The notes beneath the pieces were generated by a model. That model was not told the DNA's origin. It saw nothing but the letters and a program-made list of their open reading frames with translations, and ran no database searches. From the NCBI GenBank assembly GCA_963823555.1, contig CAWGMA010000004.1, forward strand, positions 256,001 through 320,000: a DNA stretch of 64,000 nucleotides, written 5' to 3'. The stretch comes from Candidatus Eiseniibacteriota bacterium. Its GTDB lineage: Bacteria; Eisenbacteria; RBG-16-71-46; CAVPCR01. The translations under genes and the position numbers were made by a program. Position 1 is the first letter of the stretch. Every line of letters begins with the position of its first letter. Below are positions 1 to 64,000 of the stretch, piece after piece.

Positions 1-511
1 GCGCTTCCTGCACGCCGGGTGCCAGCGGCAGGATCTGGTCGATGAGCGCCGGCAGGACCGATTGCCCGCTGTCCTCCGCCATCACCTCGTGGAAGCGGGG
101 ATAGGCCTCATAGGGAACGCCACCGCCGTGCTTGAAACACTCGAGGATGCGATCCTCGACGCTGGCGAGAATGGGGATGTACTGGGCGAACACGGCCATG
201 TTGTCGGCTCCCCCTTCGCGTGTGAGGAAGGGGGAGTGCTCGCGCGGGAGCTGGAAGTGCGTTCCCGTCGCATCGCAATCGATGATACCTCCGACCACCA
301 TGGCACCCAGCCACTCGCGCACGTAGCGCTCGTTGAGTCCCGCGGCCGCAGCGATCTGCGGGCTGGTTGCCGGCGGCAGGGTGGAGAGGACATCGAAGAG
401 GCCCGCGCGGTGTCCGATCGAGGTCATCAGGGAGAGGGCGCCTCCGTTCATGATGTCGAGCAGGCGCTCGGCAAAGGCTTCGCCGCGGTTCATGTCGGGT
501 CGGGCTTCCAT
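1..511 (-). CDS. SAM-dependent methyltransferase with N-terminal winged-helix (Rv2258c-like); runs off the window edge
   Basis: Absent from the ORF track. Manual translation from ATG at 511 (RBS AAAGGAGA upstream) gives MEARPDMNRGEAFAERLLDIMNGGALSLMTSIGHRAGLFDVL...AAAAGLNERYVREWLGAMVVGG...GGGVPYEAYPRFHEVMAEDSGQSVLPAL, the typical N-terminus of this family. Confidence 0.85.
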   Translation of the reverse strand, partial: MEARPDMNRGEAFAERLLDIMNGGALSLMTSIGHRAGLFDVLSTLPPATSPQIAAAAGLNERYVREWLGAMVVGGIIDCDATGTHFQLPREHSPFLTREGGADNMAVFAQYIPILASVEDRILECFKHGGGVPYEAYPRFHEVMAEDSGQSVLPALIDQILPLAPGVQEA

Positions 512-704
512 GGGTGTCTCCTTTCAGGCCGAAAACGAGTCGAGGTGACGTGGATCACGTATCGACCTCAAGGTAGGCCAGGAACCGGGCATCAACCATT
601 CGGCGAACTACCGTATCGGGGCGCGCGAGATACCGTAGGCCGCGCCCCGCCGTGGCTGCGCAGGCCGGATAGCTGATTGTCTCGAAAGAGCTTGGGCGTG
701 TCCG

Positions 705-3608
705 TCAGGAGATGACGCCGAGGTCCCGGGCCTTGCCGACCGCCTCGGTGCGGCTGCGGCAATCGAGCCGGTCGAGAACGTGGCCGACATGCATGTCGAC
801 CGTGCGCGGGCTCAAGTACAAGCGGTCCGCGATCTCCTTGTTGGAGAGGCCGGTGGACATGAGTTCGAGGATTTCCACCTGCCGGCGCGTGAGCCCACCC
901 CTCGTCTCGCGGGCTCGTGCCTCGGGATGCCGCCCTTCCTCGACCCGCTCGCCGAGTTCCTCGAGCTCCCGGGCGATTCGCGCTGCCAGCGGGCGAGCCC
1001 CGAGCTTCCGGGCCAGGTGGTAGGCGCTCGTCAGGTGCCGCACGGCCTCCTTCCCGTCCCCTGCCCGTCGCTTCGCCACGCCGGTGCGGTAGAGGGCCAG
1101 TGACTGCTCGAGCGGTGCATCGAGTTTCTCCATGTGGAGGATGGCAATATCGAACTGCTTGCCAGCCTCCGCCGGCTTCTTCTCGAGCAAGGTCACCTCG
1201 CCGAGGGCGTAGGCGAGCCCGGCCAGGGCCTCGGGGTTCCCGGTCGCGGCGGCGATCGACGCCAGTTCCTCGGCACAGGTCGCCGTCATGCGCTCGTCAC
1301 CGCGTTCGGCGAAGAACGTGGCAGCCCAGCACAACCAGGGAATGATGTCGTGACGATCCTCGGTCTGGCGCCAGCGCTCGATGAGCTGCCGGTAGCCGCT
1401 CTCCGCCGCGGCGGCATCACCCTCGTTCTCGCTGACGATGGCGAGGCCGTAGAGGGCGCACAGCTCCATCGCCGTGAGCTCCTGCCGGCGCGAAATATCG
1501 AGGGACGATTGCAGCAATCGCCGGGCCTGCTTCACTTCTCCACGCTGGGCGCGCACCAACCCGGAGACGCCATCGGCGATGCCGCGGGCCCCGGGTGGCG
1601 CCTCCTCGGGGGCCAGGATCTCGCGACACACCTCGAGCGTGCGCTTCCATTCACCGGTGCGGTAGACGATGTAGGACAGGCAGCCGAGACAGGTTTGCGC
1701 CGCGGTATCGACACCCTGCGTGCGGCAGTAGTCGAACGCCGTGAAATAGGCGTCGCGGGCTCCGGCATAGTTGGAGCCGAATTCGAGCACGCTCCCCAGC
1801 CGGCGATAGACCTCTGCGGCCGCCTCGGTGAGGCGGTGCTCGAGCGCAAGCGAGAGGCCGGCATTCACGAGATTCCGCCCAGCATCGAATTCGCCCTGCA
1901 TCGCCTTCAAGTTGCCCTCGAGGCCGAGCGCGCGAGCCTTGATATCCCAGCGCTGCGTCTTCTCGGCAAGGATGACGGCGGTGCGGACCGCATCGAGTGC
2001 GGAGTCGTAGAGAAGCGCGGCCGTGTAGCGGCCGCCGAGCGCGAGCCACTCCAGGGCTTCCTCGGCGGGCTGACCGGCCTCCGCAAACGCCTTCGCCGCG
2101 GCGCGCCGCACCTGGACCGACTGCTCCCAGGCGCCTTCGAGCTGGTGCACCGTGGCGAGCGAACGCAGAGCCTCCGCCCGGCGCGCGGGGTCGGCAGCGA
2201 GCGACGGATGATCGGCCATCTCGCGCAGTGCCCGCACCGCATCGCCGAGCTGGCCGCTCACCTGGGCGCAGTGGGCGAGCTGGGCGAGCGCATCGAGGCG
2301 GGCTTCGATCTCCTCATCGTCGGGCCATACCTCGAGCGCGCGGCCAGCCGCCCGGGCGGCGTCGCGGTAGGCGTGGAGCTTGCACGAACGCTCGGCCGAT
2401 GCGAGGAGCGCCCGCCGGGCGGGAGCATCCTCACGGGCCTCGAGCCAGTGCTCGGCCACGATCTCCGGGGACAGGCCGGCGCTCTCGGCCGCCGCCGCGA
2501 TGCTCCGATGCAAGGCTCGACGCCGCGACCAGGTGATCTCGCCGCGAACCGCCTCGCGCATGATGGCGTGCCGAAACGCCCCGCGCCCGGGCTCGGGCTC
2601 GGCGACGAGCGAGCTGGCAAAGAGCTCATCGAGGCCCTGCTCGCCGCCCGCGAGGCGACACACCATCTCCAGATCGAACTCCGTGCCGGCAACGGCCGCC
2701 ACCTCGATCAGCCGGCGGGCATCCTCTGAAAGTCCGTCGAGCTTGAGGAGCACCGCATCGCGAATGCTCTCCGGAATGGGAACGCTGTCGCCGGGAACGA
2801 CGGCGATCCGGTCGCCCTCGGGTCTGAGGCGGCGTCGGGAAATGAGGGCGCTCGTGAGCTCCTCGATGTAGAGCGGGAAGCCCTGCGTCTGCGCGTGAAT
2901 CAGATCCGCCAGCTCGGCGGTTGGCTCGGCGTTCAAGAGCCGCGTCACCAGGGAGCGCGTTTGATCTGGATCGAGGGGGCCAACCGGGACTTCTCGCCAG
3001 CGCCGAGCCCGCCTGAGCGAGTGGCGCAGGCGGCGCAGTGGGTGGTCGCGTCCGATCCCGTCGGTGTGGTAGGTCGCGAGGATGATGAGGCGTTCTGTAC
3101 CGAGCCGATCGTCGAGCTCAGGAAGCAGCTCGAGGGTCGCATGGTCCGCCCATTGCAGATCGTCGAGGAAGACCGCGGTCGGATGCCGCCTCGTCTTCGC
3201 CGCCAGGGCGCCGGCGATGGCTTCGATCAAGGTACCGGGTGAAGCGCTGGGTGGAGCGTCACCCATCTCGGGCATGAGGACCGCGAGGTGGGAGGCCAGG
3301 GGACCACACTCGTCCGCCAGATCCGGGTTGGAACGCAAGCAGGCGCGAAGGGCCGTGGCCATGGGGCCATAGGCGGGGGTCGCGTCCTCGCGCGCGCGGC
3401 CTGCGAGCACGGCGAAGTCGCTCCGGGCCAGGGCCTCCTCGGCGAGTCGGGTGAGTCCGACACCACCCTCTCCGGACACGAACACGAGGCCGCCCTCGCC
3501 CTTCCGGGCGAGCGCCAGAGCCTGCGTCAGCTTGGTGAGCTCACGATCGCGACCGATGAGGGGGGAAGGCATGCTCCGAGCCCGGGATGCGTTCTGCTTC
3601 GGCGCCAT
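705..3608 (-). CDS. Large ATP-binding LuxR-family regulator (AAA/STAND ATPase + TPR + C-terminal HTH)
   Basis: LIGRDREL, degenerate Walker A GEGGVGLT, DDLQWAD Walker B, C-terminal LTRRQVEIL...GLSNKEIADRLYLSPRTVDMHV. Start placed at MAPKQ (3608). Confidence 0.9.
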   Translation of the reverse strand: MAPKQNASRARSMPSPLIGRDRELTKLTQALALARKGEGGLVFVSGEGGVGLTRLAEEALARSDFAVLAGRAREDATPAYGPMATALRACLRSNPDLADECGPLASHLAVLMPEMGDAPPSASPGTLIEAIAGALAAKTRRHPTAVFLDDLQWADHATLELLPELDDRLGTERLIILATYHTDGIGRDHPLRRLRHSLRRARRWREVPVGPLDPDQTRSLVTRLLNAEPTAELADLIHAQTQGFPLYIEELTSALISRRRLRPEGDRIAVVPGDSVPIPESIRDAVLLKLDGLSEDARRLIEVAAVAGTEFDLEMVCRLAGGEQGLDELFASSLVAEPEPGRGAFRHAIMREAVRGEITWSRRRALHRSIAAAAESAGLSPEIVAEHWLEAREDAPARRALLASAERSCKLHAYRDAARAAGRALEVWPDDEEIEARLDALAQLAHCAQVSGQLGDAVRALREMADHPSLAADPARRAEALRSLATVHQLEGAWEQSVQVRRAAAKAFAEAGQPAEEALEWLALGGRYTAALLYDSALDAVRTAVILAEKTQRWDIKARALGLEGNLKAMQGEFDAGRNLVNAGLSLALEHRLTEAAAEVYRRLGSVLEFGSNYAGARDAYFTAFDYCRTQGVDTAAQTCLGCLSYIVYRTGEWKRTLEVCREILAPEEAPPGARGIADGVSGLVRAQRGEVKQARRLLQSSLDISRRQELTAMELCALYGLAIVSENEGDAAAAESGYRQLIERWRQTEDRHDIIPWLCWAATFFAERGDERMTATCAEELASIAAATGNPEALAGLAYALGEVTLLEKKPAEAGKQFDIAILHMEKLDAPLEQSLALYRTGVAKRRAGDGKEAVRHLTSAYHLARKLGARPLAARIARELEELGERVEEGRHPEARARETRGGLTRRQVEILELMSTGLSNKEIADRLYLSPRTVDMHVGHVLDRLDCRSRTEAVGKARDLGVIS

Positions 3609-3679
3609 GAAGCCCGAGGATACCCTGCTCCCTGCAACACGGCAAACGGCTGCCGCGGGCCACAGCAAACGGCCGGGGG

Positions 3680-6292
3680 CTAGCGGACGAGGACGACCTT
3701 CCTCGTCATCGACTCGGCACCGACCTGGAGCTGGCAGAGATACACACCGGAGTCGAGCGGGCGCCCGGCGTGATCGCGGCCATCCCATTCGACACTCCCG
3801 ATGCCGGCATCGAGCAGAGCATCGAGCACGAGCCGCACCATCCGGCCCTTGCTGTCATAGATGCGCACGACGACGCGCGCCGGTGCCGGGAGCTCGAAGT
3901 CGATCGTCGTCCGTGGGTTGAATGGGTTCGGGCGATTCGGGTGGAGGGCGACACGAGCCGGGACGGGGTTCGTGACCGTGATCGCGCCCAGGGCGAAGGA
4001 CTCGCTCGTCCCTTGCCGATCGATCGCTTCGAGCCGGTACTCGTACCGGTTTCCGGATTCCACCATCGTATCGGTGTGCTCGTATTCCCCACCAGCCGCG
4101 GCGGCCGGCACCATCTCGCCCGTGATGCGCATGAAATGACTCGCGCCGGTCTCCCGGCGATGGAGATGGAATCCGGCGTGGCCCACCTCGAATGCGGTCT
4201 TCCAGCGCACGACCACGGCCGTGCCGGATTGAGCCAGGGCAAACGACTCGAGTTCGACCGCCTGCGGGGGCCCGATCTCGACCGTCGTCGAGGCCGTGTT
4301 CTGTGCCTGCATGTCATCGATGACGAGGAGCGTGACCGTGTAGGTGCCCTCAGCCGCGTAGGCCTGATAACCCATCGGCCCGTTGCCGACCCCGCCGTTG
4401 CCGAAGTCCCAGATGTAGCTCGTGATCGTCCCGTCAGGATCGTGCGATGCAGTGCCGTCGAAGGTCATGAGGCGGCCGATCTCTCCTGCGTACGGGCCGC
4501 CCGGATCGGCGATGGGAGCCTGGTTGGCGGGCACCCCGACCAGCACCGCCTCCCAGGCGAGCGTCACCTGGGCCGCGAAGTCCCCGGATGGATCGAGATC
4601 CTCGGCCGCTGCGATGCTTCCTGCCTTGCCGTCTTCCATGTCCGAGGTCTCGGTCCAGTAGAAGCGGTTGGCGCGATGCAGGATCTTGAACGCCGAGTCG
4701 ATGCCGATCCCGGTCACGGTGCGACCGTTCAGGGTGCCGCCCGCCGAGAGCAGGTGGAACATCTTGTTGGGAACGCCGCTGTTGGTATGCACGCCGCAGA
4801 AGTCGTTGAGCTCGCCCGGGACGCAGTTTTCGACCGGAATCCATCCCGAGCATCGGTAGCAGTCGGGGTCGCCGAAGGCCCGGGGATTCGCCATGTCGCG
4901 GAATCCCGTGCCATTGAAACCCTCTCCGATGCGCCAGCTCGGTGTGCCGCGGGCGGCGAGGAGACGAGCTCCGATCATGTCCGAGTACGACTCGTTGAGG
5001 GCTCCGGACTCCTTCTCATAGACGAGATTCGACGTGTGTTCGGTGACCGCATGGCCCCATTCGTGAGCCACGATGTCGAGGCTGCCCGACATCGGGTTGA
5101 ACTGGGCGGAGACCGTACAGTAACTCACCTGGGTTCCATCCCAGTAGGCGTTGTTCTGGCATGCAGCATCAGCCACCGTGCTGACGAGGGAGCCGCCACC
5201 GCCGTCGAACCCGTTGATCTCGACGTGACCGAGGAGGAAGTCGTAGACCATCGCGGCGTAGACATGGGCATCGACAGCCGGCGCCTGGTCGGGACGGCCC
5301 CAGATGTTGTCCTCGTCCGTCATCAGCATGCCCGGCAGGCCGTCGGAATAGAGATAGGTCCGGATCGTCGACGTGTCCGGCATGGCCCCATGGTGTCCGT
5401 GCACATCGTTGTTTGCCTGCCGGGTCGTGTCCTCCATGCGATAGACGCTGTCATCGAAATAAGTGTCGATGTGAGATTGCTCGTTTCCCAGCACGCCGAG
5501 GCCGATTCCGATCGCGGGACCGGCCGTGGCCCCGGCCGCCGGCAACGCCTCGTACGTGATGCGATTGACCTTGTGGAACAACTCGCCGGTCGAAGCGTCG
5601 ACGAAGACCTCCCAGCGTCCCGGGGGAGCCAGGACCCGGCCGCGGACGAGCCAGGCCAGATGATCATGGCCCTGGAAGCGGACGACAACGAGCTCGGCGC
5701 GCGCGGCGCCGGGCTCGGTGCCGATCTCCGCCGCTGCCTCGCTCTCGGCCGCGGCCGCTGAGATCGCCGGCATCGTGTCGAGCGCGAGGCCGGGAACCAC
5801 CTCGCCGTTGAGGACGCGGAGAACCGCATCGCCGCTGAAGTGGGCGCGGAGGTCGCCATGCAGGACCGGGATGCCGCGATGGTACTGGCGAAGTCGCAGG
5901 TGCGTCATCCCGAGCTGATCGCGCTCGATCGCTGCCACGCGGAACTCGCTCGCCGCGGGGTCGAGGCCGAAGGCGGCGGCATGCAACTCGAGAAAGCGGC
6001 GGACCACCCCCGCATAGTCGTCGCCCGCGACCGGGGTGGACAGGGTGCCGGCGATGAAGTCCGGAATTCCTGCCTCTCCCATCTTGAGGCGATCAATGGG
6101 GTGTAGCGCCGCGATCTTCGCCAAGGCCTGGGCGCGAGCCCCGAGGGAGGCCTCGCCGCCGGCGGAGTCCGGAGGGGCAGGAGGCAGCTCGCCGTCGGCG
6201 GTCCCAACTGCGAAGAGGCCCCCCGCGAGAAGGCAGAGGACCACGAGCGGCACCCGCGGGTGCCGCGGAAAGGCGTTCGACCGGCCCAACAT
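3680..6292 (-). CDS. Secreted M4 (thermolysin-like) metalloprotease with FTP/PepSY propeptide, PKD domain and C-terminal FlgD-Ig sorting-type domain
   Basis: Signal peptide, NNAYWDG, HEWGH, GALNESYSD, GVHTNSG, PKD (SYIWDFGNG), PNPFNP...WDGRD...SGVY tail. Confidence 0.92.
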   Translation of the reverse strand: MLGRSNAFPRHPRVPLVVLCLLAGGLFAVGTADGELPPAPPDSAGGEASLGARAQALAKIAALHPIDRLKMGEAGIPDFIAGTLSTPVAGDDYAGVVRRFLELHAAAFGLDPAASEFRVAAIERDQLGMTHLRLRQYHRGIPVLHGDLRAHFSGDAVLRVLNGEVVPGLALDTMPAISAAAAESEAAAEIGTEPGAARAELVVVRFQGHDHLAWLVRGRVLAPPGRWEVFVDASTGELFHKVNRITYEALPAAGATAGPAIGIGLGVLGNEQSHIDTYFDDSVYRMEDTTRQANNDVHGHHGAMPDTSTIRTYLYSDGLPGMLMTDEDNIWGRPDQAPAVDAHVYAAMVYDFLLGHVEINGFDGGGGSLVSTVADAACQNNAYWDGTQVSYCTVSAQFNPMSGSLDIVAHEWGHAVTEHTSNLVYEKESGALNESYSDMIGARLLAARGTPSWRIGEGFNGTGFRDMANPRAFGDPDCYRCSGWIPVENCVPGELNDFCGVHTNSGVPNKMFHLLSAGGTLNGRTVTGIGIDSAFKILHRANRFYWTETSDMEDGKAGSIAAAEDLDPSGDFAAQVTLAWEAVLVGVPANQAPIADPGGPYAGEIGRLMTFDGTASHDPDGTITSYIWDFGNGGVGNGPMGYQAYAAEGTYTVTLLVIDDMQAQNTASTTVEIGPPQAVELESFALAQSGTAVVVRWKTAFEVGHAGFHLHRRETGASHFMRITGEMVPAAAAGGEYEHTDTMVESGNRYEYRLEAIDRQGTSESFALGAITVTNPVPARVALHPNRPNPFNPRTTIDFELPAPARVVVRIYDSKGRMVRLVLDALLDAGIGSVEWDGRDHAGRPLDSGVYLCQLQVGAESMTRKVVLVR

Positions 6293-6385
6293 CGCGCACC
6301 TCCGTTCGTTCGGCGGCGCTGGGAGCAGCCCGAAGGAGGGGAGGAGTCGAGGATGACAAGAAGACCCACTGGTAGGAAACGGAAA

Positions 6386-6417
6386 TCGGGGCGGCGATCA
6401 CCAGATCGCCGCCCCGA
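6386..6417 (-). terminator. Probable intrinsic terminator downstream of the DUF4412-like gene
   Basis: Perfect 14-bp stem TCGGGGCGGCGATC-acca-GATCGCCGCCCCGA followed on the minus strand by TTTCCGTTTCC. Confidence 0.6.
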
Positions 6418-6470
6418 AGCTGCAGGGACCTAGAATCAGCTACCGGGCTTCGCCCCGGCGCCCCTGCCGG

Positions 6471-7259
6471 TTATTTCCCGGACGGCGCTCCGCCCACGTT
6501 CTGCCCGATCTCATCGCCCACGAACTGGCCGGCCATGGCTCCGAGCGGGCCCCCGAGCATGCCGCCCATGGAGCTGCCCATCGCGCCGCCCATCATGCCG
6601 CCGGTCATCGATCCCATCATGCCGCCCATCCCCTTCGGCATGCTGGCCATCATCTGGTCGAGATCCATGACCTCGTAGCCCTTCGGCACCTCGAACAGCT
6701 CCGCCGGCTGCGGGCCGAACTGGTAGTTCTTGAAGTCGACGCGCGTGCCCTCCGATTCCATGCGCAGCGGCAGGTGCGTCTTGGCATCGATCCACATGAG
6801 CCCCGAGCCCTCTTCATACGTCACGCGGTACTTGTCGGCTTCCTTGCCGTCAATCGTCTCCTTGCCGAGGGACTCGATCTTCCCCTCCGGCGCTGCCGCA
6901 GCCTCCTCCTCGCTGCTCATCTTGTTCGCCATCTCCTCGGCGGCGGCGAGCGACTGCTTCATCGCCTTCTTCTGCTCTGGCATGAGTGTGATCATGGTGC
7001 GCCGCTCATCATCGAGCATGATCATGGCCACCTCGTTGCCATCGGCCGTCATGTCCATGCGCGATTTGGCGCCATCCACAGCGCGCTTCATGACCATGGT
7101 CTTGCCATCCTTGATGATGTGCATGTCGACGCTGTAGGCGGAGGGATATCCCTCGGGGCCGGGCGCCGGTTCGTTCGCCGAGCCGGGGAGCGCGGGACCC
7201 GACAGGATGAGAAGGGCCGACAGGCAGCCCACGAGTCCGGCGCGAGAGTCTCTGAACAT
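6471..7259 (-). CDS. Exported DUF4412/LolA-like protein with Met/Gly-rich glycine-zipper tail
   Basis: Signal peptide, LGKETIDGKEADKY, WID..THLPLR, FEVPKGY motifs, C-terminal GMGGMMG...GAMAGQFVG. Confidence 0.65.
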   Translation of the reverse strand: MFRDSRAGLVGCLSALLILSGPALPGSANEPAPGPEGYPSAYSVDMHIIKDGKTMVMKRAVDGAKSRMDMTADGNEVAMIMLDDERRTMITLMPEQKKAMKQSLAAAEEMANKMSSEEEAAAAPEGKIESLGKETIDGKEADKYRVTYEEGSGLMWIDAKTHLPLRMESEGTRVDFKNYQFGPQPAELFEVPKGYEVMDLDQMMASMPKGMGGMMGSMTGGMMGGAMGSSMGGMLGGPLGAMAGQFVGDEIGQNVGGAPSGK

Positions 7260-7295
7260 GGATGTAACCTCCTTAGGGTGGAGCCGCGCGGGTCG

Positions 7296-9704
7296 TTACC
7301 GCGCGGGGGTGGGGGCGGGACGGTGCGGCCTGGCGGCGGGTGTCGTGGACGCGTGCGCCGGGTCGGGAACCGGTGGCTTTCCCGGATGCCCGGCCTCATC
7401 GAGGGCCTTCACGATGCGGTCGGGTGTGATGGGGAGCTGGTAGAAGCGAACGCCGATCGCATCGTGGATCGCGTTGGCGACCGCGGGGAGGATCGGCAGG
7501 AGAGGGCCCTCGCCCGCTTCCTTGGCGCCGTAGGGACCCTCGGGATCGCTGGTCTCGACGAGGATGACCTCGACCTCGGGCATCTGCTTCGCGGACAGCG
7601 TACGGTAGTCGAGGAGGTTCGGGTTCTCGAGGTTGGCGCGGTTGAAGTCCATCGATTCGCAGAGCACCTGACCGAGCCCCATGTGGATGCAGCCTTCGAT
7701 CTGACCGGTGACGGCGAGCGGGTTGAGGGCACGCCCGCAGTCGTGGGCCGCCCACACCTTGTGCACGCGCACATCGCCGGTCTCGGGATCGACCTGGACC
7801 CGCGCCGCATAGGCCTGGAACGAATAGGAGGGGGATAGCCCGGCGGCGGCGCCCTTGTGCTTCCCGCCCATCGGGGGTGCGGCGGCGTAGGCGCCGCGCG
7901 CGATGAGCGCACCGGTTTTGGCCAGCGCTTCGGTCAGGGCTTCCATGTACGTGACCGCCACCGCCGGGTTGGGAGCGTAGATCACCTGCTCGTCCTTGAG
8001 CACGAAGCCCTCGGCGGGGTAGCCGGTCAAGCGCGCCGCAGCCGCCACGAGCTGCGCGCGGATCTCCTCGGCGGCCTTACGCGCGGCGTTTCCGGCCATG
8101 AAGGTGACGCGGCTCGAATAGGAGCCCAGGTCGATGGGGGCCAGGTCCGAATCCCGGGCGTAGATACGGATGCGGTCGAGCTTGACGCCGAGGGGCTCGG
8201 CGACGCACTGCGCGAGCATGGTGTCCGAGCCCTGGCCGATCTCGGCGGCCAGCGAATGCACGGTGATCCCGCCATCCATGTCGATCTTGAGATGGACTGT
8301 CGACTGCGGGAGCGTCGTCCAGTGGATGGGGAGGGCGGAGCCCGAGATATAGAACCCGCAGGCGATGCCGATCCCTTCGCCGTACGGTAACCGGCGGAAC
8401 GTCGAGTCCCAGTCGCTCGCCGCGCGCACGCGCTCCAGGCATTCGCGCGTACCGTTCGAGGTAATGCGGAATTCGTTCAGGGTCTTGGTGAACGGCGGAA
8501 GCAGGTTGTGGAGGCGGAGTTCGATCGGATCCCAGCCCGCGTCCTCGGCCAGCTGATCGATGAGGACTTCCATGGCGAACCGGGAGTTGACCGCCCCGTG
8601 CCCGCGCATGGCACCGCAGGGCGGCTTGTTGGTGTAGACGCGCCGCCCGGTGTAGTGGAAGTTCCGGATCCGGTACGGCCCCATGCAGAGGACGCCGTTG
8701 TAGTAGGTGGTCACGACGCCGAACGAGCCCCAGGCGCCGCCGTCGATCTTCGCGTCCAGCTCGAGCGCCGAGAGCTTCATCTCGGCATCGAGCGCGATCT
8801 TCATCTCGGTACGCGTCGGGTGCCGGCCATGGTTGGTGAGGAAGACCTCCTCGCGGTCGAAGAGGATCTTCACCGGGCGCCCGGCCCGCCGGGACAGGAG
8901 CGAGGCGATCATCTCGTGCGGGAAGGGATCCGACTTGCCGCCAAAGGCGCCGCCGACCATCGGGCGGATGACGCGGATCCGGTGCATCTCCATCGCCATC
9001 ACCTTGGCCAGGGCGCGATGCAGGTAGTGCGGCACCTGGGTGGCGGACCAGACATGGAGGCGGCCGTCGGCATCGTAGTGCGCGATCACGCAGTGCGGCT
9101 CGGTGAAGGCATGGCCGACGCCGGTGAAGCGGAACTGACCCTCGCGCACGAAAGCCGCCTCGCCGAAGGCGGCAGCGACGTCCCCGAAGTTCTGCTCGAC
9201 CACCTTCTGGACGTTGGTGCCGTCGAGTGTCTTGTCGTGGATGGGGTGAGACGTCGTCTTCATCCCCTCCTCGATCGAGAGAATGGCGGGAAGCTCCTCG
9301 TATTCGACGTCGATGGCGCGCACAGCCCGGAGCGCTGTCTCCTCGTCCTCGGCGGCCACCCCAGCCACGCAATCGCCGATGTAGCGTACGCGATCGATGG
9401 CGAGTGCGGTCTCATCCTCCGAGATGGGGAGAACACCGAATCGGGCATCGGACTCGGAACCGGTGACGACGGCACGCACACCGGGAATCGCTGCGGCGCG
9501 GGAGATGTCGATGTGCACGATGCGGCCGTAGGGGATCGGGCTGCGCAGGATCTTGCCGACGAGCATCCCCGGGAGCTTGAGGTCGTCCGTGTAGATGGCC
9601 TCGCCGGTCACCTTGCCGCGGGCGTCGACGAGCGGCACCGAGCGGCCGACGATCTGGGGGCTCTCGTCATGGAAGTGGGGGTGTCGCGTGCGGGGATCGC
9701 TCAA
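7296..9704 (-). CDS. Xanthine dehydrogenase-family molybdopterin-binding subunit, 4-hydroxybenzoyl-CoA reductase alpha (HcrA)-like
   Basis: KVTGEAIYTDD, GGAFGGK, PPCGAMRGHG, EIGQGS, GSYSSRVTFMAGNA, GPYGAKEAGEG. TTG start overlaps the upstream TGA. Confidence 0.88.
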   Translation of the reverse strand: MSDPRTRHPHFHDESPQIVGRSVPLVDARGKVTGEAIYTDDLKLPGMLVGKILRSPIPYGRIVHIDISRAAAIPGVRAVVTGSESDARFGVLPISEDETALAIDRVRYIGDCVAGVAAEDEETALRAVRAIDVEYEELPAILSIEEGMKTTSHPIHDKTLDGTNVQKVVEQNFGDVAAAFGEAAFVREGQFRFTGVGHAFTEPHCVIAHYDADGRLHVWSATQVPHYLHRALAKVMAMEMHRIRVIRPMVGGAFGGKSDPFPHEMIASLLSRRAGRPVKILFDREEVFLTNHGRHPTRTEMKIALDAEMKLSALELDAKIDGGAWGSFGVVTTYYNGVLCMGPYRIRNFHYTGRRVYTNKPPCGAMRGHGAVNSRFAMEVLIDQLAEDAGWDPIELRLHNLLPPFTKTLNEFRITSNGTRECLERVRAASDWDSTFRRLPYGEGIGIACGFYISGSALPIHWTTLPQSTVHLKIDMDGGITVHSLAAEIGQGSDTMLAQCVAEPLGVKLDRIRIYARDSDLAPIDLGSYSSRVTFMAGNAARKAAEEIRAQLVAAAARLTGYPAEGFVLKDEQVIYAPNPAVAVTYMEALTEALAKTGALIARGAYAAAPPMGGKHKGAAAGLSPSYSFQAYAARVQVDPETGDVRVHKVWAAHDCGRALNPLAVTGQIEGCIHMGLGQVLCESMDFNRANLENPNLLDYRTLSAKQMPEVEVILVETSDPEGPYGAKEAGEGPLLPILPAVANAIHDAIGVRFYQLPITPDRIVKALDEAGHPGKPPVPDPAHASTTPAARPHRPAPTPAR

Positions 9705-10273
9705 CGCCGCCCTCCCCGAGCGCCTTCGGCTACGGGCCCCCCGGCGGCCGCCGCGCGCTCCTCGGCCGCGGCGAGGCGGATGGCCTCGATGATCTTCACG
9801 TAGCCAGTACAGCGGCAGAGATTGCCCGAGATCGCCTCCCGGATCTCCCCTTCGTCGGGGTCGGGGTTCTCATCGAGCAGCGTGCGCGCGGTCATGATGA
9901 ACCCGGGAGTGCAGAATCCGCACTGTGAGCCGCCGGCCTCGGCGAAGAAGCGCTGCAGCGAGTCGAGCGCGGCCCCGTCGCGCAGGCCCTCGATCGTGGT
10001 GATCGACTTGCCGGAGCACTCGAGGGCGAGGGTGAGACAGGCGAGTCGCGGCCGGCCGTCCACGTGGACCGTGCAACAGCCGCAGGTTCCCATGTCGCAG
10101 CCGCGCTTGGTGCCCGTCAGGTTGAGCCGCTCGCGCAGCACATCGAGGAGCACGTCATAAGGCCGGACCGTCACCGTGAGCGGAGCCCCATTGACCTCGA
10201 GCGTGATCACTCGCGGCGAGATGTCGGGAGTCTCGGGAGGTGCAGGGAGGGGATGGCCGGAACCGTGCGTCAT
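9701..10273 (-). CDS. 2x[2Fe-2S] small subunit (CoxS/HcrC-like)
   Basis: GTKRGCDMGTCGCCTV, QCGFCTPG, GNLCRCTGY. Start at MTHGSG (10273), supported by an adjacent promoter. Confidence 0.92.
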   Translation of the reverse strand: MTHGSGHPLPAPPETPDISPRVITLEVNGAPLTVTVRPYDVLLDVLRERLNLTGTKRGCDMGTCGCCTVHVDGRPRLACLTLALECSGKSITTIEGLRDGAALDSLQRFFAEAGGSQCGFCTPGFIMTARTLLDENPDPDEGEIREAISGNLCRCTGYVKIIEAIRLAAAEERAAAAGGPVAEGARGGRR

Positions 10274-10279
10274 GGGCGG

Positions 10280-10308
10280 ATTGTGGCCGGAGGGATGCAC
10301 CCGGTCAA
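10280..10308 (-). promoter_or_regulatory. Sigma70-type promoter giving a leaderless transcript for the 2Fe-2S/Mo operon
   Basis: Minus strand TTGACC-N17-CACAAT-N6-ATG, no Shine-Dalgarno. Confidence 0.6.
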
Positions 10309-10325
10309 GTCTGTTGCCGGCTTGC

Positions 10326-12113
10326 CTACGGGAGCAGCACGAGCGAGGTCTTCCCCCGGCTGTCGATCCCGCCCTCCGGATGAAGAAAGTAGATCCCGGC
10401 GGGCGCGCGCCCGCCGTGGTCGCTGCGGCCATCCCATTCGAGGCGATCCGGACCGGACGCATCGGCGGCGGTGAGGCGTCGGATGACGCGTCCGTGCACA
10501 TTGACGATGGCGACCCGGGGCGCGAGCCCGGCGGCCTCGAGCACCACCTCACACCCGCCTCGAACCGGATTGGGGACGACAAGGAGTCGCGGCCGATGGC
10601 GCTCGCCATCGAGGGCCATCCCCGTCGACATGAGCTCCTGGATGTCGTCGACCGAGATGTGACCGGTCACGTCCCGATCCACGATCTCGATCGCCGCGAC
10701 CATCCCAGCGAGATCGCTCACGTTCCAGCCCACGCGGGCCATGGCTTCGCTCCCGATGGGCAAGGTCCGGCGCAGGATCTGGCTCGTGGCCGGATCGACC
10801 AGAGCCACATAGAGGTCCTGGGAGAAGCTTCCACCCAGGAGGAACTCGATGCGGTAGCCCGAGATCTGAAACGAGGTCGAGCGCAGGACGCCGGTCCACG
10901 ATTCATTGGGGCCGCAGCCGGCGCATCCCCCGCCATAAGGTCCGGCGTACGTCTCGGCCGTGTTCACCCAGAAATGGCCCTCGACATTGGACGGATGGCC
11001 GGTGCGCTCTCCCGGCCGATCGAACAACGTCGGCAGATTGGGTGGGTCTCCCTCGATGAGCGTCCACCGGCTCCAGAAGCGGTCTTGCGCTGCGAGCTCG
11101 GGCCCGGCCTGGCCCCAGGCGAGGCTGTCGAACCGGATCCCGCGCGTGGACAGCGCATCCTGGGTGAGGAATCCGACAGCCCGCGAGTAGGTGTCCGGTG
11201 CCGTGTGCTCCGAGGCGATCCCTTCGGTGTCGAACAGCTGGTTCGTCTCCAGGCGCCAGAAGGCCGTGGGGGCGATGCTGCGGAGGAAATGGACTCCGCC
11301 GGGAGTCACGGTGCGCGTGTAGAACAGGTACCAGGATGGTGACTCCGGCCCGGCCAAGAGATGGCTCGACTCCATCAACGAGGACGAGTTGTTGATGACG
11401 AGCGGCGCTCCCGAGTCCACCCAGACCCGGCCGTCCGGCGAGCGGCCGAGGGCGATGGCTCCGCGGCTCGGCTGACCTTCGTATCCGTCCCGAGTCCGCA
11501 CCGTCGTGAGGAGCACGGTCGCGGTTCCGAGCGTCATGAGATAGGGGTCGCGGCAGTTCGACCAACCGGCAGCCGGGTTCCACTCGGCCCACGTCGAATC
11601 GGGCCGGAACGCGGGCTCCTCGATCGAGAGATCCGTCCATGAGAAGAGATCCAGCGATGTGGCGATGCCGATCGCCTGGTTGATCAGCGAATCGACGCCG
11701 GTGTAGGCCATGAGGAAGCCGCCATCGATCTGGGGGTCGGCGATGACGTGCGGCGCCCACACATTGCGCGTCTTCCAGTCGTGATCCGGATCGATGGGCA
11801 GGATGCGTTCGTGGACCGTCCAGTGACGGAGATCGGGGGACGAGGCGTGGCCGAAGTCGACCTCGTTGCCGGGCTCGCTCCAGCCCTCGCCGGCGAAGCC
11901 CACGATGTAGATGAGATGGAACCGACCATCGGGCCCGCGCACGAGCGCATGATCCTTGACGTAGTGAGCGGGCGATTCAACGAAGAAGGCTTCCTCGAAG
12001 TCTTCGCTGAACTGGGCGCCCACCGGCGAGGAGATGAATGCGAGCGCGACCGCGGCCAGGACCGCGGTGCGGATGGCGGAGGAAACCACAGGAGTCGAGC
12101 AGCGACCGCGCAT
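10326..12113 (-). CDS. Secreted five-bladed beta-propeller glycoside hydrolase-like protein (GH32/GH43 clan-like) with C-terminal FlgD-Ig domain
   Basis: Signal peptide, KDH, FGHASSPDLRHW, VWAPHV, CRDPY, MES motifs; tail PNP...WDGRSDHGGRAPAGIYF. Confidence 0.7.
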   Translation of the reverse strand: MRGRCSTPVVSSAIRTAVLAAVALAFISSPVGAQFSEDFEEAFFVESPAHYVKDHALVRGPDGRFHLIYIVGFAGEGWSEPGNEVDFGHASSPDLRHWTVHERILPIDPDHDWKTRNVWAPHVIADPQIDGGFLMAYTGVDSLINQAIGIATSLDLFSWTDLSIEEPAFRPDSTWAEWNPAAGWSNCRDPYLMTLGTATVLLTTVRTRDGYEGQPSRGAIALGRSPDGRVWVDSGAPLVINNSSSLMESSHLLAGPESPSWYLFYTRTVTPGGVHFLRSIAPTAFWRLETNQLFDTEGIASEHTAPDTYSRAVGFLTQDALSTRGIRFDSLAWGQAGPELAAQDRFWSRWTLIEGDPPNLPTLFDRPGERTGHPSNVEGHFWVNTAETYAGPYGGGCAGCGPNESWTGVLRSTSFQISGYRIEFLLGGSFSQDLYVALVDPATSQILRRTLPIGSEAMARVGWNVSDLAGMVAAIEIVDRDVTGHISVDDIQELMSTGMALDGERHRPRLLVVPNPVRGGCEVVLEAAGLAPRVAIVNVHGRVIRRLTAADASGPDRLEWDGRSDHGGRAPAGIYFLHPEGGIDSRGKTSLVLLP

Positions 12114-12267
12114 CGTCGACCTCGTCCTTGAAGTCGGTTCGGCGGCGGCCCTTGCAGATCCGGGGCCCGGGCCGTCGCGATGGCATCCTTCGGGCGTGGC
12201 GGCGATCAGGTGGATTATAGCCCAATCCCCGCCGGAAGGATATTCCGTGGGGATCCAGCGGCGCGAA

Positions 12268-13440
12268 TCACACGGCGCGGATGGCTTCGGCGACCGGTAG
12301 CCGCGCGGCGCGGCGCGCGGGGAGATATCCGCCGACGAGGCCCATCAGGAGCGCGAAGACGATGCCGGCGATCGCCACCTGCGGAGTGACCGCCAGGCGG
12401 AACGTGATCTCCGAGAAGTTGTCCCAGTTGGTGGTGCCGGTCGAGCGGCCGTTGGTCACGAGGAACGCGAGCAGCGCGCCGATGACGCCGCCGAGCCCGG
12501 CAATGAGCATGGACTCGAGGATGAAGGAGCGCAGCACGCTCCCCGGCGTGAAGCCGATTGCGATCAGCGTGCCGATCTCGCGCGTACGAGCGGCCACTGC
12601 GGCGTACATGGTGTTGATGGCGCCGAAGATGGCGCCGATCGACATGATCGCACCGATGAAGATGGCGAGCATGCGGAGCGTCGCCACGAGGGCGGCCGAC
12701 TGCCCGGCGTAGAACTCCGACTCGCGCTTCACCTGCACCTCGAGCTGGGGCTCCTCCTCGAGGCGGCGCTTCAGCTCCGCGAAGCGTTCAGGATCGGCGA
12801 GGCGGAGCGTGGCCGACTGGTAGCCGGGCCGGTCGAAGGCCGGCAGGAACAGCTCGACATCCCCCCAGATCTCCGACTCGTAGGCCGATCCGGCGGCCGC
12901 GAAGATCCCGACCACCCGCCATTCCTGGCCACCGAAGCGGATGCGATCCCCGAGGCCGGTGTCCCGGATACGGCGGGACAGGCTCCTGCCCACGATGACC
13001 TCGGCGAGCCCGGGGCGGAAGGAGCGACCCTCGACCACCTGCACCTCCGGGCGCAGGGCGAACGACTGCGGCGAGATCCCGCGCACCGAGACATTGGTGG
13101 GATCCCCGCCGCCGCGCTTGGCGTGGTTGATGACCACGACCAGATCCGCCGTCAACAGCGGCTGTCCGCCCGTATCTCGGGCGATCTCGGGCAGGCCGCG
13201 GATCAGGGCGGCGTCCTCGCGCGGGATGTAGCTCTGGATCTCACCCGTGGCGCCGCTCCGGAGGACGATGGCATTTTCCGGGTGGCCGGTGCGGGCAAGC
13301 GAGCCGCGCAGCCCCTGCACGAAGGCGAGCATCGAGCTGAAGATGAACACCACGAGGGCGATTCCGAGCGCCGTGAACAGCGTGGAAGCCTTGCGCACCG
13401 TGAGGTTCCTCACGTTGTAGATGATCGGCATGGCCTGCAT
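12268..13440 (-). CDS. ABC transporter permease (MacB/FtsX-type)
   Basis: NTMYAAVAARTREIGTLIAIGF, GGYLPARRAARL. Start at 13440 or 13431. Confidence 0.9.
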   Translation of the reverse strand: MQAMPIIYNVRNLTVRKASTLFTALGIALVVFIFSSMLAFVQGLRGSLARTGHPENAIVLRSGATGEIQSYIPREDAALIRGLPEIARDTGGQPLLTADLVVVINHAKRGGGDPTNVSVRGISPQSFALRPEVQVVEGRSFRPGLAEVIVGRSLSRRIRDTGLGDRIRFGGQEWRVVGIFAAAGSAYESEIWGDVELFLPAFDRPGYQSATLRLADPERFAELKRRLEEEPQLEVQVKRESEFYAGQSAALVATLRMLAIFIGAIMSIGAIFGAINTMYAAVAARTREIGTLIAIGFTPGSVLRSFILESMLIAGLGGVIGALLAFLVTNGRSTGTTNWDNFSEITFRLAVTPQVAIAGIVFALLMGLVGGYLPARRAARLPVAEAIRAV

Positions 13441-13460
13441 CCGGTTCCTCCCGCTTTTCG

Positions 13461-14606
13461 CTACGCCGGGTTGCGCAGCGCGTCCACCTCGCGCAGTCGC
13501 GCCGCGCGAATTGCTGGCCACAATGCCGACAGCCCGCCGAGGAGCAAGGAGATCGCGATCCCCTGCAGCATGGTCGAACCCCGTACGACGAAGCTGGGGA
13601 AGAAGCCGCCTCCGGTGAAGCCGAGCTGATCCCACAGCACCCTGGCGATCACAACACCCAGAGTGCCGCCGAGGAGGGCGATCACCATCGCTTCGAACAC
13701 CACCATGGCCACCACGGCGCCGTCCGGGAAGCCGAGCGTCTTGAGGACGGCCACCTCCGAGGTGCGCTCGCGGGCCGCCATCATCATCGTGTTCATGGCG
13801 ACCAGGATGATGGCCACGACCACGGCGAAGCCGATCAGATTGACCGCGAACTGGATGTTGCCGAGCATCGAGATGAAGCCCATCTGGAAGGCCTCCTCGC
13901 TCTCGGTGCGGGTCTCGGTGGACGAATTGGCGAACAGGGCGTCGATCGTCTCGCTGGTCGTGGCCACCAGGCTCGCGTCCCGGATCTGAACGATGTAGAC
14001 GCCGACATTGCCGCGTCCCATGAAGTTGCGTTCGTCGAGGTACGGCCAGTGGAAGAAGAACTGGCGTTCATCCACCGTGTCGTCTTCCCCACGGTAGATG
14101 CCGCGAACGATGAACTCCCAGTCCCCCGGGTAGATCGTGCCCTTGAGGGTGACGCGATCGCCGATCTTCCAGCCGTGCTCGTTGGCCAGTCCCTCGCCGA
14201 CGATGGCCGCCGTGCGCTCGCGCTTCCAGTCGCTGAGCTGTTCGGGCGGTACCTTGAGCTCTGGATAAAGGGTGAAATAGGTGTCGGGGTCGACCGCGAA
14301 CTGCGCGAAGAAGTTGCGTTCGTCGATGTAGGTCCCGCCGAACCAGTTGGCCCAGGTCAGGCCGCTGATGCCGTCGATGGCGGCGATCCGCTCCTTGTAG
14401 GCGATGGGAACGGTGAAGATGAGGCTGGTCGCGTTGCGTACCACCAGGCGGTTGACGTCGGCAAAGTCGATTCCCGCATCGAAGGATGTGACCACGGTGC
14501 GCAGCGTCGAGAACAGGAAGAGCGCCACCATCACGCTGAGCACGGTGAGGATGGTGCGACGCCGGCTCCTGAGCATGTTCATGCGGGCGAGGCCGAGGAG
14601 CATCAT
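13461..14606 (-). CDS. ABC transporter permease (MacB/FtsX-type)
   Basis: RSRRRTILT, NTMMMAARERTSEVAVLKTLGF, PAIRAARL. Confidence 0.9.
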   Translation of the reverse strand: MMLLGLARMNMLRSRRRTILTVLSVMVALFLFSTLRTVVTSFDAGIDFADVNRLVVRNATSLIFTVPIAYKERIAAIDGISGLTWANWFGGTYIDERNFFAQFAVDPDTYFTLYPELKVPPEQLSDWKRERTAAIVGEGLANEHGWKIGDRVTLKGTIYPGDWEFIVRGIYRGEDDTVDERQFFFHWPYLDERNFMGRGNVGVYIVQIRDASLVATTSETIDALFANSSTETRTESEEAFQMGFISMLGNIQFAVNLIGFAVVVAIILVAMNTMMMAARERTSEVAVLKTLGFPDGAVVAMVVFEAMVIALLGGTLGVVIARVLWDQLGFTGGGFFPSFVVRGSTMLQGIAISLLLGGLSALWPAIRAARLREVDALRNPA

Positions 14607-15334
14607 GACTCGACCCGGAGAGCGCGAGCGCGCTCTCGCGCGGCATGGCGAGCCGTGGTCTCCATGCGGCTCAGCACGCCCTTGTCGAGATGGACCATGT
14701 GATGGGCGCGCTCGGCGGCATGCGGGTCGTGGGTGACCATGATGACGGTCTTTTCGAACTGTTCGTTCAATTGCTCGAGGAGATCGAGAATCTCGCCGGC
14801 CGATTTGGAGTCGAGATCTCCGGTCGGCTCATCGGCGAGCAGCACCGTGGGATCGGCGACGATGGCGCGGGCGATGGCCACGCGCTGTTCCTGCCCACCC
14901 GACAACTGGCGCGGGTAGTGATCGGCCCGGTCGGCAAGGCCGACGATGGTGAGGGCCGTCATCACCCGCTCCTTGCGATCCCTGGGCTTCAGCTTGTGCA
15001 GGAGGAGCGGCAGCTCGACGTTCTGAAACGCGGTCAGGACGGGGATCAGGTTGTATAGCTGGAAGATGAACCCGACATGCTGGGCGCGGTACTCGGCCAG
15101 CCGCCTGCGGCTGAGTGTGCCGATATCCTGGCCGTTCACGATCACCTGTCCGGAGGTCGCGACATCGATGCCGCCCACCAGGTTCAAGATGGTCGTCTTG
15201 CCCGAACCCGATGGTCCCATGAGGGCGAAGAAGTCGCCCTGGCCGACGGCGAGGTTGAGCCCCTGCAGAACCGGGATTTCGAAGTCGTCACGGTAATAGG
15301 CCTTGGTGACGTCCTTCATCTCTACGAGATGCAA
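14603..15334 (-). CDS. ABC transporter ATP-binding protein (LolD/MacB-type)
   Basis: GPSGSGKT, LSGGQEQRV, LLADEPTGDLD, VTHD. Confidence 0.95.
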   Translation of the reverse strand: MHLVEMKDVTKAYYRDDFEIPVLQGLNLAVGQGDFFALMGPSGSGKTTILNLVGGIDVATSGQVIVNGQDIGTLSRRRLAEYRAQHVGFIFQLYNLIPVLTAFQNVELPLLLHKLKPRDRKERVMTALTIVGLADRADHYPRQLSGGQEQRVAIARAIVADPTVLLADEPTGDLDSKSAGEILDLLEQLNEQFEKTVIMVTHDPHAAERAHHMVHLDKGVLSRMETTARHAARERARALRVES

Positions 15335-15358
15335 TGGAGTGCTCCTTGCCGTGGACCG

Positions 15359-16669
15359 TCAGCGTTGCGAGGTGCTGCGGGTGCGGACCCGCTGTCCGGG
15401 TTGGACCGCCGGCTCGTTGCCGACGACCACTCGCTCGCCGGGACCGAGCCCGGCCAGGATCTGGATGTCGCCACCCATCTGCGGGCCGACCTCGACCTTC
15501 TCGACGGCGATGCGGTGGTCGCGCACGAGGTAGACCGCGGTGTCATCGTCCTCGCGGCGGATCGCGTCGCGCGGCACCCAGACCTGCACGGCACGCTCGC
15601 CGGCGTCGGGTGCGGCCGGCGCGAGGAAGGTGACGCGCGCGCCCATCTCCGGGAGCACATGCTCGTCGCGCTCGCGGAAGGCGACCTTCACCTGCACGGT
15701 CGCCTTCTGGCGATCGGCGGTGGGCACGATCTGGCGGACCTCGCCTGGATAGGGATGATCGGGAGAGGAATCGAGCACGATCTCGGCTCCGAGGCCGGGC
15801 TTCACCCGGCGGATGTAGGTCTCGTTGACATCGACCTCGACCTCCACCGAGGCCAGGTCGGCGATGGTGACAACCGGTACCCCGCCGCCGCCGCTGGAGG
15901 ACGAGCCGCCGAAGGTCGGTCCCACGACCTCTCCGAGCTCCGCGTTCTTCTCGAGCACCGTACCGTCGAATGGAGCCCGGATGCGCATCTTCTCGAGCAT
16001 GGCTTGAACGACGGCCAGGCCGGCGCGGCCCGTCTCGATGCGGGCCACGGCCGAAGCGGTGCGGGCTCTGGCGGCCTGGGCCTCGGTGGCGGCGGCATCG
16101 TGCCGCGATTGCGAGGTCAGGCCGCGCGCGAGCAGCTCTTGCTGGCGCGTCGCCTCCCGCTGGAGGTCATCCCGGCGCACCTCGGCTTCCGCGAGCGTGG
16201 CCTCGGCCGCCGCGATCTCGGCGGCTGCTTCCCGCTCGCGCGCCACGAGATCCTCGTCGGCCAGCCGGCCGATGATCTCGCCCCTCCGAACCTGGTCGCC
16301 GACATCGACCCGGAGGTCCACGAGACGCCCGGTGACCTCGGGAGCAACGGCTGCGCGGACCCGAGCCACGACGTAGCCCGATGCCGACAGGATCGTGGCT
16401 CCACCGCCGGTGCCGGCTCCCCCGCTCTCGGTCGCCCTGGCCAGCGCCACGGTCACCAGCGGGCGGCGAAAGGGGAGGATGTCGCTCGCGAGGAGGAGCA
16501 CCGCGGCCACGAGCGCCAGGCCGCCGATGGCCATCGGCACGATGGGACGCCGCCGCCGCCGGGGCTCCGGCGCGCGATCGAGACGGAGTCGGGCCAGATG
16601 TTCTGAGATCTTCTTCTCGGGCACTGAATGGCTCTCGGCAGCGGGTGAAGATGCGAATTTCACGGACAT
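15359..16669 (-). CDS. Periplasmic adaptor / membrane fusion protein (MacA/HlyD-like)
   Basis: Single N-terminal TM helix, ASGYVVAR, coiled hairpin, IRAPFDGTV, PTADRQKATVQVKV, GLGPGERVVV. Confidence 0.92.
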   Translation of the reverse strand: MSVKFASSPAAESHSVPEKKISEHLARLRLDRAPEPRRRRRPIVPMAIGGLALVAAVLLLASDILPFRRPLVTVALARATESGGAGTGGGATILSASGYVVARVRAAVAPEVTGRLVDLRVDVGDQVRRGEIIGRLADEDLVAREREAAAEIAAAEATLAEAEVRRDDLQREATRQQELLARGLTSQSRHDAAATEAQAARARTASAVARIETGRAGLAVVQAMLEKMRIRAPFDGTVLEKNAELGEVVGPTFGGSSSSGGGGVPVVTIADLASVEVEVDVNETYIRRVKPGLGAEIVLDSSPDHPYPGEVRQIVPTADRQKATVQVKVAFRERDEHVLPEMGARVTFLAPAAPDAGERAVQVWVPRDAIRREDDDTAVYLVRDHRIAVEKVEVGPQMGGDIQILAGLGPGERVVVGNEPAVQPGQRVRTRSTSQR

Positions 16670-16716
16670 GTCATCTTGTAGGGGGAGCGGGGGAGGCCGC
16701 CTCAGGGGTGTGCAGT

Positions 16717-17511
16717 CTAACTCCGCCCCGTGTCGCCGCGATAGCTCCGAATGACTTCGCCCAGGATGGCGACAGCGATCTCGGCCGGGGTTTCGGCTCC
16801 GATCTCAAGGCCGATCGGGCAGGCGACCCGGGCATCGAAATCCGCATCCTTCGCCCCCCGAGCGATGATGCGCGAGCGCAGGTCGGTGCGCTTGGCCTTG
16901 GATCCGATGAGCCCGATCGGGCCCGGGAAGCGGTCGAGCGCCAGCGCGATCGCGGCTTCATCCTCGTGGTGAGAATAGCCGAGCACGAAGATGTGGGTGT
17001 AGGGCCCGAGGTCACGATCGCGGAAGAAGTCGCCGGCGTGTCCCGCGATGACGTCGATCGCATGGGGGAAGCGCTCCCTGCTCGCGAACGACGGGCGGTC
17101 GTCGACGACCGTGTAGCGGTATTCGAGAAGAGCGCAGAGTCGCGCCACGGCCAGCGCCACGTGACCACCACCGAACAGGACGAGATGAGGTCTGGGTTTC
17201 ATGATCTCGATGAAGATGGTTGCCGATCCGCCGCAGACGGAGTCGAGCCCCCCGGGTTTCTGGCGGGCGAGATCGAAGTGGTGGAGTCCCGCGATGGGCT
17301 CGCCGGCGAGCCCATCGCGAAGGAGAGTCTTCACTTTCTCTTCGAGCCCGGCGCCGCCGACGGTGCCGAACTCGCGGCCATCTGCGGTGAGGACCAGCCG
17401 GGCACCGAGCTTGCCGGGCACCGAGCCCACGGTCTCGACCACGGTCGCCACGGCGAAGCGGATGCCCCGGAGCTCCAGATCGACCATGGCCGTGAGCACC
17501 GGGGCATTCAT
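16717..17511 (-). CDS. xdhC: XdhC/CoxI-family molybdoenzyme maturation factor
   Basis: ATVVETVGSVP, GTVGGAGLE, SVCGG, FGGGHVA, IGLIGSKAK, CPIGLEIGAETPAEIAVAI. Confidence 0.88.
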   Translation of the reverse strand: MNAPVLTAMVDLELRGIRFAVATVVETVGSVPGKLGARLVLTADGREFGTVGGAGLEEKVKTLLRDGLAGEPIAGLHHFDLARQKPGGLDSVCGGSATIFIEIMKPRPHLVLFGGGHVALAVARLCALLEYRYTVVDDRPSFASRERFPHAIDVIAGHAGDFFRDRDLGPYTHIFVLGYSHHEDEAAIALALDRFPGPIGLIGSKAKRTDLRSRIIARGAKDADFDARVACPIGLEIGAETPAEIAVAILGEVIRSYRGDTGRS

Positions 17512-18131
17512 GGGCCTTCCCCGCTCGCGAGCATGACCTCGGCGGCCGCGAGATCCTCCGGGGTATCGAGGTCGCGGAGCACCGAATCGGTGGGTCGCGG
17601 GACGAAGACGGTCCCCCCACGCTCGCGGCGCACGAGATCCCGCAATGGAGCATCCGGCGCCAGGGCGAGCACGGCGGGGAACAGGCGGCGGTGAAGCAGC
17701 ACGGGGTGGCCATTGCGCCCGCCGTGATTCGGCAGGACCACATTCGTCTCCGGGCGGGCGGCCGCGACGATGGCCGCGACATCATCGACGGTCACCAGAG
17801 GATGATCGACCGGCCAGACGAGCGCCGCAGTCGCGTTCTCGGGGAGCACCTCGAGCCCACACTGGACCGAGCTCGTCTGTCCGCGGTCTGGATCGGGATT
17901 CTCGATCAGGGTCGGTGCCGGTCTCTCCGTTTCCGCCATCCGCCGTACGTGATCGCCTTCGTGTCCGATGACGACGATCGGGCATCCGATCCCGGCCGCC
18001 ATCGCGGCTTTGAGGATCCGGATGAGCGCCGGCAACCCACCCACGGCCACGAGCGCCTTGTTGCCGCCGAGACGGCGGCCGCGGCCGGCGGCGAGCACGA
18101 GCGGCGTGATGGTCGCAGGGTCGAGAGACAT
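17508..18131 (-). CDS. Molybdenum cofactor cytidylyltransferase-like nucleotidyltransferase (MocA-like)
   Basis: LAAGRGRRLGGNKAL, GQTSSVQCGL, PVDHP, NGHPVL, DLDTPED; coupled to xdhC. Confidence 0.82.
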   Translation of the reverse strand: MSLDPATITPLVLAAGRGRRLGGNKALVAVGGLPALIRILKAAMAAGIGCPIVVIGHEGDHVRRMAETERPAPTLIENPDPDRGQTSSVQCGLEVLPENATAALVWPVDHPLVTVDDVAAIVAAARPETNVVLPNHGGRNGHPVLLHRRLFPAVLALAPDAPLRDLVRRERGGTVFVPRPTDSVLRDLDTPEDLAAAEVMLASGEGP

Positions 18132-18159
18132 CTCAGAGGCTCATGATTTCGGCTTGTCT

Positions 18160-18606
18160 TCAGCGATTCGGATCCGCTGACAGCCGCGCTTGCAGTGAGG
18201 CATAGGTGGTATCCCCGTCCGCTCCCTGCACGACCGGGAGCCCGAGCTCCACCCAGCCGGGAACCGCGGCGCCGCCGAAGTGACGCGCACCATGGAATCC
18301 GCCTTGCATGTTGCTGAGCTGCGCGAATCCCGCGTGAGCGAGCATCTCGCACGCCATCTGGGAACGGTTGCCGACCCGGCAGCCGAGGATGAGCGGAGTA
18401 TCGGGCGTGAAGCAAGCGGACATCACGGAAAGGAACGCGGGGTTCGGCGCCATCTGGCCCCAGGCGTTGGGGATGAAGGCAGGCACGTTGAGCGCGCCTT
18501 CCGGGCGCCCGGATGCGAATTCCTCCACGGTGCGAACGTCGACATAGACATGGCCGGCCTGCATGAGCTCGTGCGCATGATGGGGATCGATCTGCTGGAT
18601 GGGCAT
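18160..18606 (-). CDS. Single-domain rhodanese
   Basis: YVDVRTVEEFASGRPEGALNVP, active-site loop CRVGNRS, NMQGGF, W..LGLP. Start MPIQQ (18606). Confidence 0.85.
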   Translation of the reverse strand: MPIQQIDPHHAHELMQAGHVYVDVRTVEEFASGRPEGALNVPAFIPNAWGQMAPNPAFLSVMSACFTPDTPLILGCRVGNRSQMACEMLAHAGFAQLSNMQGGFHGARHFGGAAVPGWVELGLPVVQGADGDTTYASLQARLSADPNR

Positions 18607-18649
18607 GGGTGACTGGCTCCCGGTATCTTCTCTGGCTTGGGTCGGGGGG

Positions 18650-19024
18650 TCAGGCCTGCGGCGTGGCTCGGGTCGCCGCCCGGCCGGTATGGCAAGCCGG
18701 GCATGGGCACTCGGCGCGCAGGGCATCGAAAGCGTAGATCGAGTAGTGACCATCGGACCAGTGGACGCCGAGGCCGTAGTTCCCCACCTGTTCGAGGCTC
18801 GCGGGGGCGCTCGACGGCTCGGGTCCCAGCACGCGGAACGGGTTCGCACTGGCGGGCGGCGGCGCCTCCTCTTCCTGGCAGCCGGCACATCGGCAATGGC
18901 GGCGCAGGATCGGGAACGGGTATTCGCTCGCATGTCCATCGGCCCAGTCGACGCGCAACGCAGCCTGTCCGACCTGGACGATCTCCGTGGGCTGGGCCGA
19001 GTTCTGACTCTTATCCGCGTGCAT
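18650..19024 (-). CDS. DUF971 / gamma-butyrobetaine hydroxylase N-terminal-like protein
   Basis: WADGHASEY...LRRHCRCAGC, VGNYGL..WSDGH..IY, second CPCPAC. Confidence 0.85.
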   Translation of the reverse strand: MHADKSQNSAQPTEIVQVGQAALRVDWADGHASEYPFPILRRHCRCAGCQEEEAPPPASANPFRVLGPEPSSAPASLEQVGNYGLGVHWSDGHYSIYAFDALRAECPCPACHTGRAATRATPQA

Positions 19025-19053
19025 GCGTGGAGGATAGCACAGGCGCCGCCGCG

Positions 19054-19082
19054 TTGACGGTCTCGCGCGTGCATGCTAACTT
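19054..19082 (+). promoter_or_regulatory. Putative sigma70 promoter for the secreted protease gene
   Basis: TTGACG-N17-TAACTT with TG extended -10. Confidence 0.45.
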
Positions 19083-19190
19083 ATGGGTTGGTAACTCGTT
19101 GCGGGTCCGCCCCGGATTCGACCCGCCTGCCGGCCCCGGCCCGATCGACGAGTTGAAGGCTCCCCAGAAGAGCCCAAGGAGTGCCGCGCC

Positions 19191-22169
19191 ATGAGATCAC
19201 GTGATCTGCTCTTCCCCGTCTCGGCCCTCTCGGTCCTCATCGTCCTCCCCACGGCTGTCCTCGCCTTCACGGCGCCGGCCGATCCCGCCGCGGCGGATCT
19301 TAGTGTATCCATACCGCTGCTCGAGGAGGCCCGGTTCGTTCCCCTGGTGCAGGGAGAGCCCACGATCGAGGAGGAGCGATCGGCCCTCAGCGGTCTTCCC
19401 GGGCGCTGGGAAGTGCGCTGGAACCGGCTCACCGGAACCCCGCACCGCATCTTCGGCAGCGGCGTCGATCTCGCACCCGGAGGGCTTGCCCGCGAGAGCG
19501 ACGTGGACCGGATCTCCCGCGATTTCATCACCTCCCACCCTGAGCTCGCGGGCGCCGATGCCATCGATCTCCAGCTGCTCGCGGTCGTGCACGCGGCAGG
19601 CCACTGGAGCGCGATCTACGAGCAAGCCCACTTCGGCGTTCCGATCGAGGGCGCGCTCATCGTCTTTCTATACAGCGACCAGGGTCGGCTTCTCATGTTC
19701 GGGTCCGATGCCTACCGGACGCTCGCCGTGGCCAAGTCCCCGGCGGTGACGGCCGCTGCGGCGCTCGCTGCCGGGGCCCGCGGATTGCCGGCGCCCACCA
19801 TCACGCGCCAGCCCGAGCTTCGCATCCTTCCCGTTCCCGGCGCCGCCGCGGGTTCCGATGAGATCGCGGTCACGCATCACCTCGCCTATCGCATGGTGCT
19901 CGAGACGGTCGCCCCCCGGGGGCGCTGGATCACCTGGGTCGATGCCGCCACCGGGGATGTGCTGTGGCGGACGAACGACATCCGGTACCTCGAGATCACC
20001 GGCAACTCGACGGCTGGCATCGAGGACTTCGGCTACTGCGATGGAGTGACTCCCCTGCCGCTCAAGGATCTCACGGTCAACGTGAGCGGTGTGCCCAGCG
20101 TCCATACCAATACCGCCGGCGACTATTCGGCGACCGTCCCCGATGCGACGACACGCACCGTGACCGCCCAGCTGCGAGGCCGCCGAGTGCGCCTGCAGAA
20201 CAACGCCGGCGTCAACGCCAGCTTCTCGGGTGAGACCACGCCGGGCGTGCCTCTTGCCATCACCTGGGCGAACGCTCAGTTCGACGAGCGGGATGTGTAC
20301 GTCCACACCACGCGCTCCTTCGACTTCATCCGCTCGATCGATCCGCTCACGCCGCTCGGCGCCCTCGATGGCCAGCTCCTCGCCAATGTCAGTCTCAATG
20401 CGACCTGCAACGCCTTCTGGGATGGTTCATCGATCAACTTCTACCGCGAGGGCGACGGGTGTGCCAATACCGGGCGCATCGGTGATGTGGTCATCCACGA
20501 GTACGGCCACGGCGTGAGCCAGTTCGTCTATCAGCCGCTTGGTGTGCCCGGAGATATGGGGGAGGGCAACTCGGACATCATTGCCAATCACATGACCGAG
20601 CGCTCGCTCATCGGCGACGGGTTCAACCTCGGACAGTGCGGCCAGGGAATCCGCAATTGCGACAACACCCTTCGCTATCCGGATGACGTTGTCGGACAGG
20701 AGATCCATGCTGCGGGGCGCGTGATCTGCGGGTTCGACTGGGATGTGCGGAAGAACCTCGAGGTCCTGAACCCGGTGATCTTCGCCTCGCATTCGGATAG
20801 CCTGTGGCATTACACGCGGCTCCTCACCAAGCCGCAGAACCAGCCCGACCAGGTCGCGGTCTATTTCTTCCTCGATGACGACGACGCGGATATCACCAAC
20901 GGTTCCCCGCACTACGATGCGCTGTGCCCGGCCGCCGAGAAGCACGGCTTCGCGCCGCCCGGGCCGGCCTCCGTGGTGCCGGTGACGATCACGCACTCGC
21001 CGCTCCACTCGACGACCGATGAGTCGAATCCGCGTGCTGTCGACGCCACGATGATCTCGACCGCGGGCGCCATCGACTTGAACCAGACCCGGCTCCATTA
21101 CCGGGTGAACGCCGGTCCGGAAGTGGATGTGGCGATGGCCGCGACCGGAACTCCCAACCAGTATCGCGGCTTCATTCCGGCGCAGCCCACCGGCAGCCGG
21201 GTCACCTACACCATCACGACGGCCGACGTGGCCGGTAACGGCGGAGCCCACCCGCCGCAACGCTGCTTCCCTGAGGTGCCGAACGGTGTCGAGGTCTACC
21301 ATGGGGCGACCATCCTCGATGAGCTCGAGGCCGAGAGCGGCTGGACCGTGGGTGCCCCCGGCGACAACGCCACGACGGGGATCTGGGAGCGCGTCGACCC
21401 GGTCGGCACGGCAGCTCAGCCCGAGAACGACCGCACGCCCGCGCCGGGCACGATGTGCTTCGTCACGGGCCAGGGCCTGCCCGGCGGCGGCCTCGGCGAC
21501 GATGACGTCGACGGGGGCCGCACCACGCTCCTGTCTCCCGTCTACGATCTCTCCACGCTCCCGAGCGCCGATCTGCTCTATCACCGCTGGTACTCGAACG
21601 ACACCGGCGCGGCGCCGAACAGCGATTTCTGGGTCGTCGACGTCTCCAATGACGGCGGCGCGACCTGGGTCAACGTGGAGAACACGAACGTCACCGATCA
21701 GACCTGGCGGGAAGTGCGCATCAACCTGAACCAGATCTTCGGCGTGCGTCCGGATCGGTTGCGCGTGCGGTTCATTGCCTCTGATGAGGGCGAGGGCTCG
21801 CTGGTCGAGGCCGGCATCGACGAGTTCATGATCCTCGGCTCCGAGATTCCCAACGCGATCGATGATGCCCCGGCGGGCGCCGTGCCGGCCCGCTTCACGC
21901 TCGGCCCCTTGGTGCCCAACCCCTTCAATCCGGCGACGATGATCCACTTCACGGTGCCCGAACCCGCCGCGGTGAGTCTCGTGATCTACGATGTGGATGG
22001 ACGCCTGGTGCGCGCCCTGGCTTCAGGGTCGCGCTACGAGGCTGGAACGCATGGGCTCCGCTGGGACGGGCGCGACAGCGGTGGAGGGCGCGTTTCATCC
22101 GGCGTGTACTACGTGCGTCTGGCGGCCGGCGATTTCGCGGAGACGCAGAAGATCGTCATGGTCAAGTGA
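19191..22169 (+). CDS. Secreted zinc metalloprotease (M4/M36-like) with propeptide, Ig/beta-sandwich domains and C-terminal FlgD-Ig domain
   Basis: Signal peptide, CNAFWDG, HEYGH, MGEGNSD, EIHAAG; tail PNPFNP...IYDVDGRLVR...WDGRDSGG..VSSGVYY. Confidence 0.85.
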   Translation: MRSRDLLFPVSALSVLIVLPTAVLAFTAPADPAAADLSVSIPLLEEARFVPLVQGEPTIEEERSALSGLPGRWEVRWNRLTGTPHRIFGSGVDLAPGGLARESDVDRISRDFITSHPELAGADAIDLQLLAVVHAAGHWSAIYEQAHFGVPIEGALIVFLYSDQGRLLMFGSDAYRTLAVAKSPAVTAAAALAAGARGLPAPTITRQPELRILPVPGAAAGSDEIAVTHHLAYRMVLETVAPRGRWITWVDAATGDVLWRTNDIRYLEITGNSTAGIEDFGYCDGVTPLPLKDLTVNVSGVPSVHTNTAGDYSATVPDATTRTVTAQLRGRRVRLQNNAGVNASFSGETTPGVPLAITWANAQFDERDVYVHTTRSFDFIRSIDPLTPLGALDGQLLANVSLNATCNAFWDGSSINFYREGDGCANTGRIGDVVIHEYGHGVSQFVYQPLGVPGDMGEGNSDIIANHMTERSLIGDGFNLGQCGQGIRNCDNTLRYPDDVVGQEIHAAGRVICGFDWDVRKNLEVLNPVIFASHSDSLWHYTRLLTKPQNQPDQVAVYFFLDDDDADITNGSPHYDALCPAAEKHGFAPPGPASVVPVTITHSPLHSTTDESNPRAVDATMISTAGAIDLNQTRLHYRVNAGPEVDVAMAATGTPNQYRGFIPAQPTGSRVTYTITTADVAGNGGAHPPQRCFPEVPNGVEVYHGATILDELEAESGWTVGAPGDNATTGIWERVDPVGTAAQPENDRTPAPGTMCFVTGQGLPGGGLGDDDVDGGRTTLLSPVYDLSTLPSADLLYHRWYSNDTGAAPNSDFWVVDVSNDGGATWVNVENTNVTDQTWREVRINLNQIFGVRPDRLRVRFIASDEGEGSLVEAGIDEFMILGSEIPNAIDDAPAGAVPARFTLGPLVPNPFNPATMIHFTVPEPAAVSLVIYDVDGRLVRALASGSRYEAGTHGLRWDGRDSGGGRVSSGVYYVRLAAGDFAETQKIVMVK

Positions 22170-23467
22170 CCGCTACAGAGCCAGGGAGAGACGGTCGCGG
22201 GTGGTGGCTTGGGCTCGGGACGATCCTGGTCCTGGCGCTCCTGTTTCGGCTCGCCGCCATCCAGATCGATCCCGAGCTCCTGCCCACCGCCGACGCCCGC
22301 GAGTACCAGCGGATCGCGGCCAATGTGCTCGCCGGCCGAGGTTTCGATTCGGGCGCTCCGGGGGATCCCTTGTGGCACCCCAAGAGCTGGCGAATGCCGG
22401 GGTACCCGCTCTTCATCGCGGCCCACTGGTCGCTGTTCGAGCCGCGCCGGCGCCCGATCCTGATCTCACAGGCCATTCTCGACGCAGCGACCGCACTCCT
22501 GGTCGTTGTGCTCGGGCGTCGTTTGTTTGCGCCGCGAGTGGCTCTGCTGGCGGGTTTCCTCTACGCTCTCCACCCGCTGGCGGCGATCCAGACTGCGGCC
22601 CTGGGCACCGAGACGCTGACCACGTTTCTGCTCACATCCTTCCTCATCCTCACCTATCGCGCAGCTGAGCGGCCAGGGCTCGGCCGCGGCGCAGTGGCCG
22701 GGCTCCTCTTCGGACTCGTTCTCCTCGTGCGCCCGACCCCGCAGCTGTTCCTGCCGTTCGCGATGGCGTTCATCATGTTGCCCACCCTGGCGCGCAGCAG
22801 TGCGGGAGCGGACTCCTCGCTGCTCCGCCGGACCGGCGCCGCCCTGGCGCTCGCCTCTGTCTGCATCCTCGTGGTCAGCCCATGGACCGCGCGCAATTAC
22901 CGCGTGCATGGCGCCTTCGTTCCGCTGTCGACGCTCGGCGGCGTCGTCCTCAACCAGGGAGTCAGCGGGATCCGGGTCGGTGACTGGTGGTCCAGGTCGG
23001 GACTCTCCTCCATTCCGGCGGAGGACTGGGCACGCTGGCGGGAACTGGGGGAGGTGGCGGGCGAGCGCGCCATGCGCCACCGTGCGATCGAGGTCATCCG
23101 TGAGCGCCCGGGGCTGTACGCGTTGAGCGTGGGCCCGAAGCTCGTGCGCTTCTGGCTCCACGTGAGCGCTGGATACGGCCGTATCTCACCGCGTGGCTGG
23201 GCGGTGTTCTTGCTGGAGGGCACCCTGCTGGTCCTGGCCGCGCTGGCTTTCCTCCGCTACCGGGGACCGTGGGTGGCGGCAGGACGACTCCTGTGGCTGC
23301 TGGTCGCCTACCACTCGGTGCTGTATGCCCTCACCATCGCCGAGGTCCGCTTCAGCTATGTCGTCCTGCCGTGCGTCATGCTGCCCGTGGCTCACGCGTT
23401 CGCCCGGCTCCGCCCGCGGCAAGGAAGCATGCCGGCGCTCGGTCCTAGCGGCGATGTGTCGCCTTGA
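22166..23467 (+). CDS. GT-C membrane glycosyltransferase (ArnT/PMT, GT39-like)
   Basis: DAREY..IAAN, RMPGYPLF, TETL, LVRPT, PWTARNY, multiple TM helices, C-terminal RF. Confidence 0.8.
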   Translation: MTATEPGRDGRGWWLGLGTILVLALLFRLAAIQIDPELLPTADAREYQRIAANVLAGRGFDSGAPGDPLWHPKSWRMPGYPLFIAAHWSLFEPRRRPILISQAILDAATALLVVVLGRRLFAPRVALLAGFLYALHPLAAIQTAALGTETLTTFLLTSFLILTYRAAERPGLGRGAVAGLLFGLVLLVRPTPQLFLPFAMAFIMLPTLARSSAGADSSLLRRTGAALALASVCILVVSPWTARNYRVHGAFVPLSTLGGVVLNQGVSGIRVGDWWSRSGLSSIPAEDWARWRELGEVAGERAMRHRAIEVIRERPGLYALSVGPKLVRFWLHVSAGYGRISPRGWAVFLLEGTLLVLAALAFLRYRGPWVAAGRLLWLLVAYHSVLYALTIAEVRFSYVVLPCVMLPVAHAFARLRPRQGSMPALGPSGDVSP

Positions 23468-24608
23468 TCGCACCCCATGTGGTCTCGGTGAGCGGGCTCT
23501 GGGCCGGATCGGGAATCGCGACCGTGCCGCAGCCGACACCGAGCGCGCCGACGAGCCCGCAGGCGCCGGGTGAGTTCGCCGGCTGGCAGGGCGAGGCGGC
23601 GTTGAGTGCGAAGTCACCCCCGGGCCGGTCGCAGAAGAGCGGGTCGGCGCCGAAGTTCCCGTCCTGCCCCTGCTGCCCGGCGATGCAGCCGGTCCAGTCC
23701 CCGTCGGCGTTGCCGAACACATCGCAGCAGCTGAGGCTCGCGCTCGAGCCGCCGGTGCAGCTCACGGCCTCGCCGTCCGAGCTGAAGGCGATGATCGTGT
23801 TGGTGGCCGTTGCCGTGGTGCCCCCGTCGAGGCGTAGGCCGCCTCCACCACCGCCGAAGACGGCGGCATTGTCGGACAGCGTGCATCCGGTGAGCTCGAG
23901 CGTCGAGGCGTCGCTCGCGATCGCGCCACCGTAAGCGATGGTCGAGTTGCCATCGAGGATGCAGCTGGTCAGGGTCAGGGTCGAGTTGAGCGCGTAGATG
24001 CCGCCCCCGTAGAAGGTCGCGCTGTTGCCGCTCATCCGGCACCCCGTGAAGACGGCCGAGGCTCCATCCAGGAAGGCGACGCCACCGCTCCCGTGGTTGC
24101 CCTCGTTGGCGGTGAACGTGCAGTCGGTGAAGGTCGGGGTGCTACCTTCGAGGTAGAGCGCGCCGCCGCCGAGGTCGAAGGTGATGTTGGTGGCGAAGTG
24201 GCAGCTGAGGATGGTCGGGGCGGTCGTGGCCCCGGTGACGAGCATGCCGGCCCCGAAATCGGCCGATCCGCCGGTGATGGTGAAGCCCTCGATCACGGCC
24301 GCGCTCGTCTCCCCGCCGTGCAGGAAGAACCCGCGCCCCTGGTCCTGGCAGTCGATCATGGTGCTCGCCGCCCCGGCCTCGGAGCGGAGCGTGATGTCCC
24401 TGCCGCCGAAATCGAGGTCGTGGTTGCCGGGACCCGTGTAGGTGCCCGGGGCCACGAGTACCAGATCCCCCGTCCCGGCGGCGTCGATACCCGCCTGAAT
24501 GGTCGGCTGATCCAGGGGGACCCGGATGGTCTCGGCGAGGGCCACGCGGGGGAGAAGACCCATCCCGACCGCCAGCCCGCAGAAGACGACGCAGGAAAGT
24601 CGTCGCAT
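23445..24608 (-). CDS. Secreted right-handed parallel beta-helix repeat protein ending in TWGAIK motif
   Basis: VPLDQPTIQAGIDAA, GDLVLVAPGTY, repeated N.A..GGG, ADPLFCD, SPC..ANSP, C-terminus ETTWGAIKATHRR. Start MRRLSC (24608). Confidence 0.85.
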   Translation of the reverse strand: MRRLSCVVFCGLAVGMGLLPRVALAETIRVPLDQPTIQAGIDAAGTGDLVLVAPGTYTGPGNHDLDFGGRDITLRSEAGAASTMIDCQDQGRGFFLHGGETSAAVIEGFTITGGSADFGAGMLVTGATTAPTILSCHFATNITFDLGGGALYLEGSTPTFTDCTFTANEGNHGSGGVAFLDGASAVFTGCRMSGNSATFYGGGIYALNSTLTLTSCILDGNSTIAYGGAIASDASTLELTGCTLSDNAAVFGGGGGGLRLDGGTTATATNTIIAFSSDGEAVSCTGGSSASLSCCDVFGNADGDWTGCIAGQQGQDGNFGADPLFCDRPGGDFALNAASPCQPANSPGACGLVGALGVGCGTVAIPDPAQSPLTETTWGAIKATHRR

Positions 24609-24787
24609 TGCTCGTTCCTCCACCGGTGGAATCCTCGTGTGAACGCCAACCATCATATCGCAACCGCTGGGCCGCCGCCAATGGCCGGCGCGGCGGTGCC
24701 GTAAGCAGGTCTCGACTTGAGGTCGGTGAAGGTCCTATGGTCCCTCCGTCGTCGGGCCGCGGGTCTCCCGTCTCGAAGAGGTGCCTG

Positions 24788-26980
24788 ATGCAAGATCAGG
24801 AATGCGCCGCCAGGATCGTGTTCCGAATCGCCACTGCTCTCGTGTCGCTGACCATGGGGACTCTGGCACATCCCGGACACTCCTCTGCCACTCCCGCAAC
24901 CCCCAAGCAGCCCGCCTCGAACGTGTATCACGGCGTGGCGGTCGGGGATGACTACCAGTGGCTCGAGGACTGGAATGATCCCCGGGTTCGCGAATGGAGC
25001 GCCGCTCAGAACGCGCTCGCCCGCGCCTATCTCGACGCCATCCCCGAACGGGTTGCGATCCTGGACCGGGTCGCGGAGCTCAGGCAGAGCCTCGCTCCGG
25101 AGTACAGGAGCGTGATTCAGCGCGGCGGGAAGCTCTTTGCAATCAAGGACGAACCGCCGAAGGAGCAGCCGTTCCTGGTCGTCTTCGATTCCGTGGATGA
25201 CGCGGAGGGGGAGCGGGTGCTCGTCGACCCGAGCACCCTCGACCCGGGCGGCCATACGACGATCGATTTCTTCGTGCCTTCGCCGGATGGATCTCATGTC
25301 GCCGTGTCGCTGTCGCGCGGCGGCTCCGAGGACGGCACCGTATCCGTGTTCGCCACGGCGACCGGGGAACGCTTGCCCGACTCGATCCCCCGAGTGAACG
25401 GTGGGACGGCGGGCGGCTCGGTCGCCTGGACTGCCGACGGCGCCGGTCTCTACCGCACGCGCTACCCGGATCCGAGCACCCGGCCGGCCGGCGAGCTGCC
25501 CTTCCATGAGCAGGTCTACTACCACCGCCTGGGCACCGCCGCCGAGGACGATGTGTATGCCTTTGGCCGTGATCTGCCCCGCATCGCGGAGATCTTCCTC
25601 ACGGCACGCGATGGCGGGCCCGAGATCCTCGCCGACGTCCTCAACGGAGATGGCGGCGAGCACGCATTCTGGCTCCACGACCCGGAGACGCGGTCGTGGA
25701 CGCAGATCGCGGGATTCGGCGACGAGTGCGTCCGAGCGCACTTCGGAGCGAGCGGTGATGAAGGACTCTATCTCCTGTCCTACAGCGGCGCGCCGACCGG
25801 TAAGATCCTCCGCCTGGCGCTCGATCAACCGGAACTGAAGAAGGCCCGCCGCGTCGTCGAGCCGAGCACCGTGGCCATCGAGGACTTTCTGCCCACCGCC
25901 TCGCGCATGGTCGTGCTCGATGTGGTCGGCGGGCCATCCCGCATCCGCCTCTTCGATCATGCGGGCACGCAGCTCGGCCTGGTTCCGCTGCCGCTCTTCC
26001 AGGCGGTCAACGATCTGGTGCATCTCGGTGCGGACGATTTCATCTTCCGGCGCCAGAGCTACACCCAGCCGAGCGGATGGTACCGCTTCGATCCGACGAC
26101 CTGGAAGGTGATGCCGACCCGACTGCTCGCGCGCTCGCCCGCCGATTTCGCGGACGTCGAGGTCCGGCGCGAGTTCGCCCCGGCGAAGGATGGGACGCGG
26201 ATCCCGATCAACCTCCTCGTGCGCAAGGGCACGCCGACCGACGGCACAGCACCTACCATTCTCTATGGATACGGAGGCTACGGGATCAGTCAGAAGCCCA
26301 CCTTCGACGCCACCCGACGGCTCTGGCTCGACCAGGGCGGGATCTGGGCGATCGCCAATGTGCGCGGCGGGGGAGAGTTCGGCGAACCCTGGCACCTGGC
26401 GGGGAAGCTGACGCGGAAGCAGAACGTCTTCGATGACTTTGCGGCCTGCGCCGAGTATCTGATCGACCGGGGTTACACGTCGCGGGAACGGTTGGCGATT
26501 CAGGGGGGATCGAACGGCGGTCTCCTCATGGGGGCCGTTCTCGTCCAGCGGCCCGAGCTATTCCGTGCCGTCGTTTCCCGCGCCGGCATCTACGACATGC
26601 TCCGCGTGGAGCTCACGCCGAACGGCGAGTTCAACACCACGGAGTTCGGAAGCGTGAAGGACGCGGAGCAGTGGAAGGCGCTCCATGCCTACTCGCCCTA
26701 TCACCATGTGGTCGACGGCGTGTCCTATCCCGCCGTCCTGTTCCTGACCGGCGCCAACGACCCGCGGGTCGATCCCATGCACTCGCGCAAGATGATTGCT
26801 CGTCTGAAGACGGCCAGCGCTTCGGCCCACCCCATCCTCCTCCGCACCAGCGCTCACACCGGGCACGGCGGCGGGACGCCCCTGTCCAGTCGGAACGAGG
26901 AGCTGGGCGACATCTACGCCTTCCTGTTCAAGGAGCTGGGATTGACGGGCTTCACAGCAGGAGCCAGAGTCATCCGCTAG
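24788..26980 (+). CDS. Prolyl oligopeptidase (S9A)
   Basis: DDYQWLED, ILYGYGGY, NVRGGGEFG, GGSNGG (Ser), NDPRV (Asp), GHGGG (His). Start uncertain; probably exported. Confidence 0.93.
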   Translation: MQDQECAARIVFRIATALVSLTMGTLAHPGHSSATPATPKQPASNVYHGVAVGDDYQWLEDWNDPRVREWSAAQNALARAYLDAIPERVAILDRVAELRQSLAPEYRSVIQRGGKLFAIKDEPPKEQPFLVVFDSVDDAEGERVLVDPSTLDPGGHTTIDFFVPSPDGSHVAVSLSRGGSEDGTVSVFATATGERLPDSIPRVNGGTAGGSVAWTADGAGLYRTRYPDPSTRPAGELPFHEQVYYHRLGTAAEDDVYAFGRDLPRIAEIFLTARDGGPEILADVLNGDGGEHAFWLHDPETRSWTQIAGFGDECVRAHFGASGDEGLYLLSYSGAPTGKILRLALDQPELKKARRVVEPSTVAIEDFLPTASRMVVLDVVGGPSRIRLFDHAGTQLGLVPLPLFQAVNDLVHLGADDFIFRRQSYTQPSGWYRFDPTTWKVMPTRLLARSPADFADVEVRREFAPAKDGTRIPINLLVRKGTPTDGTAPTILYGYGGYGISQKPTFDATRRLWLDQGGIWAIANVRGGGEFGEPWHLAGKLTRKQNVFDDFAACAEYLIDRGYTSRERLAIQGGSNGGLLMGAVLVQRPELFRAVVSRAGIYDMLRVELTPNGEFNTTEFGSVKDAEQWKALHAYSPYHHVVDGVSYPAVLFLTGANDPRVDPMHSRKMIARLKTASASAHPILLRTSAHTGHGGGTPLSSRNEELGDIYAFLFKELGLTGFTAGARVIR

Positions 26981-27439
26981 CCGGGTTTCAGCGCGGCAAG
27001 CGCCGCTTAAGTCATCTATCGACAGAGAGTTGATCTGCGGAGCTCCGCCGCGATCGGGATGGCCGTTCTCTCCCCATGCCCTGCCGTTTCCGCAACCGGG
27101 GGCTGTCCTCCTCTGTCCAAACAGAGGACGTGAGGTTGTCCGCCGACCTTGGGCCCGGGGCCGAGTCTCTCACGGCGGCAGCCGAGACGGTCCTCGGCAC
27201 CCCCCCCTCCCCGTCAAAGTCACAGGAGGATGCCTTGAGCTCAGGGAGCGTACGCGCCCGTTGTTTCGGCCGTGGCGCCCTCTTGGGCGATGATGTCGAG
27301 GTCCGGCTCGATCTCGAGGCGGTCCACCGGGCCCCGGAGGCCAGATGATTCCAATGGCGGCGCTCCGGTGCGCGAGGATCAGATATCCGTCGCCGCGTGT
27401 GGCCGGGTGCGACCTCCGATCCTGAACATCGCGCGAACG

Positions 27440-29593
<2,154 letters not shown>

Positions 29594-29787
29594 CCGTACG
29601 GCGAGGAGCCGAACGACGAGGAGCCGAGCCGGCGACACTCCGGCGACAGGCCGACGACCCGGGCCGAGCTGGCCGGGCCTCAATGCGCAGGACAAAGACC
29701 GCTCCGCCCGCGTTGCTTCTCGGTCCGGGAATTGCTTATCCCGACAGCGACCCTGGCGACCACACCCGTCACCACGGAGGTCTAGCC

Positions 29788-30186
29788 ATGGAAACCGCTG
29801 TTCGTCGCTCCCCATCCTCGATCTGTCTCCTCGCCTCGATCCTCCTCTTCGGTACCGTCCTCGCCGTCGGCTGCGCGCCCGAACGGCCCCTGCGTCCGTC
29901 CGCGCCCGTTCCTCCCGAATACGCATCTCCCGTGCTCGTGCTGGAGGCCCATGGGTCCGAGTTCGCCCGCGTCGAAGACCGCGGGGCGGTCGAGTCCCTG
30001 CTCGAGTCGTTACCAGCCGGGGAACGGCAGGCGCTTCTCCAGACCGGCACCCTGTCGACGCGTGACCCCGGGTTCATGGCGGCCGTGCGCCGCCTGATCG
30101 CCAGCGAGAGCTCCGATCGTGCCGGCTTCGATGCGCACGTGAGGAGGGTCACCTGGGGCGAGATCAAGATCCGGTACACGACATAG
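29788..30186 (+). CDS. Small lipoprotein of unknown function ending in TWGEIK motif
   Basis: GGAGG RBS, lipobox LAVGC, C-terminus RRVTWGEIKIRYTT. Confidence 0.7.
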   Translation: METAVRRSPSSICLLASILLFGTVLAVGCAPERPLRPSAPVPPEYASPVLVLEAHGSEFARVEDRGAVESLLESLPAGERQALLQTGTLSTRDPGFMAAVRRLIASESSDRAGFDAHVRRVTWGEIKIRYTT

Positions 30187-30202
30187 CTGCCCGGGAGTCG
30201 CG

Positions 30203-30232
30203 AGCGGCGGCGGGAGGGGGACTGCCGCCGCT
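30203..30232. terminator. Hairpin between convergent genes (possible bidirectional terminator)
   Basis: AGCGGCGGCGG...CTGCCGCCGCT stem; no clear U-tract. Confidence 0.35.
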
Positions 30233-30244
30233 GCCCTGGTCCCG

Positions 30245-31354
30245 CTACTGCGGGAAGGAGGGTGGAGGGGTGTCCGCGTAACCCTCGCCCTCGAGGGCTC
30301 GCATGAAGGCGACGACGGCGTCCACCTCCTCGGGAGCCAGCCCGAGCGGGCGGATCTTGGGGCTCAGGTGTGGATTGGGCGTGCCGCCTCGGTTGTAGTG
30401 CTCGACCGTTTCGCGCAGGGTGAGGATGGAGCCGTCGTGCATGTAGGGGGCGTGCTTCGTCACCTCGCGCAAGGTCGGCGTCTTGAACGCTCCGATGTCT
30501 TCGGCCTGCCCGCTCACCTTGGCCCGGCCGGAATCGGCAAAGACCTGCGCCGCCGCGTTCCACCCGATGCCCAGGTTATGGAACTTGGAGTCGGCGAAGT
30601 TCCAGCCGACATGACACTGACTGCACTCCGCCTTGCCGAAGAAGAGCTCGGCTCCCTGCTGCGCCTGTTTCGACAGCGCCGACCGGTCGCCGTTCTCGAA
30701 ACGGTCCCAGGATGAGTTCCCGGAGAGCCGCGTCGCCTCGTAGGCTGCGATGGCCTCGGCCACCCGATCGATGTTGATCGCCTGATCGCCATAGACTTGA
30801 GCGAACACGCGCCTGTAGCCGGGGATATTCGCCACCACGTCGACCACGATGTCATGAGTCATCCCCATCTCGACCGGGTTCTCCATCGGGCCCTTCGCCT
30901 GCTCGATGAGCGATGTGGCTCTGCCATCCCAGAAGAACACATCGTAGAGCGGCCAGGCCCCGTTCAAGAAGGTCGGGGCCTTGCGCGAGCCGCGTTTCCC
31001 TCCGATCCCGGTCGAGACCGGTGTCGGCTCCGAGAAGGCGTGCTCCGGCCGGTGGCAGGTCGCGCAGGAGACCGTGCCATCGCTCGAGAGACGGGTGTCA
31101 TAGAAGAGCCAGCGTCCGAGCCGAACCTTCTCCGGCGTCACCGTGAAATCGAGCGTGGTGAAGTCGGCCGCAACCCCCAGGGGCGGAGTGGGTAAGGGGG
31201 CGACGGGACTGGCGGCTTCCCAGTTGCGTGCCGCCCGGTCCGGGGAGCGCCCACAGGCGATCCCAGCGAGTGTGATGGCGATCGCCAGCGGCATGAGCCC
31301 GCGGGCGGTGGCGGGGAGCCGCGTGCCCCACGGGATCGGCTCAACGCGAAACAT
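30245..31354 (-). CDS. Diheme cytochrome c peroxidase (bCCP/MauG family), probable lipoprotein
   Basis: LGRWLFYDTRLS, CATCH, FWDGRA.SL.EQA.GP..NP.EM, CSQCH, FKTPTLR, APYMHDG. Confidence 0.92.
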   Translation of the reverse strand: MFRVEPIPWGTRLPATARGLMPLAIAITLAGIACGRSPDRAARNWEAASPVAPLPTPPLGVAADFTTLDFTVTPEKVRLGRWLFYDTRLSSDGTVSCATCHRPEHAFSEPTPVSTGIGGKRGSRKAPTFLNGAWPLYDVFFWDGRATSLIEQAKGPMENPVEMGMTHDIVVDVVANIPGYRRVFAQVYGDQAINIDRVAEAIAAYEATRLSGNSSWDRFENGDRSALSKQAQQGAELFFGKAECSQCHVGWNFADSKFHNLGIGWNAAAQVFADSGRAKVSGQAEDIGAFKTPTLREVTKHAPYMHDGSILTLRETVEHYNRGGTPNPHLSPKIRPLGLAPEEVDAVVAFMRALEGEGYADTPPPSFPQ

Positions 31355-31398
31355 GCGTCCTCCATCGCCCGGTTCCCTCCGGGCGCTGCGGCCGGGAT

Positions 31399-32208
31399 CT
31401 ATCCGTAGGAGTGGTTGCCGGAGAGGATGATGTTGCCGATGAAGGAGAGCACCGTCATCAGGAAGCCGATGATGGACATCCAGGCGGCGCGCGTGCCGCG
31501 CCAGTCGCGCTGCAGGCGAGCGTGCAAGTAGCCCGTGTAGAAGAGCCAGATGATCAGCGATCCGACTTCCTTCGGGTCCCAGCTCCAGAAGGCTCCCCAG
31601 GCATTGTGAGCCCAGATCGCCCCGGCGAAGAGGGCGCCGATCGTGAACAGCGGGTACCCGATGGCAATGGCCCGGTAGTTGATCTCGTCGAGGAGTTCCG
31701 GCGAGGGCAGGCGCCGCTCGCCGCCACCCCCGATTCGCTGCGTCACGAGGTACATGACGCTCACGGCGAAGGCGACGGCGAAGGCTCCCTCACCCAGGGC
31801 GGCAAGCGAGACATGGATGGTGAGCCAGTAGCTCTGCAGCGCCGGGACGAGCTGCTGCGTGATGTCCTTGGGGAGCAGCGAGGCGGCGACGACGAGAGCG
31901 AAGACGAGCGGCGCCACGAAGACGCCAATGACGAGCTTGCGATAACGCCAGAGCAGAAGTCCGAAGGATACCACCGCCATCCATGACATTGCCGTCGCGT
32001 ACTCGAACATATTCGAGAGCGGGATGTGTCCGGCCAGGTTCCAGCGCATTCCGAGCCCGATGGTCTGGAATCCGCCTCCCACGAACAGGACGGCGGCGGC
32101 GATCCGCCCGAGGCCGATGTTCCGCAGGGCGAAGAAGCCGGTGAAGAGAACGAAGGCGGCCAGGTACAGCCACAGGCTGACGGTGAAGAGATGAACGTCC
32201 GGAGTCAT
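31399..32208 (-). CDS. ccsA: System II cytochrome c synthase CcsA/ResC
   Basis: PLSNMFE, PALQSYWLTIH, WWD-type motif GAIWAHNAWGAFWSWDPKE, YLHAR, C-terminal HSYG. Confidence 0.95.
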   Translation of the reverse strand: MTPDVHLFTVSLWLYLAAFVLFTGFFALRNIGLGRIAAAVLFVGGGFQTIGLGMRWNLAGHIPLSNMFEYATAMSWMAVVSFGLLLWRYRKLVIGVFVAPLVFALVVAASLLPKDITQQLVPALQSYWLTIHVSLAALGEGAFAVAFAVSVMYLVTQRIGGGGERRLPSPELLDEINYRAIAIGYPLFTIGALFAGAIWAHNAWGAFWSWDPKEVGSLIIWLFYTGYLHARLQRDWRGTRAAWMSIIGFLMTVLSFIGNIILSGNHSYG

Positions 32209-33557
32209 GCTGCCTTCCGCTGCTCGATGGTGGCCGCGACGGCCTTGGTGATGGATGCAAACTCACGCTTGAATGCATCGCGGTTGCCGCTCGATATTCC
32301 TGCGACGTACAGCGCGTCGGCATCGATCACGACCCAGAGCTTGCGGTGCGTGAGGTAGAAGGAGAAGACGAGACCGAGCGTGGCCACGGCGAAGCCGGCC
32401 CAGATGGGCGGACTTCCGGGGCTCGTGCGGGCCTGGAGCCCGGTGGCGTAGGCCGGCGCGACGCCGGCGAGGCGGAGGTCGTCGAGCTTGGAGTCGGCGT
32501 GCCCGAAATCGGGATGATGGAGGAAGAGCCACTGCCCCGCGACCGCCTCGTCGCCATCGTAGAGCACGAGGCGCGCCGCCGGGTTCCGCATCTCGTTCGA
32601 GGCCGAGATCACGCCCTCGGCCGTCATACGGAAATGCGACACGAAGTCGTCGACGGCGATCTCCCGGCCATCGGAAAGCCGCGTGCGCGTCTTGAAGGGC
32701 ACGGTCACCCGCTCCCCGCTGTCACCGGCAATGAGCTCGAGGCTCTGGAGCCGCCCAGGGAGAGCCCGGTACGAGGACTGATAGAAGCTCACTCCGTCGA
32801 TGCGGAGTGGATGATTGACCGAGATGGTCTGCGTGAATTGACCGCGGTCGGGGTCCGTCACATCGACGGTGGAGTTGTACTGCATGATCTCGCCGCGCGT
32901 GTTCTCCGGCACGTGGAAGCTCGCGAGGCGGATTCTGAAGTCCTTGCCCATGCCGGACCACTCCTGTCCCGGCTCCAGCCACACCCACTCCGAGCGGCCG
33001 AAGATCCCGCTCGCGATCCCGCCGAAGATGAGGAGCAGGAGTCCGACATGGGTCAGGTAGGGGCCGGTACGGGAGAGGCCGCCGCGGGATGCGGCGAGCG
33101 CCACCAAGTCACCACCAGGCGCCCGCCGCACCGCGAAGCCGCGCCGGCGGAGCGCCCTGCTGACATCGTCAGCATCGACACTCGCGCCGTCCGCGAGGGC
33201 CAGCCGCGCATGCTGCTTGAGGCTCATGAGCTCTGCCGGTGACCGCCGGAAGTGAAGACCGAGGGCGGTCTTCACGGTCACCCGGAGCCGGCTCACGCTG
33301 CATGCCACCAGGCTGGCAGAGAGGAGACCGAGCAGCGCGTGGAACCAGAACGACCGGAACGGCTGGAAGACTCCCAGCACGGCCAGGGTCTCATAGGTGC
33401 GATCTCCATACTGGGACCGGTAGTGCTCCTCGGCGCCATAGAACCCGACAGGGAACTTCTCGCCGAGGACGATGCCACCGATCGAGGCGATCGCCAGCGC
33501 AATGAGCAGGATGATGACGAACCTGGTCGAGTTGAGAGTCTTCCACAGCGTTTTCAA
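32205..33557 (-). CDS. resB: System II cytochrome c biogenesis protein ResB/CcsB
   Basis: N-terminal TM helices, FRSFWF, GPYLTHVGLL, ISVNHPL, FYQSSY, SPG.P.IWAG; ATGA overlap with ccsA. Confidence 0.9.
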   Translation of the reverse strand: MKTLWKTLNSTRFVIILLIALAIASIGGIVLGEKFPVGFYGAEEHYRSQYGDRTYETLAVLGVFQPFRSFWFHALLGLLSASLVACSVSRLRVTVKTALGLHFRRSPAELMSLKQHARLALADGASVDADDVSRALRRRGFAVRRAPGGDLVALAASRGGLSRTGPYLTHVGLLLLIFGGIASGIFGRSEWVWLEPGQEWSGMGKDFRIRLASFHVPENTRGEIMQYNSTVDVTDPDRGQFTQTISVNHPLRIDGVSFYQSSYRALPGRLQSLELIAGDSGERVTVPFKTRTRLSDGREIAVDDFVSHFRMTAEGVISASNEMRNPAARLVLYDGDEAVAGQWLFLHHPDFGHADSKLDDLRLAGVAPAYATGLQARTSPGSPPIWAGFAVATLGLVFSFYLTHRKLWVVIDADALYVAGISSGNRDAFKREFASITKAVAATIEQRKAA

Positions 33558-33619
33558 GCTGCCTGTCGCTCCGATGCGCCGGGTCCTTTGCTGCCCGGAT
33601 CAGGGTTTCGGTTGCTTGC

Positions 33620-34213
33620 TTACTTCTTCTTGGTCGGATCCGGATGCGCGACCTTGGCCACGTACTCGTCGTACTTGAAGCCCTTGAAGGTCGGGCTCTT
33701 CTCGTTGTGGCACTTGGTGCAGGCCGCGGCATCAGGAGTCACCAGACCGACCGCCTTGGCATCCTGCGTACCGGCAGCGATCGCCTTCATCACGCTCATC
33801 GGCGAGTAGGCGCTTCCCGGTCCATGGCAGGACTCGCAGGACACGCCCTCCTCCACCTTGAGCTTGGCCGAGGCACCGGTCGCAGCCGCCGTGGCATGGC
33901 ATGACAGGCACTCGGGCGACTCGTGGGCCGGCTTGGCCAGCTTCTTGTCGGTGGCGATGGTCACGGCCTTCTCGCCCTTGAGCGTCTCGAACGCCTTGGC
34001 GTGTGGGCTCTTCTGCCACGACTGGAACTGGCCACCCTTGGCTTCGGTCTTGTGGCACATGGCGCACTTCTGGGTGCCGATGTACTCGAACTTGACTTCG
34101 GCCTTCTCGGCCTTCGCCGGTTCCTCGCCGACGGCGGGAACAGGCGTGAACCAGAACGCCGCCAGCACGATGTACATCACGACACCCAGACCCAACAGGT
34201 AAGATGCTCTCAC
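33620..34213 (-). CDS. Exported tetraheme cytochrome c (c554-like)
   Basis: Signal peptide; CAMCH, CLSCH, CESCH, CTKCH; YIG...W..SPHA, GVSCESCHGPGS. Confidence 0.88.
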   Translation of the reverse strand: MRASYLLGLGVVMYIVLAAFWFTPVPAVGEEPAKAEKAEVKFEYIGTQKCAMCHKTEAKGGQFQSWQKSPHAKAFETLKGEKAVTIATDKKLAKPAHESPECLSCHATAAATGASAKLKVEEGVSCESCHGPGSAYSPMSVMKAIAAGTQDAKAVGLVTPDAAACTKCHNEKSPTFKGFKYDEYVAKVAHPDPTKKK

Positions 34214-34281
34214 CTTCAGTTACCTCCTCCTTAGCTCGGGGCCTTGCGGAACCCTCCGGCCCGGGTCTCAAGCCTGGCTGT

Positions 34282-34677
34282 TCAGCGCGCGGCCAGGCTG
34301 TCCTCCACCACCCAGCGCTCGACCAGCGCCACCTCATCCGGACTGGAGTAAAACGAGTTCATGCTACCACCCGGCCTCGACACGACAAGCAGAAGGCAAT
34401 CCGGGTCACCGGCGATGGCGTTCGGTGTGCCATCCAACCCATTCCCCATGATCTCCTCCAGCGTTGTCATGCCGTACTGAGCCGCCGGGTTGGCTCCACT
34501 GTGACACGAGACGCATCTCGCGTCGAAGATGGGCTTTATGTCGGCCTCGTAGGTCACCCGCTCGGGCGGGGCAGGCGTGGCCGGCAACTCCCGCCGCTCG
34601 GCGCACCCCTCGGTCAGGGCCGCCGCGGCCAGGAGGATCAAGAGGCTTATACCCCGGAACGCTCGGCACCGCTCCAT
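34282..34677 (-). CDS. Monoheme cytochrome c lipoprotein
   Basis: Lipobox-like LTEGC, VTYEADIKPIF..RCVSCH, distal GSM, ERWV. GGGAGG RBS; start MERC (34677). Confidence 0.78.
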   Translation of the reverse strand: MERCRAFRGISLLILLAAAALTEGCAERRELPATPAPPERVTYEADIKPIFDARCVSCHSGANPAAQYGMTTLEEIMGNGLDGTPNAIAGDPDCLLLVVSRPGGSMNSFYSSPDEVALVERWVVEDSLAAR

Positions 34678-34679
34678 GG

Positions 34680-35903
34680 CTAGTCCCCTCCCTTGGGGCC
34701 GTGGCAGTAGCTGCAGAAGCCTGGTGATGAATACGCCGACGGTGTGTGGCAGGCGTAGCATGTGGCCTGACGATCGTTGTGCCATGGCCCGTGGACGCTC
34801 CGCATGTATCCAGGCTCGTGAGTCCGCGGATCGTTGCCGCGCCCCAGCTGGCGGTCCATGTGACAGGCGAGGCAGACCGGATCTTCGCCCTGCACATCAT
34901 GACAGGCCGCGCAGTTCTCGATGTCGCGCCGGGCCAGCTGCCCGTGTCGTCCACCGCCGGTGCCCACGCCGCCGGAGACCGCACCCCAGTCCGCTCCGCC
35001 GTGCCACTCGGGCTTCTGACCGCCCAGGATCTTCTCCGTGCGATGGCATTCGGCGCAGAACGTGGCTGGTTCGTGGCAGCTCTGGCAGTCCTTCTCCTTG
35101 CCGCGGGCATCGAGGCCGTGCTGGTACACGTAGTCGAGGTCGTGCACCCGCTCGAGCACCATCGGCTGGCCTTGCTTGGCCGCGTTCGGGGCATAGGGCG
35201 CGTAGTGATCCGCGGGCTTCCCCCCGGCGCGGGCCAGCACGGCTCCCTCGTGACATTCCTGGCAATCGGTCACGCCGGCTGCGCGTGCTCCGTGACACAT
35301 GGTGCAGTTCGCGGCACCGGCGCTGGCGAAATCCTTGTGGCGGTGGAGCCAGTCCTGCGTGTGCGATTCCGGCCGCAGATCAGCCGAGGCCGCATGGCAG
35401 ATCTCGCAGTTTCCCGCCGCCTGGTTCCCGTCGTGACACTCGGCGCAAGTGGCCATCGTCGGCAGCTGCGCCGCACCGGCGTAGTCGACCTCGGCCATGC
35501 CGGCGTGGCAGCGGTCACAGGTCAGCCCCTTTCCGATGTGCAGCTCATGGCTGAAGAAGATCGAGCGCTCGGCGGGCGCGAAGGCCGTGTAGTCGGGCCC
35601 GCTCTCCTTGTGGCAGAACGAGCACTCGGTCGAGCTCTCATCGTGACAGGCGTAGCAGGTCTGCATGTTGCCGAGGTGGTTGTCGGATGCCTTCTGGCTC
35701 GACTCGATTCCACCGTGGCAGCTCGAGCAATCGGCGCCGACATCGACGAGGTGCTTCTGGTGCGAGAAGTGGATGAGCGCGCTCTCATCCTGGGAACTGG
35801 TCCAGCTCCCAGCGCCGACCATGCCGGCGAGAACGAGCAACACGATCACCACGAGGCCGATCACGGCGTGGCGCCGCATCTGGATCCGGTGGTCATGTTC
35901 CAT
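34680..35903 (-). CDS. 14-heme periplasmic cytochrome c (c3/c7-type repeats)
   Basis: Counted 14 CxxCH: CSSCH, CYACH, CSFCH, CDRCH, CAECH, CEICH, CTMCH, CQECH, CQSCH, CAECH, CAACH, CLACH, CYACH, CSYCH; FSH..H c7 motifs; N-terminal signal/anchor. Confidence 0.92.
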   Translation of the reverse strand: MEHDHRIQMRRHAVIGLVVIVLLVLAGMVGAGSWTSSQDESALIHFSHQKHLVDVGADCSSCHGGIESSQKASDNHLGNMQTCYACHDESSTECSFCHKESGPDYTAFAPAERSIFFSHELHIGKGLTCDRCHAGMAEVDYAGAAQLPTMATCAECHDGNQAAGNCEICHAASADLRPESHTQDWLHRHKDFASAGAANCTMCHGARAAGVTDCQECHEGAVLARAGGKPADHYAPYAPNAAKQGQPMVLERVHDLDYVYQHGLDARGKEKDCQSCHEPATFCAECHRTEKILGGQKPEWHGGADWGAVSGGVGTGGGRHGQLARRDIENCAACHDVQGEDPVCLACHMDRQLGRGNDPRTHEPGYMRSVHGPWHNDRQATCYACHTPSAYSSPGFCSYCHGPKGGD

Positions 35904-37240
35904 CAGAACACCCCCGTGACGTTACGCCCGGCGAAGAACCAGTACGTGATGCGGGCATGACCGCGCCAGTCGTGCGTGTATCCGGTGAAGTCGGGCAGGG
36001 TGTGCAGGTCCTGGCTCAGGTTCTGGATTTCGACATCGAAGGATAGCGTTCGCATCGGGCGCAGCTCGCCGCCGAAGCTCAAGACGATCGATTCGTCCCG
36101 ATCGTCCTGGCCCTCGAACACCTCGAAGCTCGTGTAGCCGGCTTCGACCCGGGCCGAGCCCATCTCGGAGAACTGATGCCGGTAGGCGCCGGTCACCGCA
36201 TCCGACGCTCCCGTGTAGCCCATCCGGTGCGCGTAGTTCACGCTCCATGGACCACGCCCCGCACCTACTCCAAAGTACTGCCCGGAATCATCATCGAGGA
36301 ACGTGGATGAGAAATGGCCGAAGGCGCGCACCTCGGGAGTCACCACGTAGCTCGCCCGCACGCCGAACTCGTCGAAATCAGACTGAGTGAAGACGCTGAA
36401 GAGCGAGTTGGCGTAGATCGAGGGCGCGCGATGGAAGTACTCGAAATCGGCGGTCCATTTCTCTCCCGGGAGTGCCACGTTGAGCGCCCCGCTGGCGACC
36501 TTGAGACGCCACTCGGGAAGACGATCCACCTCCACCCGGCCGTACACCGTCGATCCCTGACGCCAGCCCCACGCCACGTCCGCTCCGTAAAGCTCTTCCT
36601 GGCCGTCGGGAAGAACGAGGAGTTCGTTGGTGTACTCCCCCGGCTCCTCGTACTCGAACGACTCGCGGTTGCGCCGGGCGAAGCTCACGGCGGTGGTCAG
36701 GTTCTGGGGCTGGTGAAAGGTGAGGCGGCCGCCGTAGGCTCGATTCTCCCAGCCCTGGACCTTGAAGTCTCCGGTCAGTGGAGCCTGGGCGCCGGCGAAG
36801 AGCTCGAGGGTGGCCAGGTTGCGGAAGCGGTAGCTCCCGAAGCCGCCGTCGATGAGCGTGTTGCCGACGCCGGCGAACACCCGCATGCGGCCCCCGCGGA
36901 GCTCGTAGGCGTGCCGCCGATCCTTCCACTGCGCGTAGAGATTCGTGACCCGGTAGTCCGAGGCGTCATGGTTCACGGTAGCCACGTCCTGGTGGCCACT
37001 CATGTAGGTATGGAGAGAGAAACGCGGGTCGCCAAGGCCCTCGAGATGGAAGATCCCCAGGGCCTGGGCCCGCATGTAGTCGAAGCTCGTCGAATCGGTT
37101 GGCGCACGGTCATAGCGGTAGAACGAGGTCGTGATGCGCCCGTGAAAGGTCTGCCCGCTGGCCGCCGGCGCGAGGAAGGCAACGATCGCGATCGATGCTG
37201 CCAGGCCGGTGCAGAGGGGGATGCGCGCAGAAGGGTTCAT
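35903..37240 (-). CDS. Outer-membrane beta-barrel protein, putative porin of a porin-cytochrome conduit
   Basis: GGAGGAGG RBS, cleavable signal peptide, aromatic-rich alternating beta-strand pattern throughout, C-terminal Phe, TGATG coupling to the 14-heme gene. Confidence 0.75.
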   Translation of the reverse strand: MNPSARIPLCTGLAASIAIVAFLAPAASGQTFHGRITTSFYRYDRAPTDSTSFDYMRAQALGIFHLEGLGDPRFSLHTYMSGHQDVATVNHDASDYRVTNLYAQWKDRRHAYELRGGRMRVFAGVGNTLIDGGFGSYRFRNLATLELFAGAQAPLTGDFKVQGWENRAYGGRLTFHQPQNLTTAVSFARRNRESFEYEEPGEYTNELLVLPDGQEELYGADVAWGWRQGSTVYGRVEVDRLPEWRLKVASGALNVALPGEKWTADFEYFHRAPSIYANSLFSVFTQSDFDEFGVRASYVVTPEVRAFGHFSSTFLDDDSGQYFGVGAGRGPWSVNYAHRMGYTGASDAVTGAYRHQFSEMGSARVEAGYTSFEVFEGQDDRDESIVLSFGGELRPMRTLSFDVEIQNLSQDLHTLPDFTGYTHDWRGHARITYWFFAGRNVTGVF

Positions 37241-37442
37241 GACCTCCTCCATGGCCCGGGCGCATTCCGGCCCAAAGATGGCTTCCCAGCTTGGGTGAGA
37301 TTGCCCGGGACGAGACTCCTCAGCGCTGACGCAAGAAGGATGCAGCCCGAGCCTGTGGACCTTCGATACGTATATTACTTGATCATTTAAAGAGTTAGCT
37401 ATTTGAGTGGAGACCCGGTGATGATTGGGTTATCTGCAAGCC

Positions 37443-37548
37443 CGACATTTTGTCGACGCACGTGCCCGCCAGCCGTGACATATTGCCCGGAATGATGGGT
37501 CTGAGGCCGCCGTGACTTCCAAGCAGGGCAGGCTTGACAAATTGTCGG
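37443..37548. promoter_or_regulatory. Three GACA-N3-TGTC palindromic boxes, candidate activator (bEBP) binding sites
   Basis: CGACATTTTGTCG (37443-55), GACATATTGCC (37477-87, one mismatch), GACAAATTGTCGG (37536-48), midway between the divergent operons. Confidence 0.55.
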
Positions 37549-37647
37549 TTGGCTCCGAGACGTCCTGCGGTCTTGTCCGGCGGTTCCCCATCATGAAACG
37601 GAGCTGGACCGCCCTCCGGGCAACGGTGGATAACTTAACATTATATT

Positions 37648-37660
37648 TATCAATCGGTTA
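37648..37660 (+). promoter_or_regulatory. IHF binding site
   Basis: TATCAATCGGTTA matches WATCAANNNNTTR exactly, preceded by an AT-rich tract in otherwise GC-rich DNA. Confidence 0.6.
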
Positions 37661-37697
37661 GATCATTGATCAGGAACCTCTTCGCGGGACAGGTGGG

Positions 37698-37713
37698 CGG
37701 CACGCAGGGTGCA
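37698..37713 (+). promoter_or_regulatory. Sigma-54 (-24/-12) promoter for the right-hand cytochrome operon
   Basis: CGGCACGCAGGGTGCA = GG-N10-GC with GGCACG core, about 40 bp downstream of the IHF site and about 110 bp upstream of the ATG. Confidence 0.62.
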
Positions 37714-37820
37714 ATTGACCAGGAGGCTAGCCCCGGATGGGGCGGCGCATGTCTCGGACTCGACCGATCCGCTGGCCACCTGGTCAAGCGGGAAGCTGCT
37801 AACGGAGGGAGGTCGCGATA

Positions 37821-39503
37821 ATGACGCGAAAGTTCCGTCCATTCGCCCATCTTCTCCTGGCGGTCCTGGCGGCCACGACAGTGGCCATGTTCAGCGGCTG
37901 CGAGGATGACGATGACAATGTCGTGGTTCCGGAACCTGCGATCTCGGTCACGGTTTCCGCCTCATCCGACACGCTCAGAGGCGGAGGGACAGTGACCCTT
38001 ATCGCATCGGCCACGACCTCGGACGCGGCGGGGGACCTCACGTACAGCTGGTCGTCTACCGCAGGCTCGTTCTCCAGCACCTCAGAAGACACCACCACGT
38101 GGACCGGGCCCGAGACGGCCGGGATGTATGACATCTCCTGCATCGTGACCGATGGGAAGAACGCCGGGATCGGTACCAAGACTCTCGGCGTGGATACCTA
38201 CATGCCAGCGGATAGTCCCTTCTATCGCGGTGCGACCTACTGCCAGGGCTGCCATGACGGCGGTTCGGGCGGTGATCAGTACGCGACGTGGGAAATGACC
38301 GGGCATGCCAACGCCTGGGAGACCCTGAACGCGATCGGCCAGGGCCGGAACAATGTCTGCCTGCCGTGCCACACCGTGGGGTCGGTGGGGACCAACGCCG
38401 ATCCGGACCTCAACAACGGCGGTTATGACGAGACCGCGGTGGCGAGGCTCCAGGGTGTGCAGTGCGAGAACTGCCACGGCCCCGGCAGCGCCCATCCGGG
38501 CGACTTCGCCTCGGTGGACGTGGCGCTGGAAGCCGACCTGTGCGGTGCCTGCCACAATGGAGCTCATCACCCGACGTTCGACGAGTGGTCGGGGTCGCCG
38601 CATGCCAGCGTCATCGAGTCGGCGGCGCTCCGTGGCTCTTGTTCCAAGTGCCACAACGGGCTCGTCGCGGTCAACTACCTCGATGCTCCGCAGGGATTCC
38701 CGAATCCTCCGGATCCCACCGAGACGTTGCCCTTCACCTGCGCGGTTTGCCACGACCCGCACGGCAACGAGAACAATGCCTATCTGCGGAACGCTGCGGC
38801 CACCGATGTCGTCCTTCCCGACGGCACCGTGGTGCCCGAGGCGGGCGCGGGCCGGCTCTGCATGTCGTGCCACAACGGGCGGCGGACGCCGGAGAACATC
38901 GAGGACCAGATTGCGAACGGTAGCTCGCACTTCGGGCCTCACCACTCCGTGCAGGGCGACATGCTCGCCGGCACCGGCGCCTACGAGGATGTCCAGCCCG
39001 GATTCCCGTGGACCTCGAGCCGGCACCTGGCGGTGCGCGACGGCTGCGTCCATTGCCACACGCACGGGCACGAGGGTGAAGAGGTCTACACCGGACACGG
39101 CTTCCTGCCGACGGTCGAGGCCTGCGCAGAGTGCCATGGTCCGATCACGGACTTCACCGAGATCATTGCCAAGCAGGACTACGACGGCAACGGCCAGATC
39201 GAAGGCGTGCAGCTGGAGATCACCGGGCTCCTCGGGATCCTCAAGCAGGCGATCGTGGATGCCAGCTTGACGCCTGGCGCTGCCGATTCCCTCGCCAACG
39301 CGGAGGATTTCTCGGCGGCCGTCGGGGACACGCTGATCACGACGGTCGAGCAGCGGGAGGCCGGTTACAACTACTTCTTCGTCGACTTCGACGGATCGCA
39401 TGGCGTGCACAACACGACCTACGCGATCCAGCTCCTGCAGCAGAGCACGCTCGCGATCGCACCCGGGAAGTTGCCACCGGGGGCGTACATCCTGCGTGAC
39501 TGA
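37821..39503 (+). CDS. 9-heme cytochrome c lipoprotein with N-terminal Ig-like domain (candidate cell-surface terminal reductase)
   Basis: GGAGG RBS; lipobox FSGC followed by EDDDDN; CQGCH, CLPCH, CENCH, CGACH, CSKCH, CAVCH, CMSCH, CVHCH, CAECH; C-terminal helical region with DGSHGVHN. Confidence 0.88.
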   Translation: MTRKFRPFAHLLLAVLAATTVAMFSGCEDDDDNVVVPEPAISVTVSASSDTLRGGGTVTLIASATTSDAAGDLTYSWSSTAGSFSSTSEDTTTWTGPETAGMYDISCIVTDGKNAGIGTKTLGVDTYMPADSPFYRGATYCQGCHDGGSGGDQYATWEMTGHANAWETLNAIGQGRNNVCLPCHTVGSVGTNADPDLNNGGYDETAVARLQGVQCENCHGPGSAHPGDFASVDVALEADLCGACHNGAHHPTFDEWSGSPHASVIESAALRGSCSKCHNGLVAVNYLDAPQGFPNPPDPTETLPFTCAVCHDPHGNENNAYLRNAAATDVVLPDGTVVPEAGAGRLCMSCHNGRRTPENIEDQIANGSSHFGPHHSVQGDMLAGTGAYEDVQPGFPWTSSRHLAVRDGCVHCHTHGHEGEEVYTGHGFLPTVEACAECHGPITDFTEIIAKQDYDGNGQIEGVQLEITGLLGILKQAIVDASLTPGAADSLANAEDFSAAVGDTLITTVEQREAGYNYFFVDFDGSHGVHNTTYAIQLLQQSTLAIAPGKLPPGAYILRD

Positions 39504-39529
39504 TGCCTGACGGGACGGCGCGCGGTTTG

Positions 39530-39645
39530 GGCGCGGTCGCTCCTTCGAGCGACCGCGCCTCGCCCCCCGGCGCCGACGACACTCCGGGGCCCTATCCGCG
39601 TCGGAGCTCGAGCCCAGTCTCACCGCGGAGCTGGGCTCGGGCTCC
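39530..39645 (+). other. Two strong intergenic hairpins after the 9-heme gene (mRNA stabiliser/attenuator candidates)
   Basis: GGCGCGGTCGCTC-cttc-GAGCGACCGCGCC (39530-59) and GGAGCTCGAGCCCAG...CTGGGCTCGGGCTCC (39603-45). Confidence 0.5.
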
Positions 39646-39716
39646 CGCTGTTAATGGGGCTCCTTCGCAGAGATTAGAACGCGCAGAGAGATGAGAAAGA
39701 GGAGAGAGGAGAGACG

Positions 39717-41159
39717 ATGAGCGTGTTCCGGCCGTTCAAGTCCCTGCTGGGTGGGTTCCGGGATCTGATGAGCCATGCCTCACGCCACCCGATCGGGCTC
39801 ATGGGCGCCAATCTCATCTTCTTCTCGGTTCTCCTCTTCATCTTCTTCCTGGCGGTCGAGCTCATTGGTATCGAGACCAATCCCTACATCGGAATCCTCG
39901 CCTATCTCGTGCTGCCCGGCCTGTTCGTCGCCGGCATCATCCTGGTGTTCGTTGGCCGCGGGCTGTACAGGCGGCAGAAGGTGGCCGCTGGACGACCTGC
40001 CTTCACCATCATTGACCTGAACCGCCCCGATCATCGGCAGCGGCTCAACGCGGTGCTCATCGTCAGTGTGCTCTGTCTCCTGGTTCTCGGGGTCGCTGGC
40101 TTCCAGGCCGTGCACTACATGGATTCGAGCGAATTCTGTGGGCTCGTGTGCCACAAGGTCATGATCCCCGAGTTCACCGCCTACGAGGCTTCGCCACACG
40201 CCCGCGTCGAGTGCGTCGATTGCCATATCGGTCCAGGCGCCGGCTGGTTCGTCAAGTCGAAGCTCTCGGGACTGCGCCAGGTGGCGGCTGTCACGTTCAA
40301 TACGTACCACCGGCCGCTGCCGAACCCCGTGCACAATCTGCGCCCGGCGCGCGAGACCTGCGAGCAGTGCCACTGGCCGGCCAAGTTCCACGGCGACCGG
40401 GTCAAGGTGAAGAAGAGCTACGCGCCGGATCATGACAACACGGAGCTGACCACGGTTCTGCTGCTGAAAGTGGGGGGTGGCAGCCTCGAATCGGGTTTCG
40501 CCGAGGGTATTCACTGGCACATGAACCTGGCGAACCGCATCGAGTACATTGCCGATTCGACGCGCACGGATATCTACTGGGTGGGGGTGACGAATCAGGG
40601 CGGTGATGTGACCGAGTACACCAAGGACGGGATCGATTTCGATCCCAAGACTCGCCCCGAGCTCGAACGGCGAGTGCTCGACTGCATGGACTGCCATAAC
40701 CGCCCCACGCATGCCTTTGAACAGCCCAACAAGGCCGTCGATCATGCCATCTGGTCCGGGGCCATCCCGCGCGATCTACCTTACATCCGCCGGGAGTCAG
40801 AACGCGTACTGACCACGGAGTACCCGGACCGGAAGACTGGTTTCGCGACGATTGCCGCGGAGATCGAGGCCTTCTACCGCGATTCGGAGCCCGGACAAGA
40901 TCCGGAAAAGGTCGCTCGAGCGGTGGAGAATCTGCAGGCCATCTACGGCCGCAACATCTTTCCGGAGATGAAGGTGACCTGGGGGACCTACCCCAACCAC
41001 ATCGGTCACGAGACGTCTCCGGGCTGCTTCCGCTGTCACGATGAACAGCACACCAGTTCCGACGGGCAGACGATCAGTCAGGAATGCTCCAACTGCCACC
41101 ATCTGCTGGCCATCGAGGAATCGAACCCCGAGATCCTGGATCGCCTGTACGCCGAGTGA
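39717..41159 (+). CDS. Inner-membrane NapC/NirT-family multiheme quinol dehydrogenase, ImcH-like
   Basis: Three N-terminal TM helices with NPYIGIL; CGLVCH (CX3CH), CVDCH, CEQCH, CMDCH, CFRCH, CSNCH; LRPARETCEQCHWP.KF.GD, GIHWH, NIFPEMKVTWGTYPNHIGH. Confidence 0.87.
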   Translation: MSVFRPFKSLLGGFRDLMSHASRHPIGLMGANLIFFSVLLFIFFLAVELIGIETNPYIGILAYLVLPGLFVAGIILVFVGRGLYRRQKVAAGRPAFTIIDLNRPDHRQRLNAVLIVSVLCLLVLGVAGFQAVHYMDSSEFCGLVCHKVMIPEFTAYEASPHARVECVDCHIGPGAGWFVKSKLSGLRQVAAVTFNTYHRPLPNPVHNLRPARETCEQCHWPAKFHGDRVKVKKSYAPDHDNTELTTVLLLKVGGGSLESGFAEGIHWHMNLANRIEYIADSTRTDIYWVGVTNQGGDVTEYTKDGIDFDPKTRPELERRVLDCMDCHNRPTHAFEQPNKAVDHAIWSGAIPRDLPYIRRESERVLTTEYPDRKTGFATIAAEIEAFYRDSEPGQDPEKVARAVENLQAIYGRNIFPEMKVTWGTYPNHIGHETSPGCFRCHDEQHTSSDGQTISQECSNCHHLLAIEESNPEILDRLYAE

Positions 41160-41182
41160 TGCGCTTGAGCGAGGAGAGGGCC

Positions 41183-43264
41183 ATGGGCTGGAACATGAGG
41201 TCGGGTAGGCGCCGCACGCGCACTGGGGAGAGGTCGGTGGAGGTCGGGCGCAAGTCCCCGCTGGCCCTCCTGCTCGTTCTTGCCGCCATGCTCTGGGCCG
41301 GTGCGGTGGGGGGGCAGCCGGCCAGCGATGACTGCCTCATGTGTCACGGTGAGCAGGGTCTCACCGGTGCCAATGCCGCCGGCCAGGAGATCTCGATCTA
41401 CGTCGATCCCGTGCTCTACTCGAACTCAGTGCATGGCGGCTTTTCCTGCGTCGATTGCCATTCCGGGGTGCCGGTCGAGCACGACCCCGATCTCGGCGCG
41501 GTCAGCTGCGCGACGTGTCATGAGGACATCGATCATGAGGTGCGGGCGAGCGATCACGGCAACGGCAATCACCGCCTCGGGGCCGGAGCCTGCACCATGT
41601 GCCATGGAGACGCGCATCAGATCCTGCCGGCGAGCGATCCGAACTCGCTGATGCACAAGACGAAGATGCCCCAGCAGTGCGCGACCTGCCATGAGAGCAA
41701 GACCCCGCCCCCGGTGGCCATGGGACATCCGATCACGGCCTATGCGCTCACGGTTCACGGTCTGGCCATCCTGGAGAGGGGCAATCTCGATGCGGCGAGC
41801 TGCACCGATTGCCATGGCGCCCACCACATCACGAAGGCTGCAAAACCGGATTCACCGGTGAATCGCTTCAACATCGAGAACACCTGCGGCAAGTGCCACG
41901 GCACCGTGGCCGAGGCCTACGCCAACAGCATCCATGGCGTGGCCCTGGCCCGCGGCGTCAGCGAATCCGCAGCGTGCACCGATTGCCACGGCGAGCACAC
42001 CATCCTCGCCCACACCGATCCTCACTCCTCGGTGTTCGCCACGGCGATCTCGACCGAGACCTGCGCTCGGTGTCATGCTGCCGAGCGGCTCACCTCCAAG
42101 CTGGGGATACCGGACCGCCGGGTCGAGAGCTACCAGCAGAGCTACCACGGGCTGGCCTCCGAGGCCGGGAAGACGACGGTCGCCAACTGCTCGAGCTGCC
42201 ATGGCGTGCACGACATCCTGCCCTCGAGCGATCCCCGCTCCTCGACCTACCAGGCCAACTTGCCGGGGACCTGCGGCAAGTGCCATCCGGGGGTTTCGCA
42301 GGCCACGTTCACCGGGCTCACGGTGCATGCCGGGCCCGAGGACTCGGTCCCCATCATCCGCTGGGTCGTGCTCTTCTACCAGATCGCGATCCCCGTCATC
42401 ATCGGCGGCATGCTCCTCCACCACGCGCTCGACTTCGGGCGCAAGTTCAAGCGCCACGTGGCCCGCGAGCGGTTGACGCGCTCCTTCCTGCGTTGGAGCG
42501 GGGGAGAGCGTCTGGAGCACCTCTTCCTGCTCGTCTCCTTCATCGCGCTGGCGTACTCCGGCTTCGCCATCAAGTGGCCCAAGGAGTTCTGGGCCGCGCC
42601 GTTCCAGTGGCTGGGCGGGGAAGGGTTCCGCGGCAACTTCCACCGCGTCTTCGCCGCGATCTTCATCATCCTGAGCTTCGAGCACACGATCCGCGTGATC
42701 CTGAAGCCCCGCGGACGGCGGCTCATTGCCGGACTGGCCTTCCGGATCAACGATATCCAGCATGCGCTCGGATTCATGCGGGGCAAGGTGCCTTCGATGC
42801 ATGCGCAGGATCCAAGCGGCTTCAGCTACGTGGCCAAGGCCGAGTACTGGGCGCTGGTCTGGGGTGGCGTGGTGATGTCGGTGACGGGCTTGCTCCTCGT
42901 CTTCCAGGACTGGACACTCGCCAACCTGCCGTCCTGGGTTCCTGATTTTGCGACCTACGTTCACTACTACGAGGCAGTGCTGGCAACGCTCGCCATCATC
43001 GTCTGGCATTTCTACTCGGTGATCTTCGACCCCGATGTCTATCCGCTCGACACGGCGATGCTGTCGGGGAAGGTGCATGCCGCTGGGCACGGGGCGGGAC
43101 ATGGCTCTGGTCACGGAGCCGCAAAGACGCCGTCCGGCCCGAATGTTCCAGCGGATTCCAGGCCGGCCGAGGGAGCGGGGCGGCCGGGAGCGGATGGCGA
43201 TGGTGGCGCGGGGTCGAGCCCGGGTGCCGCGCGGGAGACCCGGGCCCCGAGCCGACACGGATGA
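41183..43264 (+). CDS. CbcL-like fusion: 11-heme c-type domain + FdnI/HydC-type cytochrome b membrane domain
   Basis: 11 CxxCH counted; SY..SYHG repeats; cytochrome b His residues (RLEH, NFHR, YVHYYEA, VWHFY); KAEYWALVWG. Start uncertain (41159/41183/41237). Confidence 0.88.
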   Translation: MGWNMRSGRRRTRTGERSVEVGRKSPLALLLVLAAMLWAGAVGGQPASDDCLMCHGEQGLTGANAAGQEISIYVDPVLYSNSVHGGFSCVDCHSGVPVEHDPDLGAVSCATCHEDIDHEVRASDHGNGNHRLGAGACTMCHGDAHQILPASDPNSLMHKTKMPQQCATCHESKTPPPVAMGHPITAYALTVHGLAILERGNLDAASCTDCHGAHHITKAAKPDSPVNRFNIENTCGKCHGTVAEAYANSIHGVALARGVSESAACTDCHGEHTILAHTDPHSSVFATAISTETCARCHAAERLTSKLGIPDRRVESYQQSYHGLASEAGKTTVANCSSCHGVHDILPSSDPRSSTYQANLPGTCGKCHPGVSQATFTGLTVHAGPEDSVPIIRWVVLFYQIAIPVIIGGMLLHHALDFGRKFKRHVARERLTRSFLRWSGGERLEHLFLLVSFIALAYSGFAIKWPKEFWAAPFQWLGGEGFRGNFHRVFAAIFIILSFEHTIRVILKPRGRRLIAGLAFRINDIQHALGFMRGKVPSMHAQDPSGFSYVAKAEYWALVWGGVVMSVTGLLLVFQDWTLANLPSWVPDFATYVHYYEAVLATLAIIVWHFYSVIFDPDVYPLDTAMLSGKVHAAGHGAGHGSGHGAAKTPSGPNVPADSRPAEGAGRPGADGDGGAGSSPGAARETRAPSRHG

Positions 43265-43311
43265 TCCCCTCGAGAGAGATGAGTTCGGGCCGCAAACGGA
43301 GGACGCGCGGG

Positions 43312-46203
43312 ATGTCAGGCAACTTACGACGCTTGCTGGCGGCGGCAGGCCGGCTTGCGGGGCGGCGGGCGGGGCTCGTCGTTGCGATCGGCGTCGCCCT
43401 CGGGATCGCTCTCCTCATGGCCGGAGCCGATCTGGGCGGGCTCGGCGGGGGCGCGGCGCCGGCCTCGGCGCAGAGCGAGAAGCCGCTGCCTCCAGGGGCC
43501 GAGGCCTGCATCGATTGCCACGAGGCAGGCCGGCCCGGCCGTCGCGTGGCCGGGGAGCCGCCGCGATTCGACCCGGCCGCCATCCTCGCTTCGCCGCATT
43601 CCGGGCTCGATTGCACCGATTGCCACCAAGATCTGGCCGGCGCCGAGATGCCGCACGCCGAGGAGCTATCTCCCGTGGCGTGCGCCATGTGCCACGACCA
43701 GATCCAGACCCAGTTCGAGGAGAGCCTGCACGGAGTCGCCGCCAACCGGGGCGACCCGCTGGCTCCGACCTGTGCGACGTGCCACGGCAAGCACGACATC
43801 CGCCGCGCTTCGGATCCCGATGCCATGACCGCGGTCATCAACGTTCCGCTCCTGTGTGGTCGCTGTCATCACGAAGGGAGTCCGGTCTCGCTCACTCACT
43901 CCATCCCGCAGGACTCGATCCTCGAGAATTACTCGGAGTCGATCCACGGCGAGGGCCTCTTCAAGCAGGGTCTCGTGGTCACTGCCGTGTGCACGAGCTG
44001 TCACACGGCACACCATGTGCTGCCCCACACGGATCCACGGTCTTCGATTTCCCGCGGCAAGATCGCCGATACCTGTACCCAGTGCCACGGGCAGATCGAG
44101 GAGGTTCACCGCAAGGTGATCCGCGGCGAGCTCTGGGAGAAGCAGCCGCACATGATTCCGGCCTGTGTCGACTGCCACTCCCCGCACAAGGTGCGCAAGG
44201 TGTTCTACACCCAGGGACTCGCGGATCGCGACTGCATGCGCTGCCATGCACGCAGCGATCTGGCCTCGGCGACGGGCCTCGAGGCCGCGGATCTCCACGT
44301 CAATACGCACGAACTTGCCGGCTCGCGGCATGCCAAAGTGGCTTGCGTGCAGTGCCATACCGACTGCACGCCCTCGCGCGAGCGCGCCTGTGAGACCGTT
44401 ATCGAGCGCGTGGACTGTTCGATCTGCCACAATGAGGTCGTCGAGGAATACAAGGGGAGCACGGCATGGGCAGCTGGCCAGCGAGGGCAGCCCCGATGCT
44501 CCGGACTGCCGCGATTGCCACGGCACCCACGGCACGCTCGGCAAGACCGATTCCAAGTCGCCGATCTTCTCCCGCAACATTCCCGCTCTCTGCGGTCGCT
44601 GTCACCGGGTGGGGGAGAAGGCGGCCGTGCGGTACCAGGGGCACGAGACCGAGGTGGTCGAACACTATACCGAGTCGATCCACGGCAAGGGGCTCCTGGA
44701 GAGCGGGCTCACGGTCACCGCAACCTGTGCCAACTGCCACACCGCACACGGCGAGCTGCCGGCGAGCGATCCGACCTCGACTGTGAACCGAGCGAACATC
44801 GCCGAGACCTGCGCGCAGTGTCACCGGGGAATCTACGAGCTCTTCACCGCAAGCATCCACTCGGCAGACTGTGACCAAGACCGACAAGAAGCTGCCCGAT
44901 CTGTAGCGATTGTCACTCGGCCCACACGATCCGCCGCACCGACATCACCGATTTCCAGCTCCACATCATGGATCAGTGCGGCAACTGCCACGAGGACATC
45001 GCCGAGACCTACTTCGACACCTATCACGGCAAGGTGTCGAAGCTCGGGCTACGTGAAGACGGCCAAGTGCTACGACTGCCACGGGGCGCACGACATCCTT
45101 CCGGTCTGGAACCCCAGATCGCACCTGAGCCGTGAAAACATCGTCGAGACCTGTGCGCAATGTCATCCCGGCTCGAATCGCCGGTTCGCCGGCTATCTGA
45201 CCCACGCCACGCACCACGACCAGCACAAGTACCCGTTTCTCTTCTACGCCTTCTGGGGCATGACCGCTCTGCTCGCCGGAACCCTGAGCTTGGCTGGGAT
45301 GCACACGCTGGCCTGGCTGCCGCGCTCGCTCCAGTACCGGAAGAAGCTGAAGCAGGCTCACGCCGAAGACAAGAGCAAGACCTATGTGCGTCGCTTCCCG
45401 CCCTTCTACTCGAAGCTGCATCTGATGGTGATCGTGAGCTTCTTCGCCCTCGCGCTCACCGGAATGACGCTCAAGTTCTCCTACACGGACTGGGCGCGGG
45501 TGATGGCGCGGCTCTTCGGCGGCTTCGAGGCGGCCGGCTTCATCCACCGCGTCGCCGCCGTCATCACCTTCGCCTACTTCGCGCTCCATGTCTTCGATCT
45601 CATCAAGAGCAAGCGCAAGGCGGCGGGTGGGCTGGGCAAGCTCTTGCTCGGCCCCAACAGCATGCTGCCGACCCTCAACGATTTCCGCGAGTTCGTGCAG
45701 ATCCTACGCTGGTTCATCGGGATCGGGCCCGCGGCCCAACTACGGGCGCTGGACCTACTGGGAGAAGTTCGACTACTTCGCCGTGTTCTGGGGGGTGGCG
45801 ATGATCGGCACGACCGGGCTCCTGCTCTGGTTCCCCGAGTTCTTCACCCGCCTGATCCCCGGCTGGGTGCTGAACGTGGCCACCATCATCCACAGCGACG
45901 AGGCCCTGCTCGCGGTCGGCTTCATCTTCACCATCCACTTCTTCAACACGCACTTCCGCCCGGAGAAGTTCCCCATGGACACCGGTGATCTTCACCGGGC
46001 TGGTGCCGCTCGAGGAGTTCAAGCTGGACCGCCCGCGCGAGTACGCGGAGCTCGAGGCCTCGGGCCGTCTCGAGAGCCTGCTCGAGTCGGGGCCGGACCC
46101 GAAGACGGTTCGCAGGTGGCGCATCTTCGGATTCACGGCGCTCGCGATCGGGATCTCGCTGATCGGCCTGATCCTCTACGCCGCGATCTTCGCCTATCGG
46201 TAG
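43312..46203 (+). CDS. Second, larger CbcL-like c+b cytochrome (19 CxxCH, about 961 aa), split by six +1 frameshifts that are probably sequencing errors
   Basis: Removing one base near 44463, 44864, 44896, 45047, 45729 and 45983 gives one continuous ORF joining track ORFs 43261, 44165, 45588 and 45985; [34 protein letters not shown] cytochrome b motifs. Confidence 0.82.
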
Positions 46204-46213
46204 GCAAGGGCGG

Positions 46214-47428
46214 CTAGCGGGGGCGGGGCGTGGACTCCGGCGTGAACCAGCCCTGGGTGGCGAGGCAGATCCGGACCAGGAACAGCATCACCGGCACCTC
46301 GATCAAGACGCCGACCACGGTGGCGAGGGCGGCTCCGCTCGACAGGCCGAAGAGCAGCGTGGCGGTGGCGATCGCCACCTCGAAGTGGTTGGAGGCCCCG
46401 ATCAGCGCGGCGGGCGCGGCATACGCGTAGCGCAGGCGAAGCAGCCGGGCCAGGGCGTAGGCGAGCCAGAAGATGAGGTTCGTCTGCACGAAGAGGGGGA
46501 TCGCAATCCAGATGATGGTCAGGGGTTGCGAGACGATGACCTCGCCCTTGAAGGAGAAGAGCAGGACCAGGGTCAGGAGCAACGCCCCGATCGTGACCGG
46601 GGTCAGGAGATGGAGGAAGCGTTCCCGGAACCAGCGCTCGCCCTTGGTCGCGATGATGCGGCGGCGAGTCCAGTAGCCAGCGGCCAGCGGCAACGCCACG
46701 TAGATCGCAATCGAAAGCAGGAGTGCCTGCCACGGGACGGGGAGCCGGCCGACTCCCAGGAGGAAGCCCCCGAGCGGCCCGTAGAGGAAGAGCATGGTCA
46801 GCGAGTTGAGAGCGACCATGACCAGGGTGAGGCCGTCGCTGCCCCGGGCCAGAGTGCCCCAGACCAGCACCATCGCCGTGCAGGGCGCCACCCCGAGCAG
46901 GATGCAGCCGGCGAGGTAGCTCCGCCACAGCGGCACGGCGAGCATCTTGACGCCATCGACGAGGACGACCCGTCCCACGCCGTGCATCGCCCCCACCGGG
47001 AGATCGAGGCCGAGCGGCATCTTGAGCGTGTCCATGGCCTCGGGCCCGATCATTCCGCGGAACACGGTGCCGAGGAAGAAGACCGAGATCGCCACCATCG
47101 TGAAGGGCTTGATCGCCCAGTTCACGATCAGCGTGAGCAGCACCGGTTTCAGGCTGCTCTCGCGCCGAACCACGGTGGCGAAGTCGATCTTCACCATGAT
47201 CGGGTACATCATGAGGAAGAGGCAGACGGCGATCGGGATGGACACCACCGGGGCCCCGCCGACGCGGATCGAAAGACCATCGAGCGTGCGGGCTACCTCG
47301 GGCGCCGCCTTGCCGAGCCCGATCCCCGCCATGATGCAGAGCACGACCCAGAGCGTGAGGTAGCGCTCGAAGGCCCCGAGCCCGCGGCCTGCGGCGGCCG
47401 GGGCCCCGCTTGACTGCGCCTTCTTCAT
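46214..47428 (-). CDS. acr3: Acr3-family arsenite efflux transporter
   Basis: [61 protein letters not shown]. Confidence 0.95.
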
Positions 47429-47880
47429 GACGTCTCCCTGATGGTGCGCGGCCGCATGCTCTCGAGCGAGTGGGGGAGCCCCGCCACGAAAGCGCGGATC
47501 TCGTCGCGCACCCGCCGGTAGTGATCGAGGGCCTTTTCCTCGTCGATCTCGTCCCGGGCAAGCGCCGGTGGGTCATCGAAACCGACATGAACCACGCGTG
47601 TGGCTCGCGGAAAGGACGGGCAGTGCTCGTCGGCATGCCCGCAGACCGTGACCACCCAGTCGAACTCGATCGCCGCCACCTCATCGAAGTGCTTGGCGCG
47701 CTGCCCCGAGATGTCGATCCCGGCCTCGGCCATGACGCGGACCGCACGGGGATCCAGCCGGCCGGGAGCGACGCCGGCGGAATGGGCGGCGATCCGCTCG
47801 CCATGCAGGTGGCGGGCGAGACCCTCGGCCATCTGGCTGCGGCAGGAATTGCCGGTGCAGAGGAAGAGGACCGTGAGCAT
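47425..47880 (-). CDS. arsC: Thioredoxin-dependent arsenate reductase (LMW-PTP fold)
   Basis: [37 protein letters not shown]; coupled to acr3. Confidence 0.92.
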
Positions 47881-47893
47881 TACCGTCTGAGCC

Positions 47894-48634
47894 CTAGCCC
47901 ATGAACCGGCGCCAGTCCTCGAGCGATCGCACCTGCAGGTAGACGTTGGCGCGCCGTTCCTGGGCAAGCGTCGAGGTCGGTGTCGGACCATAGTCGTGTC
48001 CGGGGAAGAGAACGGTCGATTCGGGTAGCCGGGTGAGACGCTGGGTCAGCGTGCGGTACATCTCGTCGGGATCGCCTCCGGGTAGATCGACCCGCCCACA
48101 GCCCTGGACGAAGAGCGTGTCCCCGGCCACCAGGCGCCCGCCGACGAGGAAGCACTGGCTTCCCGGCGTGTGCCCCGGGGTATGCACGAGCTCGATCTCG
48201 ACCTCGCCAATGCGGACAATATCCCCACCCTCGTGGGGGACCAGATCGGTGCTGCTGAGCCCCGTGACGAGGCGGATCCCACGGACCTCGCTCTTGTGCG
48301 CATGGGCCCGCGCCCCGGTGAGCTCGACGAGGCGGGCGAGCCCGACCACGGAGTGGCCGAACAGGTCGCCGCCGACATGATCGGGGTGGTAGTGGGTGCA
48401 GAGGGCTCCCGTGATGCGCATCCCATCGGCGGTAGCCAGGGCGACGAGCCCATCCACATCCCAGGCTGGATCCACGACCAGGCACTCGCCGCGTTCGCGA
48501 TCCCCGATCAGGTAGACGAAGTTGACCATCTGGGCCGCGATCGGGTCGGTCGCGGCGATCTCGCGCCCGCAGAGGAGCTGGCGGAAGTAGAGGCGGGAAG
48601 GTTCAGGACTCATCGTCGTCTCGGTCCTCGCCAT
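47894..48634 (-). CDS. Metallo-beta-lactamase-fold hydrolase (glyoxalase II-like)
   Basis: THYHPDH, HTPGHTPGS, GDTLFVQGCGRVDLPGG, PGHDY. Confidence 0.9.
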   Translation of the reverse strand: MARTETTMSPEPSRLYFRQLLCGREIAATDPIAAQMVNFVYLIGDRERGECLVVDPAWDVDGLVALATADGMRITGALCTHYHPDHVGGDLFGHSVVGLARLVELTGARAHAHKSEVRGIRLVTGLSSTDLVPHEGGDIVRIGEVEIELVHTPGHTPGSQCFLVGGRLVAGDTLFVQGCGRVDLPGGDPDEMYRTLTQRLTRLPESTVLFPGHDYGPTPTSTLAQERRANVYLQVRSLEDWRRFMG

Positions 48635-48671
48635 GGTCTGGGGACGGGATCCGTCTCATGTTTGCCGTTCC

Positions 48672-49139
48672 TCACAGCACCCGTGCCGACTCGTACCGTC
48701 GCATCCGTTCCAGGAGCTCCGCAGGTGAACCGGCCGTGAGCAGCGCCTCCGCTGTGCGAGCATCCTTGAGCAGGCGGGCCAGCGCGGCCAGGAGCCGCAG
48801 ATGCTCGCCGTGGTTGGCGAGCGGGGAGAGGAGGAGCACCACGAGCCTAGCCGTGGCCCCGGTCTCCTCGTCCCACAGGACAGGACGGGCGAGACGGGTC
48901 CACCCGCACAGGCTCCTGGTGAGACCAGGCACGCGGGCGTGGGGTAGCGCGAGATCGCGCGTGAGGAGCGTCGACTGCTTCCCCTCACGCTCGGTGAGGA
49001 TCCGCTCGGCCTCCTCGGGACTCGCGAGCGCGCCGGAAGCGACCGCCCGCGCCAGCAGGGCGGAGATGACGGCCGACTTCTCCGTGCAATCGGGGTCGAG
49101 GAGGATCATATCTTCGGGCAGGATCTCCGCGATCGCCAT
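48672..49139 (-). CDS. Stand-alone PTS EIIA (Fru/Ntr-type) domain protein
   Basis: EREGKQST...ALPHAR (phospho-His), HLRLLAALARLL. Confidence 0.82.
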   Translation of the reverse strand: MAIAEILPEDMILLDPDCTEKSAVISALLARAVASGALASPEEAERILTEREGKQSTLLTRDLALPHARVPGLTRSLCGWTRLARPVLWDEETGATARLVVLLLSPLANHGEHLRLLAALARLLKDARTAEALLTAGSPAELLERMRRYESARVL

Positions 49140-49200
49140 GGTCACCTCCACCTCGGGAACAATATCGCAATCCCGGGCGGCCTTTCGACACTTCTCGTCC

Positions 49201-51960
49201 CTACCATCGCGCCCTCCGTCGCACGAGCTTGAAGACCTCCGCCACCACCATGAAGACTGCCACGCCGATCGCCGCCAGCTTCCAGTCCGCGAGTGCCAGT
49301 CCTTCCTGTCCGAAGACGCGGTTCAAGAAGGGGTGGTAGATGCCAAAGAGAAGCAGGGCCGTTGACAGCGCCACGCCGGCGAGGAGCCAGTGGTTGGCGC
49401 CGACCCCGGTGCGGAAGATGGACTCCGTCGCGTGTCGCGCGTTGAAGGCATGGACGAGCTGGACCAGAGCCAGCGTGGCAAAGGCCATGGTCCGCGCCCT
49501 GGCGAGTCCGGCCTCGCCGCCTGAAGAGGATTCCAGAACGAACACGGCCAGGGTGATCAAGCTCATCGCGAGCCCGTGCACGAGAACGCTGGCGATGGCC
49601 GGCGGCGGGAACAGGCTGGCCCGTGGGTTGCGCGGCGGTCGCCGCATGATGTCGTGATCGGGCGGATCGACCCCGAGCGCCAGGGCCGGCGGCGTGTCGG
49701 TCACCAGGTTGAGCCAGAGGATCTGGATCGGGGTCAAGGGCAGCGGCATCCCGGCGGCCATCGTGAACAGCATGAGAAAGATCTCGGCGACATTGCACGA
49801 CAGGAGATAGATGATGAACTTCTGGATGTTATCGAGGATACGCCGGCCTTCCTCGACGGCGGCGATGATCGTCGCGAAGTTGTCATCCGTGAGGATGATA
49901 TCCGCTGCCTGCTTGGTCACGTCGCTGCCGGTGCGGCCCATGGCGACCCCGACATTCGCATGCTTGATCGCCGGCGCATCGTTGACGCCGTCCCCGGTCA
50001 TGGCCACGATCTGACCCTGGCTCCGGAGCGCGCGGACGATCTTGAGCTTGTTCTCCGGGCTCACGCGGGCGAAGACGGCGGGTACCTCACGCATCTCCGC
50101 CAGCGCCTGCTCCGGGATGAGATCGAGCTCCTGGCCGGCGAGAACACCGGTCGCCGCGGAGCCATCGGTGCCCCGCGGGTCGAGGATCCCGGTCTTGCCG
50201 GCGATCGCGGCGGCCGTCGCCTGGTGGTCGCCCGTGATCATATGGACGCGGATGCCCGCGGCTGATGCCCTTTCAACCGACGCGGCCGCCTCCGGCCGCG
50301 GCGGGTCGCTGAGTCCGACCAGACCGATGAAGGTCATCCCGTGCTCGACGTCCTCTGGCTCGACATCGAGGTCGTACTCACCGATCGTTCGCCAGGCGAG
50401 CCCGAGAACGCGTAGCCCGCGACCGGCCATTTCACTGTTCGCCTGCTCGATGAGGTGGCGTTCGTCGTCATCGAGAGGTGCCGCGCTGTCATGCCGCTGC
50501 CATGTCGTGGAAACCGCGAGCACCGCCTCGGGAGCGCCCTTGGTCAGCACGAGCACTCGTTCCTCGGGGGCTTCGTAGATGACGCTCATTCGTTTGCGCT
50601 GGCTGTCGAAGGGCAGCTCGGTCAGGAACTCATGGCTTGCAGCCAGCTCCGCCTTGCCGCGCCCGGCCTTGGAGGCCAGGACCTGAAGCGCCGCCTCGCT
50701 GGCATCCCCCACCACTTCCCACCCTTGCTCCTCGTCCTCCTGCAGCACTGCATTGTTACAGAGCGCCGCCGTCATGAGCGCGAGCTCGAGGGGCAAGCCG
50801 AAGGCCGTCACCGTCTCTCCGTCCTTCTGGATCTCGCCCGCAGGGCGGATGCCGGTTCCGGTAACGGTGAAGGAATCGCCAGCCACCCAGAGGTCCGTGG
50901 CCACCATGCGGCCTTCGGTGAGCGTTCCGGTCTTGTCCGAGCAGACGGCGGTCACCGAGCCCAGGGTCTCGACGGCGGGCAGGCGACGCACGATCGCGCT
51001 CCGGCGCGCCATGCGCTGCACGCCGACCGCCATGGTGACCGTGACGACGGCGACCAGGCCCTCGGGGATGACGGCGACGGCGAGGCTCACGGCCGTCATG
51101 ATGACCTCGCCCACGGCGCGACCCTGGATGAGCCCGATGGCGGCAATCAGGGCGCAGAGCGCAAGGCTCACCAGCACGAGCAGGCGGCCGAGCGCGGCGA
51201 GCTTGATCTGGAGCGGCGTCGGTTTCTCGCTCGGAATGGCGAGGGCGTCGGCAATGCGACCGATCTGGGTGTTGCGGCCGGTGGCGACGGCGATTCCCTT
51301 GCCGCGCCCGGCCGTGACGACCGTGCCCATGAACGCCATGTTGCGCCGGTCACCCAGCGGCACCCTCCGGCTCAGGATGACCTGGACGCCCTTCTCGACC
51401 GGCAGCGATTCCCCGGTTAGCACGGATTCCTCGATCTCGAGACCGACCACCTCGGCGAGTCGGATGTCGGCGGGAACCTGGTTCCCCTCGTCGAGGAAGA
51501 CGATGTCCCCCGGGACGACCTCCACGGCCGGAATGGTCTCCACCTGCCTCTCGCGCAGCACATGGGCCTCGGGCCCGGCCATCTCCCGCATCGAGGCCAG
51601 CGTTCGTTCGGCCTTGTATTCCTGGAAGAAGCCGATCACCGCGTTGGCCACGACGACGATGGCGATGACCACGGCGTCGCCGTAGTCGCGCATGGCGAGG
51701 GAGAGGATCGTGGCGCCGATCAGGATCAGCACCATGAAATCCATGAACTGCTTGGCGAAGAGGCGGAGGGGCGAGATCTGCGCCGGCTCGGGGAGGCGAT
51801 TGGGTCCGTGCGTGGCGAGGCGGTTTGCGGCCTCGTCGGCGGCAAGCCCTTGATCCAGGCGCGTTTCGAGCTGGGCGCAGATCTCCTCGACCTTGCGGCT
51901 GTAGTGGACCGCCTCGGCGGCCGGCGTTGCAGGGCCCGGTTGGGTGCCGGTCGTCATCAC
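49201..51960 (-). CDS. Type II cation-transporting P-type ATPase (Ca2+/Na+-like)
   Basis: LTGES, IPEGL, CSDKTGTLT, KGAPE, DPPR, MITGD, TGDGVNDAPA, QILWLNLVTD. Confidence 0.96.
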   Translation of the reverse strand: MMTTGTQPGPATPAAEAVHYSRKVEEICAQLETRLDQGLAADEAANRLATHGPNRLPEPAQISPLRLFAKQFMDFMVLILIGATILSLAMRDYGDAVVIAIVVVANAVIGFFQEYKAERTLASMREMAGPEAHVLRERQVETIPAVEVVPGDIVFLDEGNQVPADIRLAEVVGLEIEESVLTGESLPVEKGVQVILSRRVPLGDRRNMAFMGTVVTAGRGKGIAVATGRNTQIGRIADALAIPSEKPTPLQIKLAALGRLLVLVSLALCALIAAIGLIQGRAVGEVIMTAVSLAVAVIPEGLVAVVTVTMAVGVQRMARRSAIVRRLPAVETLGSVTAVCSDKTGTLTEGRMVATDLWVAGDSFTVTGTGIRPAGEIQKDGETVTAFGLPLELALMTAALCNNAVLQEDEEQGWEVVGDASEAALQVLASKAGRGKAELAASHEFLTELPFDSQRKRMSVIYEAPEERVLVLTKGAPEAVLAVSTTWQRHDSAAPLDDDERHLIEQANSEMAGRGLRVLGLAWRTIGEYDLDVEPEDVEHGMTFIGLVGLSDPPRPEAAASVERASAAGIRVHMITGDHQATAAAIAGKTGILDPRGTDGSAATGVLAGQELDLIPEQALAEMREVPAVFARVSPENKLKIVRALRSQGQIVAMTGDGVNDAPAIKHANVGVAMGRTGSDVTKQAADIILTDDNFATIIAAVEEGRRILDNIQKFIIYLLSCNVAEIFLMLFTMAAGMPLPLTPIQILWLNLVTDTPPALALGVDPPDHDIMRRPPRNPRASLFPPPAIASVLVHGLAMSLITLAVFVLESSSGGEAGLARARTMAFATLALVQLVHAFNARHATESIFRTGVGANHWLLAGVALSTALLLFGIYHPFLNRVFGQEGLALADWKLAAIGVAVFMVVAEVFKLVRRRARW

Positions 51961-52015
51961 CGCGGATCCTAGCGCATTCCGGTCCCCGCGGGCGATCTAG
52001 CGACCGCGGCGGGAA

Positions 52016-53101
52016 TCACACGTAGCGGACGTGCCGATCGGACCGGGGACCGAGATTCCACCGGGCGAGGAGAGAGCGGAACGCAGCGCGCGAGGACTGA
52101 CCGCTCACGGTGACGAGGAGGGCGCGCCAGGGTCGCCGGCGGAGCTCTTCGAGCGGGACAACAGGCGCATCGAGGATGCGCTCGCCGATCCGCCGCGGCT
52201 CGATCTCGGCGATGAACTCAGGGCGCGCGCCGATCCGCCGGAGCCACTGGCGCCAGGGGCGGGCGAACGGCGCCGCTCCCGCCAGCACGAAGCCTGGGCC
52301 ACGCATCAGATCGCCATCGAGGGTTTCGAGGTGCCTCTGCTTGAGTGCGGTGAAGGCCGCGCGACGATAGCGGGGATCGCTACGAGTCAGGCGTCGCGGC
52401 GAATCGCGCCAGGAGAGAAGAACCTCGGGCACCTTGCCGAGCGGGTGGCCGGCGGCATGGAGGCCAAGCCAGAGGTCATAGTCTTCGGGGAAGTCCCCAG
52501 CGCGATAGCCGCCGAGGTCGCGGACGATATCCGCGCGGTAGCAGACAGCGGGATGGATGAGGGGGCTCTCCACGAAGAGATCGCCGGCGATCGATTCAGG
52601 AGTGCTGTGATCGTTGGCCCAGTCGACATAGGCGCGCATGCCGGCGTTGCGCCGGCCGCCGAGGAGCTGGACCCGGCTGTCGGCGGCGACGATCGAGGGG
52701 TGGGCGCGGAGATAGGCGGCCTGGGCGCCGAGCCGATCCGGATGGGACACATCGTCGGCGTCCATGCGGGCCACGAGCGGGGCCCGGCAGAGAGAAAGAC
52801 CATGGTTCAGCGCGGCAACGATGCCCTGCGGGGGAGTGGTGACCACCCGGAGGCGGGAGTCTTCCCGGGCCCAGCGCTCGAGCAAGCCGGTGGTGCCATC
52901 CCGGCTGCCATCGTCGATGAGAATCCACTCCCAGCGGGTGAGGGTCTGCGCCCGGATGGACGCGATGGCCGCCTCGAGGTGCGGCCGGCCATCACGGACC
53001 GCCGTGAGAATGCTGACTTCCGGGTCTGGCAATGGTCGCTCGCTGGTGCCGCGGGGAGTCTGCCGGTGGCCTGGCTTCTTGCCATTCGCCGATCTTGACA
53101 C
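52016..53101 (-). CDS. Glycosyltransferase family 2
   Basis: IDDGSRDGT, GIVAALNHG, ARMDADD, HPAV, PEDYDLW. True start may lie downstream of 53101. Confidence 0.88.
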   Translation of the reverse strand: MSRSANGKKPGHRQTPRGTSERPLPDPEVSILTAVRDGRPHLEAAIASIRAQTLTRWEWILIDDGSRDGTTGLLERWAREDSRLRVVTTPPQGIVAALNHGLSLCRAPLVARMDADDVSHPDRLGAQAAYLRAHPSIVAADSRVQLLGGRRNAGMRAYVDWANDHSTPESIAGDLFVESPLIHPAVCYRADIVRDLGGYRAGDFPEDYDLWLGLHAAGHPLGKVPEVLLSWRDSPRRLTRSDPRYRRAAFTALKQRHLETLDGDLMRGPGFVLAGAAPFARPWRQWLRRIGARPEFIAEIEPRRIGERILDAPVVPLEELRRRPWRALLVTVSGQSSRAAFRSLLARWNLGPRSDRHVRYV

Positions 53102-53123
53102 TCGATATGCTGGATATTAGGAT
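53095..53123 (+). promoter_or_regulatory. Sigma70 promoter for the Rrf2 regulator
   Basis: TTGACA-N17-TAGGAT. Confidence 0.65.
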
Positions 53124-53211
53124 GACCAGGTGTTCAATTGGGTGCGAGGCGGCATTCGCCGTCCCTACCGCACCTTCGGCGCCGACGAAATGCTGACATG
53201 GGCCAGGATCA

Positions 53212-53634
53212 ATGATCTCGCAAACCGCCGAATACGCCATTCGCGCTCTGGGTTACATCGCCTCCCAGGGGGGGGAGCGCCGCATCCTGGCGCGTGAGAT
53301 CTCCCAGGAACTCAACGTCCCTGCCAACTACCTGTCGAAGATCCTGCACCATCTGGCCCGCTCGCGCATCCTCTCCTCGGCGCGAGGCGCCAGCGGTGGG
53401 TTCTCGCTGGCCCTCGATCCCGAGAGCGTCACTCTCCTCGATATCGTGAACCTCTTCGACGGGACGGCCACGCGCCGCGAGTGCTTTCTCGGGCAGGCGA
53501 TCTGCTCGGATGAGGACCCGTGTCACGTGCATCACCGCTGGAAGCCGGTGATCACGTCCTACCTCGAATTCCTCGGGCAGATGACGCTCGCCGAGATGGC
53601 GCGCCGCCCGCCCGACGCGCCGATCCAGCCCTAG
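53212..53634 (+). CDS. Rrf2-family transcriptional regulator with three Cys (probable Fe-S sensor)
   Basis: SQTAEYAIRAL, YLSKIL, S.RG..GGF.LA, CFLGQAICSDEDPC. Confidence 0.92.
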   Translation: MISQTAEYAIRALGYIASQGGERRILAREISQELNVPANYLSKILHHLARSRILSSARGASGGFSLALDPESVTLLDIVNLFDGTATRRECFLGQAICSDEDPCHVHHRWKPVITSYLEFLGQMTLAEMARRPPDAPIQP

Positions 53635-53660
53635 TCGGGTATCTATCGCCTCGGTCCGGG

Positions 53661-56104
53661 TCAGCCCTGGGCTGACTCGAGCGCCAGCTTCACGCCGGAC
53701 TCGCCGCGCTCGCCAGCGGCGAACGCCTGGATGTACCGGCGCACCGCCTGATACTGCGCGGCGCCGTCGAGTCCCGCTTCCTCCAGCACCTTGTACGCCT
53801 GGCCGCTTCCTGAATAGCGCCCCTTCGCGAATGCGTGCAGGCTCAGGGCGCGCCCTTCCTCCGAGGTGATCCAACGGTACATTGTGGGAAGCGTGAATCC
53901 CGTGATGCCCATGGCCTCGCGGGCGCGCGCGGCCGGGAAGATGCTCTGGCGTTCGGCCAGCGGTAACCGGTCGAACAGGCCGGGGCTCGTCACCAGGTAG
54001 ATGTTCATGCGAAAACCGTCGCGATCCAGTTGCGGCAGGACCTCGTCGACGAACGCGTAGACGACGCCGCTCTCCTGAAGGACGATCGTGCCGTGGTACG
54101 GCTTCGCGTCAGGATCGGCGGTGCGCAGAGCGTAGAGGCCCTTGGCCGCCGCGGTCGCCGGCGGGATCGAGAGCGCCGCGCGGTCCGGGACCTCTTCATT
54201 CGGGCGGGTGACGAAGGGCGCGAGCACAGCCGGTCGAGCCTTGAGGCCGGCGATGACGAGCGGCCACAGCTCCTGGGGTTCCCATGGCGTGAGGGTGATG
54301 CACACCCCCTCCGGGAAGTTCTCTTGCAGGAGCTGCAGCGCCTGCGGATCAGCGTGCGTCGGGCCATCCTCCCCGGTCTTGAGTCCGGCGTGAGCGCAGA
54401 CCATGATGAAGGTGTGCAGGGGATCACCGAAGGTCTCGTGACGCGCCTGCTGGCCGATACCGTGCAGGCGGGCCGCAACGTGCTCGAGCGCCGCGATGAA
54501 AGCCGCATAGGACGAACCGGCACCGATGTGAACGCCATAGGAGGCGAGTCCACCGAGCATCGCGCCGATCGAATCCTCACAGATGCCGCCGCCGGCGATG
54601 AGTCGGGTGCCGGCGTTCGAGCGGGCGTGATAGAAACCCTCGGCGAAACCCTGGTTCAGGTTGGCAACGCTCGTCGATCCGAGGAGATCCGCCGCTGCAC
54701 CGATGATCGCGCCGCGTGTGGCCCGGTTCACGTACCCGAGAGCGTCTCCGAGCGCGCCGCGCAGCGTGGTCTTCTTTCCGGGCGGTAGCGTGAGCTCGTC
54801 CGGAATCGATTCGACCTGGATCTCACTGCCATAGAGCGGCTTCAGATCCGGGGCTCCCGCCCGCGGTCTACGACCGTGCTGGACGAGGCGTTTCTTCCTG
54901 GCCTCGAGATGAGCCGCAAGTCGCGGCCCGAAGTCGCTCTTCTCGATCACTTGCCGGAAGACCAGAAGGGTGTTCCAGAACGTGCGCTCCACGTTCTCCG
55001 GCGAGTCGTCTCCTTGATGTCGCGGGAACTTCACGCCGAAGGTCTTCTCGGCTTCGGCCAGTGCGCCGTAGTATCCCTCCGAACAGAACTTGTGCCCGGC
55101 GCCGTGCGAGACACGCCCCTCGATCCCGTAGTGCCATCCCTTGATGGTGCGATAGACGATGGCGCTCGGCTGGTCGTTCGGGTGATGCCGGGCGAGGGTG
55201 ACGGCGGCGAGGACCTGGTGGAGGTCGCGGCCGTCATCGACACGGTAGACGTTCCAGTCGTGAAGATAGGCGAACTCGACGGGATCCCACTGCACGTACT
55301 CGCCTGGCACATCACCGTCGCGGCAGACGTGGTTGGAGTCGATCGAGGCCTGGTTCCAGTCGATGTGGATCGTGGCATTGGAGAGCCCGGCCGTGGCTGC
55401 GGTGGCGAACGCCTCAGCGACCCGCCCGGGCGTCATGCCGCCCTCGCCCTCCAGGAGATGGACCTGGGGTGCGTGGTCGGGCCCATAGGTGTCGATGGCG
55501 CCGAGCGCGAGCCCGATCGCCGCCGGGACTCCCACCCCCGAGGCTCCGGTGGCCAGACGCACACCGGGAGTTGCCGGAGTGGGATGGCCATCGAGCGCCT
55601 TGGAGCGGAACGATTCGAAGAGCGGCGTGCGGTTGGTCGGGTTGCGGCGGAACCCGAGGAGGTCCTCGAGGCGAAGCTGGTGTCGCTCGGCGCGCGGCAA
55701 GAGCGGGGGGAGCCGGCGCGCACGACCTCGTTGCGCAGCGCCCACATGGCGTAGAGGCCCATGGCCTTGTGCCCGGCGGCATAGACCAGGACATCATTGG
55801 CCGGGTCGTCGGGGTTGGAGAAGTCGTAGTCGAGGCCGGCGAAGAGCAGCGCGGCGACGATGCGCCCGGAGGATATGGATCCGCCAGGATGACCTGAAGT
55901 CGGCACGAAGTTGTAGAGCACCGCGCAGAGGGCACGGTAGAGCATGTCATAGCGTTCGAGATCGCCGACCAGGGCCGGGTCGGGGCGCGGCACGCCTGAG
56001 GGCAGGGATCCGGAGGCCAGGAGGTCGGCGACCGGAACAAAGACGGCCCGGCGCGGGCCGAGCTCGAAGGGGCGCGAGGGAATACTGGCGCTGGCGTGGT
56101 TCAT
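53661..56104 (-). CDS. Atypical long transketolase-like ThDP enzyme (about 814 aa), one frameshift at the G6 run 55705-55710
   Basis: TSGHPGGSIS, AAGHKA, LDGHP, TGASGVG, RTIKG, AADLLGST, GGICE, KTGEDGPTHADPQ; joins track ORFs 55433..56503 and 53661..55745. Start MNHAS (56104). Confidence 0.8.
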
Positions 56105-56237
56105 AGTCGGTTTCCTTCCCAACGCCAGGTCGCCTGAGATGGGTGACTGGAAGGAGACTAGCTCAATTGCAGCTCCCAGGCAAGAACAGGTAGCCCGGCT
56201 GGTCATCGAGCTCTCCAGCGACGAGCCCCGGGTTTGC

Positions 56238-57572
56238 CTAGCGAATGAGGACCAGGCGGCTGGTCTGCTCGTCACGGCCGGCGATGAGATGGCAAGTGTA
56301 GACTCCACTGGCCACAGATCGTCCGCCCTGATCCCGGCCATCCCACGGTAACGAGTGGATACCGGCCTCCTCCGGCTCCTGTTCGACGAGGCGCCGTACG
56401 AGGCGACCCGATGCATCGTGGATGGTGAGGTTGACCGTCGCCGCAGCGGGGAGTTCGTAGCGGATTGTGGTCTGCGGGTTGAACGGATTCGGACTGGCGA
56501 CAAGCGCCAGATTGGACATCACCGCGGGGGCGGGTGAGTCGATGATCGCCATCGAAGCCTCCGGCGTGAGAAGCAGCGGACCACTCTGCCCGGTGGTTGG
56601 ATTGCTCCCCCAGACCACCATGTGGCGCGCGTTGTTGATGGCGGCGCCGAAGCTGTTGAGCAGGTACCAGTGCCCCACTTCCGGCACGACCAGATCCTCG
56701 ATCAGAAACGTGCCCACTCCTTCCAAGGTGACATAGTTGGCGAGGTTGAGCCGCATGATCACGTCGCCCCGGTCATTCATGTCACAGGCCGTGTTGTAGG
56801 GCCCGCAAGTGCTGAGGATCTGCCACCCCGCCCCATCGGAATAGCGGGCCGCCTGGCGATCGCAGTTGGTGCTGGTCGCCAGGATCGCAGTACCTGCCAC
56901 CTGTCCCGATTCGTTGATCGCCACCGCTCGCGTGGCAAGGTAGCGGGGGCCCCCAGGTATGTCGGGTATGCCCAGATCCTCGGTGATCATGGTGTCGAGG
57001 TCCAGCCGCTTGGCAGTGAAGGATTGATCCACGAGGATTCGTCCATCATTGATGTCGACGGGATCGAAGATCCCGGTCGCCGACAGGTCCAGCACACCGC
57101 CGGGAGCGGTGAAGAGCACTGGATACCGGTAGGTTCCATCGGAGGAGTAGCCGACGATATCCCCGACGTTGTTGACAGCCGTGGCCCGGCTGACGGCCTG
57201 TCCAGCCAGTTCCCCGAGGAGCCGGACCGTGTATCCCCCCTGCCCGTCCCGCTCCCAGGCAGCCGCCTTGCCATTGAACTCGGGTGAAGTCAGAGGGCTC
57301 ACGGCGCCGACGATCACCCCGTCCTCATTGAGGTCGAGGGCGTTGCTGCTGGCCATACCGGCCGGCAAGGGAAGCAGCTCCAGAGGCCCATCCGGGCGAA
57401 CCACCAGGCCCCTTTCCGCGCCCCCGGCGGTGACCCGCCCCAGGATCTCGCCGCTTTCGTTGATCCGGCCGGGAATGAAGTCCCCCAGGAACTGGGCGGA
57501 ATACCGCGGCTGAGCGGCAGCGACCGATGGTAGAAGTAGCAGGGAAATCACCAGTTCGAAGAGCCGGCGCAT
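56238..57572 (-). CDS. Secreted beta-propeller repeat protein (extracellular HAF-like repeats) with C-terminal FlgD-Ig domain
   Basis: Signal peptide, repeated A..IN..G.IVG units, PNPFNP...WDGRDQGGRSVASGVY tail. Start MRRLF (57572). Confidence 0.8.
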   Translation of the reverse strand: MRRLFELVISLLLLPSVAAAQPRYSAQFLGDFIPGRINESGEILGRVTAGGAERGLVVRPDGPLELLPLPAGMASSNALDLNEDGVIVGAVSPLTSPEFNGKAAAWERDGQGGYTVRLLGELAGQAVSRATAVNNVGDIVGYSSDGTYRYPVLFTAPGGVLDLSATGIFDPVDINDGRILVDQSFTAKRLDLDTMITEDLGIPDIPGGPRYLATRAVAINESGQVAGTAILATSTNCDRQAARYSDGAGWQILSTCGPYNTACDMNDRGDVIMRLNLANYVTLEGVGTFLIEDLVVPEVGHWYLLNSFGAAINNARHMVVWGSNPTTGQSGPLLLTPEASMAIIDSPAPAVMSNLALVASPNPFNPQTTIRYELPAAATVNLTIHDASGRLVRRLVEQEPEEAGIHSLPWDGRDQGGRSVASGVYTCHLIAGRDEQTSRLVLIR

Positions 57573-57660
57573 GGTCAGTACCTCGAGGTGGGTTGTCTTT
57601 GCTCGATTCCGGGATACAATCAGGATACAGAGGCCTGCCGGGTGAGGGAAATACCCGAGA

Positions 57661-58566
57661 TCAGCGTGGCGGGTCTCGCACGGCCTCCAGGTCCAGCGAT
57701 TCCAGGAACTCGCGGACAACGGCGCCGACATCCCGCCCCTCGCCATCCACCGCGTAGTTCATCCGCCGCATCTGGTCGGCCGAGATGCGCCCCGCCAGCT
57801 GCTCCAGAGCCGCACGCACCTCCGGGTGCCGCCGCAGGGTCTCCGCCCGCGCGATGGGAACGGCTTCGTAGGGCGGGAAGTAGTGACGGTCGTCCTCCAG
57901 CACCGCCAGGTCGAGGGCCATGATCGGTCCATCCGTCGAATTGCCGGCCACGAGGTCGACCTGGTGTTCGGCCAGCGCCCGGTAGAGGAGTCCCAGATCC
58001 ATGATCCGTGGCGGAGCGGCGAAGTGCCATCCATAGGCCTTTGCCAGACCCGGGTAGCCGTCCGGCCGCTCGAGGAACTCGTAGCCGAAACCCGCCCGCC
58101 ACTCCGGGGTGTGCTGCGCTGCGTCCGAGAGGGTTCGCAGGCCCAGTCGGCGTGCGTCCTCGCCGCGCACCACGAGGGCGAAGGTGTTCTCGAATCCCAG
58201 TGACGGGGTGACGGCAAGTCCGAACTGCGATGCATAACCCTGCTGCACGATATGAAACGCCTGCGCTGCATCGTGAACGACCGGTTCCTTGAGAATGACG
58301 GTGAGCGCCGTCCCGGTGTACTCGACATAGGCGTCGATGCGGCCCGAGACCAGCGCCTGGTGGGCGATATACGTTCCTCCCAGGTAGAAGCGTCTCTCGG
58401 TCTTGATCCCGGTGCGCGTTTCGATGTGCTGGGCGAGAAGCTCGCTGAGCACGACCTGCTCGGTGAAGTTCTTCGAGCCGATGACGATGCGATCGTCTCG
58501 CCCGCGGCCGCAGGCCGCGACGAGGAGCCCCAGCGAGAGGAGGCAGGCGGCCCGGATGGTCGTCAT
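57661..58566 (-). CDS. Quaternary-amine (betaine/ergothioneine-type) ABC transporter substrate-binding lipoprotein
   Basis: Lipobox LVAAC, IVIGSKNFTEQ, EYTGT, EFLERPDGY, LEDDRHYFPPY. Start MTTIR (58566). Confidence 0.9.
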   Translation of the reverse strand: MTTIRAACLLSLGLLVAACGRGRDDRIVIGSKNFTEQVVLSELLAQHIETRTGIKTERRFYLGGTYIAHQALVSGRIDAYVEYTGTALTVILKEPVVHDAAQAFHIVQQGYASQFGLAVTPSLGFENTFALVVRGEDARRLGLRTLSDAAQHTPEWRAGFGYEFLERPDGYPGLAKAYGWHFAAPPRIMDLGLLYRALAEHQVDLVAGNSTDGPIMALDLAVLEDDRHYFPPYEAVPIARAETLRRHPEVRAALEQLAGRISADQMRRMNYAVDGEGRDVGAVVREFLESLDLEAVRDPPR

Positions 58567-59210
58567 CGTTGCACTCGCAGGCGGCGCTCGGCCACGCCGA
58601 GAAGAGCATCCACGAGCAAGGCCAGAAGGGCGGCGGGCACGGCGCCGGCCAGGATCAGGGGGTTGGAGACGGACGCCAGTCCGCGAAAGATGAACTCCCC
58701 CAGACCGCCGGCGCCGACGGCGGCGGCAATGGTGGCGACACCGACGCTCGTCACCGCCGCGACGCGAATGCCGGCCAGGATCACCGCCATGGCCAGGGGC
58801 AGTTCGACCTCGAGCAGGAGCTGGAGGTCCGTCATGCCCATGCCCACCGCGGCCTCGCGGACAGCAGGATCGATGCCTCGGATTCCGGTATAGGTGTTGC
58901 GGAGAATGGGAAGCAGTGCATAGAGCGTGAGGGCCACGATCGCCAGCCGATCGGCCCGCGCGCCCAGCCACGGCAACGGCAAGAGGAAGCCGAAGAGAGC
59001 CAGACTGGGCACGGTCTGCATGATGTTGGCGCCGCCCAGGATGAGCTTGCTCAGAGCTCCTGAGGGCCCCGGCCGCCGGACCAGGACGACACCCAGGGGT
59101 ACCCCGATCAGGATCGCGAACAGCATCGACACGCCCACCAGCCACAGATGTTCGGCCGCGAGCGTCATGATCTGGCTCATGTTGCTGCGAACAAAGCTCA
59201 CCGCATCCAC
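58563..59210 (-). CDS. Quaternary-amine ABC transporter permease
   Basis: QTVPSLALFG, YALLPILRNT, EAAVGMGMT, AGGLG. Confidence 0.93.
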   Translation of the reverse strand: MDAVSFVRSNMSQIMTLAAEHLWLVGVSMLFAILIGVPLGVVLVRRPGPSGALSKLILGGANIMQTVPSLALFGFLLPLPWLGARADRLAIVALTLYALLPILRNTYTGIRGIDPAVREAAVGMGMTDLQLLLEVELPLAMAVILAGIRVAAVTSVGVATIAAAVGAGGLGEFIFRGLASVSNPLILAGAVPAALLALLVDALLGVAERRLRVQR

Positions 59211-59231
59211 GGCGACACAGCCCTCCTCTCC

Positions 59232-60011
59232 TTAGCGGTCCGGTTTCGGCCCCAGAGCGAAGGCGGAAACGTACGCCGCCGCCACCGGATCGCTCGTGCT
59301 CATGAACTCATCGGGCGAGAAGATCCCGGACAGCCTGCCATCTTCGAGCAGCGCGATCCGCGTGCCCAGGAGAAGAGCTTCGCGCAGATCATGGGTCACG
59401 AAGACCACTGTCTTGCGCAATCGGTTCTTCAAGTTCCTGAACTGCTGCTGGAGATCCGCACGGGTGATGGCGTCGAGCGCTCCGAATGGTTCATCCATGA
59501 GCAGGAGTTCCGGGTTCGCAGCGAGGGCTCGGGCCACGCCGACACGCTGCCGCTGCCCGCCGGAAAGAGCGCGGGGATAGCGCCGCGAGAACTCGCCGGG
59601 GTCGAGCCCCACCAACTCGAGCATCTCCTCGACGCGTGCCCTGACGCGGGGGGCCGGCCAGCGCGCGAGCCGGGGCACGATGCCGACATTCCGCTCGACC
59701 GTGAAATGCGGCAAGAGGCCCGTGTCCTGGATGACGTAGCCGGTGCGTCGCCGGAGCGCAATCGGATCCCAGTCCCGTGTCGATACGCCCTCGACCATCA
59801 CCTGTCCGCTCGTCGGTTCGAGCAGCCGGTTGATCAGCTTGAGCGCGGTGGTCTTCCCGGAACCGCTGCGGCCGAGGAGGATGAGGGTCTCCCCCCTGCG
59901 AATCTCGAGGTGCAGTTCGTGCAGGATCGGTTTGACGGCGCCGCTGTCCGGGACAGGCACCGCAAAGCTCGCGGCGCGAAACTCGACCTCGATCGGAGCG
60001 GGATCATCCAC
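59232..60011 (-). CDS. Quaternary-amine ABC transporter ATP-binding protein
   Basis: GRSGSGKTT, LSGGQRQRVGVARA, MDEPFGALD. GTG at 60011 preferred because TTGACA-N18-TAGCTT lies just upstream. Confidence 0.93.
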   Translation of the reverse strand: MDDPAPIEVEFRAASFAVPVPDSGAVKPILHELHLEIRRGETLILLGRSGSGKTTALKLINRLLEPTSGQVMVEGVSTRDWDPIALRRRTGYVIQDTGLLPHFTVERNVGIVPRLARWPAPRVRARVEEMLELVGLDPGEFSRRYPRALSGGQRQRVGVARALAANPELLLMDEPFGALDAITRADLQQQFRNLKNRLRKTVVFVTHDLREALLLGTRIALLEDGRLSGIFSPDEFMSTSDPVAAAYVSAFALGPKPDR

Positions 60012-60044
60012 AGCAGCAAAGCTAACAAGCAGCGCTCGCAAGTG

Positions 60045-60614
60045 TCAATCGAGAGAGATGTTCTCGCGTCCGAAACGCAGGGTTCGAGCCATCCAGATCA
60101 GCTCCTTGAGGAACTTGTCGATCCTTCGATGATAGGACTGGTCCTGGATCCGGCCTTCGGCGTCGAAGATATCCTGGACCTTCGAGAAGTTCACATCCCA
60201 GAAGATGGTGACCAGCCCCAGTTCCCTCATCACCGGCAGCAGGTTCTGGATGACGCGCGTGCCACCAAAGGACCCCTTCGACACTCCCACGAGGCCCACG
60301 GCCTTGTGGATGTACTCCTTGAGGCAGCTGTCGAGCACGTGCTTGAGTAGACCTGGATATCCGTGGTTGTACTCCGGAGCCACGATGATGAGTGCGTCCG
60401 CGCGGCTCATCCGGGCTGAGAAATCGGCATCCTTGATGTTCTCTCCGGCGTCGTTCGTGGGCAGCCGAAGGTCGGCGATGTCGATCAGCTCGGTCTCCAT
60501 CCGTGGGTGCTTCTCGAGTTCGGATAGCACGAGGTGGGCGGGGTGAATGCTCATCCGGCCGCGACGTGCCGTACCGAGGATGACTGGGATGTAGAGTGGA
60601 CGATCGTGGAGCAT
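60045..60614 (-). CDS. NADPH-dependent FMN reductase
   Basis: ILGTARRGRMS, APEYNHGYPGLLK, GSFGGTR. Start at 60614 or 60662. Confidence 0.9.
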   Translation of the reverse strand: MLHDRPLYIPVILGTARRGRMSIHPAHLVLSELEKHPRMETELIDIADLRLPTNDAGENIKDADFSARMSRADALIIVAPEYNHGYPGLLKHVLDSCLKEYIHKAVGLVGVSKGSFGGTRVIQNLLPVMRELGLVTIFWDVNFSKVQDIFDAEGRIQDQSYHRRIDKFLKELIWMARTLRFGRENISLD

Positions 60615-60797
60615 GCTTCGTATCCTCCCAAGAGCGTGATATCCAGACCCGGGATACGACAATCCCGGGGCTCACGCGCCCGAATGACGCCAGGAGTTGA
60701 CATATGAAGAGGAGACGGGCAAGCTGGCATCTCCCCCCCCAGTCATCACTGCCGCCTGCATCTTTCTCCCCTGGGACGCAGGACGCGGAAGCGAGTC

Positions 60798-62126
60798 ATG
60801 ATACCTGTCTCAGCATCCCGGATCAGCCTTCACCATCTCCAGGCGCGAATGGACGATGCGCGGGAGCGGACCGACGATCTCTTCCGTCTGGTTCGGCCGG
60901 AAGCGCTCCATGATCGACCCATCCCCGAGCGTCATCGCATCCTCTTCTACATCGGTCATCTCGAGGCCTTCGACTGGAACCTGATCGGGGGACATGTTCT
61001 GGGCCTCGAGTCGCCGCATGCGGCTCTTGATCGTCTCTTTGCCTTCGGCATCGACCCGGTCGGTGGCCATCTGCCCACCGACCGCCCCGAGGACTGGCCG
61101 CGGCTCGATGAGGTTCACGGCTACGCCAAGCGAACGCGGAGCGCCATCGATGCTGCCCTCGCCGCCCCCGCGGCCCCCGGGACGCCGCTCCTCGATGACG
61201 GGGCCGCGCTCAACGTGGCTATCGAGCATCGGCTCATGCACGCCGAGACGCTCGCTTACATGCTTCATCAGCTCGCGTTCGATCGCAAGCGGATCGATGC
61301 GATCGCAGCCCCGGCCGCCGCTGCCGTGTCCCCGGAACCGAAATCCATGATCGAGATTCCCGCCGGCACCGCGCTGCTCGGCCTGCGCCGGGACAGCGGG
61401 ATCTTCGGCTGGGACAACGAGTACGAGGCGCACCAGGTGGATGTGCCGGCGTTCGCCATCGATGCCGCCAAGGTCACGAACGGCGAGTTCCTCGAGTTCG
61501 TGACATCCGGAGGCTATGAGGAGGCGGCGTTGTGGTCGGAATCCGACCGGGCCTGGATCCGGGATTCCGCACGGAAGCATCCCAGCTTCTGGGTTGCGAG
61601 AGGAGGTTCCTTCAGCTATCGCGCGATGGGCGGCGAAGTGCCGCTTCCGCTCGCGGCTCCGGTGTATGTGAGTCACGCCGAGGCCGCGGCATACGCGCGC
61701 TGGTGCGGGAAGCGACTGCCAACCGAGGCTCAGTGGCATCGCGCGACCTTCGGCACTCCCGAGGGGGCGGAACGTCCCTATCCCTGGGGCGCGGATTCCC
61801 CCAGCTCACGATTCGGCAATTTCGACTTCCACTCCTGGGATCCGTTGCCAGCCGCTTCCTTCGCGGCCGGGGCGAGTGCCTGGGGGGTGCGCGATCTCGT
61901 CGGCAACGGCTGGGAATGGACGCGCACGGTCTTCGGCCCGTGGCCCGGATTCACCCCATTTGCCTTCTATCCTGGGTACTCGGCTGACTTCTTCGACGAC
62001 AAGCACTTCGTCATGAAGGGCGGTTCCCCGCGCACGGCGGCCTGTCTTCTCCGGCGCTCGTTCCGCAACTGGTTCCAGGCGCACTACGGATTCGCTTACG
62101 CCGGGTTCCGTTGCGTCGAGGATTGA
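60798..62126 (+). CDS. egtB: Non-heme iron sulfoxide synthase (EgtB/OvoA family; DinB + FGE-sulfatase domains)
   Basis: RHRILFYIGH, HRLMHAE (HX3HXE), FGWDNE, RLPTEAQW, GNGWEWT, YSADFFD, FRNWF, GFRCV; directly upstream of egtD. Confidence 0.85.
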   Translation: MIPVSASRISLHHLQARMDDARERTDDLFRLVRPEALHDRPIPERHRILFYIGHLEAFDWNLIGGHVLGLESPHAALDRLFAFGIDPVGGHLPTDRPEDWPRLDEVHGYAKRTRSAIDAALAAPAAPGTPLLDDGAALNVAIEHRLMHAETLAYMLHQLAFDRKRIDAIAAPAAAAVSPEPKSMIEIPAGTALLGLRRDSGIFGWDNEYEAHQVDVPAFAIDAAKVTNGEFLEFVTSGGYEEAALWSESDRAWIRDSARKHPSFWVARGGSFSYRAMGGEVPLPLAAPVYVSHAEAAAYARWCGKRLPTEAQWHRATFGTPEGAERPYPWGADSPSSRFGNFDFHSWDPLPAASFAAGASAWGVRDLVGNGWEWTRTVFGPWPGFTPFAFYPGYSADFFDDKHFVMKGGSPRTAACLLRRSFRNWFQAHYGFAYAGFRCVED

Positions 62127-62146
62127 GTCCCTTCCCCGGAGGTGCC

Positions 62147-63118
62147 ATGCGAACCCACGCGATATCCCGATACTCCACGTCCAGCATGGCCGAGGACATC
62201 CGCGCGGGGCTGACCCGTCCCGGCCAGAAGGAGCTCCCTTCGAAGTACCTGTACGACGACGTTGGCTCGGCCCTCTTCGAGGTCATCTGCCTGCTTCCGG
62301 AGTACGGGCTGTTTCGAGCCGGCTCTCGCCTCCTCCGGCAGTACGCCGGCGACATCGTCGATCGCCTCGAGCTACCGGTGCTGGTCGCCGAACTGGGGAG
62401 CGGCAGCGGCACCAAGACCCGCTGGATTCTCGAGGAGCTGGCCCAACACCAGCCCACGACCTATTGCCCGATCGATATCTCACCGACGGCGCTCGCGCAG
62501 AGCGCACGGGAACTGGGGCGCATCGATGCGGTGAGCGTCGTCGGGTTCGAGCAACCCTATCTCGACGGACTCCTGGCCGCGGCGGCCCGCCGCCGGCCGG
62601 AGGAGCGCCTCCTCGTGCTCTTCCTGGGCAGCACGATCGGCAACTTCGATCGGCCGGCTGGAGAGAAGTTCATGAGCGAGGTGCGAAATGTCCTCGTGCC
62701 AGGTGATACCCTCCTCCTGGCGACGGATCTCGAGAAGCCGATCGACCAGCTCCTGCTCGCCTATGATGATCCGATCGGAGTCACCGCCTCGTTCAATCTG
62801 AACATGCTTGCCCGCGTCAATCGCGACCTCGACGCCGACTTCGATCTCCGGGACTTCCGGCACGAGGCGCGCTGGAACAAGCAGGAGCGCCGCATCGAGA
62901 TGCACCTGCGTTCGCTTCGCGACCATGCCGTGAGCGTGCGTGGCGGCGGGGGGTTCCGCGTTCGCTTCGTCGAGGGCGAGACCATCTGGACCGAGAGCTC
63001 CCACAAGTACAACCTCGAGGAGGTGGTCGAGATGGCGCGCCGGACGGGCTTCCACTGCGAGGAGCAGTGGGTGAACGAGGAGTGGCTGTTCGCGCAAAGC
63101 CTGTTCCTGGCCGTGTAG
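62147..63118 (+). CDS. egtD: L-histidine N-alpha-trimethyltransferase
   Basis: LPSKYLYDDVGSALFE.I..LPEY, ELGSGSGTKT, FLGSTIGNF, AYDD..GVTA.FNLN, IWTESSHKY. Confidence 0.95.
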   Translation: MRTHAISRYSTSSMAEDIRAGLTRPGQKELPSKYLYDDVGSALFEVICLLPEYGLFRAGSRLLRQYAGDIVDRLELPVLVAELGSGSGTKTRWILEELAQHQPTTYCPIDISPTALAQSARELGRIDAVSVVGFEQPYLDGLLAAAARRRPEERLLVLFLGSTIGNFDRPAGEKFMSEVRNVLVPGDTLLLATDLEKPIDQLLLAYDDPIGVTASFNLNMLARVNRDLDADFDLRDFRHEARWNKQERRIEMHLRSLRDHAVSVRGGGGFRVRFVEGETIWTESSHKYNLEEVVEMARRTGFHCEEQWVNEEWLFAQSLFLAV

Positions 63119-63215
63119 CTGCGGTCGGGCGGCCCCGCCGGGATTCGGCTAGACTCCTGCCGCCGGGCCCGGCATCCCGCCGGGGGACACGACTCCCTCA
63201 AACTCGTGATGGCCC

Positions 63216-64000
63216 ATGACACCCGATAAAGAGTCGCAAGAGTTTCTGGATCTGCTGGCTGCGGAACGCCGTGGCTACCGCCTGCCTTTGCGCGCTTCGG
63301 CGGTGGCTCGCGATTTCGTCTACGATCTGCTGGCCCTCCTCTTTCCCCACTTCTCGGAGGAGAGCCGCAGCGAGCCCGAGCAGGTGGCCTATGACTACTG
63401 GCGGGCCCGCGAACGGATCGCGCTCTTCTTGAAGGCCCATCCACGCAATCGGGAGCGGGCCGGGGACCTGGCCCGCGAGTTCCTGGCGCGTCTGCCCTAC
63501 ATCCGGCAGGTGTTGCTCGAGGATGCCGCGGCCATCAACCGGGCCGATCCGGCGGCGCGCAGTGTGGACGAGGTCATCGTCGCCTATCCCGGTTTCTTCG
63601 CTCTGGCCTGCTATCGCTTCGCCCATGAACTCCACACGCTCGGAGTCGAGCTCTTGCCACGCCTGGTCACCGAGGTCGCACACAAGGAGACCGGCATCGA
63701 TATCCACCCTGGTGCCGTGATCGGCCACTCCATGTCCATCGACCACGGTACCGGCATCGTCATCGGCGAGACCACCGTCATCGGCGACCGCGTGCGCCTC
63801 TACCAGGGCGTGACCTTGGGCGCGCTCTCGGTCGACAAGCAGCACTCGAACGTCAAGCGCCACCCGACGATCGAGGACGACGTCATCATCTACGCCAACG
63901 CCACCATCCTGGGCGGCCACACCGTGATCGGAGCCGGCAGTGTCATCGGCGGTAACGTGTGGCTCACCCAGGGTGTGCCGCCGGGAAGCCTGGTCACCGA
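63216..64000 (+). CDS. cysE: Serine O-acetyltransferase; runs off the window edge
   Basis: Absent from the ORF track. Translation MTPDKESQ...DPAARSVDEVIVAYPGFFA...TGIDIHPGAVIG...IDHGTGIVIGET...LYQGVTLGA...KRHPTIED. Confidence 0.92.
   Translation, partial: MTPDKESQEFLDLLAAERRGYRLPLRASAVARDFVYDLLALLFPHFSEESRSEPEQVAYDYWRARERIALFLKAHPRNRERAGDLAREFLARLPYIRQVLLEDAAAINRADPAARSVDEVIVAYPGFFALACYRFAHELHTLGVELLPRLVTEVAHKETGIDIHPGAVIGHSMSIDHGTGIVIGETTVIGDRVRLYQGVTLGALSVDKQHSNVKRHPTIEDDVIIYANATILGGHTVIGAGSVIGGNVWLTQGVPPGSLVT

Follow-up and report, generated by a model that had tools for sequence, protein, structure and literature searches.

A multiheme cytochrome and beta-barrel gene cluster in Candidatus Eisenbacteria as a candidate conduit for electron export

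Can a bacterium of the Candidatus Eisenbacteria move electrons between its quinone pool and the cell's exterior, and if so, in which direction? The question is raised by a gene cluster at positions 30245-46203 of the window, the whole 64,000-nt stretch of DNA analyzed here. A sequence-only reading had described this cluster as a complete, co-regulated quinone-to-surface island in an unexpected lineage. It consists of 11 adjoining genes, 7 on the minus strand and 4 on the plus strand, with a 568-bp spacer between the two divergent arms. A recount of c-heme motifs in both arms gave the same total as the earlier one, 66. No other open reading frame with at least two CXXCH motifs was found in the window, and therefore the clustering of hemes is far beyond chance. 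What this analysis shows by gene content, domains, folds, synteny, and DNA-motif conservation is listed below.

30245..31354, minus strand: protein of the diheme cytochrome c peroxidase/MauG family, its N-terminus lipobox-like, 2 CXXCH (PF03150, E 1e-53)
31399..32208, minus strand: CcsA/ResC-type protein of system II cytochrome c maturation (TIGR03144, 231 bits, cut-off 188)
32205..33557, minus strand: ResB-type protein of system II maturation (PF05140, E 7e-73)
33620..34213, minus strand: tetraheme c554-like cytochrome with a signal peptide, 4 CXXCH (PF13435, E 3e-17)
34282..34677, minus strand: monoheme lipoprotein cytochrome (one CXXCH and a lipobox-like Cys)
34680..35903, minus strand: 14-heme c7/c3-type cytochrome of 407 aa, constant gene partner of the barrel
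35903..37252, minus strand: outer-membrane beta-barrel of 22 strands, plug domain absent (AlphaFold2 pLDDT 81)
37329..37344, minus strand: 16-bp conserved block that may be a non-canonical sigma-54 promoter for the left arm
37444..37546, no strand: three GACA-N3-TGYC boxes (37444, 37477, 37536), candidate enhancer sites common to both arms
37648..37660, plus strand: IHF consensus site (sole exact match in the window)
37698..37713, plus strand: sigma-54-like -24/-12 promoter of the right arm (sole window match to a slightly relaxed pattern)
37821..39503, plus strand: nonaheme lipoprotein, PKD/Ig stalk at its N-terminus, heme domain of the OcwA/OmhA type, 9 CXXCH (phmmer to 6I5B, E 5.6e-11)
39717..41159, plus strand: ImcH-type quinol oxidase with 3 transmembrane helices, one CX3CH, and 5 CXXCH (PF03264 over cut-off)
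41183..43264, plus strand: CbcL/MtrH/MtoC-type protein in which 11 c-hemes are joined to a cytochrome b domain (PF01292; start uncertain)
43261..46203, plus strand: second CbcL/MtrH-type protein, 19 c-hemes and a cytochrome b domain (six +1 frame breaks in the assembly)

The locus is a gene cluster, as proposed, and the term island is loose. Its GC content (0.625-0.677) is close to that of the genome (0.67), no tRNA genes were found within the window, and the flanks of the cluster are the same in G001, a genome of the same genus.

How would electrons cross the outer membrane? The model of the barrel is plugless and its structural matches are outer-membrane barrels, which bears out the earlier assignment of a beta-barrel and places it in that membrane. 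MtrB was one of many tied barrels in the fold comparison (Z 15.4, rmsd 7.2). Searches of Pfam and NCBIfam returned no family for the barrel, and it is therefore overlooked by family-based annotation. Its 14-heme partner carries an N-terminal hydrophobic segment and 14 CXXCH motifs. In all 20 regions retrieved, the barrel is followed by a homolog with 11-13 hemes; barrel and 11-13-heme partner also occur in 17 of 22 metagenome loci. The barrel tree and the partner-cytochrome tree share a deep split. In Pcc clusters, likewise, porin and cytochrome co-evolve and further cytochromes lie close by (PMC4245776). A Pcc consists of an 18-22-strand outer-membrane barrel and an adjoining periplasmic cytochrome with 5-14 hemes, and the pair has 22 strands (in the model) and 14 hemes. 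The same arrangement is described for Ignavibacterium album, where a barrel in this strand range (IALB_1839) adjoins a periplasmic multiheme cytochrome (IALB_1838); compared by description, the latter has 400 aa and 14 hemes versus 407 aa and 14 hemes here (PMC4245776). Unlike the I. album Pcc, for which excerpts of that paper mention a periplasmic protein as the sole extra cytochrome, the locus adds an ImcH-type protein, two CbcL-type proteins, an OcwA-type lipoprotein, and maturation genes. Membership in the MtrCAB/MtoAB/PioAB group was rejected, as the barrel has 22 strands versus the 28 predicted for MtrB/PioB and falls in no Pfam or NCBIfam family. A TIGR03508 (DmsE-family decaheme) search of the 14-heme protein gave no match.

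At the inner membrane, the ImcH-like and CbcL-like proteins proposed earlier fit in their domains, helices, and published definitions. ImcH is defined by three N-terminal transmembrane helices, an adjoining CX3CH, 5-9 CX2CH motifs, and a NapC/NirT domain (PMC6295460), all of which are present in the 39717..41159 product with its three hydrophobic segments. Among solved chains, its best match was NrfH (E 6e-4), and no solved ImcH chain was matched. CbcL/MtrH/MtoC proteins are defined by a cytochrome b domain of 4-6 helices that carries 3-23 c-hemes as an N-terminal fusion; both the 11-heme and the 19-heme protein conform, with PF01292 and TIGR01583 matches. The 11-heme protein scored 44.6 bits for PF01292 (cut-off 30.1) and has five hydrophobic segments past the signal. 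The group also has three conserved b-heme histidines; in a comparison of the two paralogs with each other, histidines align.

The 19-heme gene is broken. Its hemes are spread over three open frames (11+6+2), with +1 frame changes at ~44463, 44870, 44901, 45046, 45731, and 45982. The pieces are 49-90% identical to two intact 19-heme homologs (L077 and L081) up to the stop at 46203, and the identity stays at 62-90% past the first break. Short-read contigs, which cover the later four breaks and not ~44463 or 44870, have one base fewer at 44901, 45046, 45731, and 45980-45984 (single contigs, mostly of low depth). The gene is broken in G001 as well. The six frame breaks are most likely assembly errors. 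The same assembly also splits the cytochrome oxidase gene (8 pieces) and a hydrogenase gene (3 pieces).

A candidate for the surface layer of the earlier proposal is the nonaheme lipoprotein. Its structure model (pLDDT 88) returned OcwA and OmhA at Foldseek ranks 1-3 (E 8e-8 to 1e-6, TM 0.38-0.48), and a profile match to OcwA reached E 2e-20, although the relation is distant (21-22% sequence identity, TM 0.42-0.48). A search found 644 homologs. Nine CXXCH motifs occur in 71 of 72 homologs, as does the lipoprotein Cys27. The cluster has two lipoprotein cytochromes, candidates for the outer-surface cytochrome that also belongs to a Pcc. Two His-His pairs near five-coordinate hemes, described as conserved in OcwA/OmhA (PMC9250108), are present: H249 is kept in 71, H250 in 70, H374 in 72, and H375 in 66 of the 72, the pairs being equated to OcwA H281/282 and H380/381 through heme order and motifs rather than a full-length alignment. 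Like OcwA of Thermincola potens (6I5B) and OmhA of Carboxydothermus ferrireducens (6QVM), the protein has nine hemes, a c554-like N-terminal module, a C-terminal three-helix bundle, and the His-His pairs in the same inter-heme order, with no CXXCK. Unlike these cell-wall proteins of Gram-positive thermophiles, it comes from a two-membrane cell, is a lipoprotein with a PKD/Ig stalk, and is encoded alongside a porin conduit. Iron oxide is reduced by OcwA, which can also exchange electrons with electrodes and reduces nitrite and hydroxylamine too (PMC6703420). Excerpts of PMC9250108 term the OcwA/OmhA type very poorly represented in RefSeq. From its sequence and modeled fold, the nonaheme protein is a candidate surface terminal reductase. 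An assignment as an NrfA/ONR nitrite reductase was rejected, since the CXXCK active-site heme is missing and the fold search puts OcwA first; NrfA variants with CXXCH do exist (PMC9250108).

Are the two arms controlled together? The earlier claim of co-regulation now has promoter-like, IHF-like, and enhancer-like motifs in the spacer behind it. The right-arm promoter is conserved in G001, L018, and L021. The left-arm block is identical in G001, and its sigma-54 assignment is uncertain because T replaces the consensus G at -25. The GACA-N3-TGYC motif was defined post hoc from the alignment; a triple within 150 bp occurs nowhere else in the genome and is conserved in G001 and L018. What we take to be the IHF consensus had an exact match somewhere in 7 of 100 shuffles. 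The same spacer layout is repeated upstream of a second, nanowire-like locus encoding a beta-propeller, two hexaheme cytochromes, a barrel-like protein, and a 42-heme cytochrome. Nanowire loci contain a barrel and a beta-propeller (PMC13712944). A search with the second-locus hexaheme gave no OmcS match at E<=1, and a fragment in another search was not significant (E 0.21).

Of 206 genomes of the phylum, 26 carry the barrel family, which occurs in KSB1 too; at E<=1e-10 its profile matched 689 clusters. In 13 of the 20 regions the barrel has an ImcH- or CbcL-type gene within ~10 kb; the other 7, some clipped by contig ends, have no such neighbor. The tetraheme cytochrome, a likely periplasmic carrier, has a homolog in 11 of the 20, and all five core parts occur together in 5, in shuffled order.

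In Geobacter, ImcH, CbcL, and the outer-membrane conduits are encoded at separate loci, and the sequence-only reading had set against this a single locus that holds every layer. The contrast is overstated, as such an arrangement has precedents. Rhodoferax ferrireducens has two cymA, mtrH, and mtrABC within one cluster (PMC6295460), and PMC4245776 describes Pcc clusters accompanied by inner-membrane cytochromes. The cluster is a variant of known single-locus conduits, not a new kind. R. ferrireducens likewise combines quinol oxidases of two kinds with a barrel and with periplasmic and surface cytochromes in one locus (PMC6295460); here the surface cytochrome is a candidate, the barrel and partner belong to other families (no MtrB/PioB or DmsE match), and ImcH replaces CymA. 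With Geobacter sulfurreducens ImcH, CbcL, and Om(abc)B/Ext, it shares both quinol oxidase architectures and a layered logic; hemes number 7 in Geobacter ImcH versus 6 here and 9 in CbcL versus 11 and 19, and PpcA-type trihemes contrast with the c554-type tetraheme (PMC13591261).

The host lineage is Candidatus Eisenbacteria, as anticipated, and not a known metal reducer with an already described orthologous cluster. Literature searches found no described electron-export system in Eisenbacteria. The lineage is not wholly unexpected, as Eisenbacteria are listed among iron-cycling taxa (PMC8478452). A wetland transcriptome preprint names them as iron reducers and links their activity to methane levels; excerpts of it do not give the genes underlying that label. 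Futalosine menaquinone genes occur in the host genome, which also encodes a heme-copper oxidase and a bd oxidase as well as a DMSO-reductase type II/NarG-like module. No RuBisCO, ACS, or Cyc2-type motif was found in it (92.5% complete).

From these parts we infer complex formation, surface location, direction, acceptor, and regulation. Menaquinol from organic-matter oxidation would be oxidized at the inner membrane by the ImcH-type or either CbcL-type protein, which by analogy with Geobacter may serve acceptors of differing potential. Electrons would pass through the periplasmic heme chains of the quinol oxidases and the tetraheme carrier to the 14-heme cytochrome, predicted to thread the 22-strand barrel, and the OcwA-type lipoprotein on its Ig-like stalk would deliver them to the acceptor. 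CcsA/ResB would add heme-attachment capacity. A sigma-54 activator at the central boxes may turn on both arms and probably the nanowire-like locus too. The best reading, which we consider reasonably probable, is a respiratory chain that exports electrons to acceptors outside the cell, for example Fe(III)/Mn(IV) oxides or humic quinones. The gene content suggests that organic-matter degraders among the Eisenbacteria may breathe on minerals or humic matter. Direction, earlier said to be unreadable from sequence, is partly readable: ImcH and the OcwA-type protein tilt it outward, as does the failure to find RuBisCO or ACS matches. The plugless barrel with its constant cytochrome partner, the menaquinone genes, and the preprint's iron-reducer label also speak for this reading. 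Counting against it are the distance of the OcwA relation, the nitrite and hydroxylamine activity of OcwA, the breaks in the 19-heme gene of G001, the 7 regions with no inner-membrane partner close by, and the presence of Pcc clusters in bacteria, I. album among them, that reportedly do not reduce Fe(III) or Mn(IV) oxides (PMC4245776).

The reverse flow, from Fe(II), reduced humics, or a cathode through the conduit and a CbcL/MtoC-type protein to quinone and on to O2 or an oxyanion, is improbable. The O2 reductases and the DMSO-reductase type II enzyme could take electrons inward, which counts against outward export. CbcL/MtrH/MtoC homologs occur in reducers and oxidizers alike, with no distinguishing feature, and MtoC homologs adjoin mtoAB in Fe(II) oxidizers; Cyc2 is reported in hydrothermal Eisenbacteria MAGs (PMC9769843). 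However, no RuBisCO, ACS, or Cyc2-type motif was found in this genome; ImcH, in excerpts of PMC6295460, is implicated solely in quinol oxidation and tied only to reducers; and, according to excerpts of PMC4245776, no pcc cluster was known from an Fe(II) oxidizer as of 2014. Outward flow to a partner cell (methanogens or syntrophs, by direct interspecies electron transfer), with the nanowire-like locus for long-range contact, is rather unlikely. The gene set of the second locus behind a matching promoter layout, the barrel and beta-propeller of nanowire loci, and the preprint's methane link speak for it, but the same sequence picture is expected under mineral reduction, the hexaheme has no significant OmcS match, and OcwA and OmhA derive from mineral or electrode reducers (PMC9250108).

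It is also quite unlikely that the cluster is a reductase module for a soluble or semi-soluble substrate (nitrite, hydroxylamine, sulfur, or selenite), with the nonaheme protein as the enzyme. MccA, a sulfite reductase, belongs to the OcwA clade, every member of which reduces nitrite or NO in vitro (PMC9250108); one nonaheme homolog is auto-named nitrite reductase, and Pcc clusters occur in S0 and selenate respirers. Yet CXXCK is absent from all 72 nonaheme homologs, the top structural matches are not NrfA, ONR, or MccA, half of the 20 regions retain the barrel pair with no nonaheme gene (10 have it), and a soluble substrate should need no cytochrome-filled barrel. By these comparisons, the cytochromes do not group with a soluble nitrite or sulfur reductase module. 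Two unrelated operons placed back to back by chance, the right arm partly decayed, would agree with the divergent arms and a 19-heme gene broken in both genomes of the genus. This account is largely refuted and very improbable: genes of both arms are co-oriented in a single run elsewhere (for example G069, G071, and G016), and the broken gene's identity to intact homologs, the extra base absent from short reads at four breaks, and the likewise split oxidase and hydrogenase genes argue against decay.

If outward export to minerals or humic matter is correct, iron or humic respiration in Eisenbacteria gains a concrete mechanism and marker genes, and the OcwA/OmhA surface-reductase type extends to two-membrane bacteria. 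The locus would also place ImcH beside a porin conduit, whereas excerpts of a 2018 survey report no mtrAB/mtoAB adjoining imcH (PMC6295460). A more far-reaching and tentative possibility, which we regard as doubtful, is that Eisenbacteria are widespread overlooked electroactive heterotrophs, whose porin family has no name and is capped by a terminal reductase of the OcwA type, seen to date in Gram-positive cell walls only, and that in this genus one sigma-54 activator co-induces the conduit and the separate cytochrome-nanowire locus, a two-locus export regulon as complete as that of Geobacter with different parts. The locus is compact, brings maturation genes of its own and a candidate regulator, and is amenable to expression tests in a laboratory host.

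The system II maturation genes of the earlier reading are real by profile matches, and the CcsA/ResC gene is one of four PF01578 matches genome-wide. They and the peroxidase gene were matched in none of the 20 other regions and, judged by sequence, are genus-specific additions to the cluster. The peroxidase, 79% identical in G001, is presumably accessory and may act in peroxide defense; it scored 249.5 as MauG (NCBIfam cut-off 443.85) and 229.5 as MbnH (362.85), and both names were rejected. PccH and PSCyt1 matches to the monoheme lipoprotein were weak and under cut-off, and its counterpart in L023 and L026 is the N-terminal part of an 11-heme protein.

The cluster at 30245-46203 consists of 11 genes arranged in two divergent arms, which are separated by a 568-bp spacer. 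The sequence-only reading had counted 66 c-heme motifs in these genes, and a recount agreed, with 2, 4, 1, and 14 motifs in the left arm and 9, 6, 11, and 19 in the right arm. The 6-motif gene carries five CXXCH motifs and one CX3CH motif. An Rfam scan of 26000-50000 gave no matches. The most likely reading of this locus, and one that we consider probable, is outward electron transfer to an extracellular acceptor. Menaquinol would be oxidized by an ImcH-type protein or by either of two CbcL-type proteins. Electrons would then pass to the tetraheme cytochrome and on to the 14-heme cytochrome inside an outer-membrane barrel, from which they would reach an OcwA-type lipoprotein and finally the extracellular acceptor.

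In the ImcH-type protein (480 aa), three hydrophobic segments at the N-terminus adjoin a CX3CH motif, and five CXXCH motifs and a NapC/NirT domain complete the set of features with which ImcH homologs are described (PMC6295460). Its homologs were found in 44 of 206 genomes. The next two genes encode 11 and 19 c-hemes, each set fused to a cytochrome b domain, and both fusions fall inside the range described for the CbcL/MtrH/MtoC family (3-23 hemes and 4-6 helices; PMC6295460). In Geobacter, ImcH is reported to serve high-potential acceptors and CbcL intermediate-potential acceptors (PMC13591261). Because the cluster has three quinol entry points, the analogy with Geobacter suggests that it may serve a range of acceptors.

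The 19-heme gene, the last of the right arm, shifts frame by +1 six times, and three lines of evidence suggest that the assembly is at fault. One line comes from two intact 19-heme homologs in other genomes, which match the pieces at 49-90% identity up to the stop at 46203. Another comes from short-read contigs that have one base fewer at 44901 and 45046 (run X1), at 45731 (run X4), and at 45980-45984 (runs X1 and X3). These are single contigs, mostly of low depth, that span the last four of the six breaks, and X1 is otherwise identical to the window over 348-667-base pieces. The last line comes from other split genes in the same assembly (G000, the host genome), a cytochrome oxidase gene that falls into 8 pieces and a hydrogenase gene that falls into 3:

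G000:C1:552981-554217, many frames: split cytochrome oxidase subunit I
G000:C3:343454-345012, many frames: split hydrogenase gene

However, the 19-heme gene is also broken in G001, a genome classed in the same genus, at different places. The G000 assembly contains patches of single-base errors dense enough to defeat ordinary gene calling.

The candidate surface reductase is a 560-aa nonaheme protein. It has a lipobox Cys, which 71 of 72 homologs retain, and combines a PKD/Ig domain with a heme domain. The best matches of the heme domain, in both sequence and structure, are OcwA (6I5B) and OmhA (6QVM), at a distance of 21-22% identity and a TM score of 0.42-0.48. Two His-His pairs are reported to be conserved in OcwA and OmhA (PMC9250108); their counterparts in the nonaheme follow hemes 4 and 7 and are retained in 66-72 of the 72 homologs, none of which contains a CXXCK motif. 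We infer that the nonaheme is exposed at the surface. Acidic residues follow the lipobox Cys in 50 of the 53 homologs that have a detected lipobox. They resemble the surface-export signal of Bacteroidota and serve as a lead only. Multiheme cytochromes with FlgD/T9SS-type C-terminal sorting domains, including a nonaheme homolog, are encoded in two other fetched loci (L023:5021-7795, L030:3887-6457, and L030:6857-8299). Their tails suggest surface secretion by a route other than that of the G000 lipoprotein.

What kind of barrel is encoded next to the 14-heme cytochrome? The 449-aa protein has no match in Pfam or NCBIfam and none among PDB sequences at E<=1. Its AlphaFold2 model (pLDDT 81) is a barrel of 22 strands without a plug. 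In Foldseek and VIA-align comparisons, it resembles outer-membrane barrels generally, MtrB being one among many ties. Domain searches and the 22-strand model rule out membership in MtrCAB and an MtrB/PioB identity. The 14-heme protein has ActA-like PDB matches that extend no further than its first 160-200 residues and are read as c7-type heme repeats common to both.

In a profile search, the barrel family was found in 26 of 206 genomes and 20 of the 83 genera of the phylum, with one weak match (G010, E 4e-6), and the profile retrieved 689 clusters (50% identity) at E<=1e-10. Regions were fetched for 20 of the 26 genomes (G072 and G010 are among those left out), six of them truncated by contig ends. 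After the barrel, every one of the 20 encodes a homolog of the 14-heme cytochrome that has 11-13 hemes. Within ~10 kb of the barrel, an ImcH-type gene is present in 12 regions, a CbcL-type gene in 10, a nonaheme in 10, and a tetraheme in 11. Barrel, partner cytochrome, ImcH, CbcL, and nonaheme are all present in 5 of the 20, in shuffled order, and the peroxidase and maturation genes in none. The barrel pair stands alone in G005 and with a 7-heme fragment in G055. Among 22 metagenome loci (GC 0.39-0.69, one of them KSB1), the pair occurs in 17, the remaining five being short contigs; additional genes there are a nonaheme in 8, a CbcL-type gene in 5, and ImcH in 2 near-identical loci. Directly after the barrel and a 13-heme partner, one locus (L029:12366-19622) encodes a lipoprotein-like cytochrome of 2419 aa that bears 66 CXXCH motifs and is followed by a CbcL-type gene.

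The trees of barrel and partner share a deep split, with G000, G001, and G005 grouping with KSB1-type loci and twelve other Eisenbacteria standing separate. The trees were midpoint-rooted, and the cytochrome tree was built in quick mode. Loci with a shorter cytochrome match (L073, L074, L076, L079, L080, L084, L086, and L087) were left out of the trees and of alignments A4 and A5; the barrel of L089 is partial, and L025, which contains stops, was omitted from alignment A3. Since the two trees split alike, the barrel and its partner co-evolve, and at least two lineages of the pair exist within the phylum. The barrel may bind the 14-heme cytochrome, a view that rests on gene pairing and analogy.

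We regard a chance neighborhood of genes as very improbable. Three other explanations differ from the main reading in where electrons would go or come from. Transfer to partner cells is an unlikely destination. Ranked just after it is a reductase for a soluble N, S, or Se substrate, also unlikely; OcwA is reported to reduce iron oxide, electrodes and, slowly, nitrite (PMC6703420). Electron uptake comes next and is likewise improbable. A search of G000 (92.5% complete) for RuBisCO, ACS, and a Cyc2-type motif found none of them. Cyc2 is reported in Eisenbacteria (PMC9769843).

Outward transfer to an extracellular acceptor has counterparts in known systems. The cluster would work like a Pcc conduit, with which it shares a barrel in the range of 18-22 strands and an adjacent cytochrome in the range of 5-14 hemes. 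In I. album, the cytochrome of the corresponding pair is given as 400 aa long with 14 hemes (PMC4245776), and on this likeness of description the two pairs may belong to one family. A whole chain within one locus is described in R. ferrireducens (PMC6295460), porin-cytochrome clusters in Ignavibacteria and Acidobacteria MAGs (PMC7399161), and multiheme cytochromes in a related phylum (PMC11323493); FeGenie has marked Eisenbacteria as iron cyclers (PMC8478452), and a wetland preprint counts them among iron reducers (10.1101/2024.02.06.579222). In the literature covered, which included few subscription papers, we found neither the 11-gene cluster nor a porin conduit with an OcwA-type protein next to it, nor the promoter layout that two cytochrome loci of G000 share. 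The cluster is a real, well-built locus of a kind in which one-locus chains and porin-cytochrome conduits are already known.

The spacer contains blocks conserved in an alignment with G001. We settled on the box motif, and relaxed the promoter pattern by one base, after this alignment had been viewed.

37444-37546: three GACA-N3-TGYC boxes, conserved in G001
37648: IHF consensus, sole match in the window, conserved in G001
37698: sigma-54-like -24/-12 site, sole match in the window, conserved in G001

The triple of boxes is unique in the G000 genome. Boxes and promoter are kept in loci L018 and L021, and a single box in L022. A sigma-70 promoter scan found none, with 2.1 expected. Genome-wide, 4 of 354 sigma-54-like sites have a perfect GACA-N3-TGTC palindrome 80-300 bp upstream (~0.7 by chance, estimated from site density). 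One is the spacer itself; the others precede a second cytochrome locus on C2 (conserved in G001), a sigma-54 response regulator (just upstream), and a DUF2207 gene. G000 has RpoN, and sigma-54 regulators also adjoin loci L023, L030, and L031.

G000:C3:119332-120885 (L118:9332-10885), minus strand: sigma-54 response regulator preceded by a sigma-54-like site and the palindrome
G000:C2 ~493000-503400 (L009), minus strand: second cytochrome locus, intact in G001 (L090, L091)

The response regulator is a candidate activator of both cytochrome loci and may regulate itself. Because no sigma-54-like site with a palindrome upstream was found in 20 regions of other families, the layout is a trait of the G000 sub-lineage, not of the phylum. 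The second locus, with the same layout, encodes an NHL beta-propeller, two hexaheme cytochromes, a 539-aa barrel-like protein, two lipoproteins, and a 42-heme doubled-CXXCH cytochrome. It resembles nanowire loci; an OmcS match was sought for its hexaheme and none was established. Homologs of the first hexaheme occur in 62 of 206 genomes; in G043, G047, and G055, they lie ~2-3 kb from an ImcH-type gene.

G000 is a 4.62-Mb genome in 4 contigs (92.5% complete). G001 has all eleven genes with order and flanks unchanged (~57-93% identity), and the barrel match in L017 (Candidatus Eisenbacteria bacterium) is 68%. Named nonaheme homologs come from Eisenbacteria and Krumholzibacteria. We reject a recent mobile island in view of the GC content, the absence of any tRNA, and the flanks shared with G001. 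G000 carries futalosine menaquinone genes, a heme-copper oxidase, a bd oxidase, NiFe hydrogenases, a DMSO-reductase type II/NarG-like module with a b-type cytochrome, and three cytochrome maturation genes outside the cluster. This gene content is consistent with a heterotroph of versatile respiration. In a six-frame census, 37 ORF pieces had at least 2 CXXCH motifs, and further features include the following, of which the b6-like fusion is possibly another quinol oxidoreductase:

G000:C1 ~825000-834000 (L011): b-type cytochrome, 7-heme cytochrome, and DMSO-reductase type II/NarG-like molybdoenzyme with Fe-S subunit, all below family cut-offs
G000:C4:98719-103357 (L010): fusion of a cytochrome b6-like domain with 9 c-hemes, adjoining a 5-heme ExtKL-like cytochrome
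G000:C1:989784-992657 (L012): protein with 6 hemes and a sorting tail of the T9SS/FlgD type
window 46214-47880, minus strand: Acr3 arsenite exporter and ArsC-type arsenate reductase, abutting the right arm
window 19095-26980: secreted M4-type peptidase with FlgD-type tail and prolyl oligopeptidase, upstream of the cluster

Reduction of iron oxides sets arsenic free. The arsC gene is kept in G001, where Acr3 has no match at the corresponding place. The M4-type peptidase and prolyl oligopeptidase are in line with a predicted capacity for peptide degradation.
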